Sequence record: NC_061443.1
DNA length: 64,000 bases
Strand: one strand, 5' to 3'
In this document: positions 1-64,000 of the stretch, one piece after another
How positions within the stretch are numbered: the first letter of the stretch is position 1
Layout: each line of letters begins with the position of its first letter
Program-made: the position numbers and the translations under genes
The notes under the pieces: model-generated
What the model saw: only the letters and a program-made list of their open reading frames with translations
Told to the model about the DNA's origin: nothing
The model's database searches: none

Positions 1-3
1 GCG

Positions 4-1722
4 TTGCAAGCGCGTATGTTCTCTGACGGCATCAAACGTTTCCGTGGCGGTATGCGTCGTAAGATGATGACCATCGTGGGCGTTAACCAGTTGCGCCAGA
101 AGCCTGCTGTAATGTTCGGCAGCCCTGAGTATGAACCTGGAGGCGATGCGTTGAAGTTCTACTGCTTCGACCGGGACACTCTGATTCGTACCGACCACGG
201 CGTGTTGACTGCGCCTCAGATCAAAGAGCTGCTAGACGCTGGCACCGAAGTCTCTGTTGAATCGTTCGACGGTTATCAGAAGATCAACGGCGCATGGCTT
301 GTCGATGACGCACCGTTCCCGTTCGAGTTGAACGCTGGTGGTCATGTGTATGTTGGCTCGGCAGAACATCGCCAGTTCACTCTCATGCACGACCTGACTG
401 CCGAAGGTACTCCTGTGCTGCGTCCTGAGTGGAACACGCTCAATCAACTGGCGCAGCATCCAGAATCGCAAGGTCAGTACGCTGCTTTACGTGTACCACC
501 TGTTAAGGAACTGAAAGAGAAAGTTCCTGATGCCTTTGATGAAGCTAACGGCTTTATCTGCGCGTTGATTGAAACGTATAAGCCTGTCAGTCGTCAACTA
601 CCTCTGGTAACTCACGGCGATACAACGTTTGCTGCGAATTGCCTGTACATCGACATGAGCACCAGTGAGGACGATTCGTCATTCTGGGTTCAACGTCTGC
701 TGGACATTGGCATCTTTGCGTATTCAGACGAAACGGGCATCTGGTTGCCAGGTCTGTATGAGCACGAACTGACTGCGGCGCTTGCTGCCGACGAACTCGG
801 TGCGTTTGCTGGTATCAGCTTTGAAGCGACCTGTCGTCAACGTCAGACTCAAATGCTGACCGTGATTGTCGATCACTTCCCTGAGCTGGTGCGTTACGTT
901 CTGGACTATCAGTTGCAGACAGGCGAAGACAAAATCTATCTGGCGCCTGAGAACGACTTCGCTCAAGCGCTTGATCTGATTCTGCACAAAGAGATCGCTG
1001 GCTACGATGACATGTACGACCTGCTGATGTTCCAGCTGGCGTATGTTGATGACTGGTATAACTTCGACTCTGCAATTCTGCCTGTGCCGTTTACGCTTCG
1101 TGCGCTTGACGAACAACGCGAGTTCTGGGATGTGAACGTTGAAGAAACTGCGGTAGTTATTACCAACGGCTTCGTGTCTCATAACAGTGACGTGCGTGTG
1201 CGTCTGGCTTCTCGTGCTGTGCCTGAAGGTTGGCCGAAGCTGAAAGATGCTCCAGGCATCGTTGGTGAGAAGTCTGTTACCGTAGAAGGTGGTACTGACC
1301 GATACCGCTTCATCGCTGCTAAGACCATCAAGAACAAGATGGGCGGCATCCCGAACCAGCAGACGTGGTTACGTTTGTGGGAAGCTGATGGTAACGGCGA
1401 AGCGCGTGGCTTTGACCCAGTGTTTGACACATGGCACTATCTGAAAACTCTCGGCCTCGTTAACGGTAGCCGTAAGTCGTTCAAACTGAAAGCGCCATGC
1501 CCTCTCGCATCCGATGTTAAGATGGACTGGGATGACTTCCGTACTCTTATCAACGGCAGCAAAGAGCAAGTTGTCGGCGTGTGTAAGAAACTGAAAGTCA
1601 AACCATCTGGCCTTCGCCTGTGGTGCTTCAAGTTCGTTCAGTCCACTAAGGGCAACGAAATGTTGAAGAACGCAATCAGTAAGTCCGCCAAAAGCTCTGA
1701 TGATGACGGCGACGACGATTAA
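4..1722 (+). CDS. recA: RecA/UvsX-family recombinase, C-terminal part (5'-truncated by window edge), interrupted by an intein
   Basis: Extein motifs IVGVNQLRQKPAVMFGSPEYEPGGDALKFY|SDVRVRL and KTIKNKMGGIP match RecA (E. coli [40 protein letters not shown]). Confidence 0.92.
   Translation: MQARMFSDGIKRFRGGMRRKMMTIVGVNQLRQKPAVMFGSPEYEPGGDALKFYCFDRDTLIRTDHGVLTAPQIKELLDAGTEVSVESFDGYQKINGAWLVDDAPFPFELNAGGHVYVGSAEHRQFTLMHDLTAEGTPVLRPEWNTLNQLAQHPESQGQYAALRVPPVKELKEKVPDAFDEANGFICALIETYKPVSRQLPLVTHGDTTFAANCLYIDMSTSEDDSSFWVQRLLDIGIFAYSDETGIWLPGLYEHELTAALAADELGAFAGISFEATCRQRQTQMLTVIVDHFPELVRYVLDYQLQTGEDKIYLAPENDFAQALDLILHKEIAGYDDMYDLLMFQLAYVDDWYNFDSAILPVPFTLRALDEQREFWDVNVEETAVVITNGFVSHNSDVRVRLASRAVPEGWPKLKDAPGIVGEKSVTVEGGTDRYRFIAAKTIKNKMGGIPNQQTWLRLWEADGNGEARGFDPVFDTWHYLKTLGLVNGSRKSFKLKAPCPLASDVKMDWDDFRTLINGSKEQVVGVCKKLKVKPSGLRLWCFKFVQSTKGNEMLKNAISKSAKSSDDDGDDD
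163..1185 (+). mobile_element. Intein (341 aa) in RecA, with degenerate central endonuclease-like domain
   Basis: Starts CFDRDTLIRTDHG (block A Cys1), has SAEHRQFT (block B-like), ends WDVNVEETAVVITNGFVSHN followed by Ser+1; removal restores contiguous RecA ALKFY-SDVRV. Confidence 0.93.
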
Positions 1723-1765
1723 TCCCTGAGCGGGCTTCGGCCTGCTCCCCACTCTGGAGTAAGAA

Positions 1766-2194
1766 ATGCGTACTCAAATCTACACCGCTGATATCGTTAA
1801 TCTGGAGACCGTCGTCGTTGATGACGAAGGCCAAGAGACACGTAGCCCTACCATCGTTCCTAATCTCGAAGGCGAACGCGATCTGACTGTCAGCACGCTC
1901 GGTACTATCATGGCTACGGTGCAAGCGGAACCAAACGCTGATGCTCGCATGATCGTTCTGGTGTCTCGCGCTCTGGTCCCTGCATTCGCAGATCCTGAAG
2001 GTGACCTGTTCGATATCTTCGACCCAATCGAACGTGTTGCTGATGTTGTTGCTGGGAATGTTGGTAGCATTCTCGGTATGCAGGTAGTAATCAACGATAA
2101 GTCTGACGACAACGTTCTGGCTATCGCTGATGTTCTCGACAACGAAGCTGGTGTTACCATTCGTACCTACGGCGCTGCTGTTATTAGTGCGTAA
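1766..2194 (+). CDS. hypothetical protein, acidic
   Basis: 142-aa ORF with GGAG RBS; phage-like codon usage; no recognised motif. Confidence 0.8.
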   Translation: MRTQIYTADIVNLETVVVDDEGQETRSPTIVPNLEGERDLTVSTLGTIMATVQAEPNADARMIVLVSRALVPAFADPEGDLFDIFDPIERVADVVAGNVGSILGMQVVINDKSDDNVLAIADVLDNEAGVTIRTYGAAVISA

Positions 2195-2237
2195 GTAAAT
2201 CGTGTGCGAGAGAATGCCCTTTCGCACACACTCTTAT

Positions 2238-2290
2238 CTCGATAGGCAATGCGCCACGAGAAAACAAACCACTCGATAGGCAATGCGCCA
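2238..2290 (+). repeat. 19-bp direct repeat CTCGATAGGCAATGCGCCA x2 (2238-2256, 2272-2290), preceded by GTGTGCGA/TCGCACAC hairpin (2202-2229)
   Basis: Read directly from sequence. Confidence 0.9.
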
Positions 2291-2300
2291 GGAGTAATGT

Positions 2301-3008
2301 ATGAAAAAGATTCAACACGTAGTTCTTCCGACTGATGCTCTTAACGGCCTTATTCACGGCTTCCATCATCACAGCAGGACAACCGAGGAGTTCTGCAAAT
2401 CCCTGTTCTACATTGATGTGACTAATCGAAGCGCACATGACGCTCTCTATTCCATCCTCAAACGAGACAAGACCTTAGGAATTATCCCTATGGGTTACGA
2501 CAACGAGAAAGATGCGCGAGGGCATACCTCCCCTGCATCGCTGGCTATCGTGCTGTCTAACAATTTACTGCATCTGGATGACACGAAAATGTCCAGAGGC
2601 ATTCTCAATATCTTCGGAGCACTGGCCCGAACCACGCACACTAACGATACTCAAATAACAGTGTACGGCGAACCAGGCGTAGATAAAATTCTCAATATCG
2701 TGCGTCGTGTTGACTACCGAGATTATACTGAGGGCTCCGGTGTTAGTGCTGACGTAGTGATTGGAGATTTTGAACTACAATCGAATATCACAATAGACAA
2801 TTTCGTATCAATGGCGATTGACCCTAAGTTCGAAGACGATGTACGGAACTCGCCTGCCACGGAATACAAACTCGGCAGCAACTTCATGTTCATGCACCCT
2901 GATGAACTTGCTAAGGCTGTTCGCCTGATACGACGTTGCAGCAAGACCTGCATAATGCACCCTGACCTGCATCGCTATTACTTTGAGAATGTAATCTGTA
3001 AATACTGA
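2301..3008 (+). CDS. hypothetical protein
   Basis: 235-aa ORF, AGGAG RBS. Confidence 0.8.
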   Translation: MKKIQHVVLPTDALNGLIHGFHHHSRTTEEFCKSLFYIDVTNRSAHDALYSILKRDKTLGIIPMGYDNEKDARGHTSPASLAIVLSNNLLHLDDTKMSRGILNIFGALARTTHTNDTQITVYGEPGVDKILNIVRRVDYRDYTEGSGVSADVVIGDFELQSNITIDNFVSMAIDPKFEDDVRNSPATEYKLGSNFMFMHPDELAKAVRLIRRCSKTCIMHPDLHRYYFENVICKY

Positions 3009-3055
3009 TCACCAACCGAACACATTGCTGTGTGTAGTCTAGCCCGACTTGGGCA

Positions 3056-3086
3056 GGGGAGAGCCGGATGGCCTCCCCATTTTTTT
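3056..3086 (+). terminator. Rho-independent terminator-like hairpin
   Basis: GGGGA-GAGCC..GGCC-TCCCC stem followed by T run. Confidence 0.65.
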
Positions 3087-3110
3087 GTCTACAGGCAGCA
3101 GGAGAACACC

Positions 3111-4100
3111 ATGTCCAAATCGACTCCTCAAATCTTCCTTGACCTGTTTCTCAAGGACGTCAGAATCTTTCTGCCTAAGTTCGACAAGGGACTTGAGGCG
3201 TATTTTCAGAAATGCAAAGGCAAGCCAGGTATGTCTGGTGTGTCACTTCATCAATATATGAAGTGGCTCAACCCGCGCGCAAAATGCCCTGCTAGCCCGA
3301 GTGAGATCTCTATCATAACGTCAGGTTATCTGCATTACTTCTGGCAATTCTCAAAGCCGAACTTTGTCTTTGACCCTACGATTGTAAATCACTTGGTCGA
3401 CTCAGTATTGCCTGACGAATTACCTGCCGAAGTGCTGCATCGACTGCCTTACTGGAGTCAGTGGATAACGATGCCTGTCAGATTGCAGAGCAAAGACAAG
3501 ACTACGCAACTGGACTTCGATGGTGCGTTCGTGGGTTACACGAATATCAACGGTAGACCTGCGCTTTCACTCGCAGCACCGTTTGTCTCAGATGACCTGA
3601 GCATACGCTCGAACGACTTCACACCGTTCGTCACATCATACGTGTATCTGGACCAACCTGTTAAGCCTGAGTTGCTGGTCACGAACTGCCACTTGCTTAA
3701 TGTTGCAGACACGGTAAGCCGCGATCAATTCGCCTCACTGATAATCAACGTTCATCACTACCTGACGAAGATTGTTTGCTGTGTGCTGTACATCTGCTCC
3801 GAACAGCAGGCGCTGCATACAGAAGGTCACTCGCAGCCTAGACCTCAACGCTTAGGCAAAAGCTATCGCATCACTCCGCCGAAGGATGATCGTGTGATCA
3901 CGCTAGGCACGGAGATGGCGCAATTGCTTAAAGACTTCGAAGCGGAAGTCGAAACGTGTACTCGCGCTTTCAATGGACGCAGACCGCATCTGAGGAGAGC
4001 GCACTACCATCACTTCTGGACAGGACCTAAAGTAGGCGAACAGGTTCTGATCTGCAAGTGGTTGCCACCGAGAGTTGTTAGAGGAACCATCCCGCAATAA
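3111..4100 (+). CDS. hypothetical protein with C-terminal RPHLRRAHYHHFW..KW motif
   Basis: AGGAG RBS before ATG 3111; His/Arg/Trp motif resembles one I recall from uncharacterised phage proteins. Confidence 0.8.
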   Translation: MSKSTPQIFLDLFLKDVRIFLPKFDKGLEAYFQKCKGKPGMSGVSLHQYMKWLNPRAKCPASPSEISIITSGYLHYFWQFSKPNFVFDPTIVNHLVDSVLPDELPAEVLHRLPYWSQWITMPVRLQSKDKTTQLDFDGAFVGYTNINGRPALSLAAPFVSDDLSIRSNDFTPFVTSYVYLDQPVKPELLVTNCHLLNVADTVSRDQFASLIINVHHYLTKIVCCVLYICSEQQALHTEGHSQPRPQRLGKSYRITPPKDDRVITLGTEMAQLLKDFEAEVETCTRAFNGRRPHLRRAHYHHFWTGPKVGEQVLICKWLPPRVVRGTIPQ

Positions 4101-4146
4101 CTCGTTATCAATACTCCACGTATGGGCGTTAGGCCCGGAGGCTATT

Positions 4147-4914
4147 ATGAAATCTCGTGTACAAACTCTATGGATTCCTGATATGGAATCGTATGAACCT
4201 TACGTTCGGTCTCTGTGTCATATGGCGCGAGCACTGGAAAACACTGGCCGGAACTACGGCACGATGAAACGTGTTGTGGTCATTGGTATGTCAAAGCGTA
4301 GTGTCGAATCCTACGTCAAGCAGTTGCTCAACTCAAGCACACTGCCAAACACTCTCGTATGCTACGGCATCGACGAATCGCCTGTGAGCCACAAGGAGTT
4401 CACGTTCTCAGGTGCACACATCGTACTGATGCACGATCTGCGTTACGCCTGTCACGAGTCACTAGGTCGTGTGGCAGGTCGTGTTGTTGATATCATCGAC
4501 AGCCTGAAACAGAAAGACGGCGATAAGGAACTCAAGAACACCTGCCTGTCCGTCGTCTACCAAATACCCTCACTGTGGTCAAACATTTTAGAGTATGGCG
4601 CAAACAGTTTCATTAACATGGGAAGCAAACACGTAGAGTACCGCAGCGGCTTGGTGTCGTCTGTCAGTCTTGATGCGTTGATGAAGTGTTATGAAAACAA
4701 AGACTACCATGAACTTCATGCTGAGGTGATCACGATAGGTAAGGAGTTCCTGTGCGTCCAGCCTGACGAACTGCTTAATAAGGTAGGCAACTTACTGTGG
4801 TCACTCGCATCTACTGGTAGTAAGTTTGAGAAGACACACAAAATTGTCTTCCACGAAGACTTCCGACGCTTGTTCTTCGAAGAATACATCCTCAGAGACT
4901 TCCGGGGTTTTTAA
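4147..4914 (+). CDS. hypothetical protein
   Basis: Long ORF, GGAG RBS before ATG 4147. Confidence 0.75.
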   Translation: MKSRVQTLWIPDMESYEPYVRSLCHMARALENTGRNYGTMKRVVVIGMSKRSVESYVKQLLNSSTLPNTLVCYGIDESPVSHKEFTFSGAHIVLMHDLRYACHESLGRVAGRVVDIIDSLKQKDGDKELKNTCLSVVYQIPSLWSNILEYGANSFINMGSKHVEYRSGLVSSVSLDALMKCYENKDYHELHAEVITIGKEFLCVQPDELLNKVGNLLWSLASTGSKFEKTHKIVFHEDFRRLFFEEYILRDFRGF

Positions 4915-4989
4915 GATTAATCTTAGTCCAGTTCTCTAATTTCAATATGTTGGCAAGTAGTGCTGACTTATCGTTATTGGAGAAATAAC

Positions 4990-5250
4990 ATGTGCGGACG
5001 TAGCCTAGTCAGGTTGAAGTACCTCGCACGGTCATCGAACTGGTGCAATAATAAAGTAAACGCTTGTAGTGAGCGGAAGGCGAAGAATGTACAATGCGAA
5101 CAATTTTTGGAAGCAACCAAGAATTGCCGCAGTGAACAGAAGTCGTCCAGTGTAGTTTCTTTCTTCAAAGGTCATGAGCTGGTTGGTCAAGCTATATGGC
5201 ATGAGATAGAAGGCGACAACACACTTCAATTCCGGTTGCTACTTGCCTAA
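4990..5250 (+). CDS. hypothetical protein
   Basis: GGAG RBS before ATG 4990; ends before terminator. Confidence 0.55.
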   Translation: MCGRSLVRLKYLARSSNWCNNKVNACSERKAKNVQCEQFLEATKNCRSEQKSSSVVSFFKGHELVGQAIWHEIEGDNTLQFRLLLA

Positions 5251-5255
5251 CGACA

Positions 5256-5297
5256 GAGGGCCTTTCAGAGTAAAATCTGGTGGGCCCTTTCTTCTTT
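5256..5297 (+). terminator. Rho-independent terminator
   Basis: AGGGCC...GGGCCCT stem then TTTCTTCTTT. Confidence 0.65.
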
Positions 5298-5349
5298 ATA
5301 TGCTAATTTTCCCTGTCATTAACACACAATCCGACTTCGGGGTAACACT

Positions 5350-7347
5350 ATGTCTTTGATTAAAATCGAAGGCGTCCAATCATTGTCTGCGCCAACCAAA
5401 GCCCAGAAAGACGCCGCTGTTTATATGTTTGGTTCTAAGGGCCATTCAATCGTTGCTGTGCTCGACAAATTCAGTCGCGCCAAAGAAGTGCGCACCGCAC
5501 ACATCGACGGTCTGCTCAAGCTGATGAAGGAAGGCGAAGATGATGATATCGTCAAGTTCGTCGCATCTGCTGCGGGCAAGAAGTCCATCGCTGCCGCGAA
5601 ACAGTTTGCCATTGCCAAGACCTTGGCTGCGTCTATCAAAGCGCTGAAACTGGTACGTGTGCCAATGAAGTGGATTGAAGGTCACTCTGATGCTGCCGCT
5701 GCTCGCATCACCGAGACGAAAGAAATCCGCGCACGTAAGACTGCGGGCAACAAGCCAGAGAAGCCTATCAAGCTCGATAACCCACACGCTCCAGAAGCAG
5801 TCACTATCGATCAGACCAAAACCAACTCTGCTCTGAGCAAAGTCTACAAGCTGCCTAAGACCGCAGCGGGTTATGGTTCAGCGCTCACACCCCAGTGGAA
5901 AGCAATTATCGCTGCCGCTAATACTGCGTTAGGTGGTATGTTTGTTCTCAAGTGGGCCAAATCAGAAGGTGGCGCGCAGATCATTCCTACAGGTAAAGGC
6001 TATCGCTCAATTCCTAATGCGTACCTGACCGCGGCCATTGATGAAAACAGTTGGTTCATGTATGCCGTTGCGCCTACTGATAAGAAAGGCGCAGGTATCG
6101 AAGGTAAGATGATCGGTAACCAACTGACCATGGCTTCTATCGCTGCCTTCATGCGTGATGTTATGGCACAGCAAAACTCGCCAGTAACTGCTGCAATTAA
6201 TAAAATGATTGCTGGTGCTACTGTCTTCGATAAAGAAATCGTTCACACAGAAGCAAATGACCCTACACTGAAAGCAATTGGTGACGCCAAACGTGCTCAG
6301 GATGCAGAGGGTACTGCGAAAGGCGCTATCAACTCTGTTACTAAAATCACCTCTGCAAACGTGTCTAAGATTACTCGTGGCGCACAGATCAAGATCGAGC
6401 AACAGCTTGATAGCAAATTGAGTGGCGTGTTGAATAACGCGCAGTTCCGTGAGAAAGGTACCTACGCAGCACTTGACGGCTACCTGTTCGAGATGAATGC
6501 GCCTACGTCGTACAAAGATATGCCAAATATCGCCAGCTACGCAATCATTCCTCCTCAGACCCGAACAGGTCTGTCAGGTAAGAACTGGCGTGTGAGTGCG
6601 TTGGCTATCGGTCGTGCCTCAGCCACTGCTATCATTGATATCGGTCCTACGTTCTCTTTGGCTAAAGTCAAGTCTGCTGTACGTCAACTTGCCTCAGCCT
6701 CTCCTGTAGGCGGCTCGACTGGTACTTCTTCTCCCAAAGGCGTCAAAGAACAGCGCTTCCTGAACAACCTCCTGTTCAATCTGAACGCGAATGGTAAAGA
6801 CATTCAGATCGACGGCGACAATGCCTCTATTGGTCTGTTTGAGAAGAACTACATTGACACTGCACCTGCTGCGCTCAATGTCAGCTTCTTGCCTCAGGAC
6901 GGCTACGCGTTTGTTCGTGCACCTAATGCCACAAATGCCGCCAAATGGATTGCGTGGGCTAACAAGAAATCAAGCCGCACCCTTCTGCCTGAGCAAGCTG
7001 CTTCAATCCCACATTCACCAACAGGCAAATCTCCAATCGCCTTAGTTGATGAACTGGCCGAAGTCCCTGCACGTAAAATCTCTGCGAAGCCTCTGCAGGC
7101 GCGTGAAGAATATTTCAACGCACTGCGTACGGTAATCCAGAACAACCTGCCTAAGCGTGAAGTGTCTGCGACCTCTACTGGTGTTGTAATCGGTGGTGGT
7201 AGCAAGCTGCACACCTTACGTCTGGACAACAACGCATGGACGTTACAGACAGGCGTTACTGGCAAAGCTAAACGTATCGGTACCACGTTCGATATCGTTG
7301 ACTTGCTGGGGATGTTGGACAAAGGCATTCTGCGTCCTAAAGCATAA
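5350..7347 (+). CDS. large Lys/Ala-rich basic protein, possibly virion-internal or DNA-binding
   Basis: 665-aa ORF, high-expression codon usage, bracketed by terminators; no recognised catalytic motif. Confidence 0.8.
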   Translation: MSLIKIEGVQSLSAPTKAQKDAAVYMFGSKGHSIVAVLDKFSRAKEVRTAHIDGLLKLMKEGEDDDIVKFVASAAGKKSIAAAKQFAIAKTLAASIKALKLVRVPMKWIEGHSDAAAARITETKEIRARKTAGNKPEKPIKLDNPHAPEAVTIDQTKTNSALSKVYKLPKTAAGYGSALTPQWKAIIAAANTALGGMFVLKWAKSEGGAQIIPTGKGYRSIPNAYLTAAIDENSWFMYAVAPTDKKGAGIEGKMIGNQLTMASIAAFMRDVMAQQNSPVTAAINKMIAGATVFDKEIVHTEANDPTLKAIGDAKRAQDAEGTAKGAINSVTKITSANVSKITRGAQIKIEQQLDSKLSGVLNNAQFREKGTYAALDGYLFEMNAPTSYKDMPNIASYAIIPPQTRTGLSGKNWRVSALAIGRASATAIIDIGPTFSLAKVKSAVRQLASASPVGGSTGTSSPKGVKEQRFLNNLLFNLNANGKDIQIDGDNASIGLFEKNYIDTAPAALNVSFLPQDGYAFVRAPNATNAAKWIAWANKKSSRTLLPEQAASIPHSPTGKSPIALVDELAEVPARKISAKPLQAREEYFNALRTVIQNNLPKREVSATSTGVVIGGGSKLHTLRLDNNAWTLQTGVTGKAKRIGTTFDIVDLLGMLDKGILRPKA

Positions 7348-7358
7348 TAGCAGTAATC

Positions 7359-7387
7359 AAAAGGGGTGGCTTCGGCTGCCCCTTTTT
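7359..7387 (+). terminator. Rho-independent terminator (UUCG loop)
   Basis: AAAAGGGGTGGC-TTCG-GCTGCCCCTTTTT. Confidence 0.9.
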
Positions 7388-7414
7388 GCGTCTACATGCG
7401 CCAGAAAGCTGATG

Positions 7415-7473
7415 AACTCTGCATATAATAGGACAAAATAGCTCTATGCTCGTAGCAGTCAAAATGATACTAT
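7415..7473 (+). promoter_or_regulatory. Class-1 phage promoter: upstream AACTCTGCA..GGACAAAAT element plus extended -10 TGaTACTAT
   Basis: One of 13 copies with 35-37 nt from the element's second G to the -10 box. Confidence 0.8.
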
Positions 7474-7524
7474 ATAGTCTCTGGCGCAATAACGCGCTCT
7501 ACAACAACTGCCAAGGGGCACACT

Positions 7525-7896
7525 ATGACTAACTCATTCAATTCTGTTTGCGAAATCTTTGAAGCTATGAACGAATGCGCGAGCGATTCAGCATTCACCA
7601 AACAGTGTGGCTTCCCGTACCCTAAAGTAGAAATTTTGCAGTGTGGCCTGCAGGAAGATTTAGGTGTGTACGCGTCGATGGCCGACGGCGTGAACTTCTT
7701 AATCGCAGATTCAGATGACCTGTTCTCTGAGCACCTTAAAGGTGACGGTGAGATCACTGTCTGCCGTATCGAAACACCTAACGGTGAGATGTTCGACGAA
7801 CCTGAAGCTATCGTTACGCAGTTGGGGACATTTAACGACTTTGCAGAAGCATACGCAGCATTCACCGCTGCCGTAAACGCTGAACTCAACAAATAA
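7525..7896 (+). CDS. hypothetical early protein, acidic
   Basis: Own promoter and hairpin RBS. Confidence 0.8.
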   Translation: MTNSFNSVCEIFEAMNECASDSAFTKQCGFPYPKVEILQCGLQEDLGVYASMADGVNFLIADSDDLFSEHLKGDGEITVCRIETPNGEMFDEPEAIVTQLGTFNDFAEAYAAFTAAVNAELNK

Positions 7897-7941
7897 TAGG
7901 TCAAAGGCGCTATAGAAATATAGCGCTGTTTATCGTACTAT
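7891..7941 (+). promoter_or_regulatory. Class-1 phage promoter
   Basis: AAATAATAGGTCAAAG..TACTAT, spacing 36; palindrome over -35 region. Confidence 0.7.
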
Positions 7942-7992
7942 AAAGATGTTGCGCAATGATGCGCACATACAACTTCTGCCAAGGGGCATACA

Positions 7993-8367
7993 ATGAAAGC
8001 AGCAAACTTTGATAAAGCATTTAACGCGAAAGATGAAGCAACCCTGAACGCATACGCAGCGCAGATTCTCGAAGCGCTCAACGCTCTGGGACGTAGCGAC
8101 CTGAAGATTGAAATCATCTTCGGCACTGACCCGTTCAGCGAGTACCCTGACTTCGTTAACGACCCCAACGGTTTTCGTATCAGCCAGAACGGCGAAGAAA
8201 TTTTCGATATCTACACCCCGACAGAAAAACAAGTTGAAGGCGATGCGTCTGACGCTTTCATCTACGCTTCATGGGCCGAGGTCGAAGCTCCGTGGGGCAA
8301 GATCGTTTCTGATAATGACGTTGCTGAAATCGCAGCGCACCTGAACGAATCTATCCCAGCTCTGTAA
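7993..8367 (+). CDS. hypothetical early protein, acidic
   Basis: Own promoter and hairpin RBS. Confidence 0.8.
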   Translation: MKAANFDKAFNAKDEATLNAYAAQILEALNALGRSDLKIEIIFGTDPFSEYPDFVNDPNGFRISQNGEEIFDIYTPTEKQVEGDASDAFIYASWAEVEAPWGKIVSDNDVAEIAAHLNESIPAL

Positions 8368-8427
8368 CGAACAACTGACTGCGGGGTTACGGCCCCGCTT
8401 ATTACAACAACTGCCGAGGGGCACAGA

Positions 8428-8480
8428 GTAAATAACTGGCAGAAAGCGCCGTAGCAATGCGGCGCATATCAACGTATTAT
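8428..8480 (+). promoter_or_regulatory. Class-1 phage promoter
   Basis: AAATAACTGGCAGAAAG..TATTAT, spacing 36; palindrome over -35 region. Confidence 0.65.
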
Positions 8481-8528
8481 GTAATCTCTAGCGCAATGAC
8501 GCGCTCAACACTGAAAGAGGCAACAACA

Positions 8529-8774
8529 ATGTCAGAGAAACAAATCACTATCGACGTAATCGCAGACGTAGCATCGCCAACAGAAGTTGTGTTTGAAGAC
8601 GGCGAGACTTCTACTCAATGGCTCGCGCCGTTCGATCTGCGCCTGACTGTATCGCAGAACTGCGGCCCTGCCGGCGTACCTGAAGTGAACATCATCGGCG
8701 ATGAAGATAACTTGCGCCGCTTCTTGGCAGCGAACGATCAATTCGAAGACTCTGAGATCGTAGACGTTATCTAA
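8529..8774 (+). CDS. hypothetical early protein, acidic
   Basis: GAGG RBS before ATG 8529; followed by UUCG hairpin and T tract (8783-8808). Confidence 0.75.
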   Translation: MSEKQITIDVIADVASPTEVVFEDGETSTQWLAPFDLRLTVSQNCGPAGVPEVNIIGDEDNLRRFLAANDQFEDSEIVDVI

Positions 8775-8830
8775 CAAACAAAGAGCGGCGCTTCGGCGCT
8801 GCTTTTCTATTTCTGACTGAGAAAGCCGCT

Positions 8831-9358
8831 ATGAAAAATCAATATCTCATTCTGCGTATGCCTGCAACAAACTTCTACGACAAACAGTTTTTGATGCGAG
8901 GCTTCAACGCCGCGCGCATTGAGCAGGTCATTGGCGTTATCGTCATCATCGGCGACGAGCATTCACACTCGCTGAAAAACAGCATGTACCGCCTCGCAAA
9001 AATTCACGTCGAACAGCTTACATCTGACACGCAACAAAACTTAGTCAAGCTGCGCTGGTCGAGCGTAGACAGTAAACTCATTGAAGAAGGCATGACACGT
9101 ATACCTACTGAGCTGACCGACGCCATACGTGCGATGCGTAACAATCGACTGTACTACGAAGTCGATACGACGATCCCGCAGGCGTTTCGTGAATGCCACA
9201 CTGAATTTGATATGCCGACTGGCTCGCAGATGCGGGAGCGCATAAATAAACGCTTGCGTGACTCGCAGAAGAAAGACGTTCTTGATAAATTCACTGTAGA
9301 AGAATTGTTGCAGCACTTAAAGAAACGTACTGGCGCAGAGATTACAATCAAGCTGTAA
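8831..9358 (+). CDS. hypothetical protein
   Basis: 175-aa ORF in + strand gene run. Confidence 0.75.
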   Translation: MKNQYLILRMPATNFYDKQFLMRGFNAARIEQVIGVIVIIGDEHSHSLKNSMYRLAKIHVEQLTSDTQQNLVKLRWSSVDSKLIEEGMTRIPTELTDAIRAMRNNRLYYEVDTTIPQAFRECHTEFDMPTGSQMRERINKRLRDSQKKDVLDKFTVEELLQHLKKRTGAEITIKL

Positions 9359-9421
9359 TAACGAATCAACGTGTGGCGTTACGGCGCCACATCGACACAA
9401 CTTAATAGAGAGAATCAAATC

Positions 9422-10030
9422 ATGTCTATCGTAACCTTCTTTGTAAAACGCTCGTATGCTTCACTTGGCGCAGGCAACTTCGCTATCGCTTCATCTTGCG
9501 TTCAAGAGCTTGCCGAAGCTGAATGTCTAATCGTGTACACGAACACGGGACTTGGCAACACGTTCGCCTTGAAGAACATCACGATTACACCGCTCGATGA
9601 AAACAGCGTGACACTTTCATTCGATCCACTGACCGATGTTCACGCGCTGCCTGCTTCGATTCTCCCTAAAGAGCGACTGAAAGAATCAGTCGAACGTACC
9701 GTAATGTCAGAAGATGATATGCGTGAAGTGCCGCGTTTCTGTGTAGCCAACGATGCGTCAGGCAACAACCCGAATCTGCTGGCGCTTGATCTTAACTGTC
9801 GCCAACGTTTCGTGCAGTACCACGGCGGTCTATGTACACTGACTGATCTTGTGCTGGCGCTGTATGAAACAGGCGTTCATATCTCTGACATTCACCAAGG
9901 CGTGAAACAGAAAAGCAACGTTACTGCCGTGCTTGCACAATATCCCCGCACTGTGTTTGAGTTGAACAAAGACAACGGCGTTGTGAATGACCAGCTGCCT
10001 ATGCTGGCGCGCATGACCGTACTAATGTAA
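9422..10030 (+). CDS. hypothetical protein
   Basis: GAGAG RBS before ATG 9422; terminator-like hairpin 10040-10064 follows. Confidence 0.75.
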   Translation: MSIVTFFVKRSYASLGAGNFAIASSCVQELAEAECLIVYTNTGLGNTFALKNITITPLDENSVTLSFDPLTDVHALPASILPKERLKESVERTVMSEDDMREVPRFCVANDASGNNPNLLALDLNCRQRFVQYHGGLCTLTDLVLALYETGVHISDIHQGVKQKSNVTAVLAQYPRTVFELNKDNGVVNDQLPMLARMTVLM

Positions 10031-10077
10031 ACATCTATCGCCTCGCACATGCGGGGCTTTTCTATTTGGAGAAAGCT

Positions 10078-10425
10078 ATGATCTACGAACGCGAAGGCCT
10101 TGAACAGAAAAACTGCATCGAGCTACACGCTATTGCTGAACAGCGTGGCCTGTTATCTGACTTCGATGAAGAAGATGATATCGACGAGCACCTGCTTATC
10201 GGCATTATTCTTGACGCGCAGAACGAAGACCTCGACGCTGAGGTCGAAGAATGTGAAGAACGCGACGCCGAAGAATACTGCGACGAGTGTGGTGGTTCAT
10301 TCGAAGGTCATGAAGGCCTTGACGAAGATGAACAGGATGCGCTCGATAAGCAACGCGCCGAAGATGATCGCGACCCTCGTATCAATCGCCGTGACGGCCA
10401 GGATGGTTCTGACGACTACTGTTAA
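10078..10425 (+). CDS. acidic protein with Rho-N/HEH-like N-terminal helix pair and CxxC
   Basis: GLEQKNCIELHAIAEQRGLL..LLIGIILDAQ resembles the Rho N-terminal pattern (L..EL..IA...G....L+..IL); D/E-rich tail. Confidence 0.65.
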   Translation: MIYEREGLEQKNCIELHAIAEQRGLLSDFDEEDDIDEHLLIGIILDAQNEDLDAEVEECEERDAEEYCDECGGSFEGHEGLDEDEQDALDKQRAEDDRDPRINRRDGQDGSDDYC

Positions 10426-10480
10426 GTAAACCCGGAGTCTGCCAAGCGCTGGTGGCCTCACTCACAACGAAGGAGTAACA

Positions 10481-10831
10481 ATGAAGCGCAAAGTAATATT
10501 GATAGACATAGCAGAGTTTCAAAGCAACCTACCGATAGCTGTACCGTCGATAATCGACTTCACTGATATCGAATCAGTGGTGTTTGTCGTGAAGACGAAT
10601 GCAGAGTACGGCGGCATCGAATATTTAGGCGCGTACTTAGCGTCTGAGATCTTCGTGGACTATACACAGATACCGTTGGCCCAAACGATCAAGATCAACG
10701 CGTACGGTGTCGTACCGTTAGAAGATTCAATGAAGAACAATCTTCAAAGCGGCTATCAGTACACGGACGATGTGCCTGACGAGCACAAACGCATCTATGC
10801 TGCAACGCCAACTACAATAACGTTCGCGTAA
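10481..10831 (+). CDS. hypothetical protein
   Basis: AAGGAG RBS; terminator follows. Confidence 0.75.
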   Translation: MKRKVILIDIAEFQSNLPIAVPSIIDFTDIESVVFVVKTNAEYGGIEYLGAYLASEIFVDYTQIPLAQTIKINAYGVVPLEDSMKNNLQSGYQYTDDVPDEHKRIYAATPTTITFA

Positions 10832-10837
10832 TACCTA

Positions 10838-10867
10838 AGGGCTGCCATTGCTGGTGGCCCTTTTTCA
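10838..10867 (+). terminator. Rho-independent terminator
   Basis: AAGGGCTGCC..GGTGGCCCTTTTT. Confidence 0.8.
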
Positions 10868-10909
10868 TTTCTGTAAATACCTCGTACATTCAACAATGCG
10901 AGATATACA

Positions 10910-11278
10910 ATGCGCCGCTTTCTGACAGTCTTCAATGTCACTCAACAAGAATTTGACGAGCTACGTTTCTATCGCCATAAGCTCAACATCATAACGACTC
11001 TGCGCCGTACACACGGTATCTTGCTGGCTGTACGTGAGACAGGCCGCGTGTTCAATGTCGTAACTGCTATCTATCAGCAGGCAGAAGAATACGATCTGCG
11101 CCGTGTAGACTTCACTGCTCCTTGTGAGGTCACGTTTGAACTTGGTGAGCGCTTCCTTGAATTGAAGCAAGCAATCGCAAATAACCTGCAAGATAAAAGC
11201 ATCCATTACTTCGGGCGCACGTTGAATCTCAATGAAGTGCAGGAGCAACTGTACGCCACCAAACTGGAGATAATCTGA
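10910..11278 (+). CDS. hypothetical protein
   Basis: 122-aa ORF coupled (TAATCTGATG) to next gene. Confidence 0.7.
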   Translation: MRRFLTVFNVTQQEFDELRFYRHKLNIITTLRRTHGILLAVRETGRVFNVVTAIYQQAEEYDLRRVDFTAPCEVTFELGERFLELKQAIANNLQDKSIHYFGRTLNLNEVQEQLYATKLEII

Positions 11279-11523
11279 TGACAACAATCGGAGCATCACT
11301 TGGTGCTCGCTTCGCTGCCACATCTTCGGAGCGTTGTTCTGCCCGCAAGAAAGCGCAGCCTCGTAATAAAACGCTCACGGCCGCAACGACTGCTGATATT
11401 CATAAAGCTGTCGAACGCCTGTCTATTAAACTGAATCTCACTCGCTCGAACACAATCGAACTGGCTATCAAGGAGCTGTGTGCGAAACACGGCATTGCAA
11501 TAGGCGAACCTGATGGCGTCTGA
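11278..11523 (+). CDS. ribbon-helix-helix (CopG/Arc-like) DNA-binding protein
   Basis: TLTAATTADIHKAVERLSIKLNLTRSNTIELAIKEL fits the RHH strand-helix-helix pattern. Confidence 0.6.
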   Translation: MTTIGASLGARFAATSSERCSARKKAQPRNKTLTAATTADIHKAVERLSIKLNLTRSNTIELAIKELCAKHGIAIGEPDGV

Positions 11524-11878
11524 CACTATCTACTGCCGATTGTACGGCGTTCAGTACCGTCTGAGAGTTACAGGCATAGACTTCTCACAATCACCTACTG
11601 CGTACACCGTAGAGCCTTGTGACCTGTTGCGTATGATGCCACGTATCATGGTGGGCGTTGCTTACGACATATATACGCCGTACAACGTACTCAAAGCGGG
11701 ACGCGCAGACTTCAAAATCAAACTGATTGAGAAGGTGAGCGCAGACGAGTGGCGATATTCATTTGTTGATTACGCAGGCAGACCGTTCAGCACTATTCTT
11801 AAACGGAGAAAGTATGACCATTGGTTTGATCAAAGTCCTAGGCCTAAAGGACAAGGCCCCAAAAGGGTTCGACCTTGA
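11513..11878 (+). CDS. hypothetical protein
   Basis: 121-aa ORF overlapping neighbours. Confidence 0.6.
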   Translation: MASDTIYCRLYGVQYRLRVTGIDFSQSPTAYTVEPCDLLRMMPRIMVGVAYDIYTPYNVLKAGRADFKIKLIEKVSADEWRYSFVDYAGRPFSTILKRRKYDHWFDQSPRPKGQGPKRVRP

Positions 11879-12446
11879 TATCACGCCAGTCTCACGCGAC
11901 GACGATTGGTGGTCACTGAGTCCTTTCTATCTTGGACCGTGCCGTAAGCCCGATGGAACGATGTTCCTAAACATGGAGAACATGTGGCAGTACAGCAAGG
12001 TGTACGAAGAACATCTGGTCAACTCGAACGACCTGTTTCACGGTGAGATATCCCGCGAGTGGTGGGAGTGGCATTTAAAAGGCAGCACAACTGAACAGGC
12101 GCATCGCTATCCAGCGGGGAAGGGTCGAAAGGCCCTGTTCTCGAAATGGGGCGACTTGCGCCTTTCGTACATTCCCGCACGAAAACAGATCTACGTGCCT
12201 GAGTATGCGAAGTTGGTGCTCCATAAGCCGAAGTTCAAACGCTTGTTGAAGGAGTATAAGAAAGGTGCCAAGATAGTCCTCAGGGATTATGACACTTACG
12301 ACATTCAGAAAGCCTATCCCGATTCTCGTAGTCCTTGGCTGTCTGCCATTCAAAACGAGAATGCAAAGTTCGGTCATGCGTTTGTTATTGCATTGGCCTT
12401 GATGTTTCACGAACGACCACTATGGTACAATCAATGGGTAATCTAA
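11814..12446 (+). CDS. NADAR-like putative ADP-ribosylhydrolase
   Basis: GGAG RBS before ATG 11814; WWSLSPFY and MENMWQYSKVY parallel NADAR motifs (LSNF; EHYFQAxKF). Confidence 0.55.
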   Translation: MTIGLIKVLGLKDKAPKGFDLDITPVSRDDDWWSLSPFYLGPCRKPDGTMFLNMENMWQYSKVYEEHLVNSNDLFHGEISREWWEWHLKGSTTEQAHRYPAGKGRKALFSKWGDLRLSYIPARKQIYVPEYAKLVLHKPKFKRLLKEYKKGAKIVLRDYDTYDIQKAYPDSRSPWLSAIQNENAKFGHAFVIALALMFHERPLWYNQWVI

Positions 12447-12751
12447 AGTATTTAGCCTGCATCGAGTTAAACACAAGAGAAGGCAACCTCAGAATGCCTA
12501 TCTTGCCTCGCTGTGATATGCGTTCTTTTCTTCTCGATAGCCTCACAGGTATCAAGGTGCCTGTGACGTTCGATACCACAAATATCATCAAGATACACAA
12601 CCAGACGTGCGGTAGCCTGCAAATGCTGACCGTGGCAGATATGATTCTATGGTCGTCGTTCGAGCCTGAAAGATTCACGTTATACATTGAACGGATATCT
12701 ACTGCTATCGAGAACACAAGCGCCCAGCAGGCTGCTGAACTCTGCAAATAA
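12434..12751 (+). CDS. hypothetical protein (start uncertain)
   Basis: Fills gap between NADAR-like gene and next promoter. Confidence 0.5.
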   Translation: MGNLKYLACIELNTREGNLRMPILPRCDMRSFLLDSLTGIKVPVTFDTTNIIKIHNQTCGSLQMLTVADMILWSSFEPERFTLYIERISTAIENTSAQQAAELCK

Positions 12752-12796
12752 TTGGCTAAAATAGCCATTCAGTCTGATACGCTCCTGTGTTATACT
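12738..12796 (+). promoter_or_regulatory. Class-1 phage promoter
   Basis: AACTCTGCAAATAATTGGCTAAAAT..TGtTATACT, spacing 36. Confidence 0.8.
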
Positions 12797-12841
12797 ATAT
12801 GTGAGCGCAGTGCTCATACAACCCACGCTGAGGAGCGTATC

Positions 12842-13291
12842 ATGACCACTCTATCTATCGCTGATTTGAAAACCCCTGCTGCTTTCACTACGAACCTGAC
12901 TTTCGGTCACATGGAAGAACTGCGGGCCAACCTAGAACGCGCCTTGAATCGCCCTGACCTTGAGGTCTATGTCGATTGTGATTCTAACTACACAATCGAA
13001 GAAGCAAACACTGACGGTCCTGACCAGCTGGTGGGCGACCATGAATGTATTAACGTTCACGTTCGTTATGCGGGTATGTCGTTTGATGAATCAACGGCGA
13101 AAGGTGTGTGGGATATCCTGATGCAAACTCCACACGAAGATAACAGCATGAGTGAATGGTCGAACTCATACATCATGTTCGTGGCTGACGAAGACCTCGA
13201 CGCGCTGGAAGAAGTGACGGTGGAAAACGGAAATCCACGTATGTACGAAACATTCGTTGATCGCATCAACTACTGGTTACCTAAGCTGTAA
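12842..13291 (+). CDS. hypothetical early protein, acidic
   Basis: GAGGAG hairpin RBS before ATG 12842. Confidence 0.8.
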   Translation: MTTLSIADLKTPAAFTTNLTFGHMEELRANLERALNRPDLEVYVDCDSNYTIEEANTDGPDQLVGDHECINVHVRYAGMSFDESTAKGVWDILMQTPHEDNSMSEWSNSYIMFVADEDLDALEEVTVENGNPRMYETFVDRINYWLPKL

Positions 13292-13293
13292 GC

Positions 13294-13715
13294 GATTTGT
13301 GAAGGGCATTTGCGAGTGCCCTTTGAAAATCCTAAACCATAAGCTGAGGAGCTTAACATGTCATCTTCTACTACTCTGACTTTCATCTTCCCAGAACTCA
13401 CCACTCTGGAAGTAACCATCGGCAACGGCGTTGTACCTGCGCGCCTTGAGGTTGCAGAGAATAAAAGCAAAACGTTCAGCGATATTGAAGCGCTGCGCCT
13501 GATGCAAGACTCAAACGTTAACGGCGTAATGTCGGGCTTCGACCTGTCGCTATTGAATCTGCTTATTGACCGCCACAACAATCGTGAGCACTTTCACTGT
13601 CAGGAGTGCGTAATGTCAGGCGCAACATACGCCCCATCGACGGGCTTGTACCTGAGAGTATCGCACCACCGCTAAGATTTGTGAAGGGCATTCTAACGAG
13701 TGCCCTTTGAAAATC
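13294..13715 (+). repeat. Duplicated intergenic hairpin GATTTGTGAAGGGCATT-n-GAGTGCCCTTTGAAAATC (13294-13331, 13676-13715)
   Basis: Near-identical copies right after consecutive stop codons. Confidence 0.9.
13358..13675 (+). CDS. hypothetical protein
   Basis: Hairpin RBS. Confidence 0.75.
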   Translation: MSSSTTLTFIFPELTTLEVTIGNGVVPARLEVAENKSKTFSDIEALRLMQDSNVNGVMSGFDLSLLNLLIDRHNNREHFHCQECVMSGATYAPSTGLYLRVSHHR

Positions 13716-13738
13716 AAACCTGTTCTAAGGAGAACAAC

Positions 13739-14092
13739 ATGCCAGTAACTGAACTGCCTATCGACGCTCGCGCTTTTGACGATCTGAGCAACAACGGTTT
13801 CGTGCAAGTAAGCAATGCAGTCTCTATGTGTGTCTGTCGTGGTGACCTTGAATTTCGCTATCACATTAAAGGTCGTCACATTGACGTTGCATATCGTGAC
13901 CGCAGCCCGAATGTCTTCGGGATTAGCACCTGTCGCATTCTGATGCCTTCAGAAGTTCTACGCGAAGATATTGTCGAGGACTTTGAAATCGTATGTGGCG
14001 ATGCGGTAATTCAGATTGAACGCCAGCGAGATTCGTTCTCGACGTTGCAGCGTATCGCTGGTGCTATCGAAGCGTGTATGCCTAAGAAGTGA
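13739..14092 (+). CDS. hypothetical protein
   Basis: AAGGAG hairpin RBS before ATG 13739. Confidence 0.75.
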   Translation: MPVTELPIDARAFDDLSNNGFVQVSNAVSMCVCRGDLEFRYHIKGRHIDVAYRDRSPNVFGISTCRILMPSEVLREDIVEDFEIVCGDAVIQIERQRDSFSTLQRIAGAIEACMPKK

Positions 14093-14156
14093 TTGTTGCT
14101 CGCAGGTTCTTACGAGAGCCTGCTGTCAACATAACCCATAAGCTGAGGAGCTTAAC

Positions 14157-14561
14157 ATGAAACAATATCCACTGCGCGGCCGAGTATACACTCTGAGAGA
14201 AATCGAGAATGACCTCGAATTGCGTGATAGTCCGTTCCTGCGCTTCGTTCCGCAGAAAGTTCGTCTGGCTGGGGAAAGCGAAGCTGGTATTCAGGTAATC
14301 CAGCAGTCACATATCGCCGACCTGTCTGACGTTGAAGGCTGGGCAGACACTGAATGGTCATACGTGCGCGAGACCGAAGAGTGGATTCCGCTTTTCCGTG
14401 CTGTTGATGACGCGGCGATTGAAGCGCTCTGTGTGATCGAGCCTGACGTGTCGCAGTATCGTTCTGAAAACAGCATGTTCATTTATCCTAAAGGCACTGT
14501 CTGCAAACAGTACGACGGGTACGATGAATCAATTCACGGTGATATGCTGATTCGCCTCTAA
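14157..14561 (+). CDS. hypothetical protein
   Basis: Hairpin RBS; terminator-like hairpin 14571-14602 follows. Confidence 0.75.
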   Translation: MKQYPLRGRVYTLREIENDLELRDSPFLRFVPQKVRLAGESEAGIQVIQQSHIADLSDVEGWADTEWSYVRETEEWIPLFRAVDDAAIEALCVIEPDVSQYRSENSMFIYPKGTVCKQYDGYDESIHGDMLIRL

Positions 14562-14622
14562 TAACTAAACAGGGATGCTCACGCAGGTGGGTGTCCCATT
14601 TCTCATTTAAGGACAATTTCCC

Positions 14623-15132
14623 ATGATACCAGAACTCACCCATATCTTTAACGTAATGATGACCAGCCTGAAAGATATTCGCAGCGTTGATCGTCTCCAT
14701 CTCATTAGCAAGAGCGCTGTACGCTTCCACCTGAAAGGCAAACAGTTCGACGTGCGGGGACACTTCCCGCTGTTCTCCGTACACGAAGTTGAAAGCCAGT
14801 GCTTGTCGTATTCGAAAGCCGCCAAAGAGATTGAAGCTCAACTCAATGGCGACCCTATCGAAGAAATCGAAGACCACACCCATGACGTGGCTATGGATGA
14901 CGTGTTGATTGCACATGTTGACAGCATGGAAGAAGATCGCGTTCGCGCATACAATGAAGAATGCGGCGGTCCTGATTTAGACCCGATCAACATGCAGCGC
15001 ACTTGGCTCAAGACGCATTTCCTGCATATCGGGCACAACACACCAGACCTCCTCGAAACAGTCCACATGATGGAGGGAACAGAACGCCGCAACGAACTGG
15101 CAGAAGCCGTTAAGGGGAAACTATGTTTCTAG
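14623..15132 (+). CDS. hypothetical protein
   Basis: AAGGA RBS; 169 aa. Confidence 0.75.
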   Translation: MIPELTHIFNVMMTSLKDIRSVDRLHLISKSAVRFHLKGKQFDVRGHFPLFSVHEVESQCLSYSKAAKEIEAQLNGDPIEEIEDHTHDVAMDDVLIAHVDSMEEDRVRAYNEECGGPDLDPINMQRTWLKTHFLHIGHNTPDLLETVHMMEGTERRNELAEAVKGKLCF

Positions 15133-15404
15133 CTTGGCTTAAATACTTGCGGAGTAAACGCAACAATCAATTCATGATCGAAGTGACAGCGGCAATCGGC
15201 AAGTTAGACCAACGTGACCGTGACCTGCTATGTCGAGCATTCAACTTACCTGCAAGCGATGACGGGTTGCTTACGTTAAGCAACATGAAGCGCAAGCAAC
15301 TCGCCGTGCAGTGCAATCAATACTACACCCGTGTGTCGGGTAATAAGTGGAGCGTGTACGAAGCGTTTCGCAAAGTCATTCACGTAGTAAGAACAGGAAA
15401 ATAA
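15123..15404 (+). CDS. hypothetical protein
   Basis: Overlaps upstream stop; basic. Confidence 0.6.
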   Translation: MFLAWLKYLRSKRNNQFMIEVTAAIGKLDQRDRDLLCRAFNLPASDDGLLTLSNMKRKQLAVQCNQYYTRVSGNKWSVYEAFRKVIHVVRTGK

Positions 15405-15407
15405 ACC

Positions 15408-15848
15408 ATGAACGAAATAGATATTCTGATCCGTGAGTTCGACCGGGCGTATCTGAAAGCAGAAGCATCACCTTTCGGTAACGTCGCCTATCACGTACAA
15501 GACCAAACAGACGGCCTGAAAAACATTGCACTCTATCTGCGTTTTCGTTCTGGCCCGCAGGCTCTTTGGCGGCGCCCTTGTTTAGTGCTCGCCACTATTG
15601 ATGTACGCAACTCAGGTAAAGGTACATTCAGTGAATTGCTTCGCCGCACGAAAGACTTATGCCGTGAGCGTGACTGGATTCTTCAAATTGAAAACGTCCT
15701 GACCCCTCAATTCAGGAAATTCTTACAGCGTGGTGGCTTCAAGCCATTCGGCATCGACAAGGATGTACCGTACGGAAGTCTCTACTGGTTTCATGACGAA
15801 ACAATCCCGCAGCAATGTGGTATGTATCAAGAGAGGGCACACCCATGA
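15408..15848 (+). CDS. GNAT-fold acetyltransferase-like protein
   Basis: LVLATIDVRNSGKGTFSELL (motif A-like) and IENVLTPQFRKFLQRGGF (motif B-like). Confidence 0.6.
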   Translation: MNEIDILIREFDRAYLKAEASPFGNVAYHVQDQTDGLKNIALYLRFRSGPQALWRRPCLVLATIDVRNSGKGTFSELLRRTKDLCRERDWILQIENVLTPQFRKFLQRGGFKPFGIDKDVPYGSLYWFHDETIPQQCGMYQERAHP

Positions 15849-16285
15849 TTAACTGGCCTGTAGTTCTCTGTGGATTGTTTCCGCTGATTGCTTGCTACAT
15901 AACAATCCCGTGGTTTCGCGTTGCTGTCAATCGTAGGCTGACATTCAAAGCGTTTGACTATGATGCACTGGACGAAATACTGACTGATGGTATGCCTGAG
16001 AAACTATCGATCACATGCCTGCAGGCTGTGTACAGAGTCAACACGCCCGCACACTCCCATGTTGATATCTACGCACACAAAGACAACGTTGCTGTTGTGC
16101 GTATGCTGGTGGACCCTAACTTCCCGATAGCGCGTTGCTTTCATGATGTACTGAACGCGAACATAAACGCATTCGCCTTGAAGTCACATAGACCTCCTGC
16201 ACTCATAATCAACCAGTGTATCTATCCTGTAGTTGAATATGAGTATGACGATACGTACCTGTTGATTTACGTTAAGCACAAGTAA
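15845..16285 (+). CDS. hypothetical protein with N-terminal transmembrane segment
   Basis: ATGA overlap; hydrophobic WPVVLCGLFPLIACYITIPWF. Confidence 0.7.
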   Translation: MINWPVVLCGLFPLIACYITIPWFRVAVNRRLTFKAFDYDALDEILTDGMPEKLSITCLQAVYRVNTPAHSHVDIYAHKDNVAVVRMLVDPNFPIARCFHDVLNANINAFALKSHRPPALIINQCIYPVVEYEYDDTYLLIYVKHK

Positions 16286-16294
16286 GGAAACATC

Positions 16295-16594
16295 ATGGTC
16301 ACCCAACAACAACTAACCGAGTTCGCTCTGCTGCCAACACTGCATCGTAAAGTTGTACTGCGTAGTATGCAGGTTGAAATGTTGGGTGCCTTGCCTGAGC
16401 TTACCGACATTGTGCGTGAAATGCTTTATCGTGCGATTGTCGTGGATGTGGCTCAGGCTGAACTGGCACTCTTAGCCGCCCGTCAAATGTGTGACAACAA
16501 AGATGTCCGCAAAGACATTGATGACCTTCTGCAATTTGCTGCGCGTCTGCATGACGTTGCAACTGATAACTTTATTACTGGAGATTTACTATGA
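16295..16594 (+). CDS. hypothetical helical protein
   Basis: AAGGA RBS. Confidence 0.7.
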   Translation: MVTQQQLTEFALLPTLHRKVVLRSMQVEMLGALPELTDIVREMLYRAIVVDVAQAELALLAARQMCDNKDVRKDIDDLLQFAARLHDVATDNFITGDLL

Positions 16595-17655
16595 ACAAGA
16601 CTGTTGGCCTGATGATTGATGAAGACGTAATGAACTGGCTGGACATGCTCATGCCTCACGAACTGCGCCGCGTTATCGACGCTCTGAATAACATCGTGTA
16701 CGCTCGTCGTCAGGAACTTACTGTCGAACGTCTGACCGAAGATGAAGACGTAGGCGCCCTGTCTCATAAAGAGCTGGAGATCATTCTACGTCACGCTTCC
16801 CCTAAGCATGAGTACGACACGTCCGTTCTGTCTAATGAGCAACTGCTCCGCTTGGCTATTGACGCGCAATCCATCATCCAGTACACACTGCCGTGTCACT
16901 GTTCGCCTATCATGGTCAAACGTGCTTTTGCTAACGGTCTTACGTGCTCCCTGCTGGGTAGCTTCTCGAATCGTGCTGATATCATCATGGCTGTTCATCA
17001 TTGGGAGTACGGCCTATCTAACATCTCACTTGATTCTATTACCGATAGCGATGCGCGTCCTGATGAACAGGGCCTGTACCTGTGCTATGACGAACACAAA
17101 CAGATTCGCTATGGTCGTCTATTCAAGAATGCAAACGAAGGCTGGACCTTCCATGAATCGTATTCGAATGGCGGCTCGACTTCATGGCTCGAAGCTGCGG
17201 AAGGTAAAGCACTTGATGACGATGACCTGCCGATCTGCTTGCTGTCTAATTGGGTATTCGTAGCACCCGACCAGTCTCCGTCAATCATTCGCAAAGAGAC
17301 AGATATCAAACGTCTGTCTGACACACAACGCATCTTCCTCTACCTGCGTAGCCTGAGTCCTCACGTTAAGGCTGAAATCGTTACTCACTTCGACGGTGTG
17401 CTCGACAATCGCGTATTCACGTCTGTTGATCAGATTGGTCGTCTGACAGAAACTGATTGGCGCAATGCTGCTATCGCAATCGGTGAAGAAGAACGTGGTC
17501 AAGAAGGTAAACACTACTGGGATGATCGCAGTGCTTGGGCCTGTTTCGTCGCTGTGCTCAACTCTCTGTGTTATGACATGGAAACACGCGACTTCCAACC
17601 TCAGTACGAGTATCAGGCTAACGACGACACTATGGAAGAAGATAACAATGGCTAA
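16591..17655 (+). CDS. hypothetical protein with possible HEH-like module
   Basis: 354 aa; DVGALSHKELEIILRHA..VLSNEQLLRLA resembles the module repeated elsewhere. Confidence 0.75.
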   Translation: MNKTVGLMIDEDVMNWLDMLMPHELRRVIDALNNIVYARRQELTVERLTEDEDVGALSHKELEIILRHASPKHEYDTSVLSNEQLLRLAIDAQSIIQYTLPCHCSPIMVKRAFANGLTCSLLGSFSNRADIIMAVHHWEYGLSNISLDSITDSDARPDEQGLYLCYDEHKQIRYGRLFKNANEGWTFHESYSNGGSTSWLEAAEGKALDDDDLPICLLSNWVFVAPDQSPSIIRKETDIKRLSDTQRIFLYLRSLSPHVKAEIVTHFDGVLDNRVFTSVDQIGRLTETDWRNAAIAIGEEERGQEGKHYWDDRSAWACFVAVLNSLCYDMETRDFQPQYEYQANDDTMEEDNNG

Positions 17656-18181
17656 ATCACTTGGCGTATACATGACTTACATTCTGCGCCACAAGCCGCA
17701 GGATATCGGAATTGCAATGGACACTCAAGGCTGGGTGTCTGTTCTGGACTTTTTGCAGAAAGCGAAGTATGCGAAACAGGTCACGCTCGAAATGCTGATT
17801 GCAGAAGTTGAGGCAGACGAGAAAGGCCGCTTCGAGTTCAACTCAAACAAGTCCAAGATTCGTTGTGTTCAAGGCCACTCGGTAGAGAACGTCATCCTGA
17901 ACCTTGAGCCGTTCACAGAACTTGAACCTCTGTATCACGGCACGGCAGAAAAGAACGTTGCTTCGATCATGCACGAAGGTATCACGAAACGCCGACGCAA
18001 ACATGTTCACATTAGTCGTGAGCAAGAAACTGCCGAGAACGTTGGGCGCCGTCACGGTCTGCCTGTTGTGTTCGAGATCGACACATTGGCGATGATCACT
18101 CACGGCTACAAGTTCTACCGTGCAGAGAACGGTGTGATCTTAACGGACCACGTACCTTCCAGATACATCAAGCTGGTGTGA
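17648..18181 (+). CDS. kptA: RNA 2'-phosphotransferase (Tpt1/KptA family, NAD-dependent)
   Basis: YILRH, D..GW, K.RF, IRCVQGHS, LYHGT, RKHVHIS, VGRRHG, NGV.LT..VP all match Tpt1. Confidence 0.95.
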   Translation: MAKSLGVYMTYILRHKPQDIGIAMDTQGWVSVLDFLQKAKYAKQVTLEMLIAEVEADEKGRFEFNSNKSKIRCVQGHSVENVILNLEPFTELEPLYHGTAEKNVASIMHEGITKRRRKHVHISREQETAENVGRRHGLPVVFEIDTLAMITHGYKFYRAENGVILTDHVPSRYIKLV

Positions 18182-18182
18182 T

Positions 18183-18584
18183 ATGGAAAAGACGTACATG
18201 ACACATTGGGGATCGCGCTATGTGCGGTCCTCTTCCGGAAAGTGGTATTCAGTTCATGGGCGTGATGGTACTTGGGTAACGAATCGTTATGGTACGCAGT
18301 TCTATCGTAGCGGCTCTGAGGTATGGAGGGACATAACTCTTGCCGACCGTCAGTCGTTGGAACGTGAGTTAATCAAACGCACCAGTGAAGACTACACCGA
18401 GCAAAAGCGTAGGTACGAATACTGGGGACGATTGGTGAGAGCGATTGCTCGCTGTTCAGAAGAGGAGAAGAATGAGCATACGGCAGAACTTGCCGAGATG
18501 ATCGAAGCGCTTAGACAGCAATTCTATGGACAGAAAGTGCAGCAATTAAGCACAACATTGGACGAAATAGCCGTTAAATCATAA
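18183..18584 (+). CDS. hypothetical protein
   Basis: 133-aa ORF immediately after kptA. Confidence 0.7.
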   Translation: MEKTYMTHWGSRYVRSSSGKWYSVHGRDGTWVTNRYGTQFYRSGSEVWRDITLADRQSLERELIKRTSEDYTEQKRRYEYWGRLVRAIARCSEEEKNEHTAELAEMIEALRQQFYGQKVQQLSTTLDEIAVKS

Positions 18585-18602
18585 GCTCGTTCGTGCTATA
18601 AT
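18550..18602 (+). promoter_or_regulatory. Class-1 phage promoter
   Basis: TTGGACGAAAT..TGcTATAAT, spacing 36. Confidence 0.75.
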
Positions 18603-18651
18603 AGAGATGAACGCTAGACAGTCGTTTAGCTACTTACATGAGGATATGTAT

Positions 18652-20229
18652 ATGAAAAAGATTAAACACACTTTCCGTCTGACCGACTTGGTACACATCG
18701 CCAAACTTCCTGCAGGTATGTCCAAATTCCATGAAGGTTCGGATGCGATTGTTGTCGGCCGCAACGAAGATAGTGACCAGTATACCCTGCATGTTAAACA
18801 TGTCGGTGAGCTTTCTTGGTATGAAGGTAAATCGTTGACGTTGATCAGCCATAACAATGGCGAACTGCTTGACCAGTGGGAAGCGGGCGACTACGGCCGT
18901 GACAAGAAAAAGAAACGCAAGATCCCAAAAGAGCTGCGTAACTTCACGGCTATCCTGCCTGTTACCTGCAACGCCGATTGTTCGTTCTGCCCTGAGAAAG
19001 AAATGGAGCAGAAAGCCACTCAACAAGAGTGGCAAGACAATCTGATCTACAGCATCAAACGTATGACGCTGAAAACCCGATTCGACCACATATCAATCTC
19101 AGGTGGCGAGCCTTCGTTGCGTTCGAAGTTCTTGTTCGAGACTATCGACCGCATTCAGAAAGAAACGCCAATCAAGAAAGTCGGCCTGACTTCTAACGGC
19201 TTCTTCCTTGAAAAGCAAAACAGCACGTTCGACTTCTTAGATCGCAACACTACGCCTGAGATGACTAGCAAGCTGTCGCATCTGAATATCAGTATGCACT
19301 CGTTTATGCGTGAACGTGCGAACAAGATCATGGGCGTGAACTACAAACAGACGCTGGAAGATTTGGTTCGTTTCCGTCGCCAGCTGGGTCGTGATGTTAG
19401 CTTTCACATCAATTTTGTGATCAACGACAAGACTGGCTCTATTACGGAAGAGTTCAAAATGGCCGCTAACTTCATGCGAGCCAATCCGTTTATCGACGTT
19501 GTGTTCCGTGTTGACTACAACGATGTTGAACTGTCGAAAGCGTTGCGTGAATACGCTATGGAATATGAAGCGTGGCAGGAAGCAAGCCGTATCGCAATCG
19601 CAACTCGCAAGAAATGCAAAGTGAAAGAGCCTAAAGCTCCGCACATCGTTCAGAAGTTTGACCGCTACTTCGGTGGCCAGAACCTTGCAGATGTTGAAAG
19701 CGCTTGGACTACAGGCTGCCCGTCATGTTTCACCCATGCGTCGAACCCTGTCAATAACAGTCGCGCATATTTGAAAGCGTCCTCGTATGAACCGAACGAA
19801 GACGAAGAAGAATACACTGAGCTGGTGTATCACATGGACGGCACACTGTACTGGGATTGGACTCGTAATGACCCAGTGCCTGCGCCGCGTAGCAAGCGTT
19901 TTGACTTCGACATGAAAGACGAAGAAGATACGCAGCCTAAGAGCAAGAGCAAGAACAAAAAGACTGAACAAGATAAGGCGTGGGAACATGGTTCCGTAGC
20001 CGAGGCGATTAACGCCAATCGCTGCTCGTTCGGTCCTGCGGCACCTCATCATTGCTCTTACGATTCTACTGGTACTGCCGTGGCTCCGCAGACAGTCAAG
20101 CCGCAGCCTAAGACTGTTAAGGCGAAAACAGTCAAACCTTCTAAGAAAGTGAGCAAAGGTAAAGTTTCAACCACACCTGGCGGTTCCCCTGGCGTGTGTG
20201 GTTACGGTCATAGTCGTTGTGGTTACTAA
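18652..20229 (+). CDS. Radical SAM enzyme with N-terminal extra domain and Cys/Gly/aromatic C-terminal tail
   Basis: CNADCSFC (CxxxCxxC), ISGGEP, LTSNG, LNISMH; GAGG RBS before ATG 18652. Confidence 0.92.
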   Translation: MKKIKHTFRLTDLVHIAKLPAGMSKFHEGSDAIVVGRNEDSDQYTLHVKHVGELSWYEGKSLTLISHNNGELLDQWEAGDYGRDKKKKRKIPKELRNFTAILPVTCNADCSFCPEKEMEQKATQQEWQDNLIYSIKRMTLKTRFDHISISGGEPSLRSKFLFETIDRIQKETPIKKVGLTSNGFFLEKQNSTFDFLDRNTTPEMTSKLSHLNISMHSFMRERANKIMGVNYKQTLEDLVRFRRQLGRDVSFHINFVINDKTGSITEEFKMAANFMRANPFIDVVFRVDYNDVELSKALREYAMEYEAWQEASRIAIATRKKCKVKEPKAPHIVQKFDRYFGGQNLADVESAWTTGCPSCFTHASNPVNNSRAYLKASSYEPNEDEEEYTELVYHMDGTLYWDWTRNDPVPAPRSKRFDFDMKDEEDTQPKSKSKNKKTEQDKAWEHGSVAEAINANRCSFGPAAPHHCSYDSTGTAVAPQTVKPQPKTVKAKTVKPSKKVSKGKVSTTPGGSPGVCGYGHSRCGY

Positions 20230-20236
20230 GAGGAAT

Positions 20237-20797
20237 ATGAAAATGAAAAAAGAATTGAATCATGAAGGCTACTGGTACAGCACTTACGAAAAACATCTGC
20301 CTCAGCCTCTTGCGCGTGTTCGTCCATTCAAAGGTAAAGCGGAGTTTCTTGCTGCGCTTGAAGCTGTAGAGTCTAAGGCCCAGAAACGCCAGTACAAAGG
20401 CTTCTCTACTTGTCGTATTTGTGACTGTGCAAACGGTAGTGCTGACTATAACTACAAAGACTGGCAGTGGCCGTCGGGTTATTCTCACTACATCAAAAAG
20501 CATAACGTACAGCCTTCGAAAGAGTTCCATGAGTTTATCCTGGAGTGTGCTGAGACACTGCTGGGACCGACGAACAAAACAGTTGAGCCTGCGGTGACCA
20601 AGCGCGAGCTGCGCCAGCTAATGGGCGTTGTTATGGAGTATACAGGCTCCGAGAAGCATCGACTATATGCAATGCTGACCGTGAAGAAGTTGCAGCGTCA
20701 ACTTAACGGTCAGAAGATTCCAGCCTCTATCGCTGCCTTAACTGTGAAAGCAACGGAAGACGAACTTAATAAAGCGCTCAAGCGTCTGGGAGACTGA
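20237..20797 (+). CDS. conserved-type hypothetical protein (YKGFSTCRIC..NG..W.WP.G..HY..H motif), probable metal binder
   Basis: Cys/His/Trp motif recalled from uncharacterised phage and bacterial proteins. Confidence 0.75.
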   Translation: MKMKKELNHEGYWYSTYEKHLPQPLARVRPFKGKAEFLAALEAVESKAQKRQYKGFSTCRICDCANGSADYNYKDWQWPSGYSHYIKKHNVQPSKEFHEFILECAETLLGPTNKTVEPAVTKRELRQLMGVVMEYTGSEKHRLYAMLTVKKLQRQLNGQKIPASIAALTVKATEDELNKALKRLGD

Positions 20798-20798
20798 C

Positions 20799-21161
20799 AT
20801 GAAAGAACGTCGTAACTATTACTATGACAGTCCGTTCTATTACGGTCTGATCACTTGGCGCAAACGCCTGTTCATCGTCGTGGCCTTCTTTGTCTTCATC
20901 GTAATGTTCCATGCAGACAAGCCGCACGTATCAAACCATCAGTGGGTGTGGACAGCAATCATCTTTGGCTTGTTGTTCGCTCTCTGTTATATCAAGCTGC
21001 GTGTGTACGAAACGTATTTGCTTGAAGCGATGGGTCCGCTGGACAACAACACCATTATTGGTAGTTTGTCGTTTGATCGTCTTGAACGTCAGCATGAAGT
21101 CTGGTACGAAAAGAAGTTTGGTCACAAGCCACCTAAGACTAACACATGGAGCATCGACTAA
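20799..21161 (+). CDS. membrane protein, 2 TM
   Basis: Two hydrophobic stretches (LFIVVAFFVFIVMF; WVWTAIIFGLLFALCYI). Confidence 0.7.
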   Translation: MKERRNYYYDSPFYYGLITWRKRLFIVVAFFVFIVMFHADKPHVSNHQWVWTAIIFGLLFALCYIKLRVYETYLLEAMGPLDNNTIIGSLSFDRLERQHEVWYEKKFGHKPPKTNTWSID

Positions 21162-21538
21162 TGGCACTCATGTTTACTGAACGGCATCGCAAGCAGTTCG
21201 GCCGCGATAGCAGTGACCCGCAGTATCATGGCGATGCGTGTGAAGCTGTGTACAATCATGGCATGGAATTGCTGCGTGAGCATAAGCGCCTGATGTTGAT
21301 CATTGGTGCAAAGCGTAGAACGCGCATGGGAAGTAAAGCACCTCTGACCAAACGTTCACGCAAGCAGTGGATTGAAGACAAGTCACTGGCGAACGAAGAC
21401 ACACGACCAATCGCTATGTTGATTGCTCGATTCAAAGAAGTGTCTGTGCTGTTAAAGCTGGCCCGTATGAATTACACCGACCTGCACACTTTGCGTCACG
21501 GCATTCGTCGTCCAAGCTACTTCCACTGGAGAGACTAA
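21161..21538 (+). CDS. hypothetical basic protein
   Basis: TAATG coupling. Confidence 0.65.
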   Translation: MALMFTERHRKQFGRDSSDPQYHGDACEAVYNHGMELLREHKRLMLIIGAKRRTRMGSKAPLTKRSRKQWIEDKSLANEDTRPIAMLIARFKEVSVLLKLARMNYTDLHTLRHGIRRPSYFHWRD

Positions 21539-21539
21539 C

Positions 21540-22115
21540 ATGGAAAAGAAATTCTGCAAACTGGCGCACATTGGCGCTGATGTGATCATGCCAGCTATCC
21601 TGTACGCACTGAATAGAAAGATGCAGGCAGGCATTCAAGTAGATCTGGCCGAAGCGTACACCTTGCTTAACGATACTCAAGCCGTGTATCTCACTATCGC
21701 AAGCGGGCAGCCAGATCGTTACTACACGCAACTTGAGCCTACCATTCGAGCGCTCCTTGTGAAGTATGAGATACAGTGGGCGCTTGACCGTGATGCGTTG
21801 GCGAAATACTGTCAATCGTATATGAAGCGTAAAGGTTTCACTCACGTTGAAGACGATGTGTATTCATATCCAGAAGTTGTCGCGTATAACAATTACGACC
21901 GCGTGTTCATACGTGCTCTGATTGGTACGCCTGAATACAACCCACTGGAAGCTGCTATCCAAGACGAGATGGACGTCGCGGCTGAGATGGACGTGATTGA
22001 TAAGAAACTCGACCGCATAGAGGAAGGCTGCTGCTCTGAGTGCGGCACAAAACTCGATCCCGATATTGATGGTCCGTTCATGTGCTTGGCATGTGACGAG
22101 GACGATGGAGAATAA
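21540..22115 (+). CDS. hypothetical protein with C-terminal Cys4 zinc ribbon
   Basis: CSECGTKLDPDIDGPFMCLAC. Confidence 0.75.
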   Translation: MEKKFCKLAHIGADVIMPAILYALNRKMQAGIQVDLAEAYTLLNDTQAVYLTIASGQPDRYYTQLEPTIRALLVKYEIQWALDRDALAKYCQSYMKRKGFTHVEDDVYSYPEVVAYNNYDRVFIRALIGTPEYNPLEAAIQDEMDVAAEMDVIDKKLDRIEEGCCSECGTKLDPDIDGPFMCLACDEDDGE

Positions 22116-22117
22116 AA

Positions 22118-22381
22118 ATGGCTGTAGGCTTCGTAAAAGATGATGGCGTTAACGACACCATCGAAGCTAACCTGAACAACGAGATTGACCGCGCCCGTGC
22201 AGAGCTGTTGGGTAAGGGCACTACGCATTGCGTTAACCCTGATTGCGGTGCAGAGATTCCTCTCATGCGCCGTGTAGCTATGCCGAATGCACGTTACTGT
22301 GTTACCTGTCAATCAAGCCACGATGGTTCGGCTGTTAGCCACTATAATCGTCGTGGTTCAAAAGATTCTCAACTGAGGTAA
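22118..22381 (+). CDS. DksA/TraR family C4 zinc-finger protein
   Basis: CVNPDCGAEIPLMRRVAMPNARYCVTCQ plus N-terminal D..I helix typical of TraR/YbiI-like proteins. Confidence 0.88.
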   Translation: MAVGFVKDDGVNDTIEANLNNEIDRARAELLGKGTTHCVNPDCGAEIPLMRRVAMPNARYCVTCQSSHDGSAVSHYNRRGSKDSQLR

Positions 22382-22385
22382 GATT

Positions 22386-22703
22386 ATGCTGCGTAAACTT
22401 TGGGTAGCAATGGGTTTCATGTTCCCTACTGTTAGGGATGCGCTGAATAGCGGCGCACACTGTACTCGCATTGGATATCGTAACTATTGTGTTCGAAGCT
22501 CTGGTGGTTTTGCCGAAGCCTTCTCTGACCACTTGATTCAGTATCGTGGAAGCTCAATGTCTCTTGCACGGAATGAAGACAGGCACGAAGACGTGCTGAA
22601 TAAAGCGCGCCATTTGGAATATCCGTGCGTCATCTATTTCAACGACAACACGTTCAACTCTATTCCTGTAGAAGAACCTCATATAAGGTACCCTGCGCCA
22701 TGA
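22386..22703 (+). CDS. hypothetical protein
   Basis: GAGGT RBS. Confidence 0.65.
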   Translation: MLRKLWVAMGFMFPTVRDALNSGAHCTRIGYRNYCVRSSGGFAEAFSDHLIQYRGSSMSLARNEDRHEDVLNKARHLEYPCVIYFNDNTFNSIPVEEPHIRYPAP

Positions 22704-22719
22704 AACCTAACTTAGGAGT

Positions 22720-22962
22720 GTGATCATGACTGACGAAGAATATCAACGCTTCCTCCAGCGTATAGCTGAACGCGGTGCCTCGCGTATGACTCCAGAAGAG
22801 ATGGAGAGTCTGCACTTCAAAGCAAGGGTCGGTCAGACGCAGCGCCCTATGCCTGATTCTCACACTATGCCTGACCCGAAATTCGATACGCACAAGATTG
22901 ACCCGAGCACTGATATGATTGTCGGGGATATCAAACACCACTTTCCGCCGAAAGGTAATTGA
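22720..22962 (+). CDS. hypothetical protein (start 22720 or 22726)
   Basis: AGGAG RBS. Confidence 0.65.
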   Translation: MIMTDEEYQRFLQRIAERGASRMTPEEMESLHFKARVGQTQRPMPDSHTMPDPKFDTHKIDPSTDMIVGDIKHHFPPKGN

Positions 22963-22963
22963 A

Positions 22964-23092
22964 ATGTCAGAACCGTATTCTAAATGTGAAGACTGCCGTA
23001 CACCTCTGAACGAGGGTGAAGTGTATGGTGAGTGGGATGACCTGTGTGAGAACTGTTGCGCTGATCGTGAGGACGAAGGAGAGTCAACGTGA
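22964..23092 (+). CDS. 42-aa acidic zinc-ribbon microprotein (below ORF-track cutoff)
   Basis: My translation MSEPYSKCEDCRTPLNEGEVYGEWDDLCENCCADREDEGEST; AAGG RBS; fills the gap and its TGA overlaps the next GTG. Confidence 0.75.
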   Translation: MSEPYSKCEDCRTPLNEGEVYGEWDDLCENCCADREDEGEST

Positions 23093-23424
23093 AGAAGGTA
23101 ACTAATGCTGTAAATGCAGTGCATGGTAAGCGTGTCATCCCAATCTTCTTCGACGACAAAGCCACGCCGTATATCGGTAAAGCATTCTGGGACAGCCTGT
23201 GCTTGCGTGACGACCTGTTCAAAGAACCTGAAACGCAACAGGTCTTGCATGAAGATGAACGCGTGAACAGAACCGAGTTCGTCCGCGTGTCTACTTTCCC
23301 TGATGTGATCAGCGCACTGCACCACTGCCGCAACTACATCCGTTACTTTGAGTATATCAGTGACGAAGACATTGACGACCTGAGTGAAGCTCTTAGCCAC
23401 TGGGTAAAAGAGGAAGCATCCTAA
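23089..23424 (+). CDS. hypothetical protein
   Basis: GTG start with AAGGAG RBS. Confidence 0.7.
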   Translation: MKKVTNAVNAVHGKRVIPIFFDDKATPYIGKAFWDSLCLRDDLFKEPETQQVLHEDERVNRTEFVRVSTFPDVISALHHCRNYIRYFEYISDEDIDDLSEALSHWVKEEAS

Positions 23425-24143
23425 TGGAACACGAAAAGCATTTAGAAGCAATCAAGCAAATCACCGTCAACCAGATTCAATCGTTCAGCTACGTGGCCGC
23501 AATCATTCACACGCAGGCCGGTAGTCAACCCGAAGTTCTGTCAGAAGTATGGCAGCGTCATATGTGTGCTACGCTCGGTCTGACTTATGAACACTGGACG
23601 TATTACAATGAGCTGGCTAACTACATGGAACTGGGTATGGTTCCTTACATGCCTGTGCTGCAAGTTGCCGTCACTGCATTCGTTGGTGCAGACGTTCGTG
23701 AGACACTGGCCCGCTTCTCGCATCTCGATAAAGAGCTGGTAGTGTCTGCATATGAAGTAGGTAACGAGTGGTTGCTGGACAATCATCGTCTAATCTGCAC
23801 CTGTCGTGCAATCGACGCGCTGATCAGTCTGTACTCTACGCACAAGCTGGAGATAGACGAACAGGAAGAGAGTCGCTGCATCGCCTACCCTGGGATGCCG
23901 AACATGCCGCATCAGTTTGTTGAGATGTACAAACTGATCGAAGAAGCGCGTATGAGTGTAGACGGTCACTGGCGCTCACCTCTGCGTTACTTCCATTCCA
24001 GAGAACGTGACTATCTCTGGAACTATCCGCCGAACATGTCCAGTATGCAGAACGTGATCATTCAGACAGACGCAGGTACTATCTATCTGACTGGTGCACC
24101 TAAACGCGGCGATACTAACGCTAACCACCTGCGTTCTGTGTGA
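23424..24143 (+). CDS. hypothetical protein
   Basis: TAATG coupling; 239 aa. Confidence 0.8.
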   Translation: MEHEKHLEAIKQITVNQIQSFSYVAAIIHTQAGSQPEVLSEVWQRHMCATLGLTYEHWTYYNELANYMELGMVPYMPVLQVAVTAFVGADVRETLARFSHLDKELVVSAYEVGNEWLLDNHRLICTCRAIDALISLYSTHKLEIDEQEESRCIAYPGMPNMPHQFVEMYKLIEEARMSVDGHWRSPLRYFHSRERDYLWNYPPNMSSMQNVIIQTDAGTIYLTGAPKRGDTNANHLRSV

Positions 24144-24184
24144 ACTGTAAACCTATAACATCAACCTGATTGAGGTATTGAGAC

Positions 24185-24553
24185 ATGATTAAGAAAGTGA
24201 CAGCGTTCATCGCTAAAGATGAAATGACCGTAGAGCAAATGGCAGAGAAACTCAACCTGTCCAATTACAATGCGATTCATCGTGGTGGCTACACGGTAGT
24301 TTGTGGTACTGATGGTCAAGGTGATCGTATCAGCTTGGTTTGCGGTCCGTACGTGTTGCAGCAAAGTCTTTGGGGAGTTCAGAAGATGCTGGATGCAGGG
24401 TTCAGTGAGACTGACGCGCTGCTTGCTCTCGGCCTGACTCGTCATGCTTACACCGCCCTCAAGAAGAAAGAGCGTGAACAAAAGAAAGCTGCTGAGCAAG
24501 CCGCTAAACAACAACCACGACGTGGTTCTGCCTTATCTCTTGATGACCTCTAA
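24185..24553 (+). CDS. hypothetical protein, possible HTH and coiled-coil tail
   Basis: GAGGT RBS; GFSETDALLALGLTRHAY helix pair. Confidence 0.7.
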   Translation: MIKKVTAFIAKDEMTVEQMAEKLNLSNYNAIHRGGYTVVCGTDGQGDRISLVCGPYVLQQSLWGVQKMLDAGFSETDALLALGLTRHAYTALKKKEREQKKAAEQAAKQQPRRGSALSLDDL

Positions 24554-24563
24554 GGAAACAGCA

Positions 24564-25073
24564 ATGAAACAGTTATTCGTAGGTAGCCATCCAAACGTTG
24601 TTAAGTTCTCTGACCTTGACGGACGTGATCGCGTCTGTGAGATTCGTGTTATGATCGCTGCGGCGTACACTGTGTTGCGCGATGCTATCGGCGAGCAAGC
24701 TAAGATCGAAAGCAATACCTTCCACGGTCCGTGGCTTGTGTTCCGTAATCTCATGAATGAACACCCTGCTGCCTGTCTTGAGGAGTATCGCCACGCTTCG
24801 ATTTATTTCGACGCTGACACAGAAGGCAAGATCACTGAAATCTGCGAACTGATTGAACAGCACATCGAACTGACCAGAGAGTCACTCGACTTGCGCGGTA
24901 CGTATAAACATCAGGCTGATGCTATGATCGGTATCGCAAGCACCGCTGGTAAAATGGAAACGACCGTATTGCAGGGAGCTGGCAAGACACGCGGCTCTGA
25001 CCCAAGCCAGAACTTCGATTTTGATATCGGCGATGACCCGGCGGCTGGCGATGAAAACTATGCGTTTCGTTAA
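24564..25073 (+). CDS. hypothetical protein with NFDFD acidic tail
   Basis: AAGGA RBS before ATG 24564. Confidence 0.75.
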   Translation: MKQLFVGSHPNVVKFSDLDGRDRVCEIRVMIAAAYTVLRDAIGEQAKIESNTFHGPWLVFRNLMNEHPAACLEEYRHASIYFDADTEGKITEICELIEQHIELTRESLDLRGTYKHQADAMIGIASTAGKMETTVLQGAGKTRGSDPSQNFDFDIGDDPAAGDENYAFR

Positions 25074-25257
25074 ACTCTACTGGCGTGAGGCGATGATACT
25101 GACTGTGTTGGTCGTCATCGCTTTCGCTCTCCCTTTCTTCGAAGTACGCAACCCGACGTTGGTAATGCTTGTCGCTGTTATCGTCGCTGCGTATTTTATT
25201 GCTACTTGGGCATGTAAGCCTGTATATGGATCAGACGACGATGAAAAAGAAAAATGA
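25060..25257 (+). CDS. small membrane protein, 2 TM
   Basis: Two hydrophobic helices. Confidence 0.6.
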   Translation: MRFVKLYWREAMILTVLVVIAFALPFFEVRNPTLVMLVAVIVAAYFIATWACKPVYGSDDDEKEK

Positions 25258-25795
25258 AATCAAATTGAGCGATGCCGATATTTCGACAGGTATCGTCTGC
25301 ATTAATGAAGCTCTGGCGAAACATGGCTTGTCCTGTGCATTAGGTGATGTGGGATACGAAACTGTGTACACTGACGACCACGGTGAAACACAGGGTGGTT
25401 GGTATGCAGAGTTTGATAAGAAGTCCCGTGAGAAGCTGCGGGAATCTAAACAAGTGTCATGGCGCAACACGGGTATGTTGAGCGGTGATACGATTGACAG
25501 CATCCTGCGCACAATCGCAAGTCTCAAGTTCCGCAATCACGCTAAAGAGCCTACGCCGTTGCAGTTGAAAAAGGCTGAGACAGCTCTGAGCAAAGAAGAA
25601 GCTACTAAGAAAGCGCTGGACGTCTATAACTCGGCACTTCCTCTGTCTGACGCGGATCTAAAGCTGTGTATCGATCACTTCCGTACGCTGGAGAAGATGA
25701 TTCGAATCGACCCTATGTTGAAGCTCGCACAGCCTTACGTTGTGAACAATCTATATCAACTCGAAAACTATTTACACGCACGTAAGTGTAAGTAA
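25241..25795 (+). CDS. hypothetical protein
   Basis: Long ORF; hairpin 25801-25825 follows. Confidence 0.7.
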   Translation: MKKKNEIKLSDADISTGIVCINEALAKHGLSCALGDVGYETVYTDDHGETQGGWYAEFDKKSREKLRESKQVSWRNTGMLSGDTIDSILRTIASLKFRNHAKEPTPLQLKKAETALSKEEATKKALDVYNSALPLSDADLKLCIDHFRTLEKMIRIDPMLKLAQPYVVNNLYQLENYLHARKCK

Positions 25796-25849
25796 ACAAT
25801 AGGGAGGTCCTTAACGGGATCTCCCTATGTCATTTCTGGAGTAAATTTT

Positions 25850-26830
25850 ATGCGATTCGGATTCGCCTGCAAACTGATTGAACCGAACGGTAAGCAGCCC
25901 TACACAAATAAGAGCCTGAGCTATAAGCACTTCTCTGCGTTGTCTGCGCCTGACCAGCACGGTAAACTCTTGGACGTTGTTACGCACAATCTGACTTCAT
26001 TGCTCAACATGATAAAGCACGTTGGCAGACTGCGTACCGATATGCGTATGTTCCGAATCACAAGTGAGTTGCTTCCACTGTATACTCACCCTAAGGTGTT
26101 TCACATGTACCTACGCCACGATATCGCGGCACTGGTTGAATCGTTACTTGCCTTATGTGGTGCAGAGGCTCGACGACGTGATGTGCGACTTTCGTTTCAC
26201 CCAGGACAATTCACGGTGCTCGCATCTGATCGACCTGACGTTGTTCAGAACTCGATTGCCGAACTTGAGTACCATGCGTACTGCGCCTATCACATGGGAT
26301 ATGGCAGACGCTTTCAAGACTTCAAGATCAACATTCACCTGAGTGGTAGACTCGGTGCTACGGGATTTAGAACAGCCTTTAGCAAACTCTCTGACCGCTG
26401 CCGTTTGATGCTGACCGTGGAGAATGATGAAATCACTTCGAGCGTCGAGGACTGCTTAACGTTATCCGACATATGCCCTATAGTGTTGGACATTCATCAC
26501 CACTGGGTAATGACTAACGAATACATACGACCAGAAGATGATCGTGTCCAGAGAGTTATAGACTCTTGGAGAGGCGTTCGACCTGTCGCGCATTACTCTG
26601 TGTCTCGACCTGAGTTCGTTAAGTCTCGTGGACTGCCTGATCAAAACAAGCTGTCTGCTAATCGTATGCAGTTACGAGCACACTCTGATTACTATCACAA
26701 TGAAGACGTAAACGAGTGGGCGCTTTCGTTCACTGCTTTTGACCTAATGTGCGAGTCAAAAGCGAAGAATCTAGCTAGATCGAAATTGGCATGTTTTAGC
26801 CTCAACTCTGCAAATAACTGGACAAAATAA
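25850..26830 (+). CDS. uvsE: UV damage endonuclease (UvsE/UvdE)
   Basis: MRFGFACK, MFRITSE, RLSFHPGQF.VL.S, INIH, LTVENDE, VLDIHHH, HSDY, MCESKAK. Confidence 0.95.
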   Translation: MRFGFACKLIEPNGKQPYTNKSLSYKHFSALSAPDQHGKLLDVVTHNLTSLLNMIKHVGRLRTDMRMFRITSELLPLYTHPKVFHMYLRHDIAALVESLLALCGAEARRRDVRLSFHPGQFTVLASDRPDVVQNSIAELEYHAYCAYHMGYGRRFQDFKINIHLSGRLGATGFRTAFSKLSDRCRLMLTVENDEITSSVEDCLTLSDICPIVLDIHHHWVMTNEYIRPEDDRVQRVIDSWRGVRPVAHYSVSRPEFVKSRGLPDQNKLSANRMQLRAHSDYYHNEDVNEWALSFTAFDLMCESKAKNLARSKLACFSLNSANNWTK

Positions 26831-26863
26831 GGCTTGTTTCTGTAGGTAGCCCTGTGATACACT
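26804..26863 (+). promoter_or_regulatory. Class-1 phage promoter
   Basis: AACTCTGCAAATAACTGGACAAAAT..TTGTTT..TGaTACACT, spacing 37. Confidence 0.8.
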
Positions 26864-26914
26864 AGATATGAGCAATATCGCTCGCTTATAACTAGACTGA
26901 CTGAGGAAATCGCA

Positions 26915-27208
26915 ATGTTCACAACTACCCTCTCAACACGGAAGCCTGCTATCAACATGTCCTATTCGAACGGCAACGCATATGCACCACGCAATCGTAT
27001 CTCGTGTGTTTGGCCTGGCGCTTTGGACGTTCCTGCTCCAATCAAACGCTGGTGCCGTGCCCATGAAATCATTATTGACCTCGACGCCTACATGCGCGTT
27101 CGTTTTCGTGGTCGTCGTCCTGACATTCTGCTTTTGATTGCAGAACAGATCGCGCCGAACAATCCTGACCTTGCCGGTCGAATCTTTGCAACTATCACTG
27201 AGGCTTAA
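26915..27208 (+). CDS. hypothetical early protein
   Basis: GAGGA RBS after promoter. Confidence 0.7.
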   Translation: MFTTTLSTRKPAINMSYSNGNAYAPRNRISCVWPGALDVPAPIKRWCRAHEIIIDLDAYMRVRFRGRRPDILLLIAEQIAPNNPDLAGRIFATITEA

Positions 27209-27209
27209 A

Positions 27210-27473
27210 ATGAAAGTTCAATCTATGGAAGCTGTATATGGTGCTCAATACACCAACTCTCCTATGACGGAGAAACGCGGCTTTCGTTCTATCGAATCGC
27301 AGTATGTCGATGGAACGGAGGTTAGATTACAACGGCTATCGCATGATATACATGAACGTGTGATTGTGGGCTATGACCGTCTTGGTCGTGCTGTGTACGG
27401 GACATTCGTACCGCAAACAACGTTCGAAGTGCGTGACAGCAAGGAAAGCGAACCGAATAAGACGGCGCCCTAG
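27210..27473 (+). CDS. hypothetical protein
   Basis: GAGG RBS before ATG 27210. Confidence 0.6.
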   Translation: MKVQSMEAVYGAQYTNSPMTEKRGFRSIESQYVDGTEVRLQRLSHDIHERVIVGYDRLGRAVYGTFVPQTTFEVRDSKESEPNKTAP

Positions 27474-27544
27474 CAAGCTCACAACCAGAAGCCATAGAAT
27501 AACAATACCAATTCATGCGCTTACCTATCGTGGGGTGTCTTAAA

Positions 27545-27922
27545 ATGATCGTTATATGTAATAGCTCGAAAGAATTTTCAGCCGACCGTTTGGCTCATGG
27601 TGACGCTTTTGTTTTTGGGAAGACACGCATGTTGTTACGTGCTGACTTCATCGTCCTGACCGACAAGAACAATAACGTTTTCGTAGTACGCAAATCTGAT
27701 GTTGTTTGGTCTCCCGAGCTTACGGGCGCAACGCATGTGATTAAAATCCGGGCGTATGCCCAGGTTAAGCCGTTTGAACTCAACGCAGCATGTCCTCAGT
27801 TTAACAGTCGTGTGTTTGGGACAATCGCGTTCCGTAACCCACACTTCGAGCACCGTCTTGGTAGCTTGAAATATACAGAGACAATCTTCGGAGGTTTACA
27901 TGGCACGGTATCATGTGTTTAG
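27545..27922 (+). CDS. hypothetical protein
   Basis: GGGGTG RBS before ATG 27545. Confidence 0.6.
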   Translation: MIVICNSSKEFSADRLAHGDAFVFGKTRMLLRADFIVLTDKNNNVFVVRKSDVVWSPELTGATHVIKIRAYAQVKPFELNAACPQFNSRVFGTIAFRNPHFEHRLGSLKYTETIFGGLHGTVSCV

Positions 27923-28151
27923 TGCGACTCATAAATACTACGGCGAAGCATATGAAGGGACTTGGCTGAAAGAGGTAACTCTTAACGGTCATCAAGTCCT
28001 CAACGCAGAGTTCCCCAACTTCGAATCGGCAAAAGAGTGTGCCGACAAGTTGCATGAGGTTTGCGATATTGGGTGGATCGTGTATAACGCTTTCTCTGAA
28101 CGCGCTATGTACGATACCCGTACTGAACAAGGCGAGTCTGTAAACAACTAA
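27900..28151 (+). CDS. hypothetical protein
   Basis: GGAGGT RBS. Confidence 0.7.
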   Translation: MARYHVFSATHKYYGEAYEGTWLKEVTLNGHQVLNAEFPNFESAKECADKLHEVCDIGWIVYNAFSERAMYDTRTEQGESVNN

Positions 28152-28222
28152 CAGGCCCGCCTGTAAATCCCTAATCGTGATGCTTACGGGCTTCACACAA
28201 ATACACAATACGAGGCTATAAA

Positions 28223-28732
28223 ATGAAATTCACTGCAATCGCTATCGCACTGGTTATGTCTGCTTCCGCTTCTGCTGCCAACTTCGTTGCACCTGCTCCT
28301 ACCGCGGGCATGAAGTCTTCTGGTATGACTATCAGCGACAAGCTGGACGATAGCTGCCAGCAGAAACTTAGTCAGGCAATTGACCTGCGTCATTCTGTGA
28401 TTGACTTCGCCGTGTCTAAAGATGCAATCGACACTGTGGCTGCTTGGCCGCTTGTGTGTTCTCCAACTGTCGAATCTGCCTCTGTCACTATCGAGCGTAT
28501 CGGCAGTGACATTACGATCACCTACGTGAACAACGACAAGACGCTGGCGAATCTGAGCCTCGTATTGCAGCGTGTAGAGTCCACCACTGAGGACGACGCA
28601 CCAGCGTATCAAATCGTTCAGATTGGTGACCTGAACGCTATGGGATATCAAGAGCAAACTGATCTGAAAGAGTGGTTGCTCGATTGTTATGCCGCCACTG
28701 TCCAAGACAATCTGGCAATGGCGAAGAACTGA
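28223..28732 (+). CDS. exported/periplasmic protein with Sec signal peptide
   Basis: MKFTAIAIALVMSASASA|ANF with A-x-A cleavage site. Confidence 0.8.
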   Translation: MKFTAIAIALVMSASASAANFVAPAPTAGMKSSGMTISDKLDDSCQQKLSQAIDLRHSVIDFAVSKDAIDTVAAWPLVCSPTVESASVTIERIGSDITITYVNNDKTLANLSLVLQRVESTTEDDAPAYQIVQIGDLNAMGYQEQTDLKEWLLDCYAATVQDNLAMAKN

Positions 28733-29037
28733 TGAAAGGAAAAAAGTTAAACGTATTCTTGCAGCAACGAACGGCAGTAAACAAAGTTGCGTCCAGCCCT
28801 GAAGATTGGGAGACGTATAAAGAAATGCTGCTAAACATACGTCTAGCTGTCGCGGTTGACCCACGCCCGGATGCTGCTATTCGCCACTTGGCTCGTACTT
28901 GGTACGCTGAATCAAAGTACGCGCTCCCTGTTTGTCAGGCCACGCTTTTAAAACTAATGACGTTGAAGAAAGCAAACCAGACGCTCGAAGAAATGATTGT
29001 TCTTTATATTGACTTAGAGGAAGGAACTGAAAAATGA
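28732..29037 (+). CDS. hypothetical protein
   Basis: TGATG coupling. Confidence 0.7.
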   Translation: MKGKKLNVFLQQRTAVNKVASSPEDWETYKEMLLNIRLAVAVDPRPDAAIRHLARTWYAESKYALPVCQATLLKLMTLKKANQTLEEMIVLYIDLEEGTEK

Positions 29038-30230
29038 CCGAAGACAGAATGAACATTGAACATATCCGTAGCGTTACAAAAGAAGTCTTCAAAAAAGGCA
29101 CCGTGCAGCAACGCGATGCGCTACGTTCAATCGCTAACAAGGTGCTGGCGCCAAGCGTTATGTTTGCCTGTGAAGACACCGCCCCTGATGTAGAGACTGC
29201 GTACCGTCTGCTGGAAGATATTAAGTTCAGTGGCGACGGTACTCAGATGCTGCCTGCCGACGGCGTGTATGCACTCGATTCTATTCTGAATAAAACGTGG
29301 CGCGAAGACTTCTTTAGCGCCGTGTGTAACATGGCATTGACAATGTATGCCACTGACCCAGCTACTGTGGGTAAAGGCTACTGGCCAAAGAATCACAATG
29401 ACTTTAACCGACTGATCACCCGCGCATTCATCTGGGTTGTGGCCCAGCACGGTCTGATCAATCTACTCTCCCCGAGAGATGCTCATGTGGTAAGCCATAC
29501 TCGTCTGCCGCAGTTCATGATTGCTACACAGGTCGTTGGACAAGACGAAGGTTGCTTGCGTCACTACACCCTGTACCAACCGCAGCAAGATACAGGCAGC
29601 ATGGATTCCTACAATGTAGTGCCTGATAGCTACATCGAAAAAATTCGTGCAGACCGCCGGGCGAATCAGCCGCCTGAATACGAAGAAGCCGCAAACATGT
29701 CGTTCTCTGATCTTGCCGATCTGTGTGAGCGCCTGCACGTCATTGGTCCTGAGGCCACGTTCCCTCCTTGCAAATGCAAAGTGGAAGATGATTGTGAATG
29801 TGACGAAGATGAATACCAGTCGCGTGAAGATTTTGATGAAGACCAGGAAGAGCTACTCGAAACTTTCTACAATAAGTTCGGCTTCCCTGACGATAGCTCC
29901 GACGAGCCAGAAGAAGAAAAGTGGCTTGAAGGTATCTCACTCATGGAAGTTGAAGTCGATCTGCCGACCGTGCGACTGCCTACGCCTGAACTCAACACTA
30001 TGCGCAACAATAGCCGCATGAAGAAGCCTCACCAAAAAGCGCGTCGTGAGAAAATCAGACTTACTCCTGAACAACAAATCTGGCATAAGGTTGATACGGA
30101 TCCGCTGTCTATTGATCGTCGTTTCGCTATCAGTCTCGTATCTCGCCACACATGCGGCGTTAATCGTGCTGTCGCTACGCAGCGTGAAGCTATGGCAGTC
30201 GCTGCTGCTTTGATGGAAGTCAGCGAATAA
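29034..30230 (+). CDS. hypothetical protein with Cys/acidic insert
   Basis: 398-aa ORF, GAGGA RBS. Confidence 0.8.
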   Translation: MTEDRMNIEHIRSVTKEVFKKGTVQQRDALRSIANKVLAPSVMFACEDTAPDVETAYRLLEDIKFSGDGTQMLPADGVYALDSILNKTWREDFFSAVCNMALTMYATDPATVGKGYWPKNHNDFNRLITRAFIWVVAQHGLINLLSPRDAHVVSHTRLPQFMIATQVVGQDEGCLRHYTLYQPQQDTGSMDSYNVVPDSYIEKIRADRRANQPPEYEEAANMSFSDLADLCERLHVIGPEATFPPCKCKVEDDCECDEDEYQSREDFDEDQEELLETFYNKFGFPDDSSDEPEEEKWLEGISLMEVEVDLPTVRLPTPELNTMRNNSRMKKPHQKARREKIRLTPEQQIWHKVDTDPLSIDRRFAISLVSRHTCGVNRAVATQREAMAVAAALMEVSE

Positions 30231-30275
30231 CTGGTCAGAATAGCGCTTCTTCGTGAGGCGCTTCTATGATATAAT
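30219..30275 (+). promoter_or_regulatory. Class-1 phage promoter
   Basis: GCGAATAACTGGTCAGAAT..TGaTATAAT, spacing 36; palindrome over -35 region. Confidence 0.75.
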
Positions 30276-30343
30276 CATAGATAGAGCAATAGTGCTCTCA
30301 ACGTTATCTCAACCATACGTTTAACAACGGGAATTGTCATACT

Positions 30344-30646
30344 ATGTCACGCACCATTTCACGCAAGAAAGCATTAGAACTGATGGCTAAAACTTACAAC
30401 GCCAAGCACCCTGAATATCTGCCACGCTTGATGGCCGAAGATATGGATTCGAAAGACCTGTTCGAATTCCGTGAAGATGTTGTCGCCCAGATTCGTGAAG
30501 GCAAAGATCCTGTTAAAGTTGTTGATGCTATGATCGACAACGCAATTCGTGTGACTCTGGTACGCCGTCGTTCAAGCAACGATTACAATCCTAAAATCTC
30601 CGACGTACTTACTGATGAAATTCGTGATATGCTCCGTAACCTATAA
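30344..30646 (+). CDS. hypothetical early protein
   Basis: First gene after promoter. Confidence 0.75.
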   Translation: MSRTISRKKALELMAKTYNAKHPEYLPRLMAEDMDSKDLFEFREDVVAQIREGKDPVKVVDAMIDNAIRVTLVRRRSSNDYNPKISDVLTDEIRDMLRNL

Positions 30647-30654
30647 GGAATAAA

Positions 30655-31206
30655 ATGAAAAGCTACGGTTACTTTTATATGTTGAACCACATCGCAATGG
30701 CCGTAGACGCACCCAGCAAGGACGCTGGGTTTAAAGCTATGGTTGAGCTGGATATGTTCAATCGCGCGTCTATCTTCACCCGCCCCGACGCTGAGCCTCG
30801 TGCTGCTCAACTCGTCAAAGACCTGACTGCTGCAATCTACCCTGTCGGCGATTGTCACCCGACTATTGAACAACGCATGATGCTTGTTCAAGCTCTGCAC
30901 GATCAAGAGCTGGAAAAGATTGTAGGCTCGATTCGTTTCTTCGTACCTTTCGCATACACGAAAGAAGTGTTATGCGATACGTTCGGCTTCTTCGACAACG
31001 GAGATACGTTAAGCATTCCGTATTTCTTGCGTCATCATTTCATGGACGACCAAGCCGTCTTCTGCGAAGGCAAGTTGACCAGCTTCGCACACTCCTGTTC
31101 TCATGGAGAAGTGTCGCAGACTGCTCGCCAGTACGGCTTGTTCCCAGCATACGCTTATGGTAAGAATGATATACCTGAGCAATTCAAACATCTGCCTCTG
31201 TTTTAG
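30655..31206 (+). CDS. hypothetical protein
   Basis: AAGGA RBS. Confidence 0.75.
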   Translation: MKSYGYFYMLNHIAMAVDAPSKDAGFKAMVELDMFNRASIFTRPDAEPRAAQLVKDLTAAIYPVGDCHPTIEQRMMLVQALHDQELEKIVGSIRFFVPFAYTKEVLCDTFGFFDNGDTLSIPYFLRHHFMDDQAVFCEGKLTSFAHSCSHGEVSQTARQYGLFPAYAYGKNDIPEQFKHLPLF

Positions 31207-31215
31207 GAGACTCTC

Positions 31216-31677
31216 ATGGGAGTAGTTAAAGGCATAACCGCCACCACGTTCCCTTCTCGGGGACGTGACGAGGGCCAGAAGATTGCTCTCAAAACTCGCT
31301 GGGGGATTTTCCCTGCTACTGTTGTTCGTCAAGACAATGATCTTCCTCATAACGAGATTTGGAAGATTGACGCAAAGAATCTTCCTCGTCGTTACTTCAC
31401 TGAGATGGACGACTTGTATGTGTCCCGCACGTTCATTGAGAACTTCCCTAAGCTCTCGCCGATTTGTGCGAAAGGCGAACACGAAGACAAGTTCGTTGAC
31501 GTTGTGTTCGACCATGACGTGCAAAACAAGTGCGAAGGTATTGTCCTGACACACAGGAACTCGTTGCTGATTATTTTGATAACGACAGGTCCACATGAAG
31601 GTCGTTATGTCACCGGTAAAGAATGCCAGTACGCCGAGAAGCCCCGTAAGGTTAAGGAGCTGATCGATGAAAACTGA
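31216..31677 (+). CDS. hypothetical protein, possibly two tandem SH3-like beta domains
   Basis: FPSRG..ATVVRQD and FPK..EGIVL..GRYVTGKECQY halves. Confidence 0.7.
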   Translation: MGVVKGITATTFPSRGRDEGQKIALKTRWGIFPATVVRQDNDLPHNEIWKIDAKNLPRRYFTEMDDLYVSRTFIENFPKLSPICAKGEHEDKFVDVVFDHDVQNKCEGIVLTHRNSLLIILITTGPHEGRYVTGKECQYAEKPRKVKELIDEN

Positions 31678-31948
31678 GAACGGTAATTTTCTTGCACGTT
31701 TGCAATCGGGCGAAACATTCTACATGAGTGTTAGCGGCAAGAAGAAAGGTCAGCCGCGTCAGGGTGTGACGCTAGGCCATGATGCTCGATACAAAGACTT
31801 GATGATGGCTGTTGGCGGTGTAGCATTCACTCACGGCTACAAGAACATTCAAGTATCATTCAGCCGCAACATCATGGCGGACGCTGATGGTGTTGTGATA
31901 TTTCGTGTTAAACAATCAATCACTGTTAAAGAAGAAAGGACGTACTAA
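31667..31948 (+). CDS. hypothetical protein
   Basis: AAGGAG RBS. Confidence 0.7.
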   Translation: MKTENGNFLARLQSGETFYMSVSGKKKGQPRQGVTLGHDARYKDLMMAVGGVAFTHGYKNIQVSFSRNIMADADGVVIFRVKQSITVKEERTY

Positions 31949-32487
31949 TGGAATTTTTGATTAAGCCTGATGCAGACCGTTTCCCGAACTTCATTCCTCC
32001 TGCTCGCGCTACAGCCAAAGCTGCTGGCTTCGACCTGTTCGCTCAGGAAGATATGATCATCACGGGCGACACTGTGCTGTTTGACTTGGGCTTCCGCACC
32101 AAGGTGCCAAAAGACCACGTTGCTATCATCTTCCCTCGCTCAGGTCTGGGCGCTAAGTTCCACGTTGAGCTGTCGAACACTAACGGCGTTATCGACGAAG
32201 ACTACACCGGCCTCTGGATGGCAGCGCTGCATCTGGGCGGTAAAGGCACTAAGGTCGAACAACTCGATTGGCTGTCTGCTGCCTACGAGCAATCCAGCTT
32301 CAAAGAAATCCCTGACATTGACGACGACGAAGACCAGAAAGCGTTGTTGATCAAGCGTGGCGATGCGTTCGCGCAAGTGCTGTTCTTCCCTGTGCCTGAT
32401 GTTGAAGTCGTTATCACGCACGAAGAACTGCCTGAAACTGATCGCGGTGAGGGTGGCTTCGGTTCTACCACGAAGGCCAGTGCCTAG
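31948..32487 (+). CDS. dut: trimeric dUTPase with acidic insertion between motifs III and IV
   Basis: AAGFDL, PRSGLG, GVIDEDYTG, GDAFAQ, RGEGGFGST (five dUTPase motifs). Confidence 0.96.
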   Translation: MEFLIKPDADRFPNFIPPARATAKAAGFDLFAQEDMIITGDTVLFDLGFRTKVPKDHVAIIFPRSGLGAKFHVELSNTNGVIDEDYTGLWMAALHLGGKGTKVEQLDWLSAAYEQSSFKEIPDIDDDEDQKALLIKRGDAFAQVLFFPVPDVEVVITHEELPETDRGEGGFGSTTKASA

Positions 32488-32698
32488 CCTATTGACAGTA
32501 GTGCTCATTGCTTACTACGTTGTTGGTACTATTCACTTTGTCCTGGAAGTTCGTTCTATACCTGACGACGACCCAAGCATAGTGATGTTCAACCATCACA
32601 TGGACACTGAGTCCCACGCGCAGTTGCTTTGGTCAGCGACAAAACTTTTGCTGTATGTGTTATTCATTCACATTCCGTGCTGGATATTCCGCATATAG
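32480..32698 (+). CDS. small membrane protein (start uncertain)
   Basis: Two hydrophobic stretches. Confidence 0.45.
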   Translation: MPSLLTVVLIAYYVVGTIHFVLEVRSIPDDDPSIVMFNHHMDTESHAQLLWSATKLLLYVLFIHIPCWIFRI

Positions 32699-32756
32699 TG
32701 ATATCGTTCACACGAGGGGCCTTACGTGGGCTCCTCATTATCGTAATATAAATGCT

Positions 32757-33071
32757 ATGGGAAAGAAAACTTATCTGCTGCCACGCGAACGCCCTAGCCC
32801 TCTGCCGAACTTACGTGCCTATCTCGCGTATCTCGCCCGGAAGCCTAACGCTCACCGCGAAGTATTAGAAACGTATTGTAATGCAAGTCTAGCTCAAATG
32901 CGCCGCGAACGGTTTTTCGTCGGTAAGCTCTTTGCCTACAAAGTGTATACGAAATCGAATAAGCTCGCGTACACGGTTGTCTGGATTGACCCATACAACT
33001 ACGACTGCCTTGTTCTCAACCACCAAAGGAGATGTGTAGAGTTTAAAAACTTATACGGCCTGCTATTATAG
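32757..33071 (+). CDS. hypothetical basic protein
   Basis: ORF fills gap. Confidence 0.55.
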   Translation: MGKKTYLLPRERPSPLPNLRAYLAYLARKPNAHREVLETYCNASLAQMRRERFFVGKLFAYKVYTKSNKLAYTVVWIDPYNYDCLVLNHQRRCVEFKNLYGLLL

Positions 33072-33145
33072 TTGGGTCCTAGCGCCTTCACACTAGGGGA
33101 AATATTCCGATGATAACTGTCCTTAACAATCGTACCGACGAGGTA

Positions 33146-33790
33146 ATGAAACGCCTGAACGTAGCAGTATGGGTTTGCGTTGTGTTCGCTTTCGCTGTCT
33201 TAATAGCGCTGCGTATCTCACCAGCATTCGCCAGTATGTCTACAGGCCCTGACAACGCCATTGATGTATCTTCCGCCGTGTCACTCGATCCCTCCAATCG
33301 TGTGGCGACAAAATACAAGGAGATCGAAAAGGCAGTAGCAGTCAAAGACGAACGAAGGCCAAAACGCTATGTAACCCGCGAGCGCCTCCGACAACTTTAT
33401 GCGCACTTGCCTCATCCTTCTGACTTAGGCAAGCAGATTGATTTGGCCGCAGAGAAGTATAGTGTAGATGCAAAACTGCTTCTCTCTATCTGCGTCTCCG
33501 AGTCGCATCTTCGTGCAAAGGTCAGAAACAAGTCCGGCGCTACAGGTCTGTGTCAAATCATGCCTGACATGCACGGACGTTCTGTGCGGGAACTTATGGA
33601 CTACCGAGTCAATGTTGATCAGGCAGCCCAAATAGTTGCGTTACTAAACAAGCAGTGCAAGGGACGACGCGCCTGCGTCATTCAATCTTACAACACTGGT
33701 TGGGGAGCATATTTGAAGGGCGTTCGTTCGCCTCAATATTTAGCTAAAGTTCAGACCGAGTATCGCCGCAAGCATACTCCTTCTTCCTGA
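33146..33790 (+). CDS. lytic transglycosylase (SLT domain) with N-terminal membrane anchor
   Basis: ICVSESHL, SGATGLCQIMP, YNTG match SLT motifs; hydrophobic N-terminus; GAGGT RBS before ATG 33146. Confidence 0.9.
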   Translation: MKRLNVAVWVCVVFAFAVLIALRISPAFASMSTGPDNAIDVSSAVSLDPSNRVATKYKEIEKAVAVKDERRPKRYVTRERLRQLYAHLPHPSDLGKQIDLAAEKYSVDAKLLLSICVSESHLRAKVRNKSGATGLCQIMPDMHGRSVRELMDYRVNVDQAAQIVALLNKQCKGRRACVIQSYNTGWGAYLKGVRSPQYLAKVQTEYRRKHTPSS

Positions 33791-33804
33791 TAGAGGATAT
33801 AATA

Positions 33805-34479
33805 ATGAACATGAATATTACCGCGCTGTACAAAATGCAGTTCCAGTTGTTGAAACCCCTGTCACCTCGTCAAGAGTACGCACTGGTAGTGCTGCTGTGT
33901 GATGACATTGTTGATGGTGATGTTAAAGCAATGGCAGAAGTAATCATCCGTGACTATCCGCACGTTGCCCGTCTGTATGACGCATTCGCTGCGGCAAATC
34001 AATACGATAACGCAGTACCGTTCATCGTGCCTGTGCTTAACTCGGAAGAAGTGACCGAAGAGATCTTCTGCATCCGTGACCATGCACTCGTCGTTGCTCC
34101 AGAACTGCGTGAACTTCTGAATCAGGCGCTGTCTCGTGTCGTAACAATGCACGAAACGCCTGATGAACTGCTGATGCGTGAAGGTGCCGAGCTGCTACTC
34201 TGTGAAGATGCGATGCCATTTATCTTGGGTCAATTCATGGACAGTATGCTCGATGCCTACAACTGCGGTGTATTGCCTATGATCGTGCGCCCTTCGAAAG
34301 AGCAACAGGCAATGCGTCCTGAACGTTTGCTCTCATTCGAAATGCTACGCGAACATAACATGTTCTCAGGAAGTCTGGACTTTACTAAAGCGCTACAGCC
34401 GAGTGAGAAAGCTCGCGTTATTGCACAACAGTTGCTGGCACGTTTACGCCACAATTCGTTACGTGTTGTAGCTCAATAA
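33805..34479 (+). CDS. hypothetical protein
   Basis: GAGGA RBS; terminator follows. Confidence 0.8.
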   Translation: MNMNITALYKMQFQLLKPLSPRQEYALVVLLCDDIVDGDVKAMAEVIIRDYPHVARLYDAFAAANQYDNAVPFIVPVLNSEEVTEEIFCIRDHALVVAPELRELLNQALSRVVTMHETPDELLMREGAELLLCEDAMPFILGQFMDSMLDAYNCGVLPMIVRPSKEQQAMRPERLLSFEMLREHNMFSGSLDFTKALQPSEKARVIAQQLLARLRHNSLRVVAQ

Positions 34480-34487
34480 AACCCAAC

Positions 34488-34516
34488 GGGAGACCTTAAC
34501 TGGTTTCCCGTTTTTC
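34488..34516 (+). terminator. Rho-independent terminator
   Basis: CGGGAGACC..GGTTTCCCG then TTTTT; resembles hairpin at 25801. Confidence 0.8.
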
Positions 34517-34547
34517 ATTTCTGCGCAAATTTTTAAGGACTACCACA

Positions 34548-35489
34548 ATGACTAAAATGATCAACATGCCGTTTGCTACTTTTTCTAGTCGTAGCTCATT
34601 CTTCTCGGCAAAAGTTCGTGAACTCGATCTCCAGAACGTCTGGAGCTACGTTGTATCAAACAACAAACCACAATGGCAAGGCGACCCATTGCTGCACCAC
34701 ATGCACTATCATTCTACCGAGCACATGAAGCAAGTAACTGCTCTCGCCCTGTGGCTGCTGAATGAAGAAGCCGAACAACCATGGCAGTATGATCTGGGTG
34801 CGCTGCCGCTGGCTGTCGCCTGTATGTTCCACGATATGCACCATTCTCTTGGCCGCTTGAGCGATGCAGTCAACGTGCGTACTGCACAAGACGCTTTCAA
34901 ACAATATGTGACCGTGTGTGAAGACCCACGCATTATCGACCAGCAGGAAATCATTCTCGAACTGATAGGCATTACGGAATTCCCGTACATGAAGAACCGC
35001 CAGCCGAAGAATCTGATTGAGCGTTGCATTCGTGATGCGGATATCCTATACGGTATGCAGGACGATGCACTGGACGTTGTGATGTTCGCACTACGCCGTG
35101 AGGTGAATCGTGCTGTGAACAAGCCAACGCACTTCACGCCAGAACAGTGGGCAGTAGGTCGTGTTGACTTCCTCATGTCTGTTGAGATGTATACGCCTGC
35201 AGCAAGTGCGATCATGGACTGGCTGTTGGCAAAAGACAACGATCACAATCATCAGTCTAAGATTGATAGCTGGATGCGGGATAACGTTATCTTCCGTGAT
35301 ACGTCAGCACACAAGCTCCAGGCCAATGATGTGTTGTTTATCGACACTGAGGCAGACAGTACGCCGAAGCGCCGTTTGATTGAACGTGTTGAGTCAGTAC
35401 ATCCGTACATCAACTTCTATTTCCACGACGGCGAAACTATCTCGCTGCGTGACGGTGAGAGTTGTGTGGTCTGCGAAAGACGCAAATAA
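34548..35489 (+). CDS. HD-domain metal-dependent phosphohydrolase
   Basis: HYHSTEH, ACMFHDMHH, LIGITEFP, CIRDADIL. Confidence 0.85.
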   Translation: MTKMINMPFATFSSRSSFFSAKVRELDLQNVWSYVVSNNKPQWQGDPLLHHMHYHSTEHMKQVTALALWLLNEEAEQPWQYDLGALPLAVACMFHDMHHSLGRLSDAVNVRTAQDAFKQYVTVCEDPRIIDQQEIILELIGITEFPYMKNRQPKNLIERCIRDADILYGMQDDALDVVMFALRREVNRAVNKPTHFTPEQWAVGRVDFLMSVEMYTPAASAIMDWLLAKDNDHNHQSKIDSWMRDNVIFRDTSAHKLQANDVLFIDTEADSTPKRRLIERVESVHPYINFYFHDGETISLRDGESCVVCERRK

Positions 35490-35533
35490 TAGGCTGAAAT
35501 AGACGTATACGAACCACGTGCCTGTGATATAAT
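35480..35533 (+). promoter_or_regulatory. Class-1 phage promoter
   Basis: GCAAATAATAGGCTGAAAT..TGaTATAAT, spacing 35. Confidence 0.75.
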
Positions 35534-35565
35534 ACGCATAGGCACACATAATAGAGAGAACTCGA

Positions 35566-36270
35566 ATGAAATACTTGAAGCGCATTCATCCCGGTGTGGA
35601 CGCAAGTCTGTTTGCGATTAACGGAATCGTAATACCGATGGCTTTCTTCTACATGGACGTCACTATCCATGATCAAGAGCGCGGTGACAAAGAAATAAAG
35701 CTCGGTGTGCGTATGAATCCACACGTTCCTGTAGAATCCTATCTGCCTGGCGTGGACTACAGAACGTATATTCCAGTGTTGGCCTGCGACCCATCTGATG
35801 ACGAAGGGTTCCATACGGAGCTGGGATTTATTGACATTAACAGTCGCTATGTTGATCTGCATCACCAGAAGCGAACGTATCTTGCTTATCTAGGTTCGTT
35901 GCCTGATGTTGCGGAGTCCGATGTGCGCGACAAACGATATGTATGTCCGATAGACATACGCCAAATACCGCCGCACCCTGACATGCCTCAACGTTTTCGC
36001 AACACACCACGCTACGGCGCAACGATTCGCACGGATTACCTGCGTACCTCTGCCCTCGACCAGATCGACGATGAAACGTGGGAAGCGCTGCGCACCATTG
36101 ACCACGCTAAAGGTACTACGTGGTCACAGTTTTTAGACGCCGCAACGTCAGGGCGCTTCACGCCACACGATGATCTGTCAGACTGTTTGGAGAACATCGA
36201 CCACGAGTACATGCCTGAACATATCTTCAAGCGTATTCGTATCGCTCAATTCGAGAAAAGAAGGAACTGA
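35566..36270 (+). CDS. hypothetical early protein
   Basis: 234 aa after promoter. Confidence 0.8.
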   Translation: MKYLKRIHPGVDASLFAINGIVIPMAFFYMDVTIHDQERGDKEIKLGVRMNPHVPVESYLPGVDYRTYIPVLACDPSDDEGFHTELGFIDINSRYVDLHHQKRTYLAYLGSLPDVAESDVRDKRYVCPIDIRQIPPHPDMPQRFRNTPRYGATIRTDYLRTSALDQIDDETWEALRTIDHAKGTTWSQFLDAATSGRFTPHDDLSDCLENIDHEYMPEHIFKRIRIAQFEKRRN

Positions 36271-36272
36271 TC

Positions 36273-36503
36273 ATGATGCACGATTTGTATAAGGTAAGTG
36301 CTATCCTGTTCTACACGCTGGGCGCTATGGCTTTCCTTGCACATATCGTAGGCTTCATGAAGAACTGGATGAAAATTCAGGAGATGCGCCAGAAGGCAAA
36401 AGCGAAAGCCGCTAAGGTACGCTCTCCACTGCAAGACATTAAACGCCGTCTGCGTAAAGCAGAAGAACGCGCACGGCATCGCCCACGTAAATTGAGAGAC
36501 TAA
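36273..36503 (+). CDS. small membrane-anchored basic protein
   Basis: One TM helix then K/R-rich helix. Confidence 0.65.
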   Translation: MMHDLYKVSAILFYTLGAMAFLAHIVGFMKNWMKIQEMRQKAKAKAAKVRSPLQDIKRRLRKAEERARHRPRKLRD

Positions 36504-36505
36504 TC

Positions 36506-36814
36506 ATGGCTGAATTAACCCGCGACGATAATCTGGCGAACAAAGTACAACGTGCTTTGGAAATCTGCTGGGAAGAGACAACGAAGCGTAATGAAGGTGA
36601 ACACACCTATGCGTTTCTCGCGTCTGAGTTTGCCGCTAACGGTAAAAACTTGTTTGACGGCGAATTGCGAATGCTGAACGTCATGTTACGTGACGCCGTT
36701 AACATCAACATGTACGGCCGTTACGTTGCAACCGTTTATACAGGTAACAAAGGCATCATGGTTGCGTTCCAGCCTGTTGCTGATCTGGAAGATATCATCG
36801 AAATGAGGTTCTAG
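36506..36814 (+). CDS. hypothetical protein
   Basis: Tight packing, GAGAG RBS. Confidence 0.7.
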   Translation: MAELTRDDNLANKVQRALEICWEETTKRNEGEHTYAFLASEFAANGKNLFDGELRMLNVMLRDAVNINMYGRYVATVYTGNKGIMVAFQPVADLEDIIEMRF

Positions 36815-36815
36815 C

Positions 36816-37391
36816 ATGGAACAGATTGATATGTTCGAAACGTACGGCGCGCATGAGATCTCTGACTACACTCAACTTGAGTATGAGCGTCTGGCGCCCG
36901 ACTATATAGCTAAGTCTGACCGTCGAGTTCAGGTCGCGTTCGGTACTCAGGCTCCGACTGCCGAGACGATTGAGTTGCACCCGCATCTGACGCCAGGCAC
37001 GTTGAAGTTCCGTAAGAAGCTGGTTATGATTCAGGAGTTCGTACTTGTTACGCACGATAAACTGAAAGCCAGCTTGATTAAGAACCCGGGCCGTCTTAGT
37101 GACGTGAACAACATCGACCCGCAGTATTTGATCAACGTGTACAATCACAATGAGAAGCTCGCGCTGTTCATGAGTGACTTCCACGACTTCATGAGCGACT
37201 TCATGAATGCCGTCTACCTGTTCACAGTTGCAACCGTGTATGATGGTCGCTTGTTGGTCTATGCAGAGAACGGCGAGCCTCTTGTTACTACCAAAGAAAC
37301 GCTGGATATGCTGACAGAGATCGAGCACTTCATCAACAAAAGCAAGGTCTACCGCGTACTGTCCAGCAACTCTATCTATCGCACAATCTAA
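36816..37391 (+). CDS. hypothetical protein
   Basis: GAGGT RBS. Confidence 0.75.
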   Translation: MEQIDMFETYGAHEISDYTQLEYERLAPDYIAKSDRRVQVAFGTQAPTAETIELHPHLTPGTLKFRKKLVMIQEFVLVTHDKLKASLIKNPGRLSDVNNIDPQYLINVYNHNEKLALFMSDFHDFMSDFMNAVYLFTVATVYDGRLLVYAENGEPLVTTKETLDMLTEIEHFINKSKVYRVLSSNSIYRTI

Positions 37392-37438
37392 ACCTTACTT
37401 AACATGGGCGCTTACGGGCGCTCTACTGGAGAAACATT

Positions 37439-39061
37439 ATGTCATTCGATCTTCGTCAAAACTTACTGCTTGTTCGTGACGCTACTCTGACAGGCAAGCC
37501 ACTGTTCTATTTCTACAACGCTATGGGCCGTGAGATGGTACTCACAGGTGATGTGCTGCGTGAAATCCTTGATCGTCAGAAAGACGGTACGCTCTGCACT
37601 AACACGTACTGGGGTTTTGCTACTGACCCTACGCTGGAAGTTTGGTCGTTCGATGATAACAATGACCTAATGCTTCACCACCACATCGGCAAGTCCTGCA
37701 AAACGTTTCTGCCTTACGAAATGATTGCAAGCGCCCATGACGGATTCAAGCCAATCAATGGCATGTTCATTGAAGACAGCCTGCGCCGTATCATCGCTAT
37801 TCACCTCAAGGCGACTTGTCGTGAAGAACAAAAGATTACGTGGTTCGCTGACATGCCTGAGCCTGAGATGCGTAGCATGTTACTTTCGTTTGGTCTGGGC
37901 CCGCTGCGTGTGTCGCGTGAAGACAAAGAAGGTCTGGTCAAGCTGCACGATCAGTGGCTGGAAGACTTTGACGACAAATACAAATACACGCACAACGCGA
38001 TTGGCCTTGATGACGACGAGAAGATACCTGCTGACTACCGCCCTGAACGTATTCGTGACATTATGAAGCGTATGATGCACAACACCAAGACGCAGGAGAT
38101 GATGGTTCAGACTCTGAATGACCTGTTGCGTCAGTGTCGTATCAGAGGCGATATCCCAATGCCTGGTGCCAACTTCAATCTCCAGCAGTTGATCTGCTAC
38201 TACGCAACGCATTTAATCTATGCGCCTGATGCAGACGAAAAGCTGCGCAGCCTGATCGATAATCCGCAGTTCGTTGTCAACTTCATCTACGGCTGGTACC
38301 CAGACTATTCGTGGATTGCGGTCAATGAAGAAACGTTCGACTATCAGCAATCGCTGGTACGCGCGGCGCTGATCTCGTTAAAGCGTCATGTAGAGAATGA
38401 AATCGGTACGTACAAGATTGTTCACGGCATGGTTAAGTTTGCGGACGGCTTCGACCCACACGCGAAAGACAAACCAGAAGAAGTCGAAGAGGAAGAGTTC
38501 GACGAGGACGAAGACGAAGACGAGACTGATGACCAAGAGAAAGAGGTCATCGACTACCTGCGTACCAAGACCGAAGACGAACTGCGTAAAGCAGCGCTCA
38601 GAAATAAAATGGCACGTCCGATTAAATTGAAGAACATGGACATGGAAGATTTGCTTGAGCTGTGTGCTGACTACTACGGCACTTCGATGCCAGAAGACTT
38701 CGATGAAGAAGAAAAGGAACAGGAGCGTGTTCCAGGGACTCGCAAGTTCCCTGCGCTGTCTAACGAGTCCAACATTAGTTATGAGACTATCCGCAGTATT
38801 CTGAGCCGTGCTCGTTTGTATAAGGCACGACCTGTACGCGTTAAGAACAAAGATCGTAATGCACGTAAAGAAGCAGAAGCTGTCGAGCGTAAGAACATTA
38901 CTAGCGTCCTTCGTGATGCTATCAATGATGGCTGGTTGGAATCTCTGCCTGCGAATACGTTAACGGCTCTTGCATACTCCCTGACTAGGATGAAAGACAA
39001 CGACCGTTATCCTCGTGACTGCGCATTCCTGAAAGAACTAATTAAACACGCGGTCAAGTGA
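37439..39061 (+). CDS. 540-aa protein with acidic tract and HEH-like module
   Basis: YLRTKTEDELRKAALRNKMARPIKLKNMDMEDLLELCADYY after a D/E run. Confidence 0.85.
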   Translation: MSFDLRQNLLLVRDATLTGKPLFYFYNAMGREMVLTGDVLREILDRQKDGTLCTNTYWGFATDPTLEVWSFDDNNDLMLHHHIGKSCKTFLPYEMIASAHDGFKPINGMFIEDSLRRIIAIHLKATCREEQKITWFADMPEPEMRSMLLSFGLGPLRVSREDKEGLVKLHDQWLEDFDDKYKYTHNAIGLDDDEKIPADYRPERIRDIMKRMMHNTKTQEMMVQTLNDLLRQCRIRGDIPMPGANFNLQQLICYYATHLIYAPDADEKLRSLIDNPQFVVNFIYGWYPDYSWIAVNEETFDYQQSLVRAALISLKRHVENEIGTYKIVHGMVKFADGFDPHAKDKPEEVEEEEFDEDEDEDETDDQEKEVIDYLRTKTEDELRKAALRNKMARPIKLKNMDMEDLLELCADYYGTSMPEDFDEEEKEQERVPGTRKFPALSNESNISYETIRSILSRARLYKARPVRVKNKDRNARKEAEAVERKNITSVLRDAINDGWLESLPANTLTALAYSLTRMKDNDRYPRDCAFLKELIKHAVK

Positions 39062-39096
39062 ATCGTAAACAATACCTAACATTGAAGGGAAACAAA

Positions 39097-39519
39097 ATGC
39101 AATTCGAACAAAACATTCTGGTAGTTAATCGTGTAGCTCTTATCATGGGTGATGACTTAGTGGCTAAGTGGGGCGAGGCAGCAAATGCCAATCGCGATCA
39201 AGCTGCATACGCAACAATCGTCATTCTGTCTCGCTTGCAGCAAAAGATTATCACCGCTCTTGCTGCTGAGAATCCAGAAGCCTGTTGTCGTCCTGATATG
39301 CTTTGGACGGACTACGGTTCAATCTCAACGTCCGGCCTGTTCGTTATTGCCTCATCGGCAGATCGTGAGGTGCTGAATCACTTCGAGGACCACGACTACC
39401 TGAATCATCTGCACACGATCAAACGTGTCGCCGAAGAGAACGGGTTCACGTTAACAGTTACTCCAGTGAAGCACTTATTCCCATTCACTAACACTGAAAT
39501 CCCAGCTAACATGAAATGA
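39097..39519 (+). CDS. hypothetical protein
   Basis: AAGGG RBS before ATG 39097. Confidence 0.7.
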   Translation: MQFEQNILVVNRVALIMGDDLVAKWGEAANANRDQAAYATIVILSRLQQKIITALAAENPEACCRPDMLWTDYGSISTSGLFVIASSADREVLNHFEDHDYLNHLHTIKRVAEENGFTLTVTPVKHLFPFTNTEIPANMK

Positions 39520-39527
39520 GGTGACAT

Positions 39528-39827
39528 ATGCCACGTGAACAAATCCTGATGAATGATGTTGCCATCGTCCTGACTATGAGTGAGCGCCGTGCGTTCCTTG
39601 GTCCGAAAGCAGACGGCTTTGTGTACCTCCCATCGAAGGAGGCCCTTACGAAGTTTGAGGCGCATATCAAGAAGTATGGCAGTTCTGATGACTATGCGTT
39701 TATCGAACACCGTGAACTGCACTCTCTGAACTCTGCGGGTATTGTAGCTATCGCTCATGCTGTCGAGTCTGACTCTGAGCGCCCATGGCTGTGGACGAAA
39801 GAAGACTTCCGCGTCAAGCTGTGGTAA
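39528..39827 (+). CDS. hypothetical protein
   Basis: GAGGT RBS. Confidence 0.7.
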   Translation: MPREQILMNDVAIVLTMSERRAFLGPKADGFVYLPSKEALTKFEAHIKKYGSSDDYAFIEHRELHSLNSAGIVAIAHAVESDSERPWLWTKEDFRVKLW

Positions 39828-39880
39828 GCATAAAACTGGCTAAAATCGCGGTATCAATCTGAGTCTGTCTGTGATACAAT
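39826..39880 (+). promoter_or_regulatory. Class-1 phage promoter
   Basis: GCATAAAACTGGCTAAAAT..TGaTACAAT, spacing 36. Confidence 0.75.
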
Positions 39881-39932
39881 AGAAGCGTAGCTTGTGCTGC
39901 GCTTTCTTACACTACGTCTGAGGAGACAACTG

Positions 39933-40394
39933 ATGGAAACAATCAAACCCACATTTTCTGATTTAGAGCTGCAAGATCAAATGATGGATGTGGCTGCCCA
40001 GAAGATTATCGAACTGAAACCTGAATGGGTGGACGTTTGTGTTGCTGCGTTGCGCCTGTATCTGATCGTGTGCGACGATATCGGTGGCCCTATCCCTGAA
40101 CTGCGTTTCGTTCATAACGCGAAGCCTTGCCGCCTACAGTTCAACTTGCTGGAATCGTCTGGCGGTACCGAGTTCGTTGCGAATGAGATCGATAAAGACA
40201 AGCAGATGGAAATTGTTGAAGCGCTGTTGTCTACAGCCGAGGCGAGTCCGACAGGTCACTCTATGTTAGACTTCGCAATCTGTTCTGGCCGCCTGTTTAT
40301 GATTGGCTATGACGGTCTTGCTGGTACGCTCGATAAGATCTGCTTCCGTGCTGACAAGAAAAACTACACCATGAATCTGGTCGAAGGGGAATAA
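39933..40394 (+). CDS. hypothetical protein
   Basis: GTCT-GAGG-AGAC hairpin RBS before ATG 39933. Confidence 0.75.
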   Translation: METIKPTFSDLELQDQMMDVAAQKIIELKPEWVDVCVAALRLYLIVCDDIGGPIPELRFVHNAKPCRLQFNLLESSGGTEFVANEIDKDKQMEIVEALLSTAEASPTGHSMLDFAICSGRLFMIGYDGLAGTLDKICFRADKKNYTMNLVEGE

Positions 40395-40395
40395 T

Positions 40396-41076
40396 ATGAA
40401 ACCTGATTACACTCTGCTTAAACGCAGTAAGACGAACGAAGATGTTTTCGCTTTCGTGTTTGATGGCGACGTGTTGGCTAAATTCAATGCCTCCAACTTA
40501 TACAGAGCGTTTGTGGAGACGCTCAAGACAAACTGCATCAATGAGGTCGATATCCTGTGGCGTGACGGCACACGCACTGTTGAGCAACTGGTGATTCATC
40601 ATACCAAAGAGTTCGCCTCGTTCGACACTATCGTCCACGACTACCTCGTATGCTTGATGCTTCGCGCACAGGGTGTTGGTCATTCGCTCGCTGTCCCTGT
40701 CGATATTCGCTCTATGTATGATGCCGACGGCCCGATGATCAATGAGATTCGCATTGATAGTGAAATCGTCGCTGACATGATGCGCCATATCAAAGACGCG
40801 CCTGTGGACGTCATAGACGATGAAGACGATGAAGACGACGACATGGACGAAGACGACGAGTGCTGGGATGAAGACCAGACCGAGTTCCACGATATCGAAA
40901 CAGAATCTATCGCCGACAACAAATTGCAGATTGGCGATTGGGGATATCGCGCACATGACTGGGCGATCACTCTGACCGACGAACAGGTAGACCGCATCCA
41001 CTTCCTCGAAGTTGGAATTGACCCTGACATTGAACTGCCTCTTGCAGATGATGCTAAGAAGGACGCATTCTTCTAA
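40396..41076 (+). CDS. acidic hypothetical protein
   Basis: 226 aa with D/E tract. Confidence 0.8.
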   Translation: MKPDYTLLKRSKTNEDVFAFVFDGDVLAKFNASNLYRAFVETLKTNCINEVDILWRDGTRTVEQLVIHHTKEFASFDTIVHDYLVCLMLRAQGVGHSLAVPVDIRSMYDADGPMINEIRIDSEIVADMMRHIKDAPVDVIDDEDDEDDDMDEDDECWDEDQTEFHDIETESIADNKLQIGDWGYRAHDWAITLTDEQVDRIHFLEVGIDPDIELPLADDAKKDAFF

Positions 41077-41267
41077 TGAAAACGATTAACGAACAGGTCA
41101 AAGAATTGAAACAGCGCGGCGTGCTTATTATCGAAGAACACCAGAAACACACGCTGCCTGATTTAACCTTCACGCTAGATTGCATGTGCCTGTCACACAC
41201 GAAGCGAGAAGTAGAGACAACCACGCGCGGCCGCGTTGTTAAGATTCGACTGACTAACGTTCACTAA
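41076..41267 (+). CDS. small hypothetical protein
   Basis: TAATG coupling. Confidence 0.55.
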   Translation: MKTINEQVKELKQRGVLIIEEHQKHTLPDLTFTLDCMCLSHTKREVETTTRGRVVKIRLTNVH

Positions 41268-41280
41268 CTTTTGTGGTCTT

Positions 41281-41355
41281 GGCCCGCCCGTCCAGCAATG
41301 CTCACCCCCAATGAGGTGTCTCGCGCAGAGGCATGACGGTCACCGGGTCCTTTTT
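41281..41355 (+). ncRNA. candidate structured cis-RNA / complex terminator
   Basis: Nested stems GGCCCG/CGGGTC, CCGTC/GACGG, ATGC/GCAT, CACC/GGTG followed by TTTTT. Confidence 0.4.
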
Positions 41356-41411
41356 AGAGCGCACTTCCTAGTACGCTGTATAAAGTAAAACACAATCAAC
41401 AGGAGGCTGTT

Positions 41412-41810
41412 ATGAAGTTCAACGATGTGTCCACTAAAGCTCAGGTGGTTCTTATGGCGAGTGCATTCGGTGGTGCGGTGGAAGTTCTGTCCCGTTCAAT
41501 GGACGATGAAGGTCGCAAGTTTCTGGAAGTTGCGTTGCAGCGTGTCGGTCTAACCGTTGGTGAGTTCCAAACTCTTATCAATGACCTCGACGATCCTACC
41601 AGTCGAGAGATCGTTGCTGTTATGGAAACAGCGCAGGCAGAAGATTCTGAGCGTGATGCAGAAGCGCAACGCCAACGTCTGGCTGATGAAGAGGACGATG
41701 AAGACGAAGAAGCTGCCGACGACTCTGATACAGACGCAGACGGTTGGCAGGACCTGCATGAAGATCGCATATGTCTCATATGTAACCGTGAATACTGCGT
41801 CTGTCACTAA
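41412..41810 (+). CDS. acidic protein with C-terminal Cys/His cluster
   Basis: Hairpin RBS; ends ICLICNREYCVCH. Confidence 0.8.
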   Translation: MKFNDVSTKAQVVLMASAFGGAVEVLSRSMDDEGRKFLEVALQRVGLTVGEFQTLINDLDDPTSREIVAVMETAQAEDSERDAEAQRQRLADEEDDEDEEAADDSDTDADGWQDLHEDRICLICNREYCVCH

Positions 41811-41868
41811 TCTGCATAAATCTGGACAAAACGACGGTTGTCTCAAATAGCTGCCTGAACTATACTAT
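41809..41868 (+). promoter_or_regulatory. Class-1 phage promoter
   Basis: AATCTGCATAAATCTGGACAAAA, -35 TTGTCT, 17 nt, -10 TATACT. Confidence 0.8.
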
Positions 41869-41872
41869 ATAG

Positions 41873-42028
41873 ACAGCGAGACAACGTTCTCTCTGAATGC
41901 CTTTGTAATTGCTTTGACCATGTGTTTTCTTTTTCCCGGCACATGGTCCTTTTTAAAGACGGCTTCCAGCGAGGCTGCTTTAAAAAGGGTTCGATACCCT
42001 TTGAGCGCGTCGGGCTTTACGCGGTTTT
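41873..42028 (+). ncRNA. candidate multi-hairpin sRNA or leader with a T-loop
   Basis: Follows promoter; stems 41916-41948, 41951-41985, 41984-42002 (loop TTCGATA), 42006-42023 plus T tract; no ORF. Confidence 0.5.
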
Positions 42029-42069
42029 CGCCTTACGTGCTCTCATGCTAAACCGCAAAGGAAATTGAA

Positions 42070-42783
42070 ATGCCTACTACTTCACGTCCTAAGACAGAAG
42101 ACAAGTTCTCCCGTGCTCGCGCTGCTAAGAACTCACCTGAACGTCAGGCAGCGGCTGCTAAGAAAACTCCACGAGGTCCTTCCTCGGTTCGTCCTAAATC
42201 AACGGCAGATCGTGAGCCTAAGATTCGTGACGAGGAGCGTGTGTACAATCTCGTACATGCAATTCTGAGCGCGTGGAAAGCTGATGTGGGACATGCCGAA
42301 AACACGGCAGCATCTGCTGGTATCATCAAAGTGTCTCGTCGTAAAATTGAAGGTGCATTGCGTGACCTCAAGAATACACGCTTCACTAAAATCCCGACGC
42401 TCATTAATGATATCCTGACAGGCTCTGATATCTGCGACGAGTTCGGCATGTGGGTGTACGTCGAGCACGATAGTCCTGATTGGATTTTCGTCCGTCTGCC
42501 TGATAACAGCACACCTGTGATTCGTGCCGATATCAGTTACGAAAAGACTGGCGAAAGGTCCGCGTCTGTCACAACGTCCAGTGAAGCACTCATGGAAACG
42601 TTCGACGACAATGAAGACGAAATCGAGATCGAAATCTTCGACTGCACTGAAAGCGATATTGAAGACCTCGAAGCTGCTGAGATGCGCAAGCGTCTGATCG
42701 ATGCGAAAATCATCAATCCAGAAGCTGCCCCGAAGCTGTCACGCAATGACTTAATGAAGCTCTGCGCGTACTACAGCGCATAA
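42070..42783 (+). CDS. protein with basic N-tail, acidic linker and C-terminal HEH-like module
   Basis: Ends DIEDLEAAEMRKRLIDAKIINPEAAPKLSRNDLMKLCAYYSA. Confidence 0.85.
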   Translation: MPTTSRPKTEDKFSRARAAKNSPERQAAAAKKTPRGPSSVRPKSTADREPKIRDEERVYNLVHAILSAWKADVGHAENTAASAGIIKVSRRKIEGALRDLKNTRFTKIPTLINDILTGSDICDEFGMWVYVEHDSPDWIFVRLPDNSTPVIRADISYEKTGERSASVTTSSEALMETFDDNEDEIEIEIFDCTESDIEDLEAAEMRKRLIDAKIINPEAAPKLSRNDLMKLCAYYSA

Positions 42784-42824
42784 GCAATAACGAGCAGGCA
42801 GCACGTACACTGCCTGCTATCTGC

Positions 42825-42885
42825 GAAGTATGCAGAAAACTGGACAAAATCGTGGTTGTTATCTGACGACCACCTATGCTATACT
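42825..42885 (+). promoter_or_regulatory. Class-1 phage promoter
   Basis: TGCAGAAAACTGGACAAAAT..TTGTTA..TGcTATACT, spacing 37. Confidence 0.8.
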
Positions 42886-42945
42886 TAATGCAGGTGCACA
42901 ACGCACCGCAAACAAAACTACCACTTATACTGAGGAGTATTAAAC

Positions 42946-44565
42946 ATGGCTCGTATCGAAACTAACACTAATCTGGTTGGCAAAACTATCGTCCTGCTGA
43001 ACGGCACCAAAGCTAAAATCGAAGATGCAATCGCGTCTGGTTACAAAGTGAAAGGCCAGACCAAACGTATCGCCACTCGCTGCGTTATCAAAGAAGGCGC
43101 TCACTTCAAAGAAATCGAGCGCATGAACATGAGCCTGCTGGAAGATACTGGCGAAGGTTATGTGAAGCTGAAAGACGCGAAAGCGGCGAAAGCGTCAACC
43201 AAGAAACCAGCGGCGAAAGAGAAAGCGCCGAAAGCAGATAAGAAAGCTGCGAAGCCTGCGAAAGAGAAAGAACCTAAGGTTCGTCGTAAGTCTTCAAAAG
43301 AGAAAGGCGACGAGTATCAAGATCTGGCACACGCTATCATCAAAGGCGGCAAACGTGCGGCGCCTGTTGAAATCGCTGAAATCGACGCTGACCTGACCGA
43401 CTGTGTTGCTCAACGTCTGGTAGACGTGTTGAACAATAGCGAAGTTGCGAAGCTGTGCGCCGATAACAAGACGCCGATCGCAAACGCAGTCGAAGTAACG
43501 TACGGCGCTGAGTTCGCTCCTGAGACGAACGTCATGCAGATCACGTTGAGCCTGCAATATGCGAAGCCTGTTCAAGCGCTGTCTCGTCCGACTCTGGAAA
43601 ACGCAGAAGCTATCGCGTTACGTGCTCAAAAAATGGCGGCGCCTAAGCTGTCTATGAAACTCAAGAAAGCGATTCGTGAAGCGTTCAGCCTTGAAGACGC
43701 TAACGACCTTGAGCTGGGCACTGTGTTGTTGTCTGACGGCGAAGAATTTGTGTACTTCGGCGAATCTGCGAAGCATGTCGGCAAAGCGCTGCTGTATGTC
43801 GTAGAGACCGACAAGTTCAAATCTGTGCTGGGTTCTACTCTGGGTGAGTATGAAATCCCAGACGAAGAAGACGGCGAAGAGGAAGAAGAAGAAGTCGAAG
43901 ACGAGTCCGAGGAAGAGGAAGAAGAGGATGAAGTCGAAGACGGCGAAGAAGAAGACGGCGAAGAAGAAGACGACGCCGAATATGAATACGTCGCAGTTAA
44001 CAAAGACCAGCTCGATATGGTCAACAAGAAAGTGACTGCCAAGTATCACGCTGCGCTGGCTGAACGATTCAATACGACCGAAGAAGTTCTGATTCCTGGC
44101 CTGATGCTGACTGATGGCGAAACTACTTTCGCTTATCTGGGCTGTGATAGTAAAGGCGGGCTGCTGGTAATCGACTGTGGTGATGAAGGCGAAGGTGAAG
44201 ACGTGCTGATGTATAGCAAGTCTGATATCAAACAGCTGGACGACTTCAATCCTGTGATGGGCGAAGCTGACGAAGACGGCGAAGAATCTGATGCCGAAGA
44301 AGACGACGGCGAAGACGGCGACGATGAAGAAGATCTGGATGATGAAGAAGACGGCGACGATGAAGAAGATCTGGATGATGAAGAAGGCGACGACGAAGAC
44401 GAAGACGACAACGACTTTGACTTCGACGATGTGCCAGAAGCTGATATCGAAGATCTGACCGAAGACGAACTGCGTGACCGCGTAGTTGAAGCCGGCCTGA
44501 CTACTCCGCGTAAAGCTGATAACATGGACGAAGCTAAACTGCGCAAGCTGCTGAAAAGCGCATAA
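42946..44565 (+). CDS. 539-aa polyampholyte: beta domain, K/A-rich tract, two acidic tracts, C-terminal HEH-like module
   Basis: Composition read from translation; ends DIEDLTEDELRDRVVEAGLTTPRKADNMDEAKLRKLL. Confidence 0.9.
   Translation: MARIETNTNLVGKTIVLLNGTKAKIEDAIASGYKVKGQTKRIATRCVIKEGAHFKEIERMNMSLLEDTGEGYVKLKDAKAAKASTKKPAAKEKAPKADKKAAKPAKEKEPKVRRKSSKEKGDEYQDLAHAIIKGGKRAAPVEIAEIDADLTDCVAQRLVDVLNNSEVAKLCADNKTPIANAVEVTYGAEFAPETNVMQITLSLQYAKPVQALSRPTLENAEAIALRAQKMAAPKLSMKLKKAIREAFSLEDANDLELGTVLLSDGEEFVYFGESAKHVGKALLYVVETDKFKSVLGSTLGEYEIPDEEDGEEEEEEVEDESEEEEEEDEVEDGEEEDGEEEDDAEYEYVAVNKDQLDMVNKKVTAKYHAALAERFNTTEEVLIPGLMLTDGETTFAYLGCDSKGGLLVIDCGDEGEGEDVLMYSKSDIKQLDDFNPVMGEADEDGEESDAEEDDGEDGDDEEDLDDEEDGDDEEDLDDEEGDDEDEDDNDFDFDDVPEADIEDLTEDELRDRVVEAGLTTPRKADNMDEAKLRKLLKSA
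44311..44382 (+). repeat. Perfect 36-bp tandem duplication (EDGDDEEDLDDE x2)
   Basis: GAAGACGGCGACGATGAAGAAGATCTGGATGATGAA at 44311 and 44347. Confidence 0.95.
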
Positions 44566-44647
44566 CGATCTAACGTAACATCGAAACACTGTGCGGCTCT
44601 CACGGGGCCGCATACTTGACAAATAAAGCTGATTGAGGAATCACACT

Positions 44648-45904
44648 ATGTCAAACGCAAACAAAATTCTGCTTAACGCTCGTGTACGCCGTTTAGACGG
44701 AACCAGCACCTACATCAACAAAGTGAACGCTAACGGCTATAGCACCGATGCGAAAGGCCCGCAGATTCCTGTGAAGCGTATCGTGTTTGCAGGCAAGACG
44801 CTGAAAGAGATTGAAGCGCCGTTCGAGAAAGGCGAGTATGTCATTGTGCAGGGCGTTGCAGTGAAGCTGAACAAGCGCCAGCAACGTGAACTGGCGGATA
44901 ACACTCTCGACGAAAAAGCGCTGCGTCCTGACTTCGGACGTCTGGCATTCATCGACCGCGATGACGGCAAAGCAACTGACGGCAAGAAAGTGAAGCCGAA
45001 AGCTGAGAAGAAAGAAGGCGGGTTGAAAGCAACTCGCAAGCAGAACGGTGACAAGCGCACCAAGAAAGAGCGCAAGGCAGAGAAGGCGAATCTGAAAGAC
45101 GACCTCGACTTCATCGCGTCTGACAAGATCGACCGTAAAGCTGAACTGGCTCACATCATCGACGCTACCATCGAAGACTGCAACACTAAAGAGCGCCGCA
45201 AGCTGCTGTCTGACTCGTTTGACATGGACTGGAAAGACATTAAGAAGCACGGCGGTAAGGGTGTCGTCAAACACATGGGACGCAAAGCCGCTCAAGCTGC
45301 TGTGAACAAAATGAGCGCGACTGTTACTCAAGACGCATTCATCAAACAGATGCCTGCTGAGTTGAAGCGACTGATTGCTGACCGTCGCCTCGTACTGAAC
45401 AAGCGCCAGATAGAAGCTGTGCTCTCTGCGCTTGGGCTTGACGTGAAGTTCTATAACATCGCAATGCAGACGCTGCTGGGTAATCTGTCGCTCGCTGTGG
45501 ATGACACGCTGGTCAAGCCTAAGGCTGAGAAGCCTGCAAAGCTGAAAAAGCACAAGCAAGCGAAGCCGCAGTATCTGACTGAGAAAGACCAGCAACGTCG
45601 CATGAAGAAAATGAAAGTGAAGCTGTTGGCGCCTACTGAGAAAGGCATGAAGAAAGCCAAAGCGCATTTGAAACAGGCGAAAGTAATTCTCGCAAATAAG
45701 CTGGGCATCACGTCGAAAGAAATCAAACGTGGTCTGATTGCGTATCGCCCGAACGGCGTGGACTATATGTTCGTTGCCAGCGATGCGCGCGGCCCGATCT
45801 TCATCGACAAGCACGGCGACCCATGCGTGTACACTTACGAGAATCTCGAAGCAACTTTCGACTTCACTTTGAACAAACCTTCTGAACTGGATGCTACTGT
45901 ATGA
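44648..45904 (+). CDS. Lys-rich basic protein, paralogue of 42946 at both ends
   Basis: N-terminal LNARVRRLDGT..ANGY..G..KEIE aligns with LVGKTIVLLNGT..ASGY..G..KEIE of 42946. Confidence 0.85.
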   Translation: MSNANKILLNARVRRLDGTSTYINKVNANGYSTDAKGPQIPVKRIVFAGKTLKEIEAPFEKGEYVIVQGVAVKLNKRQQRELADNTLDEKALRPDFGRLAFIDRDDGKATDGKKVKPKAEKKEGGLKATRKQNGDKRTKKERKAEKANLKDDLDFIASDKIDRKAELAHIIDATIEDCNTKERRKLLSDSFDMDWKDIKKHGGKGVVKHMGRKAAQAAVNKMSATVTQDAFIKQMPAELKRLIADRRLVLNKRQIEAVLSALGLDVKFYNIAMQTLLGNLSLAVDDTLVKPKAEKPAKLKKHKQAKPQYLTEKDQQRRMKKMKVKLLAPTEKGMKKAKAHLKQAKVILANKLGITSKEIKRGLIAYRPNGVDYMFVASDARGPIFIDKHGDPCVYTYENLEATFDFTLNKPSELDATV

Positions 45905-46284
45905 TTAATAGTGAGGTCATTCTGACTGGTGTTTTCGCTCAACTGTATTCGCGGCTAGTAATGGCCGCTATACAGCGCGTCCATGTATACTACTCTGATC
46001 TCGCACCTGTCATCTTCGGCGTACAGTTTACGCGCATGGGAAAAGCGCAGTATAAAGCACTGGAAGCGCTCGTTGTGGAAACGATGCGCGTTGATATTAA
46101 AAACGGCCGTCCGCCTATAGCGGCCATCTATGTGTCACGAGCAAACGACACTAAGAAGCCGACCCAGTCCTTCTTTGATGAATACGAAAGACTGACTGGG
46201 AAGCGACTCACTGACGATGAATGGTTGGTGCTCGTTGAACAAGTGTGGAAACAATATGCACCAGACCTTCGGGAGCCATCATGA
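45901..46284 (+). CDS. hypothetical protein, possibly winged-helix DNA-binding
   Basis: GRPPIAAIYVSRANDTKKPTQSFF recalls a G.P.ls.lvV....P..GFf pattern; weak. Confidence 0.6.
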   Translation: MINSEVILTGVFAQLYSRLVMAAIQRVHVYYSDLAPVIFGVQFTRMGKAQYKALEALVVETMRVDIKNGRPPIAAIYVSRANDTKKPTQSFFDEYERLTGKRLTDDEWLVLVEQVWKQYAPDLREPS

Positions 46285-46742
46285 AAAAGTCAAAAGTTGT
46301 AATTAGCCGTGGTGGGTATCGACCCGTATCGGCAGAAGAAGCAAAGAAGTTGGTTGTTGAAATGCTGCTTGCCTCCATCGGCGTTGACCCGACAATTCTG
46401 AGCCAGCAGATGTTGTTGAACATTGCGAACTACAATTACCTGACGTCTATTGTAGACACGGGCAAAGCGAATACTGCGAACCAGACAGTTCTGCATAAAA
46501 CTGTAAAAGAACTTAATGCGTTCTGTAGATTGCACAAGATTCCTCTGGGCTTACTAATTATGCCCCATACATCGGCAAGTGATTACTCCGGTGACGAGGT
46601 TGTAGCGATTCCCTGGGAGTCTGTGCGCAAGAACGCATCGAGCCAGTCCGCTGTCAACTCCCTGTTCCAAACAGTCGAAGCTGATGGCTATCCGCAGTTT
46701 GTGACTGATGCGAAAACAGTAGAGGACTACAATGTTTTATGA
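46281..46742 (+). CDS. hypothetical protein
   Basis: ATGA overlap, GGGAG RBS. Confidence 0.75.
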   Translation: MKKSKVVISRGGYRPVSAEEAKKLVVEMLLASIGVDPTILSQQMLLNIANYNYLTSIVDTGKANTANQTVLHKTVKELNAFCRLHKIPLGLLIMPHTSASDYSGDEVVAIPWESVRKNASSQSAVNSLFQTVEADGYPQFVTDAKTVEDYNVL

Positions 46743-48012
46743 TCACGTATTCAACCACGACGAGAAGCAATTGCTCCTGAATGTGGCTGAGACTCGATAT
46801 CTGGTGCGGCTTGATTGCCCTGAGTATTTGAAGAAGTCAAAACACTCGATTGAAATTCGCCATACAGTTACCAACCGTGGTGAGCAACGTCGAAGCGGTG
46901 TTGTTAACACAACGTTTGTGCCGCGTATTCACGCCTCAACTGTGCAGCGCCTGTTACGTGAAATACGTGACAACGCAACTGTCAGTTCGGCAAACAGTCT
47001 GGCTGCATTGTTTGAGCTGGGACTTGGTGTGCCGAAGCAACGTGATATCGCAACGTACCTGCGTGACTACTCTCGGGAGAACGATAAGAAAGGCGTGGGT
47101 ATCAAGTATATCCGCAAGCTGGTAAATGAGTATCACCGCAAGCACCGCCATAGTTTTGCGGGTAGTCGCTGGATGATGCCTGCCGCTTACACGGCGAACT
47201 TGCTGAACATGCAGTCCTTCATTCATCTGAAAGAAGACGGCTATAGCAAGAAAGTGAAAGTGCCTGACGGTCTGCCTGTTGTTCTGATCTATCATAACAC
47301 GAACCACGCCGAGTCTGAGTTCTCTCTGTGTGACGCATTCGCTATTAGCCCGCTGGGTTATCCTATGCCATTCGCCCAGATTGCTCTACGCCCAGAGTTC
47401 AAAGCTGTGCCGAAGACGTTTCAATCTAAAGCGCTGCGTGGGCAAGGCATGTACAGCATGGTGATGGGCATTGTTCACTGGGCAAAGGGCGATGCGCTGA
47501 CGAACGTCCGTGAGCTAAACGCTATCGACGATGACCCGTACCTGACGTTGCTTGCAAGTGACCAGTATGCTGATCGTCGTTCGCCTGAGTATCAAGAACT
47601 GCTGGACAAACGCGCTGCATTCGCTGAACAGCGCCATGAGTGGACAGAAGTGCTTGCGAAGTATGGCAACACAACACGTACACTCAAGCCTAAGCAGTTA
47701 GAACGATTGGCGCAGGCAGAAGACTTCTTCAAAGAACGTAAATCGTTTATGGACGAGTTTGATAAGTTCGAGAAGAAAGAGAACCACCACGCTGCTAAGA
47801 AGTTCGCAGTAGCCAGTGCGCAATTCGCTGCCGTTGACTGTGGTACCATCGCTGACCGTTCAACGTATATGTCCGTTGCTTCTGGCCTCGACAAGGTACA
47901 CAAGATTCTCACGAAGTGGGGATTCACCACGGTCGATACTGTTAATAGTAGTTTGAAGAAATCAATCCTTACATTCGACCCAACAACCGCTACTCGCGTG
48001 TGGTCACTGTAA
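46732..48012 (+). CDS. putative GNAT-fold acetyltransferase with insertions and a Sel1-like repeat
   Basis: IALRPEF-(12 aa)-RGQGMYSMVM resembles motif A; HKILTKWGF resembles motif B; NSLAALFELGLGVPKQRDIA is Sel1-like. CDS certain, function tentative. Confidence 0.5.
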   Translation: MFYDHVFNHDEKQLLLNVAETRYLVRLDCPEYLKKSKHSIEIRHTVTNRGEQRRSGVVNTTFVPRIHASTVQRLLREIRDNATVSSANSLAALFELGLGVPKQRDIATYLRDYSRENDKKGVGIKYIRKLVNEYHRKHRHSFAGSRWMMPAAYTANLLNMQSFIHLKEDGYSKKVKVPDGLPVVLIYHNTNHAESEFSLCDAFAISPLGYPMPFAQIALRPEFKAVPKTFQSKALRGQGMYSMVMGIVHWAKGDALTNVRELNAIDDDPYLTLLASDQYADRRSPEYQELLDKRAAFAEQRHEWTEVLAKYGNTTRTLKPKQLERLAQAEDFFKERKSFMDEFDKFEKKENHHAAKKFAVASAQFAAVDCGTIADRSTYMSVASGLDKVHKILTKWGFTTVDTVNSSLKKSILTFDPTTATRVWSL

Positions 48013-48038
48013 ACACAACTTATCTGAGGAGATAACGC

Positions 48039-51000
48039 ATGTCTGACAATAACCTGGGCGCTGCTGCAACATTCGGCTCTGAGACTCAAAAGCAATTAAA
48101 CGACCAACAGCGTCGTGCGCATTCTGCTGAGTCCGGCCACGTAAACAAATGTACCATCGTCGTGCTGACTGCGCTTAACGCGCACGGCCGCTTCTCTTTC
48201 CTGACCTCTGACGAGCAACTGCGTGAACGGTCCATCGAAGGTAAAGTGATGGACCGTCTGCCGGATCTGATTGGACGTGCATCAGGCCCGTCTACTGACC
48301 CGAACAGCGCGTACCACATTCTGCATCCGAACAACGGCGTGCCAACTCGCATTGACGAGCGCATCAAAGTTGGCGAAGCGGATTCGGTCATCATTTCATA
48401 TACTGTAAATAAAGCAGTGTCAGAGATGTATGGCAGTTTATCGCTGGCGCTGTTTAGTGCTGGTGAAAGTGATATCGCTGATTTGGCGGCTGAGTTTGGT
48501 ATTCACTCCATCTCAATCGTTGAAGAAGCGAAAGCGCCTGACTATATCAAAGCTCTTACTGAACAGGTAGAAGCTCTGAATATTGTAAATCTCACTAGCA
48601 TTGATGAAACTGACGGTGCTTTTGAGAAACCAGTAATCGACTACAGCATCCTGCCGGGTAACCCAATCAACGTACTGTCCGGCGCTGTGCGTACTTTCAT
48701 TATGCAAACTCTAAACGGCGAAGTATTCGCTGCGATTCCAAATAACGGAGAACTGAACGTGAAACAACCTACTAACGCAACGCCGGTCAATCTGGACGAA
48801 GACTTCGACGCAGAAGACGAAGTGATTGATCAGCAGGGCGGCGAAAGCGACGAAGACGAAGTGACAGGCACTGACCTGTTTGGCTATAAGGCCGAAACGC
48901 TGACCGTCGCGCAAATGACAGAAGCTCTTGAAGCTCTGTCGTATGATGTTAGCGCGATGGACGAAGCTGGCATCCGTGAGTCGTTCGAAACTGAACAGCA
49001 AATCTGGATGGAAGGTAACGACGAAGCTGGCTCTGACGATGAAGGCGAAGAAGAAGAAGACGCCGAAGAAGACGGCGAAGAGGAAGAAGAAGATGAAGAT
49101 TCTGACTTCGACCCTTCACTGTATCTCGGCCACCTGCTGTCTGCTGACCAGCTTGATCGCACGGCGCTGAAAGTCCTGGTTCGCACTCAGGACCTGAAAG
49201 TCATGAAGTCTGACACCGAAGAAACTCTGACGGCGAAACTGCTGGAGCTGGTTGAAGGTGCGACTGAGCAGGAAATGGCTGAACTGATCGACACCTTCGT
49301 TGCTGCGCTGCAAGAGCGTGAGATCGATTGTCCGAACCTGCTGGCCGCTCTGGCGTCTGATGAAGACGAAGAAGAAGACGGCGAAGAAGAGGAAGATGAA
49401 GACGATTCTGAGGAAGAAGATTCCGAAGAAGACTCTGATGATTCTCAATCTGTGCAGGACCAGATCGATGCAGTGACTGACCCGCTCGATTACTTCCTGT
49501 TCCCTGGCGGTTCCCTGACTGCTGAACAGCGTTCTGCTGCTGTCGAAGCGATGGGCGAAGATGTTGCTGGACTGAACATCGTTCAGGTAATGAAAGCGTT
49601 CTCTCGCATCCAGGCGCAGTCTAACGAAATCGACGTTGACGCAGAAGAAAGCGAAAGCAACGTTGCTGAACTCGAAGCGCTGCTGGGCCAGTACGACGAT
49701 GCTACCGTACAGCACATTGCAGAAAGCCTGGGCGTTAACGTTGACGAATGCGAAAGCGTTGACGATATGATCGAAGCGATTGTTAGCGGCGGCACCGAAG
49801 ACCAGTTCGCTGCGGTTGAAGAAATCGCAACTAACTACGGCATTGACCTGTCCGAAGTTGCAGAAGGCGAAGACCTGGAGTTTGTTGACGCGCTGCTGGC
49901 TGTGCTGCCTGCGTTCTTGTCTGACGACGAGCAGGACGAAGAAGCCGAAGAGTCTGATGAAGACGAAGCGGAAGAAGACGGTGAAGACGACACCGATGAA
50001 GAAGACGAAGGCGACCATGAAGTGATTGATGCTTCTGAAAACGAAAACCTGCGCTTCATCAAAGCTGTCGATACTGAAAACGCTGTCGGCACGTTGCTTG
50101 CTGTTGACATGGACCAGACTGTCGTTATCAACTTCACTCTGACTGACGGCGATACCTACGCTGCTGTAGAATCTGAGCTGTCTGATATCAACGGCTTCAA
50201 CTACCGCTTCCCGTTCAACCTGGGTAAAGCGTCTAAAGGTACTGCGCCAGGTTCAATGCTGCTGCCAGCTCAATCTCTGCTGGACATTGTTGAGCGCGTT
50301 AACACTACCCGCTTCCTCGCCGACCCTAAAACGTTCGACGTCGGTGCGTGGGCTGAAAGTCTGGAAGCAACGCTGGCAGAAGAAATCCCTGTCGCGCTGT
50401 ATGCTGATCGTATCGAAGACGGTATGGACCCAAGCGAAGCCGGTCTGGTTGTTGGTGACTTCCTCGACGAAGAAGAACTGGCTGCTGCCGCTGACCTGGG
50501 CCACATCGACGAAGACGAAGCTGCTGAACTGAACGGTGACCATCTGCCACTGGCAAGCCTGTACAACGCCCGCTCTCGCGTTCGTCCTGTGCAAGTTGAT
50601 ACCGCTTATGTTGCTCTGCACACCACAGTGATGAACATCGCACTGCCGGGCTTCTGGAGCGAAGCGCCAGTACAGCGTATGATTCAGGCCGCAGTTAATC
50701 GCGTTATCAATCTGGCGGAAAGCGTTGAAGGCATTAAAGTGTACGCAGCATTCACTCTGGAATCTGCCGCACTGCTGAACAACGGCCGTCTGTTTGAAGC
50801 GCTGTCAACTCTGCGTGAGTTCGAAAACGTCCAGTCTTACTCTGCTGCTGATGCCGCAAACTTCGACGATGCAGAAGATGTGATCGAAGTAGCTGGCTCA
50901 CTCGACTCTCGTGACCTGCCGCTGTCTGTACTGGCTGGTGGTCTGGCTGGTGCAACGTTCGACAACGGCGGCGACCTGACGATTCTGGTTCCGTGCTTCA

Positions 51001-51053
51001 CGCAGGAAGAAGAATCAGACGAAGAAGAAGGCGACGACGGCGACGACGAATAA
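48039..51053 (+). CDS. 1004-aa extremely acidic scaffold protein with several Rho-N/HEH-like helical modules
   Basis: Multiple D/E runs separated by modules such as LTVAQMTEALEAL, LDRTALKVLVRTQDL, YDDATVQHIAESLGV..DDMIEAIV. Confidence 0.9.
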   Translation: MSDNNLGAAATFGSETQKQLNDQQRRAHSAESGHVNKCTIVVLTALNAHGRFSFLTSDEQLRERSIEGKVMDRLPDLIGRASGPSTDPNSAYHILHPNNGVPTRIDERIKVGEADSVIISYTVNKAVSEMYGSLSLALFSAGESDIADLAAEFGIHSISIVEEAKAPDYIKALTEQVEALNIVNLTSIDETDGAFEKPVIDYSILPGNPINVLSGAVRTFIMQTLNGEVFAAIPNNGELNVKQPTNATPVNLDEDFDAEDEVIDQQGGESDEDEVTGTDLFGYKAETLTVAQMTEALEALSYDVSAMDEAGIRESFETEQQIWMEGNDEAGSDDEGEEEEDAEEDGEEEEEDEDSDFDPSLYLGHLLSADQLDRTALKVLVRTQDLKVMKSDTEETLTAKLLELVEGATEQEMAELIDTFVAALQEREIDCPNLLAALASDEDEEEDGEEEEDEDDSEEEDSEEDSDDSQSVQDQIDAVTDPLDYFLFPGGSLTAEQRSAAVEAMGEDVAGLNIVQVMKAFSRIQAQSNEIDVDAEESESNVAELEALLGQYDDATVQHIAESLGVNVDECESVDDMIEAIVSGGTEDQFAAVEEIATNYGIDLSEVAEGEDLEFVDALLAVLPAFLSDDEQDEEAEESDEDEAEEDGEDDTDEEDEGDHEVIDASENENLRFIKAVDTENAVGTLLAVDMDQTVVINFTLTDGDTYAAVESELSDINGFNYRFPFNLGKASKGTAPGSMLLPAQSLLDIVERVNTTRFLADPKTFDVGAWAESLEATLAEEIPVALYADRIEDGMDPSEAGLVVGDFLDEEELAAAADLGHIDEDEAAELNGDHLPLASLYNARSRVRPVQVDTAYVALHTTVMNIALPGFWSEAPVQRMIQAAVNRVINLAESVEGIKVYAAFTLESAALLNNGRLFEALSTLREFENVQSYSAADAANFDDAEDVIEVAGSLDSRDLPLSVLAGGLAGATFDNGGDLTILVPCFTQEEESDEEEGDDGDDE

Positions 51054-51078
51054 TATCTCGTCTAGCGTGTAACTGAAT

Positions 51079-51108
51079 GGGTGGCTCGAAAGGGCCACTC
51101 ACTTTTTT
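51079..51108 (+). terminator. Rho-independent terminator
   Basis: GGGTGGCTC-GAAA-GGGCCACTC then TTTTTT. Confidence 0.85.
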
Positions 51109-51122
51109 GGGGATCTGTAAAC

Positions 51123-51944
51123 ATGACTCAAGAAGTAGACCACAGCGCTAACATCGTTAAGATGGTAAGTGACCGTGATGATAAAATCCGAGAGCTGTCT
51201 ACCAACCTTTCAGTGACTACTGGTCGCAAGGAAGATGCCGAAGCTGAACTGCGTGAACTGTCGCTTGACCATCTGGCACTCAAAATCAAGCTGCGTAGCC
51301 GCGAACGTGAACACGCCTCTGAGATTGCGTTGCTCGATGAACGCATCCGTGAAGTTGTTGGTTTCTGCAACGAGCAAACAGTCGAAGTAAAGAACATTCG
51401 AACTGAACTCGAATCTGTAAAACAAAAGAGTGAACCGGCTGCTGCCCTGCCTTTCATCATGCAAATGATAATGTCTGCTGGTGTAGCGCACTACCATGCG
51501 ATTATCGCACAATGCGCTTTCGCTACTGTTAATCGTGCAACAAATAAAGTTGCTCGTGAACTGCGTGAAATTTATGATAACGATAATGTAGTGAAGCATC
51601 CTTCGCTTTATCGTGCCGCGGTTCGAATGTGTAACCAGCTTGGTGTTTCACCTCCACCACGCACTGACATGTTGGCGGAACTTCAAGAGTACGTGGCTCA
51701 GAACATCGACCTGTACACGAAAGACCCGCAGTACGCTGCGTCTGAATCGGCCCTGCGCCAGATTATCGCTGCGAAGAATAATGCCGCACATTATGGCGCT
51801 TACGGCCGTGATGTGTATCAGATGTTCGACTGGCTCCCAGCATTGACTGCCTGCCTGGACGACATTGAAGATGACTACAACGATTTGGTGGAACAGTCGC
51901 TCTATCAAGTCTGTCGTAATCTGATTAACGATAGCTTTTCATAA
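51123..51944 (+). CDS. coiled-coil protein
   Basis: Heptad-rich N-terminal half; ATG 51123. Confidence 0.8.
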   Translation: MTQEVDHSANIVKMVSDRDDKIRELSTNLSVTTGRKEDAEAELRELSLDHLALKIKLRSREREHASEIALLDERIREVVGFCNEQTVEVKNIRTELESVKQKSEPAAALPFIMQMIMSAGVAHYHAIIAQCAFATVNRATNKVARELREIYDNDNVVKHPSLYRAAVRMCNQLGVSPPPRTDMLAELQEYVAQNIDLYTKDPQYAASESALRQIIAAKNNAAHYGAYGRDVYQMFDWLPALTACLDDIEDDYNDLVEQSLYQVCRNLINDSFS

Positions 51945-52697
51945 TCTGTAAAAGTTACCTGTAATCGAATCTGTAAACACTAATTGAAGTTCGAACCGAG
52001 CAACAAGCTCACACTTATAAATCCCGGAGCATTACAATGGCTAAAGCATCAAAGACTTCCCTGGTACCTACCCTGGTTTCTCGCATCGCTAAAAAATCTG
52101 GCTCTATCGGTACTTCTAAAGTTAAGCCTTCTGAACTGCCGCACGATATCCTGATCGAAACGGTACAGGCTGTTGAGCTGATTGGTTTCATCACCGACCG
52201 CACTGAAAACAGCGTTACCATTCGTCACAAACGCGGTCATGGTTCTTCTGCGCAAGTTGTTTCTACCTTCGGTCCGAACCAAATCCTGTCTGTGCTGGGT
52301 GAAGCTGGTGGTCACGGTAGCGTAATTGCTCTGATCAACGCGCCGGTTCGTGAGTACAAAGGCTTCAACGTTAAATACAAAGGCGCGACCATCGTTGCTA
52401 CCTCTGTTGAGACTGGCGAAGTAGTTGAAGTGAACACCGCACTGCCTGGCTTTACCGTTCGTTCAACTGTGAACGAAACTGCTGCTGCTAAAAAGTACGG
52501 CACGCCTGCTCCGACCAAAGCTAAAAAGCTGGACAAAGGCGACAAAGCTGGTAAGCCTGCGAAAGCGGTAAAGAAAGCAAAAAAGTAAGTAAGTCTGACG
52601 AAGACTTCTAACTTTCGAAATCTGTAAATATTAAGTATGCAGCGAGATAAAAATGTTTCGCTGCCTGTCTCTCGAAATCTGTAAACATTAATTGAAG
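51944..52697 (+). promoter_or_regulatory. Class-2 motif (TCGAA)ATCTGTAAA(C/T)A(C/T)TAA, four copies; candidate phage-specific late/middle promoter
   Basis: Copies at 51944, 51969, 52620, 52677; AATCTGTAAACAyTAATTGAAG at 51968 and 52676 differ by one base; also at 51113 and 59466. Confidence 0.65.
52037..52588 (+). CDS. basic protein: beta-rich core with K/A-rich tails
   Basis: High-expression codons; ends KAKKLDKGDKAGKPAKAVKKAKK. Confidence 0.85.
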   Translation: MAKASKTSLVPTLVSRIAKKSGSIGTSKVKPSELPHDILIETVQAVELIGFITDRTENSVTIRHKRGHGSSAQVVSTFGPNQILSVLGEAGGHGSVIALINAPVREYKGFNVKYKGATIVATSVETGEVVEVNTALPGFTVRSTVNETAAAKKYGTPAPTKAKKLDKGDKAGKPAKAVKKAKK

Positions 52698-52732
52698 CAA
52701 CATCGCTTCTAATCAAACAGGAAATAAATATC

Positions 52733-53542
52733 ATGGCAAAAGCTAAAGCAACCGCAAATACCGCAGCAACCGTTCTGGCTAAAATGCTGGGCGTCGTAGT
52801 CGAAAACGCCAGCGCTGCTGACATTGCAGCAATCCTGAAAGAAGCCGGTCTGACTGTTGTTGGCGGTAAAGTTGTTAAAGCTGAAAAAGGCGGTAAAGCT
52901 GCTAAAGGCAAAAAGGCCAAAGCACCTACCGTTGCTGAAATCGTCGCTGCTGTTAAGGACGAAGAAGAACTGGACATCTCTGCTGTAAGCGAAGATGATC
53001 TGCGCGCCGCAGTTGTTAAAGCGAAGCTGTCCACCGCTAAGAAAGCAAAAGCGCTGGACGAAGACGAACTGCGCGAACTGCTGAACGATAGCCTGGGTGG
53101 CGAGTCCGAAGAGGACGACGAAGAAGAAGAGGACGAAGACGAAGACGAGGACGAAGACGACTCGGACGACGAAGAAGACGGCGACGACGAAGACGAAGAC
53201 GAAGACGAAGACGGCGACGACGACTCGGATGATGAAGACGAGGACGAAGACGACGAAGACGACGAAGACGGCGACGACGAAGACGAAGACGAGGACGAAG
53301 ACGAGGACGAAGATGACGAGGACGAAGATGAACTCGACCTCGACGCACTCGACAAGAAAGAGCTGTTAGCTCTCGTCCTCGAACATAAGCTGGCGCCGGC
53401 TAAGAAAGCCAAGAAAATGGACGAAGATGAACTGCGCGAACTCTGCGAAGAACATTTCGGCGGCGAAGACGACGAAGACGAAGACGAAGATGAAGACGAC
53501 GAAGACTTCGACGACGAAGACGAAGACGAAGACGACGAATAA
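52733..53542 (+). CDS. K/A-rich N-terminus plus two HEH-like modules embedded in poly-D/E tracts
   Basis: DISAVSEDDLRAAVVKAKLSTAKKAKALDEDELRELL and DLDALDKKELLALVLEHKLAPAKKAKKMDEDELRELC. Confidence 0.9.
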   Translation: MAKAKATANTAATVLAKMLGVVVENASAADIAAILKEAGLTVVGGKVVKAEKGGKAAKGKKAKAPTVAEIVAAVKDEEELDISAVSEDDLRAAVVKAKLSTAKKAKALDEDELRELLNDSLGGESEEDDEEEEDEDEDEDEDDSDDEEDGDDEDEDEDEDGDDDSDDEDEDEDDEDDEDGDDEDEDEDEDEDEDDEDEDELDLDALDKKELLALVLEHKLAPAKKAKKMDEDELRELCEEHFGGEDDEDEDEDEDDEDFDDEDEDEDDE

Positions 53543-53594
53543 GTCCTGATCTGAACCGGCCTGCCCCTCTAGTTCTAACGAATGAGCGAGGGGC

Positions 53595-53624
53595 AAATAA
53601 TCGAAAAAAATATCTCGATTATTT
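53595..53624. repeat. 10-bp inverted repeat AAATAATCGA-N10-TCGATTATTT in AT-rich intergenic region
   Basis: Read directly; upstream of the H1-like gene. Confidence 0.8.
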
Positions 53625-53760
53625 TCGTAAAAAGTTTTAAAATTCCTGTTGTTGTATGTTGAACATAATAATGTATGACTACAGGAAAACAAACCTGAAT
53701 AAATTTATCTTTTCATCCAGCGGTGAAAACGCCGCATCAAATATAAAGTAAGGAAATATC

Positions 53761-54288
53761 ATGTCTAAGAAAGCAATCAGCGGCCTGAACAAAGAAATCC
53801 GCGCAATCGAAAAATCTGAAAAAGCTCTGGCCAAAACCGCTGGCGAGATCACTAAGCAAGCTGAAAGCCTGTCTGAGCGTCGTGCTGGTCTGACTGCACA
53901 AGTTGAAGCGTTGCAGAACGACGGCGCCGCTCCGGCTAAAGCTCCGAAAGCAAAAGCGGCTAAAGCAGAGAAAGCTGCTAAGCCTGCCAAAGCTGAAAAA
54001 GCTGGTAAGAAAGCTAAAGCTGAAAAGGCTGAGAAGCCTGCTAAAGCTGAGAAGGCCGGTAAGAAAGCTAAAGCAGAGAAAGCTGAGAAGCCTGCTAAAG
54101 CTGACAAGAAAGCTAAAGGCGCCAAAGCTGAAAAGCCAGCTAAAGCAGAAAAAGCTGGTAAGAAAGCGAAAGCTGAAAAAGCTGCTAAGCCTGAAAAAGC
54201 TGGCAAGAAAGTGAAAGGCGACAAGGCTGCTAAAGCCGGTAAGAAAAGCAAAAAAGAAGCCGAAGACTTCGACTTCGATATGGAATAA
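53761..54288 (+). CDS. histone H1-like (AlgP/Hc2-type composition) DNA-binding protein with N-terminal coiled coil
   Basis: About 4-5 imperfect 18-aa repeats KAEKAxKPAKAEKAGKKA (54-bp period); acidic tail EAEDFDFDME. Confidence 0.85.
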   Translation: MSKKAISGLNKEIRAIEKSEKALAKTAGEITKQAESLSERRAGLTAQVEALQNDGAAPAKAPKAKAAKAEKAAKPAKAEKAGKKAKAEKAEKPAKAEKAGKKAKAEKAEKPAKADKKAKGAKAEKPAKAEKAGKKAKAEKAAKPEKAGKKVKGDKAAKAGKKSKKEAEDFDFDME

Positions 54289-54321
54289 GCAAGCGCCGCG
54301 CATTAGCGGTACTTGATTCGA

Positions 54322-54352
54322 AAGGGCAGCGCCGACGGGCGTTTGCCCTTTT
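54322..54352 (+). terminator. Rho-independent terminator
   Basis: AAGGGCAGCGCC..GGGCGTTTGCCCTTTT. Confidence 0.85.
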
Positions 54353-54385
54353 GTCATATCTGTCTCGAAATTTGAGGATAATCGA

Positions 54386-54868
54386 ATGTCTGCCGAACAT
54401 CTGCTTAACGACGACCTGCCTGACGACTCCACAGTTGTCCCTGTCCTTAAACAGGACAAGCCTTCCTACTACGACTTGATGACGCTACGCTTAGAAGCTG
54501 GCTCTCGTCTTGCTCGCGCTCTCAAAACTCTGGTCGATGCGCATGTCATTAACGGACCTGCCCTGAAAGATCTTCTTCCTGCCGCGTTGCGTATCTCTGA
54601 AACTCACTGGGCTGATATATGCAACGGCTTAACTCCTATCCACGACGAGAACAATAAAATCACGCTTGTCGGTAACCTGCCTGCTTGCATTGAAGCGTTT
54701 CGCATTGTTGTAATGGAACATGCTCAACGTAACGCACTGGAACTGGAGTGCCGCAACATGATTAGCCACGCAGAAGGTTTCAAAATTCTGACCCAGCCTC
54801 AAACACTACAGATTGAGCCACTACACTTCTGCGATGGAACCTGCGACCATGACACAAAAACTGTCTGA
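54386..54868 (+). CDS. hypothetical protein
   Basis: GAGGA RBS. Confidence 0.75.
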   Translation: MSAEHLLNDDLPDDSTVVPVLKQDKPSYYDLMTLRLEAGSRLARALKTLVDAHVINGPALKDLLPAALRISETHWADICNGLTPIHDENNKITLVGNLPACIEAFRIVVMEHAQRNALELECRNMISHAEGFKILTQPQTLQIEPLHFCDGTCDHDTKTV

Positions 54869-55379
54869 GCAAATCAACCGCTATTTTAATCTCATGGAGA
54901 AAATCCGTGAGCAACTCTTTCGTGTGCTGAACGTGTCCGATCGCTACCTGTGCATCGTGAGCTTTAACACCCAGCATCAGGCAATGCAGTGCGACCTAGT
55001 TAGTCGTGAGAGCCTGCTGCCCGCCAAGCTACTCGAAGGTCTTAGTGGTCAGGAGCTTGTAGTGTACGGCACCATTACTGCCCAGATTGAGAAATGGGTA
55101 GCAGACGGTATGAGCGACGACTTCCCGATTACGCAAGATGCCGATACCTACGCGCAGTATCGCAAGCTGGTGGACCCTGAGCAAGAGCCTGCTATCTCTG
55201 ACGCTGACTTGGCAGAGCATGTTGCTTCACTGCCTAAGTCTGACGCCCTGAAGTATGTTGACCCTCTGAGTAAGTATGAGCTGTCTATCATCTGCAAAGC
55301 GTGGGGACTCGCTCAAGATGTTAGTGAGTCTGTCATGCTGTCTCTCATTAAAGGTCACATTCTGCGCCGCGCTCCCTAA
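54849..55379 (+). CDS. hypothetical protein with C-terminal SAP/HEH-like motif
   Basis: VDPLSKYELSIICKAWGLAQDVSESVMLSLIKGHI. Confidence 0.7.
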   Translation: MTQKLSEQINRYFNLMEKIREQLFRVLNVSDRYLCIVSFNTQHQAMQCDLVSRESLLPAKLLEGLSGQELVVYGTITAQIEKWVADGMSDDFPITQDADTYAQYRKLVDPEQEPAISDADLAEHVASLPKSDALKYVDPLSKYELSIICKAWGLAQDVSESVMLSLIKGHILRRAP

Positions 55380-55383
55380 CTCA

Positions 55384-55442
55384 AACTCTGCATATTTCTG
55401 GACAGAACGTGGGTAGCGTCTAATACTAAAGTGTGATATAAT
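55384..55442 (+). promoter_or_regulatory. Class-1 phage promoter for topoisomerase genes
   Basis: AACTCTGCATATTTCTGGACAGAA..TGaTATAAT, spacing 36. Confidence 0.8.
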
Positions 55443-55513
55443 AAGCGTAGGACAAGTAGTGTCTGCATATGCTAATATCGAGTAGTAATGCTACTCATTA
55501 GGAGAACACGAAA

Positions 55514-57541
55514 ATGGCCAAAGCGCCGAAAGCTGCCAAAGTAAAAAAGAACACGGGTGATGGTTCCCAAGAAGGGTTCGTCATCGCGGAAGGACTTGAC
55601 GGTATTCGTCTTAATCCAGGGATGTACATGGGGGAACGCGGTGCCGATATGGCATACCGTGGTGTGAAAGAACCTGTCGATAACGTCTATGACGAATTGA
55701 TGGCAGGTCGCACCAAAGTTCTGGAGGTCGTAATCGACTACGACAAAGACCTGAACATCGTTGCCGATATGGCGAAAGGTATTCCGACCGACTTCAAGAA
55801 ATTGAAAGATGGCTCGAAAGAAACGATCATGACCGCAGCATTCAGTCGTGCTCACGCAGGTGGCAAGTTCAATGATCAGGCATACAAGACCTCTGCCGGT
55901 ACTCACGGCGTAGGCGTAGCGGCACTGAACGCAATCTCAAGCCAGCTTCGTGTGTGGTCAATGTACAAAGGCGGCTGCGCATACCAGATGTGGGAATGCG
56001 GCGTAGCGAAGTCAGGCAAGGACCCGAAGCAAGTCAAAGCCGTAGACAAAGATGTCATGAGCGCCTTGCGTGAGAAGAAGCATAGCAAGTACGGTACGAT
56101 TGTCGCGTGGACACTCGACCAGACTGTTGTGTCTGCTGACGTACAGCGCGGTAAGAAGCTGCCTAAGAACTTCCGTCACGCATCACCTGACCCGAAACGC
56201 ATCGGCGAGTGGTTGCGCAACATGTCTCTGCTTAACCCAGGCTTCGAGATTCGCCTGACGTTGATTAGAAAGGGCAAGCGCAAAGAGTTCACGTTCCACA
56301 ACAAGAAAGACCTCGCGTTTATCGTGAAGACGATGGTAGAAGAACGTGAGTTAGAACTTGTCGGTAAGCCGTTCACGTTCCAGCATGAGAACATCACGGC
56401 AGCACTCGCATGGACAGATCATGCAGACACTGACAACTTCTTGTCATTCGTTAACACCAGCCCTACAGTTGACGGCGGCTGGCACGTTGTTGGTTTCCGT
56501 GACGCGCTGTTCGATGCCATCAAACCTTTCATGAAAGAGCCGAAAGGTAAAGGCAAGAAGAAACAGGGCTTCAAACAGGAAGACTTGCTTATCGGCCTGA
56601 CGGGTATGTTCGACTGGCGTATGCACGGTGCTCAGTATACGTCACAGGTTAAAGACAAGCTGGCGAGTCGTGTTGAAAAAGAAGTGTACGAGCTGCTGAA
56701 AGACCAGCTTGTGAAATACTTCAAGGACAACAAGAAGGTCGCAACGACGATCATCAAACGTGCCGAAGCGATGAACAAGGGACGTGAAGAACTGTCCGCT
56801 GTCGTTAAGTCTATGGCGGACACGAAGAAGAAGCTGAAAGGCAACTCGCTTCCTGCTGACCTGATCTCTGCGCTCAAGTGTAAGCCTCATGAACGTGAGC
56901 TGGTTGTTGTAGAAGGTGACTCTGCTGGCGGTACTGCGAAACATGCGCGTAACCCTGATCATCAGGAAGTCATGCTCGCTGGCGGTAAACCTCTGAACGG
57001 TCTGAAAGCCTCACTGGCAGATGTGCTCAAGCATAAAGAAGTGCAGGGCATGTTAGTCTCTGTTGGTGCTGACCTGAAATCGCTTGACCCGAAAGCTGAA
57101 AACCCAACGTTGAGCACGAAGAACCTGCGCATCGGTAACTTACTTTTCCTGATGGATGCTGACCCAGACGGCTTCCACATTGCAACGTTGTTCCTCGGTG
57201 TAATCTATCGTCTGCTGCCTGACTTGATGAAAGAAGGGCGTGTGTGGATCGTCGATGCACCTCTGTATAACGTGATGCACAAGGGCAGCCACTATGGCGG
57301 CATGACGTTCGAAGAATGTCGAGACAAAGCACCTTCTGCTGTAAAAGACAAAGAGATTGTACGCGCTAAAGGTTGGGGTGAAGTTGAGCCTGACGTGCTT
57401 GAAGCTATCGCGTTCAATCCGAAGACTCGCCGCTTGATTCGTGTTAACCCGTTCGTTAGCGTAGAGCAAGAGCGTTTCTTCCGTGGTGTTGTGGCAGAAG
57501 ATGCCGTGCATCGTCGTCGTCTGCTGGGGCTGGAGGATTAA
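55514..57541 (+). CDS. gyrB: Type IIA DNA topoisomerase subunit B (GyrB/ParE-like)
   Basis: EGLDGIRLNPGMYMG, EPVDN, HAGGKF, GTHGVG (GHKL ATPase); VEGDSAGG, DADPDGFHI (TOPRIM). Confidence 0.95.
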   Translation: MAKAPKAAKVKKNTGDGSQEGFVIAEGLDGIRLNPGMYMGERGADMAYRGVKEPVDNVYDELMAGRTKVLEVVIDYDKDLNIVADMAKGIPTDFKKLKDGSKETIMTAAFSRAHAGGKFNDQAYKTSAGTHGVGVAALNAISSQLRVWSMYKGGCAYQMWECGVAKSGKDPKQVKAVDKDVMSALREKKHSKYGTIVAWTLDQTVVSADVQRGKKLPKNFRHASPDPKRIGEWLRNMSLLNPGFEIRLTLIRKGKRKEFTFHNKKDLAFIVKTMVEERELELVGKPFTFQHENITAALAWTDHADTDNFLSFVNTSPTVDGGWHVVGFRDALFDAIKPFMKEPKGKGKKKQGFKQEDLLIGLTGMFDWRMHGAQYTSQVKDKLASRVEKEVYELLKDQLVKYFKDNKKVATTIIKRAEAMNKGREELSAVVKSMADTKKKLKGNSLPADLISALKCKPHERELVVVEGDSAGGTAKHARNPDHQEVMLAGGKPLNGLKASLADVLKHKEVQGMLVSVGADLKSLDPKAENPTLSTKNLRIGNLLFLMDADPDGFHIATLFLGVIYRLLPDLMKEGRVWIVDAPLYNVMHKGSHYGGMTFEECRDKAPSAVKDKEIVRAKGWGEVEPDVLEAIAFNPKTRRLIRVNPFVSVEQERFFRGVVAEDAVHRRRLLGLED

Positions 57542-57543
57542 TC

Positions 57544-57798
57544 ATGTTCAACGTTTCAAACATACCTGACGGCACGATGGTACGTTTTCTCGATATGCCT
57601 GCTGTGCAATATCCACCGCTGACTGACGAACAACGCGATCAGTGTGAAGCACTCATGGTCAAAGCGCGTGAACTGACGAAGGACGTTAGTGTGTCTGGGT
57701 TCACTATCGTTGACGGCAAACTGAATGAGCGTGTGCAGATTCAAATGCGCCGCACAACTCTCGATAAGATTAATGCGATTGCCAAAGGAGAACAGTAA
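57544..57798 (+). CDS. small hypothetical protein between topoisomerase subunits
   Basis: GGAGG RBS; coupled to both neighbours. Confidence 0.7.
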   Translation: MFNVSNIPDGTMVRFLDMPAVQYPPLTDEQRDQCEALMVKARELTKDVSVSGFTIVDGKLNERVQIQMRRTTLDKINAIAKGEQ

Positions 57799-59462
57799 TG
57801 GCAATTACGCCGAAGAAAGTGAAAGTCAAAAAGGTTAAGCCTACAGCGACTGCCGTTGCGAAGACAGCTAAGCCTGCAAAGCTCAAGTCGAAAGCTGTGT
57901 CAGTTGACGACATTAAGAAGAAGAAAAAGAAAAGCACGGACGTGTCTGCGCATGTGCCTGTCGGTACGTCACTCTATCCGATGCTCGGTCAAGACGAGTC
58001 TCTGATTCGTGACGAGAACCTTGCGGACTATACGCGACGTGCTCTCTTCCAGTATGGCTCATACGTTGTTGAAGACCGTGCTATCGCTGACTATCGTGAC
58101 GGCCTCAAGCCTGTGCACCGTGCGTTACTCTGGTCGCTGTCTGACTTGGGCTTACGTCCGGGCGGCGCGTTCAAGAAAGCTGCGCGTACTGTTGGTGATG
58201 CGTTAGGTAAGTATCACCCACACGGCGATGCTGCTTGTTACGGTGCGATGGTAACGATTGCAAATACAGTGCCTCCTGCTGTATCTGGTCAGGGTAACTG
58301 GGGCGACCCAGTAGCGCCCGCCGCTGCGATGCGTTACACCGAAGCGAAAATGAGTAAGTTTGCTGGCGCGTTCTTGCTCGACCCTGACTATCTCGAAGTC
58401 ACGCCGATGGTAGACAACTTCTCGAACGACATGAAGCTGCCTCTTTATCTGCCTGCGCTGCTTCCGTACATGTTGTTCAACGGCTCTGTGCCAGCTCCTG
58501 CGTATGGCGTTAAGTGCGGTAACCCGTCGTTCAGCTTTACGTCTGTCGCCAAAGTCGTGTGTGACATGCTTAACGGCAAAGAGTACGACGCGAAGAAACT
58601 CGCCAAGACTCTTGAAATCAACCACGAGTATGGCTGTCTCGATGCAAGCTCTGACGCTGACTATCTCGCATTGCTTGAGACCGGTCGCGGTAAAGTCACA
58701 TACGAACCTCAGATGAAGGTTGACGAGAAGACCAAGACCATCACTGTGCAGACGTATGTGCCTGGCGGTATGTCGAACAACGCGGCTATCACGAAGAAGC
58801 TGGAGAAGATTGCAGAGTGGCAGGGCGTTGTCTCTGCATCGAACGCAAGCTCGAAGAAGAACAAAGACGCAGGCCCGTGGGGCGCAGCGTTTGCTATTCG
58901 TTGTCGTGGTAGCGAAGACCTGCTGTATGAAACTGCTGAACGTGTTCGTAAGGAAATCACAAGCGCGATCAACTACTCGCTGGGTGTGACCGTCCGCCGC
59001 GCTGATGCGTCAAACAAGTTCATGTACCTGAGCTACGTGAAGTATTTCAAAGCGTGGATTGCGTATCGCGTGAAGCTGGAAACGGCGATGCTCACGAACA
59101 AGAAGGCGAAAGCAGAGAAAGCCCTTCATCTGCAAGAAGTCTTCTTGTGGGCAGTTGACAACATGAAAACTCTGTTGGCTGCATTGCCGAAAGCTCTGAC
59201 CGCAGAAGACCCAGACAAGACGCTGGCGAAGCTGTGTAAGATTCCTCAAGAAGATGCGAAAATCATCCTCGACCGTCAAGTGCGTAAACTGGCTAAACTG
59301 GAACGTGCCGGGCTGGTGGCTAAGATCAAAGAAATCAAAGCCGAGATTGCAGAGTACAAAGCCGGTCTGAAAGAACCAGGCAAGTATGCTGCGGCAGGCA
59401 CTGCTGCGAAAGTCAAAGCGTATATTAAATCGCCTGACGATAAGATGCCTGTCGGTCTGTAA
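57798..59462 (+). CDS. gyrA: Type IIA DNA topoisomerase subunit A (GyrA/ParC-like), lacking C-terminal pinwheel, with Lys-rich N-tail
   Basis: DGLKPVHR, GKYHPHGD, GQGNWG, AAAMRYTE (catalytic Tyr); only 554 aa. Confidence 0.95.
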   Translation: MAITPKKVKVKKVKPTATAVAKTAKPAKLKSKAVSVDDIKKKKKKSTDVSAHVPVGTSLYPMLGQDESLIRDENLADYTRRALFQYGSYVVEDRAIADYRDGLKPVHRALLWSLSDLGLRPGGAFKKAARTVGDALGKYHPHGDAACYGAMVTIANTVPPAVSGQGNWGDPVAPAAAMRYTEAKMSKFAGAFLLDPDYLEVTPMVDNFSNDMKLPLYLPALLPYMLFNGSVPAPAYGVKCGNPSFSFTSVAKVVCDMLNGKEYDAKKLAKTLEINHEYGCLDASSDADYLALLETGRGKVTYEPQMKVDEKTKTITVQTYVPGGMSNNAAITKKLEKIAEWQGVVSASNASSKKNKDAGPWGAAFAIRCRGSEDLLYETAERVRKEITSAINYSLGVTVRRADASNKFMYLSYVKYFKAWIAYRVKLETAMLTNKKAKAEKALHLQEVFLWAVDNMKTLLAALPKALTAEDPDKTLAKLCKIPQEDAKIILDRQVRKLAKLERAGLVAKIKEIKAEIAEYKAGLKEPGKYAAAGTAAKVKAYIKSPDDKMPVGL

Positions 59463-59477
59463 TAAATCTGTAAATAC

Positions 59478-59535
59478 AACTCAGCATATTCTAGGATGAA
59501 ACGCGGTTGTATCTGTATGTCACTTGTGTTACAAT
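59478..59535 (+). promoter_or_regulatory. Class-1 phage promoter
   Basis: AACTCAGCATATTCTAGGATGAAA, -35 TTGTAT, 17 nt, TGtTACAAT. Confidence 0.8.
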
Positions 59536-59541
59536 GACGTG

Positions 59542-59800
59542 TTGATACTTGTGTCGAATAGCGCTATCTGTTGGGAGATAGGTAGCGCTACTCTTAACCA
59601 CAAACAGGAGGGTAGCCTCAAGCAGCAATTCTTCACTCTGTCAAAACAAACCGAGCCCAAAGGGCCAATGCCATAGCAACCGCGAAGGCAAACACTATTA
59701 ATCGACCCACGTAATGCTAATATGATATTGTATCGGCATTCGAAGTGTCGCTAGGACCGGCCGGATATGGTCCTCAACTCTTAATGTAGTTTGGAATCCT
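59542..59800 (+). ncRNA. candidate long structured leader or sRNA
   Basis: About 260 nt with no credible CDS after a promoter; stems 59559-59590, 59713-59740, 59754-59773. Confidence 0.4.
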
Positions 59801-59805
59801 CATAA

Positions 59806-61074
59806 ATGAAAAATCAGGTAAACAACCTCAAAGCTGGTTTAGAGAAGGTCAACTCAGTATTGTCCTCTCTGCGTTCAGGTAAGAACTTGAAACGCCAGCA
59901 TGTTGTTGATTCATTGGGTCAGCCAACCTCAGTTTTAGCTGATCTCACGAAGGCATTAAAGAGTAATACCTACAAGTCATACCCCGATGTTATACAGTTG
60001 CGTGACTCTGTTCGTGCAACCTGTACCTCCTGCCTCAGCCTGTCAGAGCAAGTGGCCGCTCGTCGTATCAAGCCACGTGAACTGATGGAAAAGCTTGGAG
60101 AAATTGTGAAGTCGTTTGATGCCGATGCTAAGTTGGCGAAGTCGTGCTTGGGTTACCTGCCTGAGTCGCGCAAAACTTTGAGTCTCGACGATCTCCCTGA
60201 AGACAGCAAAGAGCGCTTAGAAGCTCTGAAAGCTATCGACAAGGAAACCTACGAGAACGAAGCGAACGACAAAGCTATACGCCGTGAGCAACGCGAAGAC
60301 GCAGCGACTGCCAAAACAAGTCGTGTGTTGCAGCGCCTCAAGGATGCGTATTCTCACAAGGTCCCGAGAACGTTCAACAAAGCTATTCAAATAATCCAAC
60401 TTCCTGTGATGGCCCGATTTGGTACACTCGCCATGAGTCCCGAGTCGCTCTCGCGCATGGGCTTCAAAATCGAAACTGCTGGTCTGCACTCAACCCCTAG
60501 TTCAGACTTAGGTATCGTCTTTGAAAACCAACTCCTGCTGTTCTTTCGTATGTCCGACGCGAAAGGCATGGCAGAAGAAGCTGCGAAAGATCACAAGATG
60601 CTTGATGGAACCCTCGTCGAACGCAAACGCCTCCAGAAAGAACGCAACGCAGAACGCCGCGATATCAAGAAGCTGAATAAGCTCCTTGACGAATCGAAGT
60701 CTCTCAAGGCTCGTCGTGCTTTACGCGAACAAATCGCAGAAGCTCAGACAGAGATTGACGACATTACGGCGAAGCTCGAAGCAATGGAGTACAAAGTGCG
60801 TGAGTCAGGTTCCCGCGAGCGCGTGTATCGTCAGATGAAAACATCTAGCGACCATGCGATGCTGGATTATCTTAACCCCATTGTCGATATGATTAACGAG
60901 AAGGGTAGCTCCACGTTAGGTCTGTTTACTACCATGCCGTTACGCGGCGTGATGAAGGATTCAGACGTGCATTGTGCTTGGCTTATGGAAAAATCAGCTA
61001 TCAACCTCTTGTTGCGCCACACAGGCGGAGACATGAAGTTGCAGAACTGGTTCCTGCCGTGGACTAATGGCTAA
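59806..61074 (+). CDS. hypothetical coiled-coil protein
   Basis: 422 aa; long charged helical segments. Confidence 0.85.
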   Translation: MKNQVNNLKAGLEKVNSVLSSLRSGKNLKRQHVVDSLGQPTSVLADLTKALKSNTYKSYPDVIQLRDSVRATCTSCLSLSEQVAARRIKPRELMEKLGEIVKSFDADAKLAKSCLGYLPESRKTLSLDDLPEDSKERLEALKAIDKETYENEANDKAIRREQREDAATAKTSRVLQRLKDAYSHKVPRTFNKAIQIIQLPVMARFGTLAMSPESLSRMGFKIETAGLHSTPSSDLGIVFENQLLLFFRMSDAKGMAEEAAKDHKMLDGTLVERKRLQKERNAERRDIKKLNKLLDESKSLKARRALREQIAEAQTEIDDITAKLEAMEYKVRESGSRERVYRQMKTSSDHAMLDYLNPIVDMINEKGSSTLGLFTTMPLRGVMKDSDVHCAWLMEKSAINLLLRHTGGDMKLQNWFLPWTNG

Positions 61075-61606
61075 CGAGAACCGTTTACCAGCGGTACAGA
61101 AAGGTGAGTTGTCGCAGTGTATCATCTGCCAGAAGTTCAGTAGATCGATTCACTATCATCACACCATTCCCCGCTCACTGGGTGGCGAAGACAGTCTTCA
61201 AATCCCTATAGACGGTGACTGCCACACAACGCTTCACGCAAAAGCAGAAGCAGTGGTAGCGAAGTTAGCAGGAAACCGTAAGCAACCAATCGGGACGTTT
61301 TGGGATAACCCTGAGACAGAACGACGAGCACAAACGTGGCTAGACATTCTGGTTGATGCTATGCTTAACCCACCGGTGCAGCCCGGACAGAAAGAAGTGC
61401 TGCTACCGATGATCAAGGTTAACATGGAAACCAGACATGCTCTCGAACTCTTGAAGCGCGACACGCCTGGCATTACTAATATGAGCCAAGTGTTGCGGTA
61501 TTGTATTGAGACAACATTAAAAGCGAAGGGGTTAAAAAATGGCGAATCAAAAAGTACGCACTCTGGACATCAAAGCACTCGTAAAAAACGAACTGACCTG
61601 TGGTGA
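61067..61606 (+). CDS. HNH endonuclease domain fused to C-terminal RHH-like domain
   Basis: CIICQ..HYHHTIPRSLGGED..DGDCHTTLH; C-terminal MIKVNMETRHALELLKR..TNMSQVLRYCIE. Confidence 0.75.
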   Translation: MANENRLPAVQKGELSQCIICQKFSRSIHYHHTIPRSLGGEDSLQIPIDGDCHTTLHAKAEAVVAKLAGNRKQPIGTFWDNPETERRAQTWLDILVDAMLNPPVQPGQKEVLLPMIKVNMETRHALELLKRDTPGITNMSQVLRYCIETTLKAKGLKNGESKSTHSGHQSTRKKRTDLW

Positions 61607-62405
61607 TTGCCGCGGTCTGACCCGTGATGCTCTTTTACCGACTGCTGAGAAACCGTGTGCTACGCAAGGTCAGTTAGCTGATTCTAAGATCTGCAAACAC
61701 TATCGCTCTGACAGCCAATCGCTGACAGACTTGATGACCGAGCATGGTGATTCACTTGTTGGGCTTTTCAATACGTTCAAAAACTTCTCTGACAAAGACC
61801 TGCGTGTTGTCGCTGGTATGTTGTTGGCTGAATCGAAGACACGCCGTCATGGTGTGCGCATGGGGCAAGCAGTATTCGTGCGCTATCAAGGGCGTGAGAC
61901 ACGCAACTACCTGAACAACTTCATGGCAGCGCGTGTGCTGGATGTAGACGACGAAACGATCCGCCTGATCAGTGAGAAAGGTGATATCGTTCTGACGTAT
62001 GCGAACACAGGCTTCAACGGTCCGTCCGTATATACTAAGAAGCAATTTGCTAAACTGCGTAAAGAGATGATCAGTGCTGGTAAGCTGATTGACCCTGAGC
62101 GCGAGATCAAAACTGCCAAGCGCAGCCTCCCGCAAGAAGACAACGTTAACTTCTCTGCACCTAGTGACCTCGATGGCTTCTCTATTCCTCTGATGGAGGA
62201 TGTGACTAAAGGCCGTGGCGGTAAGCGTAAAGGTAAGAAGACGCAGACGTTGGTTGATATTGTGAGCATGATCGAGAACGGTCATGACATGGGAGCAGAG
62301 CAAGACGAGTCTGGCGTAATGTCACTCGGCGGCAATAGCTATCGCCACAAGAAAAAGAAAATCAGCGTCGGTAAGAACGGCGTGGTTGAACTGGGCGATA
62401 TGTAA
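61539..62405 (+). CDS. hypothetical protein with N-terminal Cys4 cluster
   Basis: CGDC..PC..IC; AAGGGG RBS. Confidence 0.8.
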   Translation: MANQKVRTLDIKALVKNELTCGDCRGLTRDALLPTAEKPCATQGQLADSKICKHYRSDSQSLTDLMTEHGDSLVGLFNTFKNFSDKDLRVVAGMLLAESKTRRHGVRMGQAVFVRYQGRETRNYLNNFMAARVLDVDDETIRLISEKGDIVLTYANTGFNGPSVYTKKQFAKLRKEMISAGKLIDPEREIKTAKRSLPQEDNVNFSAPSDLDGFSIPLMEDVTKGRGGKRKGKKTQTLVDIVSMIENGHDMGAEQDESGVMSLGGNSYRHKKKKISVGKNGVVELGDM

Positions 62406-62460
62406 GTTAAGGTCTACACAGCAAATTCACTTCTAACAATACGAATAGGATCTCGGAAAA

Positions 62461-63603
62461 ATGATCACAACAGAAGAATCAGGCCTTAACGAATATCTTT
62501 CACGCCGTCTGGGTATTGAGGAAGACTCAGAGGAATTCCGTCAAGTATACGCTGCAACGATTCGGTATATCGGCAGTGGGTATAAATCTATCGCGGATTA
62601 TCACCGCGACTTGCAAGCAGCAATTGATTTTAAGCAGTTCGAATTTACTGCTCCTGACTTGCGCATTGATATTTCTTCCGTGTGTCGCTTCACGTTGAAG
62701 ATGCGTTTCTTCGTGTTGGCTGTTTGCTTACACAAAGACCCAGTAGCAACCGTTAAAAAATATGCGCAGTATGGCCTGTCGAAACGCGAAGCTGTTCTCG
62801 CTTGGAATCTGATTCTCAAGCACGATGATCAGCGTAGCAAGATGCGCCGTACTGCAAAAGCGCGAGCGAAGTCTAAAGGCGGACTGGATATCACTATGGT
62901 GTCCAGCCGTGAACTCCGCTTGCGTCTTGATCAAACAACAAGTCTGTTTGGTGAATTGCATCGCAGCGCCAAACGCTTGTGCCGTAAGAATCTGCAATGG
63001 GTGTCAGTCAGTCATAATATTCCAATGGCTGATCTGACTTGCGATATCATGTGCAAGGTGTTGTTGTCGTACTATCAATCCTTGCCTAACCGTTTCAGCG
63101 AGGGCCACCAGCTCAACTATCTTCGTGCATCACTGACGAACCGCATTAACAACATGAACAACTACTACGGTGCTGAGAAGCGCAAGCGTATGAAGAAGGT
63201 CGGCGAAGACAAGTATGAGATTGTGGTTATGTCTGACAATCAGATGTGGCACAATCCAGACGACGATAGCTCCAACTCATACGAAGACATGTTGGGTGAG
63301 GATGCTCGTGTGCATACCGAGCAGATGGAAAACAATCTGACTATCAATCGTCTTCTGGAGGAAGCCGAGGGTACGAAGCGCCACAAACTGTATCAGACTG
63401 TTCTCGGCCGAGACTGTGCCGAGTTCACTGAATATCTGCGTGAGAACGGAATGCTCAAACAGACCATGACGTGCGCCACTCAGTGGATCATGGCGAAGCC
63501 TACGAAGTTCATACGCAAGACCTTAGCAAGTTGGTTACAGGTCAGCGTTGATGCTGTCACAGGCGGTCTGGAAACATTACGCGGTTCATTACAGGTAGCA
63601 TGA
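62461..63603 (+). CDS. putative sigma-70/ECF-like transcription factor
   Basis: ELHRSAKRLCRK..DLTCDIMCKVLLSYYQ..NYLRASLTNRINNMNNYYGAEKRKR follows the region-2 pattern. CDS certain, function tentative. Confidence 0.5.
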   Translation: MITTEESGLNEYLSRRLGIEEDSEEFRQVYAATIRYIGSGYKSIADYHRDLQAAIDFKQFEFTAPDLRIDISSVCRFTLKMRFFVLAVCLHKDPVATVKKYAQYGLSKREAVLAWNLILKHDDQRSKMRRTAKARAKSKGGLDITMVSSRELRLRLDQTTSLFGELHRSAKRLCRKNLQWVSVSHNIPMADLTCDIMCKVLLSYYQSLPNRFSEGHQLNYLRASLTNRINNMNNYYGAEKRKRMKKVGEDKYEIVVMSDNQMWHNPDDDSSNSYEDMLGEDARVHTEQMENNLTINRLLEEAEGTKRHKLYQTVLGRDCAEFTEYLRENGMLKQTMTCATQWIMAKPTKFIRKTLASWLQVSVDAVTGGLETLRGSLQVA

Positions 63604-63992
63604 GAGGTCACCATATAGTTATGCAGCAAGCAATCATTAACACTGACGTAGAGCGCTCTGCACTGGCGCTGTTCAGCCGTCCTCAGTTGGATGAGGACTA
63701 TAAGCGTACCGTATTGTATCTCGTGTATAAGACTGTAAATCGTAATGGCATGATGCAAGTCAATCGTCTGATGTTCGAACTCACCCAGAAGTACGCATTG
63801 AACAAAGAAGATGTGAAGTCTGCCATGAGCGCACTAAAGGCTCCGTGTGCATTCGACGCACTCTCTGTATTTGTTCCTCGCGCCGACGAAAAGTTCAAGC
63901 GTGTTGTTCGCACTAAGTCGAACTCCATGATTGATAGCTGGGTGTTAGAGATCGAGCAATCTCGTCCTCACATTACTCGAATGATGCAGTAG
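63600..63992 (+). CDS. hypothetical protein, possibly winged helix (start 63600 or 63621)
   Basis: ATGA overlap with upstream stop; helical pattern. Confidence 0.7.
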   Translation: MRGHHIVMQQAIINTDVERSALALFSRPQLDEDYKRTVLYLVYKTVNRNGMMQVNRLMFELTQKYALNKEDVKSAMSALKAPCAFDALSVFVPRADEKFKRVVRTKSNSMIDSWVLEIEQSRPHITRMMQ

Positions 63993-64000
63993 GGGCATAA

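Follow-up and report, generated by a model that had tools for sequence, protein, structure and literature searches.

A small three-helix module shared by four proteins of Erwinia phage pEa_SNUABM_2 as a probable tether for DNA-handling proteins

In the last 64 kb of the genome of Erwinia phage pEa_SNUABM_2, a giant phage (Alexandravirus, 265 kb; NC_061443.1), we identified a module of about 44 residues (range 42-46 aa) that occurs five times in four otherwise dissimilar proteins and that, on balance, probably serves as a mobile cassette that tethers proteins of DNA replication and recombination, where both the ligand and the tethering itself are what we infer. This stretch of 64,000 nucleotides is referred to below as the window, and positions are those of the window.

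Five copies in a single gene block

The five copies lie on the plus strand in four genes of one 15-kb block, which is followed directly by the type II topoisomerase genes (a GyrB-like and a GyrA-like gene, 55514-59462). The structural gene block is situated elsewhere (record 43-186 kb, minus strand), and the module carriers are outside it. The 15-kb block also encodes a protein of 1004 aa in which four acidic tracts occur, an H1-like Lys/Ala/Pro-repeat protein whose tip is acidic-aromatic, and one whose tail is Lys-rich. The carrier genes, module copies and acidic tracts are as follows.

37439..39061, plus strand: carrier gene 1, gp309 of NC_061443.1, annotated as hypothetical; 540 aa
42070..42783, plus strand: carrier gene 2, gp316, annotated as hypothetical; 237 aa
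42946..44565, plus strand: carrier gene 3, gp317, phrog_33433; 539 aa, containing two long acidic tracts and ending in the module
52733..53542, plus strand: carrier gene 4, phrog_30618; 269 aa
38543..38680, plus strand: module copy 1, aa 369-414, internal in the 540-aa protein; leave-one-out E = 2.3e-7
42649..42780, plus strand: module copy 2, aa 194-237, C-terminus of the 237-aa protein; leave-one-out E = 2.1e-4
44437..44562, plus strand: module copy 3, aa 498-539, C-terminus of the 539-aa protein; leave-one-out E = 1.5e-11
52967..53098, plus strand: module copy 4, aa 79-122, first of two in the 269-aa protein; E = 4.2e-8
53330..53461, plus strand: module copy 5, aa 200-243, second in the 269-aa protein; E = 1.2e-5
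38486..38542, plus strand: acidic lead-in of copy 1, 15/19 D/E, predicted disordered
44275..44436, plus strand: acidic lead-in of copy 3, 40/54 D/E, with a DFDFD motif at its end; GAA/GAC tandem repeats
53114..53329, plus strand: acidic run between copies 4 and 5, 67/72 D/E; GAC/GAA tandem repeats

In a leave-one-protein-out test, one protein at a time had its copies withheld from the profile, which was then run on the six-frame window. Each left-out copy was the best non-training match (E-values from 2.1e-4 to 1.5e-11), with the next matches at E > 1, and all five strong copies of a preliminary description of this DNA were recovered within a few bases of where it had placed them; copy 2 was the most divergent. 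The alignment was also significant against composition-matched shuffles, a check set beforehand as one capable of refuting the module: real copies scored 23-48 bits and the best shuffle 11-13 bits, with 0/2000 shuffles per copy reaching the real score, which rules out a chance or compositional repeat. Recent tandem duplication is ruled out by the nucleotide identity of only 52-62% between the copies within this genome, together with conservation across the genus.

A profile of 81 instances detected the window copies at E = 4e-20 to 8e-16, and profiles of 5, 32 and 81 copies all returned only these five from the whole 265-kb genome. The preliminary description had pictured a genome-wide tag in many unrelated proteins and had proposed the five-copy scan, which yielded nothing further: the module is confined to four genes in one block, so "many" does not apply, while "unrelated" stands, with no detectable similarity among the four carriers outside the module (blastp E > 4). 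The weaker versions it listed at 10078, 16591, 48039 and 54849 gave HMMER E > 5 and hhalign probabilities < 1%, and the enlarged 32- and 81-instance profiles did not rescue them. By sequence comparison these are not detectable members; at the level of fold they are unproven rather than disproven, because the profiles also miss real HeH-like relatives, namely the variant modules of Serbin gp45.

Very acidic runs precede three of the five copies (15/19, 40/54 and 67/72 D/E) and a moderately acidic stretch (10/30 D/E) precedes one, copy 5 lying between two acidic runs. Copy 4, by contrast, has a Lys-rich stretch before it and an acidic run after it, so that the description of the module as nearly always following an acidic tract does not extend to this copy. 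The association is real, not universal. Acidic-aromatic motifs of the DFDFD type adjoin modules within the window.

Searches of Pfam, PHROGs and NCBIfam with the four carriers and their neighbours gave no annotated family, only PHROGs of unknown function. In the literature on Alexandravirus, phage AD1, phage helix-extension-helix domains, SAP with SSB, and Rho_N, we found nothing on the carrier genes, and no report of a protein-shelled nucleus for the jumbo phage group of pEa_SNUABM_2. The layout of gp309 consists of an N-domain of ~340 aa, the acidic tract with the module, and a C-domain of ~110 aa. Its whole-protein AF2 model was of moderate quality (pLDDT 73), and Foldseek gave it no meaningful PDB neighbour; the model shows residues 361-413 as a folded bead (pLDDT about 82) and predicts disorder at 343-363 and 422-434. 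Copy 1 is thus flanked by an acidic disordered linker and then a second disordered stretch. The protein encoded at 52733..53542 is arranged as a helical N-terminus, a Lys-rich stretch, a module, an acidic run, a second module and a further acidic run.

Predicted fold and relation to known families

Using an alignment headed by copy 5, AF2 predicted three helices (11-20, 26-31 and 34-46) with a pLDDT of 84.5. We are confident, on the basis of this model, that the module can be described as a small, independently folding three-helix unit. A Foldseek search of viral models (BFVD) placed it beside neighbours named Rho_N, HeH/LEM and SAP at TM 0.65-0.74, with E-values that were non-significant outside the module's own family, as expected for a 48-residue query. 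These included A0A8S5R7U2, A0A8S5LNC5 and A0A8S5LRV0, all named "Rho termination factor, N-terminal domain" (probability 0.96-0.99, TM 0.72-0.73, E = 0.3-0.8), one entry named "HeH/LEM domain", and the name "SAP domain-containing"; among the weak neighbours were a few named head-tail connector or virion structural protein. The SAP-containing PDB chains 1zbh_A (TM 0.65, rmsd 1.6) and 9q80_K of Ku70 (TM 0.64) were both retrieved at E about 8-9. Judged from the model, the assignment to a helix-extension-helix-type fold (SAP / Rho_N / HeH-LEM-like), already made in the preliminary description, holds at the level of fold.

Sequence comparison gave fainter links. Against SAP (PF02037; gathering score 23.9 bits), neither the window carriers nor the isolated modules matched at E <= 10, and the only Pfam match of a window copy was to Rho_N, out of register (E = 0.16, 12.4 bits). 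The best match of the wider family came from member P0027, which aligned in register with SAP positions 1-13 (E = 3.6e-4, 20.5 bits) and, also in register, with HeH (PF12949; E = 0.37, 11 bits, gathering 28.9); residues 1-36 of P0008 aligned in register with positions 5-37 of Rho_N (PF07498; E = 0.047, 14.1 bits, gathering 24.9). No sequence match to LEM (PF03020) was observed in the module family, and when the module profile was run against all PDB chains, every match had an E-value of 0.2 or more and none was a SAP or Rho entry. The gathering scores of SAP, Rho_N and HeH were reached by no window copy nor by any tested distant member. The resemblance to Rho_N, SAP and LEM noted earlier is therefore retained for the predicted fold and the sub-threshold, in-register links, whereas membership in SAP, Rho_N or HeH is not supported by sequence. 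Because the predicted fold is of the HeH type while the sequence links stay below the Pfam thresholds, the module is an undescribed family with an HeH-type fold, without description in Pfam, NCBIfam or PHROGs.

Cassette exchange and carriers in other phages

A profile search of 1.84 billion proteins returned only 33 clusters with the module, and its hosts range from 260-kb Alexandravirus genomes through a ~135-kb phage contig to 13- and 20-kb contigs with a polA/DUF669 cassette. Across 81 instances, ten columns of the hydrophobic core are conserved at 86-100%; Ala occupies position 31 in 88%, basic residues positions 29, 30, 33 and 34 in 58-69%, and Arg position 17 in 66%. The window copies match this family profile with its ten-column core and K-K-A-x-K-K linker. 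Among PHROGs, phrog_30618, 33433, 3724 and 2250 contain the module, and the cross-matches between PHROGs map to the modules.

In three carrier families, the acidic tract with its module is found in some relatives and cleanly absent from others. The 16-member alignment of the gene-37439 family contains the module in 9/16 and cleanly lacks it in 7/16, marking the cassette as an indel, and two members carry a module of the gene-52733 type in its place. Among relatives of the gene at 42070, Dickeya phage AD1 has a separate 50-aa ORF and pEa_SNUABM_32 and _30 have no module; orthologues of the gene at 54813 carry a module in AD1, SNUABM_32 and SNUABM_3, which the window's gene does not. As read from these alignments, the acidic lead-in and the module form a cassette that a handful of otherwise unrelated phage proteins have gained by insertion, lost or swapped with one another; the repeat DNA encoding the acidic tracts is a possible driver of this exchange.

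Several carriers in other phages belong to DNA metabolism. P0025 and P0028 are DUF669 proteins carrying the module; DUF669 proteins are SSBs of OB fold whose C-tail is acidic and flexible, and they work together with an AAA recombinase (PMC13687109). P0005 and P0025 are encoded within a PD-(D/E)XK - AAA_24 - SSB cassette adjoining DNA polymerase A, and an SSB-type acidic tail holds the module in P0025, P0028, P0005 and Serbin gp45. In another phage, the module stands at the C-terminal end of a RecA-family recombinase, whose neighbour is an acidic protein with two modules. The suggestion of a reusable tag on unrelated proteins is supported by these carriers and by the presence, absence and swapping of the cassette.

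Proposed function and its alternatives

Because the same domain occurs on DNA-binding and recombination proteins elsewhere, a reusable tether to the phage DNA-handling machinery is probable. None of the four pEa_SNUABM_2 carriers has an identified function, so their connection with replication and recombination is drawn from the other phages and from the gene neighbourhood. The acidic disordered linker would hold the folded bead away from its carrier, the conserved Lys-Lys-Ala-x-Lys-Lys patch between the helices would form the bead's attachment surface, and the bead would anchor its carrier to the DNA of the phage or to a DNA-bound partner at sites of replication and recombination. Linker disorder, cassette polymorphism, the SSB- and RecA-type carriers elsewhere and the neighbouring topoisomerase genes all speak for this tether; the negative net charge of each module (9-13 D/E vs 7-9 K/R) counts against it, being unusual for a non-specific DNA binder.

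That acidic charge instead agrees with the module being a protein-protein docking bead rather than a DNA binder, one that plugs into a single shared partner, for which the phage recombinase, SSB, polymerase or, as a scaffold, the two-module gene-52733 protein are candidates; we consider this possible, if rather doubtful. SSB C-terminal tails recruit partners through their acidic tips, and LEM-type HeH domains bind a protein. The module likewise sits at the tip of the C-terminal tails of SSB and RecA proteins, the usual place of partner-binding or autoregulatory tips, finishing <=3 residues from the C-terminus in 17/49 instances, and the DUF669 SSB tail is acidic and flexible (PMC13687109). However, no candidate partner co-occurs in all contexts, and the basic patch and core are the same across very different phages, so that a universal ligand such as DNA fits better than a lineage-specific protein.

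An extension of the tethering idea, which we regard as unlikely, would make the 15-kb block a chromatin-like, charge-patterned protein set that forms a condensate-type replication and recombination compartment with phage DNA, the module being the address tag that admits clients. The set would comprise the acidic-tract and SAP-like proteins, the 1004-aa four-tract protein, the H1-like protein and the protein with the Lys-rich tail, and the clients would be, for example, the SSB- and RecA-type proteins in other phages.

It is less probable still that the module is a structurally inert, stable cap without a common ligand, which hitch-hikes with the acidic tracts as GAA/GAC repeat DNA promotes illegitimate recombination and drags it from gene to gene. 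The tandem repeats encoding the acidic tracts, the clean indel with its type swapped between genes and the dispensability of the module in 7/16 of the gene-37439 family would fit such a cap, but copies as old as their 52-62% identity implies have kept the core and basic patch across genera and unrelated phages, and therefore point to purifying selection on the module itself. Finally, a capsid-targeting or scaffold-type helix-loop-helix that brings its carriers into the procapsid, so that they become internal or ejected proteins, is very improbable: coat-protein binding by short basic helix-loop-helix motifs is a known feature of scaffolding proteins and the few weak neighbours with virion names would agree with it, but the carriers adjoin topoisomerase genes outside the structural block, in other phages SSB- and RecA-type carriers are encoded within replication modules, and no virion proteomics covering the four carrier genes was found in the literature searched.

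The tether, if its module binds DNA or one shared partner, would explain how a changing set of proteins is co-localised at replication and recombination sites. It would provide a functional handle on four conserved "hypothetical" Alexandravirus genes and at least four functionally uncharacterised PHROG families, and could serve as a small tag that brings cargo to phage DNA. Compact and portable, the module is found on an SSB, a RecA-type recombinase and several unknown proteins of unrelated phages, usually with an acidic flexible linker, and it is a clean example of domain-cassette exchange.

Among known systems, SAP domains (PF02037; Ku70, PIAS, SAF-A) share with the module a length of about 35-45 residues, the pattern hydrophobic-x-x-hydrophobic-x-x-x-E-L-R, basic linker, x-x-L-hydrophobic-x-x-L, and, in many proteins, the combination with long acidic disordered regions; unlike SAP, whose loop is Gly-centred, the module has as its linker a short extra helix with Lys-Lys-Ala-x-Lys-Lys, and its net charge is negative. 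With Rho_N (PF07498) the predicted module would share a three-helix arrangement, and the best named viral-model neighbours bear its name, although the module lacks the adjacent cold-shock-like RNA-binding domain of Rho. HeH/LEM domains (PF12949, PF03020) belong to the same fold class, without a significant sequence match to the module; to our knowledge, the LEM partner BAF has no phage counterpart. Like the tails of SSBs (E. coli SSB, T7 gp2.5, T4 gp32, DUF669 SSBs), those of P0025, P0028, P0005 and Serbin gp45 are acidic and disordered and end in a putative interaction element, but whereas classical SSB tails end in a short linear motif, the module tails carry one to five folded beads.

Five copies of a module in four dissimilar carriers

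The window is identical to the final 64 kb of the 265,442-bp genome of pEa_SNUABM_2 (NC_061443.1), an Erwinia phage of the genus Alexandravirus, and a window position x corresponds to x + 201,442 in the record. Translation of four plus-strand genes located a recurring motif where the preliminary description had placed it, defining five copies of a module of ~44 amino acids:

38543-38680 (+), copy 1, in gene 37439-39061 (540 aa)
42649-42780 (+), copy 2, in gene 42070-42783 (237 aa)
44437-44562 (+), copy 3, in gene 42946-44565 (539 aa)
52967-53098 (+), copy 4, in gene 52733-53542 (269 aa)
53330-53461 (+), copy 5, in gene 52733-53542

The other copies display 27-36% protein identity to copy 1, and nucleotide identity between copies is 52-62%, indicating that the copies are old and not recent duplications. 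When profiles were built with one protein left out, the copy of the omitted protein ranked first among the non-training matches across the six translated frames of the window (E = 2.3e-7, 2.1e-4, 1.5e-11, 4.2e-8 and 1.2e-5 for copies 1-5, respectively), with all other matches at E > 1. In a composition-matched comparison using 2000 shuffles per copy, which the preliminary description had named as a way to refute its claim, the real copies scored 23-48 bits versus 11-13 bits for the best shuffle. Masking of the modules left no detectable similarity among the four carrier proteins. The acidic tract said nearly always to precede the copies was strongly evident for three of them and moderately for one; in the remaining one, copy 4, the acidic run comes after the module.

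Every gene across the 37439-55379 range is annotated as "hypothetical protein" in NC_061443.1, and no function was identifiable for any of the four carriers, including through NCBIfam and PHROGs. Directly downstream of the carrier block lies a pair of type II topoisomerase genes:

55514-57541, GyrB-like type II topoisomerase gene
57798-59462, GyrA-like type II topoisomerase gene

Several neighboring proteins have unusual compositions. A 175-aa protein (53761-54288, +) begins with a coiled coil, continues with ~100 residues of Lys/Ala/Glu/Pro repeats, with 27/54/99-nt tandem repeats in the DNA at 53959-54237, and ends in the acidic-aromatic tip EDFDFDME; it resembles basic DNA-coating proteins of the H1/AlgP type, with a tail like that of an SSB. 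The DFDFD motif of this tip also occurs in the stretch preceding the module in gene 42946. Adjoining the two-module acidic protein on its 5' side is a 183-aa protein (52037-52588, +) with a strongly Lys-rich C-terminal tail, such that the block combines very basic and very acidic proteins. In a 1004-aa protein (phrog_36461; 48039-51053, +), four long acidic tracts alternate with helical segments. The 42946-44565 (+) protein contains two alike short beta-rich segments (G-x-hydrophobic-L-x-D-G-E-x-x-F-x-Y-x-G), each running into an acidic tract, and this likeness, seen by eye, suggests an internal duplication.

Fold class and family membership

An AlphaFold2 model built from a 15-sequence alignment (pLDDT 84.5) places helices at residues 11-20, 26-31 and 34-46. 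In the full-length model of the 540-aa carrier, region 361-413 forms a separate helical bead (pLDDT ~82), and the acidic tract (343-363) and the post-module segment (422-434) are predicted to be disordered. Foldseek revealed no significant structural neighbor in the PDB, where little is expected of 48 residues; the SAP-containing chains 1zbh_A and 9q80_K (Ku70) reached TM 0.64-0.65 among these non-significant matches. Among predicted viral structures, its own relatives ranked first, followed by "Rho termination factor, N-terminal domain" proteins (probability 0.96-0.99, TM 0.72-0.73), with further neighbors named "HeH/LEM domain" and "SAP domain-containing protein". Distant members among the clusters from the module-profile search gave sub-threshold Pfam matches, all in register:

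P0027, residues 97-109 on SAP 1-13, E = 3.6e-4
P0027, residues 99-123 on HeH 2-26, E = 0.37
P0008, residues 1-36 on Rho_N 5-37, E = 0.047

The suggested likeness to HeH, SAP, Rho_N and LEM domains therefore stands as a fold class, on the model, the Foldseek neighbors and these weak matches, but none of the window copies scores as a member of a Pfam family. NCBIfam gave no match, and function is unknown for all four module-containing PHROGs. Support for the HeH type is confined to the fold, and we conclude that the module is a separate, undescribed family of a known fold class.

Distribution and exchange of the module

Searching 1.84 billion representative proteins with the module profile retrieved only 33 clusters at E <= 1e-3, two of which were rejected as false positives arising from helix-turn-helix repeats. 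The remainder comprised carrier relatives, an extended version of the gene-54813 protein and, in unrelated phages, proteins of three kinds. Clusters P0025 and P0028 belong to DUF669, whose members are OB-fold single-strand-binding proteins that have a flexible, acidic C-terminal region and work with an AAA recombinase (PMC13687109). P0025 and P0005, with one and five modules in their tails, respectively, lie within a PD-(D/E)XK nuclease-AAA_24-SSB cassette adjoining DNA polymerase A. P0013, which is small and acidic and has two modules laid out as in the gene-52733 protein, is directly upstream of a RecA-family recombinase (L015 10766-12337; Pfam RecA 1.7e-18) in the ~137-kb contig of an uncultured phage. 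The C-terminus of this recombinase is a module plus acidic tail, and the ~38 kb around the two genes held no additional copy.

In gp45 of Serratia phage Serbin (L020 5001-5972), a DUF669-like SSB precedes two units, each an acidic tract plus a variant helical module. The gene sits in a PD-(D/E)XK-nucleotide-binding-SSB cassette after DNA polymerase I and shows the SSB-plus-beads architecture again, here in a phage that has been cultured. Its modules, although clearly analogous, were overlooked by the HMM and recovered by Foldseek alone, indicating that distant HeH-like segments can go undetected by these profiles.

The observation is real and smaller than the preliminary description claimed; the proposal of a shared tag is supported and gains in precision. 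Its "genome-wide" tag reduces to four genes within 15 kb: scans of the whole 265-kb genome with profiles of 5 copies, 32 instances (adding orthologues) and 81 instances (adding metagenomic relatives) each gave no sixth copy. Weaker versions reported at 10078, 16591, 48039 and 54849 scored E > 5 by profile and < 1% hhalign probability, and the several copies proposed within the 48039-51053 protein did not match the profile; membership of these versions is unproven rather than disproved.

Across 16 members of the gene-37439 family, acidic tract and module behave as one clean indel, flanked by N- and C-domains that are conserved; it is present in nine and absent from seven. In two members, P0015 and P0042, the module is of the second gene-52733 type (alignment scores 146 and 151) rather than the family's own (66 and 49). 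The gene-42070 orthologue of Dickeya phage AD1 is split across gp309, gp310 and gp311, the last being the module as a free-standing 50-aa ORF (L007 25037-25189); pEa_SNUABM_32 lacks this module and pEa_SNUABM_30 the entire gene. Conversely, gene-54813 orthologues in AD1, SNUABM_32 and SNUABM_3 carry an acidic tract and module, both missing from the window's copy. Proteins of ~70 aa not found in pEa_SNUABM_2 (L007 23369-23584; L010 22949-23161; counterparts in L008 and L009) contain a segment resembling the module, to which the profile gives only weak matches (E = 0.02-0.1).

Tandem GAA/GAC repeats in the DNA encode the acidic tracts. These repeats could supply homology for cassette exchange and may thereby explain why the module travels with its tract. 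Long antisense ORFs crossing these tracts (52312-53412, 43618-44622 and 49116-50018, all minus strand) were rejected as genes; they are by-products of the repeats, whose reverse complement lacks stop codons. A naive longest-ORF caller chooses one of them over gene 52733.

Candidate function

Over 81 instances, ten core columns are hydrophobic in 86-100%, Ala occupies column 31 in 88% and Arg column 17 in 66%, basic residues stand at columns 29, 30, 33 and 34 in 58-69%, and both long helices bear acidic N-terminal caps. Very different phages keep the same surface patch, which suggests a universal ligand, with nucleic acid as the simplest candidate, as for SAP domains. We lean towards the module being a tether, which would hold its carriers to DNA, or to a hub bound to DNA, at sites of replication and recombination. 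The negative net charge of the module and its placement at the tips of SSB and RecA tails speak instead for a pure protein-docking bead, which the conserved patch argues against and which we regard as possible but rather unlikely. It is improbable that the module is a passenger hitch-hiking with the acidic repeats, and targeting of the carriers to the capsid is highly improbable.

Collectively, the module represents a previously unannotated version of an established fold, and its modular behavior is of interest.

Follow-up and report, generated by a model that had tools for sequence, protein, structure and literature searches.

A conserved, topoisomerase-linked block of oppositely charged disordered proteins in jumbo phage pEa_SNUABM_2: a candidate electrostatic organiser of phage DNA

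The window analyzed here, the last 64 kb of the 265-kb genome of the Erwinia jumbo phage pEa_SNUABM_2 (Alexandravirus; NC_061443.1), contains a block of strongly charged proteins adjoining the two subunit genes of a type IIA topoisomerase; all features described below lie on the + strand. The open reading frames named in the original prediction have matching CDSs in the RefSeq record (gp316-gp331), with the same coordinates and strand, and the charged block claimed for 42070-59462 is real, although its true start lies upstream, at gp309 (37439..39061), which is followed by gp313 (40396..41076) and gp315 (41412..41810). The charged proteins fall into two groups, namely the polycations gp326, gp324 and gp318, and the polyanions or blocky polyampholytes gp325, gp322 and gp317 together with gp309, gp313 and gp315. 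Eleven D/E tracts are spread over six proteins, and eight of the 11 tract-bearing genes fall in a single 18-gene run (permutation p = 0.0017, over the 93 genes gp244-gp336, 92 of them wholly inside the window and gp244 beginning 800 bases to its left), which bears out the predicted clustering; a scan of a further 50 kb of the same genome found no D/E tract of a comparable kind. Our genome-wide statistics cover the window and loci L004 and L010, and not loci L002, L003, L005-L007 and L009. Imperfect tandem codon repeats underlie the low-complexity tracts, and the long minus-strand ORFs across 52.3-54.5 kb are by-products of them. The module shares its block with a sigma factor, SSB and UvsX, i.e., a non-structural region. 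Scans of all module proteins against Pfam, PHROGs, NCBIfam and PADLOC recovered only phage families of unknown function and topoisomerase domains, and PDB sequence searches with gp317, gp318, gp321, gp322, gp324, gp326 and the 45-aa module described below recovered nothing significant. The proposed unit of polycationic and polyanionic proteins linked to a type IIA topoisomerase is supported as coherent.

Among the acidic proteins, gp313 (net charge -36) and gp315 (net -23) display D/E tracts at residues 132-170 and 87-114, respectively, and the 540-aa gp309 displays one at 339-375. Eight long D/E tracts in all are found in gp325, gp322 and gp317, at two to four per protein, much as had been predicted. 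gp317 (42946..44565; net -83) combines an N-terminal small beta domain, a K/A patch (76-115), two D/E tracts (297-351 and 437-504) and a C-terminal copy of the 45-aa module. The 1004-aa gp322 (48039..51053) is polyacidic (net -197), with four D/E tracts set between non-repetitive segments, and gp325 (52733..53542) consists of 47% D/E (net -98), with two D/E tracts and a K/A patch (43-69). Blocky segregation of opposite charges in disordered regions, a trait of charge-patterned condensate scaffolds, is seen in gp325 and gp317 (kappa 0.60 and 0.41, the latter being a blocky polyampholyte) and in the charge blocks of the phage SSB tail. The families of gp325, gp322 and gp317 are confined to this phage group. 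These proteins had been likened to nucleoplasmin/NAP-type chaperones: the long acidic tracts and the composition sustain the likeness, but homology does not, as Pfam yields no core chaperone domain in gp317, gp322 or gp325, and PDB sequences yield none for gp317 or gp322. The other prior suggestion, that the acidic proteins are DNA-mimic anti-defence factors, finds no backing in homology, with neither Pfam nor PADLOC returning a match to Ocr, ArdA or other anti-defence families.

The 45-aa module occurs in five copies: after the D/E tract of gp309 (module HMM E = 3e-8), at the C-terminus of gp316 (42070..42783; residues 191-237, following a basic disordered N-terminus and a globular middle), at the C-terminus of gp317 and twice in gp325 (76-122 and 197-243). 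Its alignment pattern is compatible with two short helices joined via an extended basic loop. The "HEH tethers" of the original prediction thus correspond to a genuine repeated module, but one for which isolated copies and distant orthologues have no SAP, HeH, LEM or Rho_N match in Pfam even at E ≤ 10, and whose profile has no PDB sequence match.

The long K/A repeats belong to gp326 (53761..54288), a 175-aa protein (K 29%, A 27%, net +26) with an N-terminal helical region of ~55 aa, a K/A/E/P repeat tract of 118 aa (residues 50-167) and an acidic-aromatic C-terminal tip. With more than 100 aa of K/A-rich low-complexity sequence and a net positive charge, it falls in the H1-like class by composition only: neither gp326 nor gp324 matches a Linker histone, Hc1 (PF07432), Hc2 or AlgP profile in Pfam, NCBIfam or PDB sequences, and the label "H1-like" therefore survives as a description of composition and not of homology. 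The K/A tract is kept in five lineages and the tip in all orthologues seen except the counterpart on a metagenomic contig (L014). Across the proteome, the acidic-aromatic motif is not enriched (2 observed versus 0.6 expected), so the motif is informative solely through being conserved at the gp326 C-terminus. Of the three proteins foreseen as strongly basic K/A-repeat proteins, gp326 alone fits. gp324 (52037..52588; pI 10) has a predicted all-beta core (residues 35-150, pLDDT ~90) followed by a disordered K/A tail of only 27 aa (157-183); its fold matches are weak and inconsistent, to small beta-barrel repeats, and in a viral structure library it matches its orthologues only, pointing to a fold specific to this phage group. 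The gp324 family numbers 64 clusters. gp318 (44648..45904; pI 9.9, net +34) is a basic paralogue of gp317, with which it has the N-terminal domain in common, and carries a K-rich linker and no true K/A repeat.

The remaining genes of the block are less charged. gp319 (45901..46284) codes for a small neutral protein whose position is conserved, with a counterpart in phage NCTB, and gp320 (46281..46742) for another small neutral one (phrog_33033). gp321 (46732..48012) is a conserved globular protein of 426 aa that had been read as a GNAT-like enzyme; we reject this assignment, as it has no Pfam family at E ≤ 0.1 and no GNAT among the Foldseek PDB matches of its AlphaFold model (pLDDT 79). Its best Foldseek matches are weak, to the adenylation domain of NAD-dependent DNA ligase (LigA; E 0.035, TM 0.22-0.29), a hint too faint to name it ligase-like, and reading the sequence by eye reveals no obvious nucleotidyl-transferase lysine motif. 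gp323 (51123..51944; 273 aa) has a coiled-coil-like N-terminal half. gp327 and gp328 (54386..55379), two small, mildly acidic proteins, occupy the interval between gp326 and the topoisomerase genes, and gp330 (57544..57798; 84 aa) sits between the two subunits.

The type IIA topoisomerase is recognized in Pfam (DNA_gyraseB, E 4e-27; Toprim, 1.5e-8; DNA_topoisoIV, 1e-57). gp329 (55514..57541) is GyrB-like, with ATPase, transducer, Toprim and GyrB C-terminal domains behind a basic N-terminal tail, and gp331 (57798..59462) is GyrA/ParC-like with a K-rich N-terminal tail of ~55 aa, in agreement with the basic subunit tails proposed before. Three other lineages have both tails too, with the charge retained while the sequence drifts, a pattern that may reflect selection on charge. 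Comparable tags are displayed by other DNA enzymes: acidic blocks alternate with basic ones along the phage SSB tail, in pEa_SNUABM_2 and PaBG alike, and UvsX is tagged with K/A at its N-terminus and ends in an acidic tail. Because terminase, portal and ParB-like proteins carry basic N-tags as well, such tags are not replisome-specific.

The block appears to be read rightwards from at least three predicted promoter types. Motif A, a sigma70-like predicted promoter with a conserved upstream box, is found ahead of gp316 (41822..41885), of the gp317-gp322 run (42840..42905) and of the topoisomerase II genes (55398..55460). Motif B (ATCTGTAAA) is found once ahead of gp323 (51113..51121) and in two copies each ahead of gp324 (51944..51977) and gp325 (52620..52685), and its TGTAAA core upstream of the gp325 orthologue is kept in five lineages. 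Elsewhere, motif B mostly precedes DNA-metabolism genes, and a variant of it also precedes the major head gene, which leaves room for late expression and packaging. A third, conserved element upstream of gp326 (53654..53688) includes a near-palindrome and is unlike motifs A and B. Terminator-like hairpins followed by a T run lie 3′ of gp322 (51078..51101) and of gp326 (54324..54353); the latter, GC-rich one was seen by eye and is not in the scan output.

Conservation of the clustering in relatives had been set beforehand as a test that could overturn the prediction, and the prediction passes it. Gene order and charge pattern are kept in five relatives, namely Dickeya phage JA11, Yersinia phage fHe-Yen9-02, the marine phage NCTB, the Pseudomonas phage PaBG and the uncultured 205-kb metagenomic contig L014, as is the domain layout, at protein identities of 20-50% or less, dropping to 20-35% or lower, and topoisomerase II adjoins the module in five of six lineages. 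For six core genes, the order and the sign of the charge persist where the sequences are hardly alignable. The lengths of the D/E and K/A tracts differ between relatives, and the non-repetitive parts (the N-terminal helix and tip of gp326, the 45-aa module and the N-terminal domain of gp317/318) are conserved. phiR1-37, considered as a close relative, lacks the module. As judged from comparative sequence analysis, the module belongs to the jumbo myoviruses grouped as "Lupandier", in which it is conserved and probably non-structural.

We tentatively favor the view that the module is an intracellular, DNA-associated electrostatic organiser, in which a nucleoprotein matrix held together by electrostatic cohesion would form on the phage's own DNA and work together with the phage topoisomerase II; this is a possibility to which we give a little less than even weight. 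In such a matrix, the N-terminal helix of gp326 might mediate self-association, with the K/A/E/P tract laid along the DNA, and gp324 (through its beta core and K/A tail) and gp318 could provide extra DNA contacts. The polyacidic proteins would bind the basic tracts of the module and the K-rich tags of topoisomerase II, UvsX and SSB, keeping the basic proteins soluble and exchangeable, with bridging potentially supplied by the repeated 45-aa module. In gp326, the short acidic-aromatic motif at the tip might act in docking or self-inhibition, and the matrix would be where topoisomerase II handles the 265-kb genome. Such a matrix could conceivably be a liquid condensate, compact the DNA or shield it from nucleases, as the original prediction proposed. 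This reading is favored by the composition and clustering of the charged genes, by the order, domain layout and charge pattern conserved across deep lineages, by the charge-conserved tails of topoisomerase II and the charge tags on SSB and UvsX, by the non-structural context and the placement of motif B ahead of DNA-metabolism genes, and by the conserved gp326 tip and the fact that the PaBG orthologues lie outside that phage's abundant virion proteins. Several observations count against it: no module protein has a recognized DNA-binding domain or a homologue with an established function; a whole-database search with gp326 returned only the K/A tails of ribosomal proteins; and the charge density of classic H1-type tails is well above that of the gp326 repeats, because the latter contain 12% Glu. 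It is further weakened by the motif B variant ahead of the major head gene and by the summed net charge of gp309-gp331, -359, an acidic capacity far above that of the module's basic proteins, which hints at other targets.

That excess is one point in favor of a host-directed alternative, which we regard as rather doubtful, though worth weighing. Here, the lysine-rich proteins would coat and silence the host chromosome, and the polyacidic ones would act as DNA-like decoys that absorb nucleoid or defense proteins. It would suit a module that is preceded by many small genes of early type in succession, has the sigma70-like motif A ahead of gp316 and gp317-gp322, and has a functional parallel in the chlamydial Hc1, which halts transcription on condensing DNA (as cited in PMC12619734). 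The tight and deep linkage to topoisomerase II and the K-tags on the phage SSB, UvsX and topoisomerase II point instead to transactions of phage DNA. Moreover, the DNA mimics described so far are small and folded, unlike D/E tracts of 20-100 residues, and no match to Ocr, ArdA or an anti-defense family of PADLOC or Pfam was found.

A more elaborate variant of the organiser, which we consider unlikely, would make the module the scaffold of a membrane-less and shell-less replication compartment. The polyanions gp325, gp322 and gp317 and the polycations gp326, gp324 and gp318 would co-condense with phage DNA, and the K/A tags and block-charged tails would serve as address labels that partition SSB, UvsX and topoisomerase II into the condensate.

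More improbable still is that these proteins enter the capsid together with the genome and serve there as counter-ions or ejection proteins, with the acidic ones being scaffold-like or removed. Giant phages do package many internal proteins, the major head gene has the upstream motif B variant just mentioned, and the rightward block that holds the module continues past the record's origin to the terminase and portal genes, which are ~8-14 kb downstream of it. Nevertheless, the head and tail gene blocks (43-186 kb) are far from the module, motif B chiefly precedes DNA-metabolism genes, and the PaBG orthologues (gp124-131) are absent from the 14 abundant virion proteins of that phage, as seen by a method insensitive to such sequences. 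Finally, the idea that the genes share no function and are unrelated neighbors with slippage-expanded tracts, a compositional coincidence, could draw on the tandem codon repeats, the variable tract lengths and the want of a functional domain uniting the genes, but is already disfavored and very improbable given that the order and charge sign of the six core genes outlast alignable sequence and that the promoter motif is conserved, as are the non-repetitive parts listed above.

To our knowledge, no means by which jumbo phages other than the Chimalliviridae organise or protect a replicating genome of ~260 kb has been described. The present analysis defines, with coordinates and conserved motifs, a deeply conserved, topoisomerase-linked set of disordered proteins of opposite charge, with matching charge tags on the phage SSB, recombinase and topoisomerase. 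Should the organiser on phage DNA prove right, it would be a chromatin-like or coacervate-like system without a described precedent among bacterial viruses and a natural case of charge patterning as a targeting code; in jumbo phages lacking chimallin, the compartment variant would offer a charge-coded counterpart of the chimallin nucleus, and a host-directed role would establish a new type of polyanionic decoy.

The closest compositional parallels of gp326 are the chlamydial Hc1/Hc2 and the Pseudomonas AlgP and PhaF, with which it shares a long, net positive, K/A-rich low-complexity tract. In the phasin PhaF, an N-terminal helical self-association region is joined to a K/A tail, a layout like that of gp326. 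In contrast to these proteins, to which it has no sequence relationship (no Pfam Hc1/Linker_histone and no NCBIfam match), gp326 has Glu-rich repeats and a conserved acidic-aromatic end, is phage-encoded and is accompanied by polyacidic partners and topoisomerase II. Its anchor, long flexible linker and short conserved acidic-aromatic motif also recall SSB-type hubs, in which a disordered linker and an acidic tip form a tethered docking peptide, but the gp326 linker is polycationic and the OB fold is absent. Among phages, the large aquatic "moraphages" encode histone H1-like proteins with no assigned role, for which genome compaction is a speculation (PMC12619734). Those proteins match the Hc1 family PF07432, unlike gp326, and the parts of that account drawn on here mention no acidic partners, repeated module or topoisomerase linkage, the word "topoisomerase" itself being absent on a search (PMC12619734). 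On the acidic side, long D/E tracts encoded beside genes for basic, potentially DNA-coating proteins would match the logic of nucleoplasmin/NAP1, in which a polyanion buffers a polycation, except that gp317, gp322 and gp325 lack the core domain (Pfam). The strongly acidic proteins could compete with DNA, as T7 Ocr and ArdA do, but whereas the latter are folded, the acidity of the module comes from disordered, homopolymer-like stretches of proteins that are 270-1000 aa in length. The Chimalliviridae nucleus is a protein-shell compartment for replicating DNA, whereas the present module is known from its genes; a study of the Chimalliviridae core genome included Alexandra for comparison only and is silent on chimallin in it. 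With the type IIA topoisomerase of T4-type phages, gp329 and gp331 share the GyrB-like and GyrA/ParC-like domains, and they differ from it in that both bear K-rich N-terminal tails whose charge is conserved.

The strongest result of our analysis is the conservation of the charged-protein module that lies beside the topoisomerase II genes of the Erwinia jumbo phage pEa_SNUABM_2. In line with the original prediction, its gene order is kept in related jumbo phages: the genes stand in identical order in 57 sequenced Erwinia, Dickeya and Yersinia phages, and Dickeya phage JA11 and Yersinia phage fHe-Yen9-02, whose gp321 orthologues are only 35-42% identical, retain the K/A repeats, D/E tracts and short non-repetitive ends. 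Homologues of the gp324 beta core extend as far as the marine phage NCTB and the Pseudomonas phage PaBG, whose neighborhoods, as read, hold the whole core set in unchanged order, namely a gp317-like protein (small N-terminal domain, basic patch, acidic tracts and 45-residue module), a gp321-like protein, an acidic gp322-like protein, a gp324-like protein, a poly-D/E gp325-like protein and a gp326-like protein (helix, basic repeats and acidic-aromatic tip). This set is followed by gyrB- and gyrA-like genes in NCTB and by a sigma factor, SSB and UvsX in PaBG. A set of 1.84 billion representative proteins contains 64 clusters (50% identity) of the gp324 family; one distant member, from a metagenomic contig of 205 kb, has R/A/K/P repeats and an acidic tail fused to it, and next to it come a helix-plus-basic-tail protein and then GyrB- and GyrA-like genes. 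Order and charge pattern thus persist across lineages with diverged sequences, and it is therefore these, not sequence, that are conserved.

Low complexity has misled the annotation of two proteins from these phages: the NCTB gp326 orthologue (NCTB locus L009:13514-14098) is publicly misnamed 'Large-conductance mechanosensitive channel', and a note on PaBG gp125 (PaBG locus L008:12544-12996) compares it with a ribosome assembly factor of eukaryotes. Separately, the GyrB-like ORF of the metagenomic contig (L014:8327-10042) continues after its Toprim GDSA motif into an unrelated segment that begins with Cys, with a separate Toprim ORF 3′ of it, and may be a split gene or contain an intein.

The window matches the final 64 kb of NC_061443.1 (265,442 bp, genus Alexandravirus) exactly, window coordinates being record coordinates minus 201,442. 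The genome has a rightward block that starts at 186 kb, crosses the origin and reaches 43 kb, and a leftward one between 43 and 186 kb that carries most virion genes. The module belongs to the former, downstream of the phage's own sigma factor (gp242), SSB, UvsX and about 60 small genes, with the topoisomerase II genes directly 3′; no multisubunit RNA polymerase is annotated in the genome. All genes from gp316 to gp331 are on the plus strand; apart from those of the two topoisomerase II subunits, they are annotated 'hypothetical'. Further on, gp333 (61067-61606) has a weak HNH endonuclease match, and gp334 (61539-62405), 'DNA topoisomerase' in RefSeq, has no Pfam match at E<=0.01.

Translations and charge statistics bear out the K/A repeats, D/E tracts and basic protein tails first noticed here, and the DNA encoding both tract types consists of imperfect tandem codon repeats. 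Of the 93 genes gp244-gp336, 11 bear such tracts, and eight of these fall within one 18-gene run (p=0.0017), and another 50 kb of the genome holds no D/E tract of comparable strength. The charged block is present as proposed, but its start at 42070 has to be moved, since gp309, gp313 and gp315 upstream belong to it. Two D/E-tract proteins lie outside the cluster, gp296 (29034-30230) and gp256 (10066-10425), the latter having 119 aa and 37% D/E from the ORF start at 10066 and 115 aa from the RefSeq CDS start at 10078. Long minus-strand ORFs over the charged genes (43618-44622, 44693-45814, 52312-53412 and 53737-54459) were rejected as genes, because the GAA/GAC and GCT/AAA codon repeats generate them as a by-product.

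Three types of upstream element accompany these genes. Ahead of gp316, gp317 and topoisomerase II stands motif A, a sigma70-like promoter whose upstream box (TCTGCA...CTGGACAAAAC...) is conserved; the window has five occurrences (about 26818, 41822, 42840 and 55398, and more weakly near 59480). Motif B (ATCTGTAAA) has eight copies in the window against 0.6 expected (2994, 51113, 51413, 51944, 51969, 52620, 52677 and 59466), all co-oriented with genes, and further copies in sequences L004-L007; one or two stand upstream of each of gp323, gp324 and gp325. Genome-wide, it is co-oriented with genes without exception and placed 35-70 nt upstream of DNA-metabolism genes, a variant preceding the major head gene, and its TGTAAA core upstream of the gp325 orthologue is kept in all five lineages. 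Motif B is probably a promoter type read with gp242. The third element, upstream of gp326 (53654-53688), is conserved, includes a near-palindrome, ATGTTGAACAT, that is common to JA11 and fHe-Yen9-02, is distinct from motifs A and B, and may be an operator.

gp325 has two copies of a 45-residue module, and gp309, gp316 and gp317 have one each; NCTB orthologues have up to four. An acidic tract usually precedes the module, which matches none of SAP, HeH, LEM or Rho_N, so that the label 'HEH tethers' has no support from family matches. In all lineages gp317 and gp318 have in common an N-terminal domain some 55 residues long; the two are paralogues, one now acidic and the other basic. The gp326 orthologues of five lineages end in a short acidic-aromatic tip; an FDFDM motif reminiscent of it precedes the K-rich C-terminal region of gp274 (18607-20229; 525-540 aa). 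The gp324 core has a confidently predicted all-beta fold, for which we recovered nothing significant in the PDB and orthologues only in a viral library. The proposed GNAT, gp321 (at 46732), has 20 homologues, exclusively in this clade, and neither Pfam nor PDB sequence matches; its AlphaFold model (pLDDT 79, pTM 0.74) weakly matches the adenylation domain of NAD-dependent DNA ligase alone (E 0.035, TM 0.22-0.29) and no GNAT, and the GNAT assignment is rejected.

Charge tags also mark other DNA enzymes of the phage. The basic N-tails of the topoisomerase subunits gp329 and gp331 keep charge, not sequence; the SSB gp243 (L010:296-583, record 200296-200583, immediately left of the window) ends in alternating poly-D/E and poly-K/S blocks, as does the PaBG SSB (L008:18632-19843) with six to seven charged blocks; and the 840-aa UvsX-like recombinase gp244 (window 1-1722, record 200642-203164) is tagged at its N terminus with a K/A-rich stretch and ends in an acidic tail. 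gp244 is also interrupted by about 340 inserted residues, starting with Cys and ending in His-Asn ahead of a Ser, that look like an intein.

We tentatively propose that the module would act as an intracellular, DNA-associated electrostatic organizer, a reading we favor because of the conserved polycation/polyanion pairing, the topoisomerase II linkage, the charge tags elsewhere and the non-structural context. A role directed at the host, as decoy or in silencing, appears rather unlikely, and is kept alive by the acidic excess (net charge of the module -359) and the early-type promoters. That the proteins are packaged is improbable, their orthologues being absent from the 14 abundant virion proteins of PaBG, as judged by a method insensitive to such sequences.

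We found no published treatment of the module in the literature searched, and a 2026 review of jumbo phage biology lacks the words 'condensate', 'histone' and 'phase separation'. The only related case found is that of the 'moraphages', which encode Hc1-family H1-like proteins of unknown function (PMC12619734). The original prediction had called the basic K/A-repeat proteins, gp326 among them, H1-like and had likened the acidic tracts to those of nucleoplasmin/NAP-type chaperones. gp326 matches none of linker histone, Hc1 or AlgP, its closest database matches being the K/A tails of ribosomal proteins, and the acidic proteins match none of NAP, nucleoplasmin, Ocr or ArdA; because such family matches are lacking, both likenesses are analogies rather than memberships, gp326 being akin to H1-type proteins, and the acidic proteins to histone chaperones, in composition.
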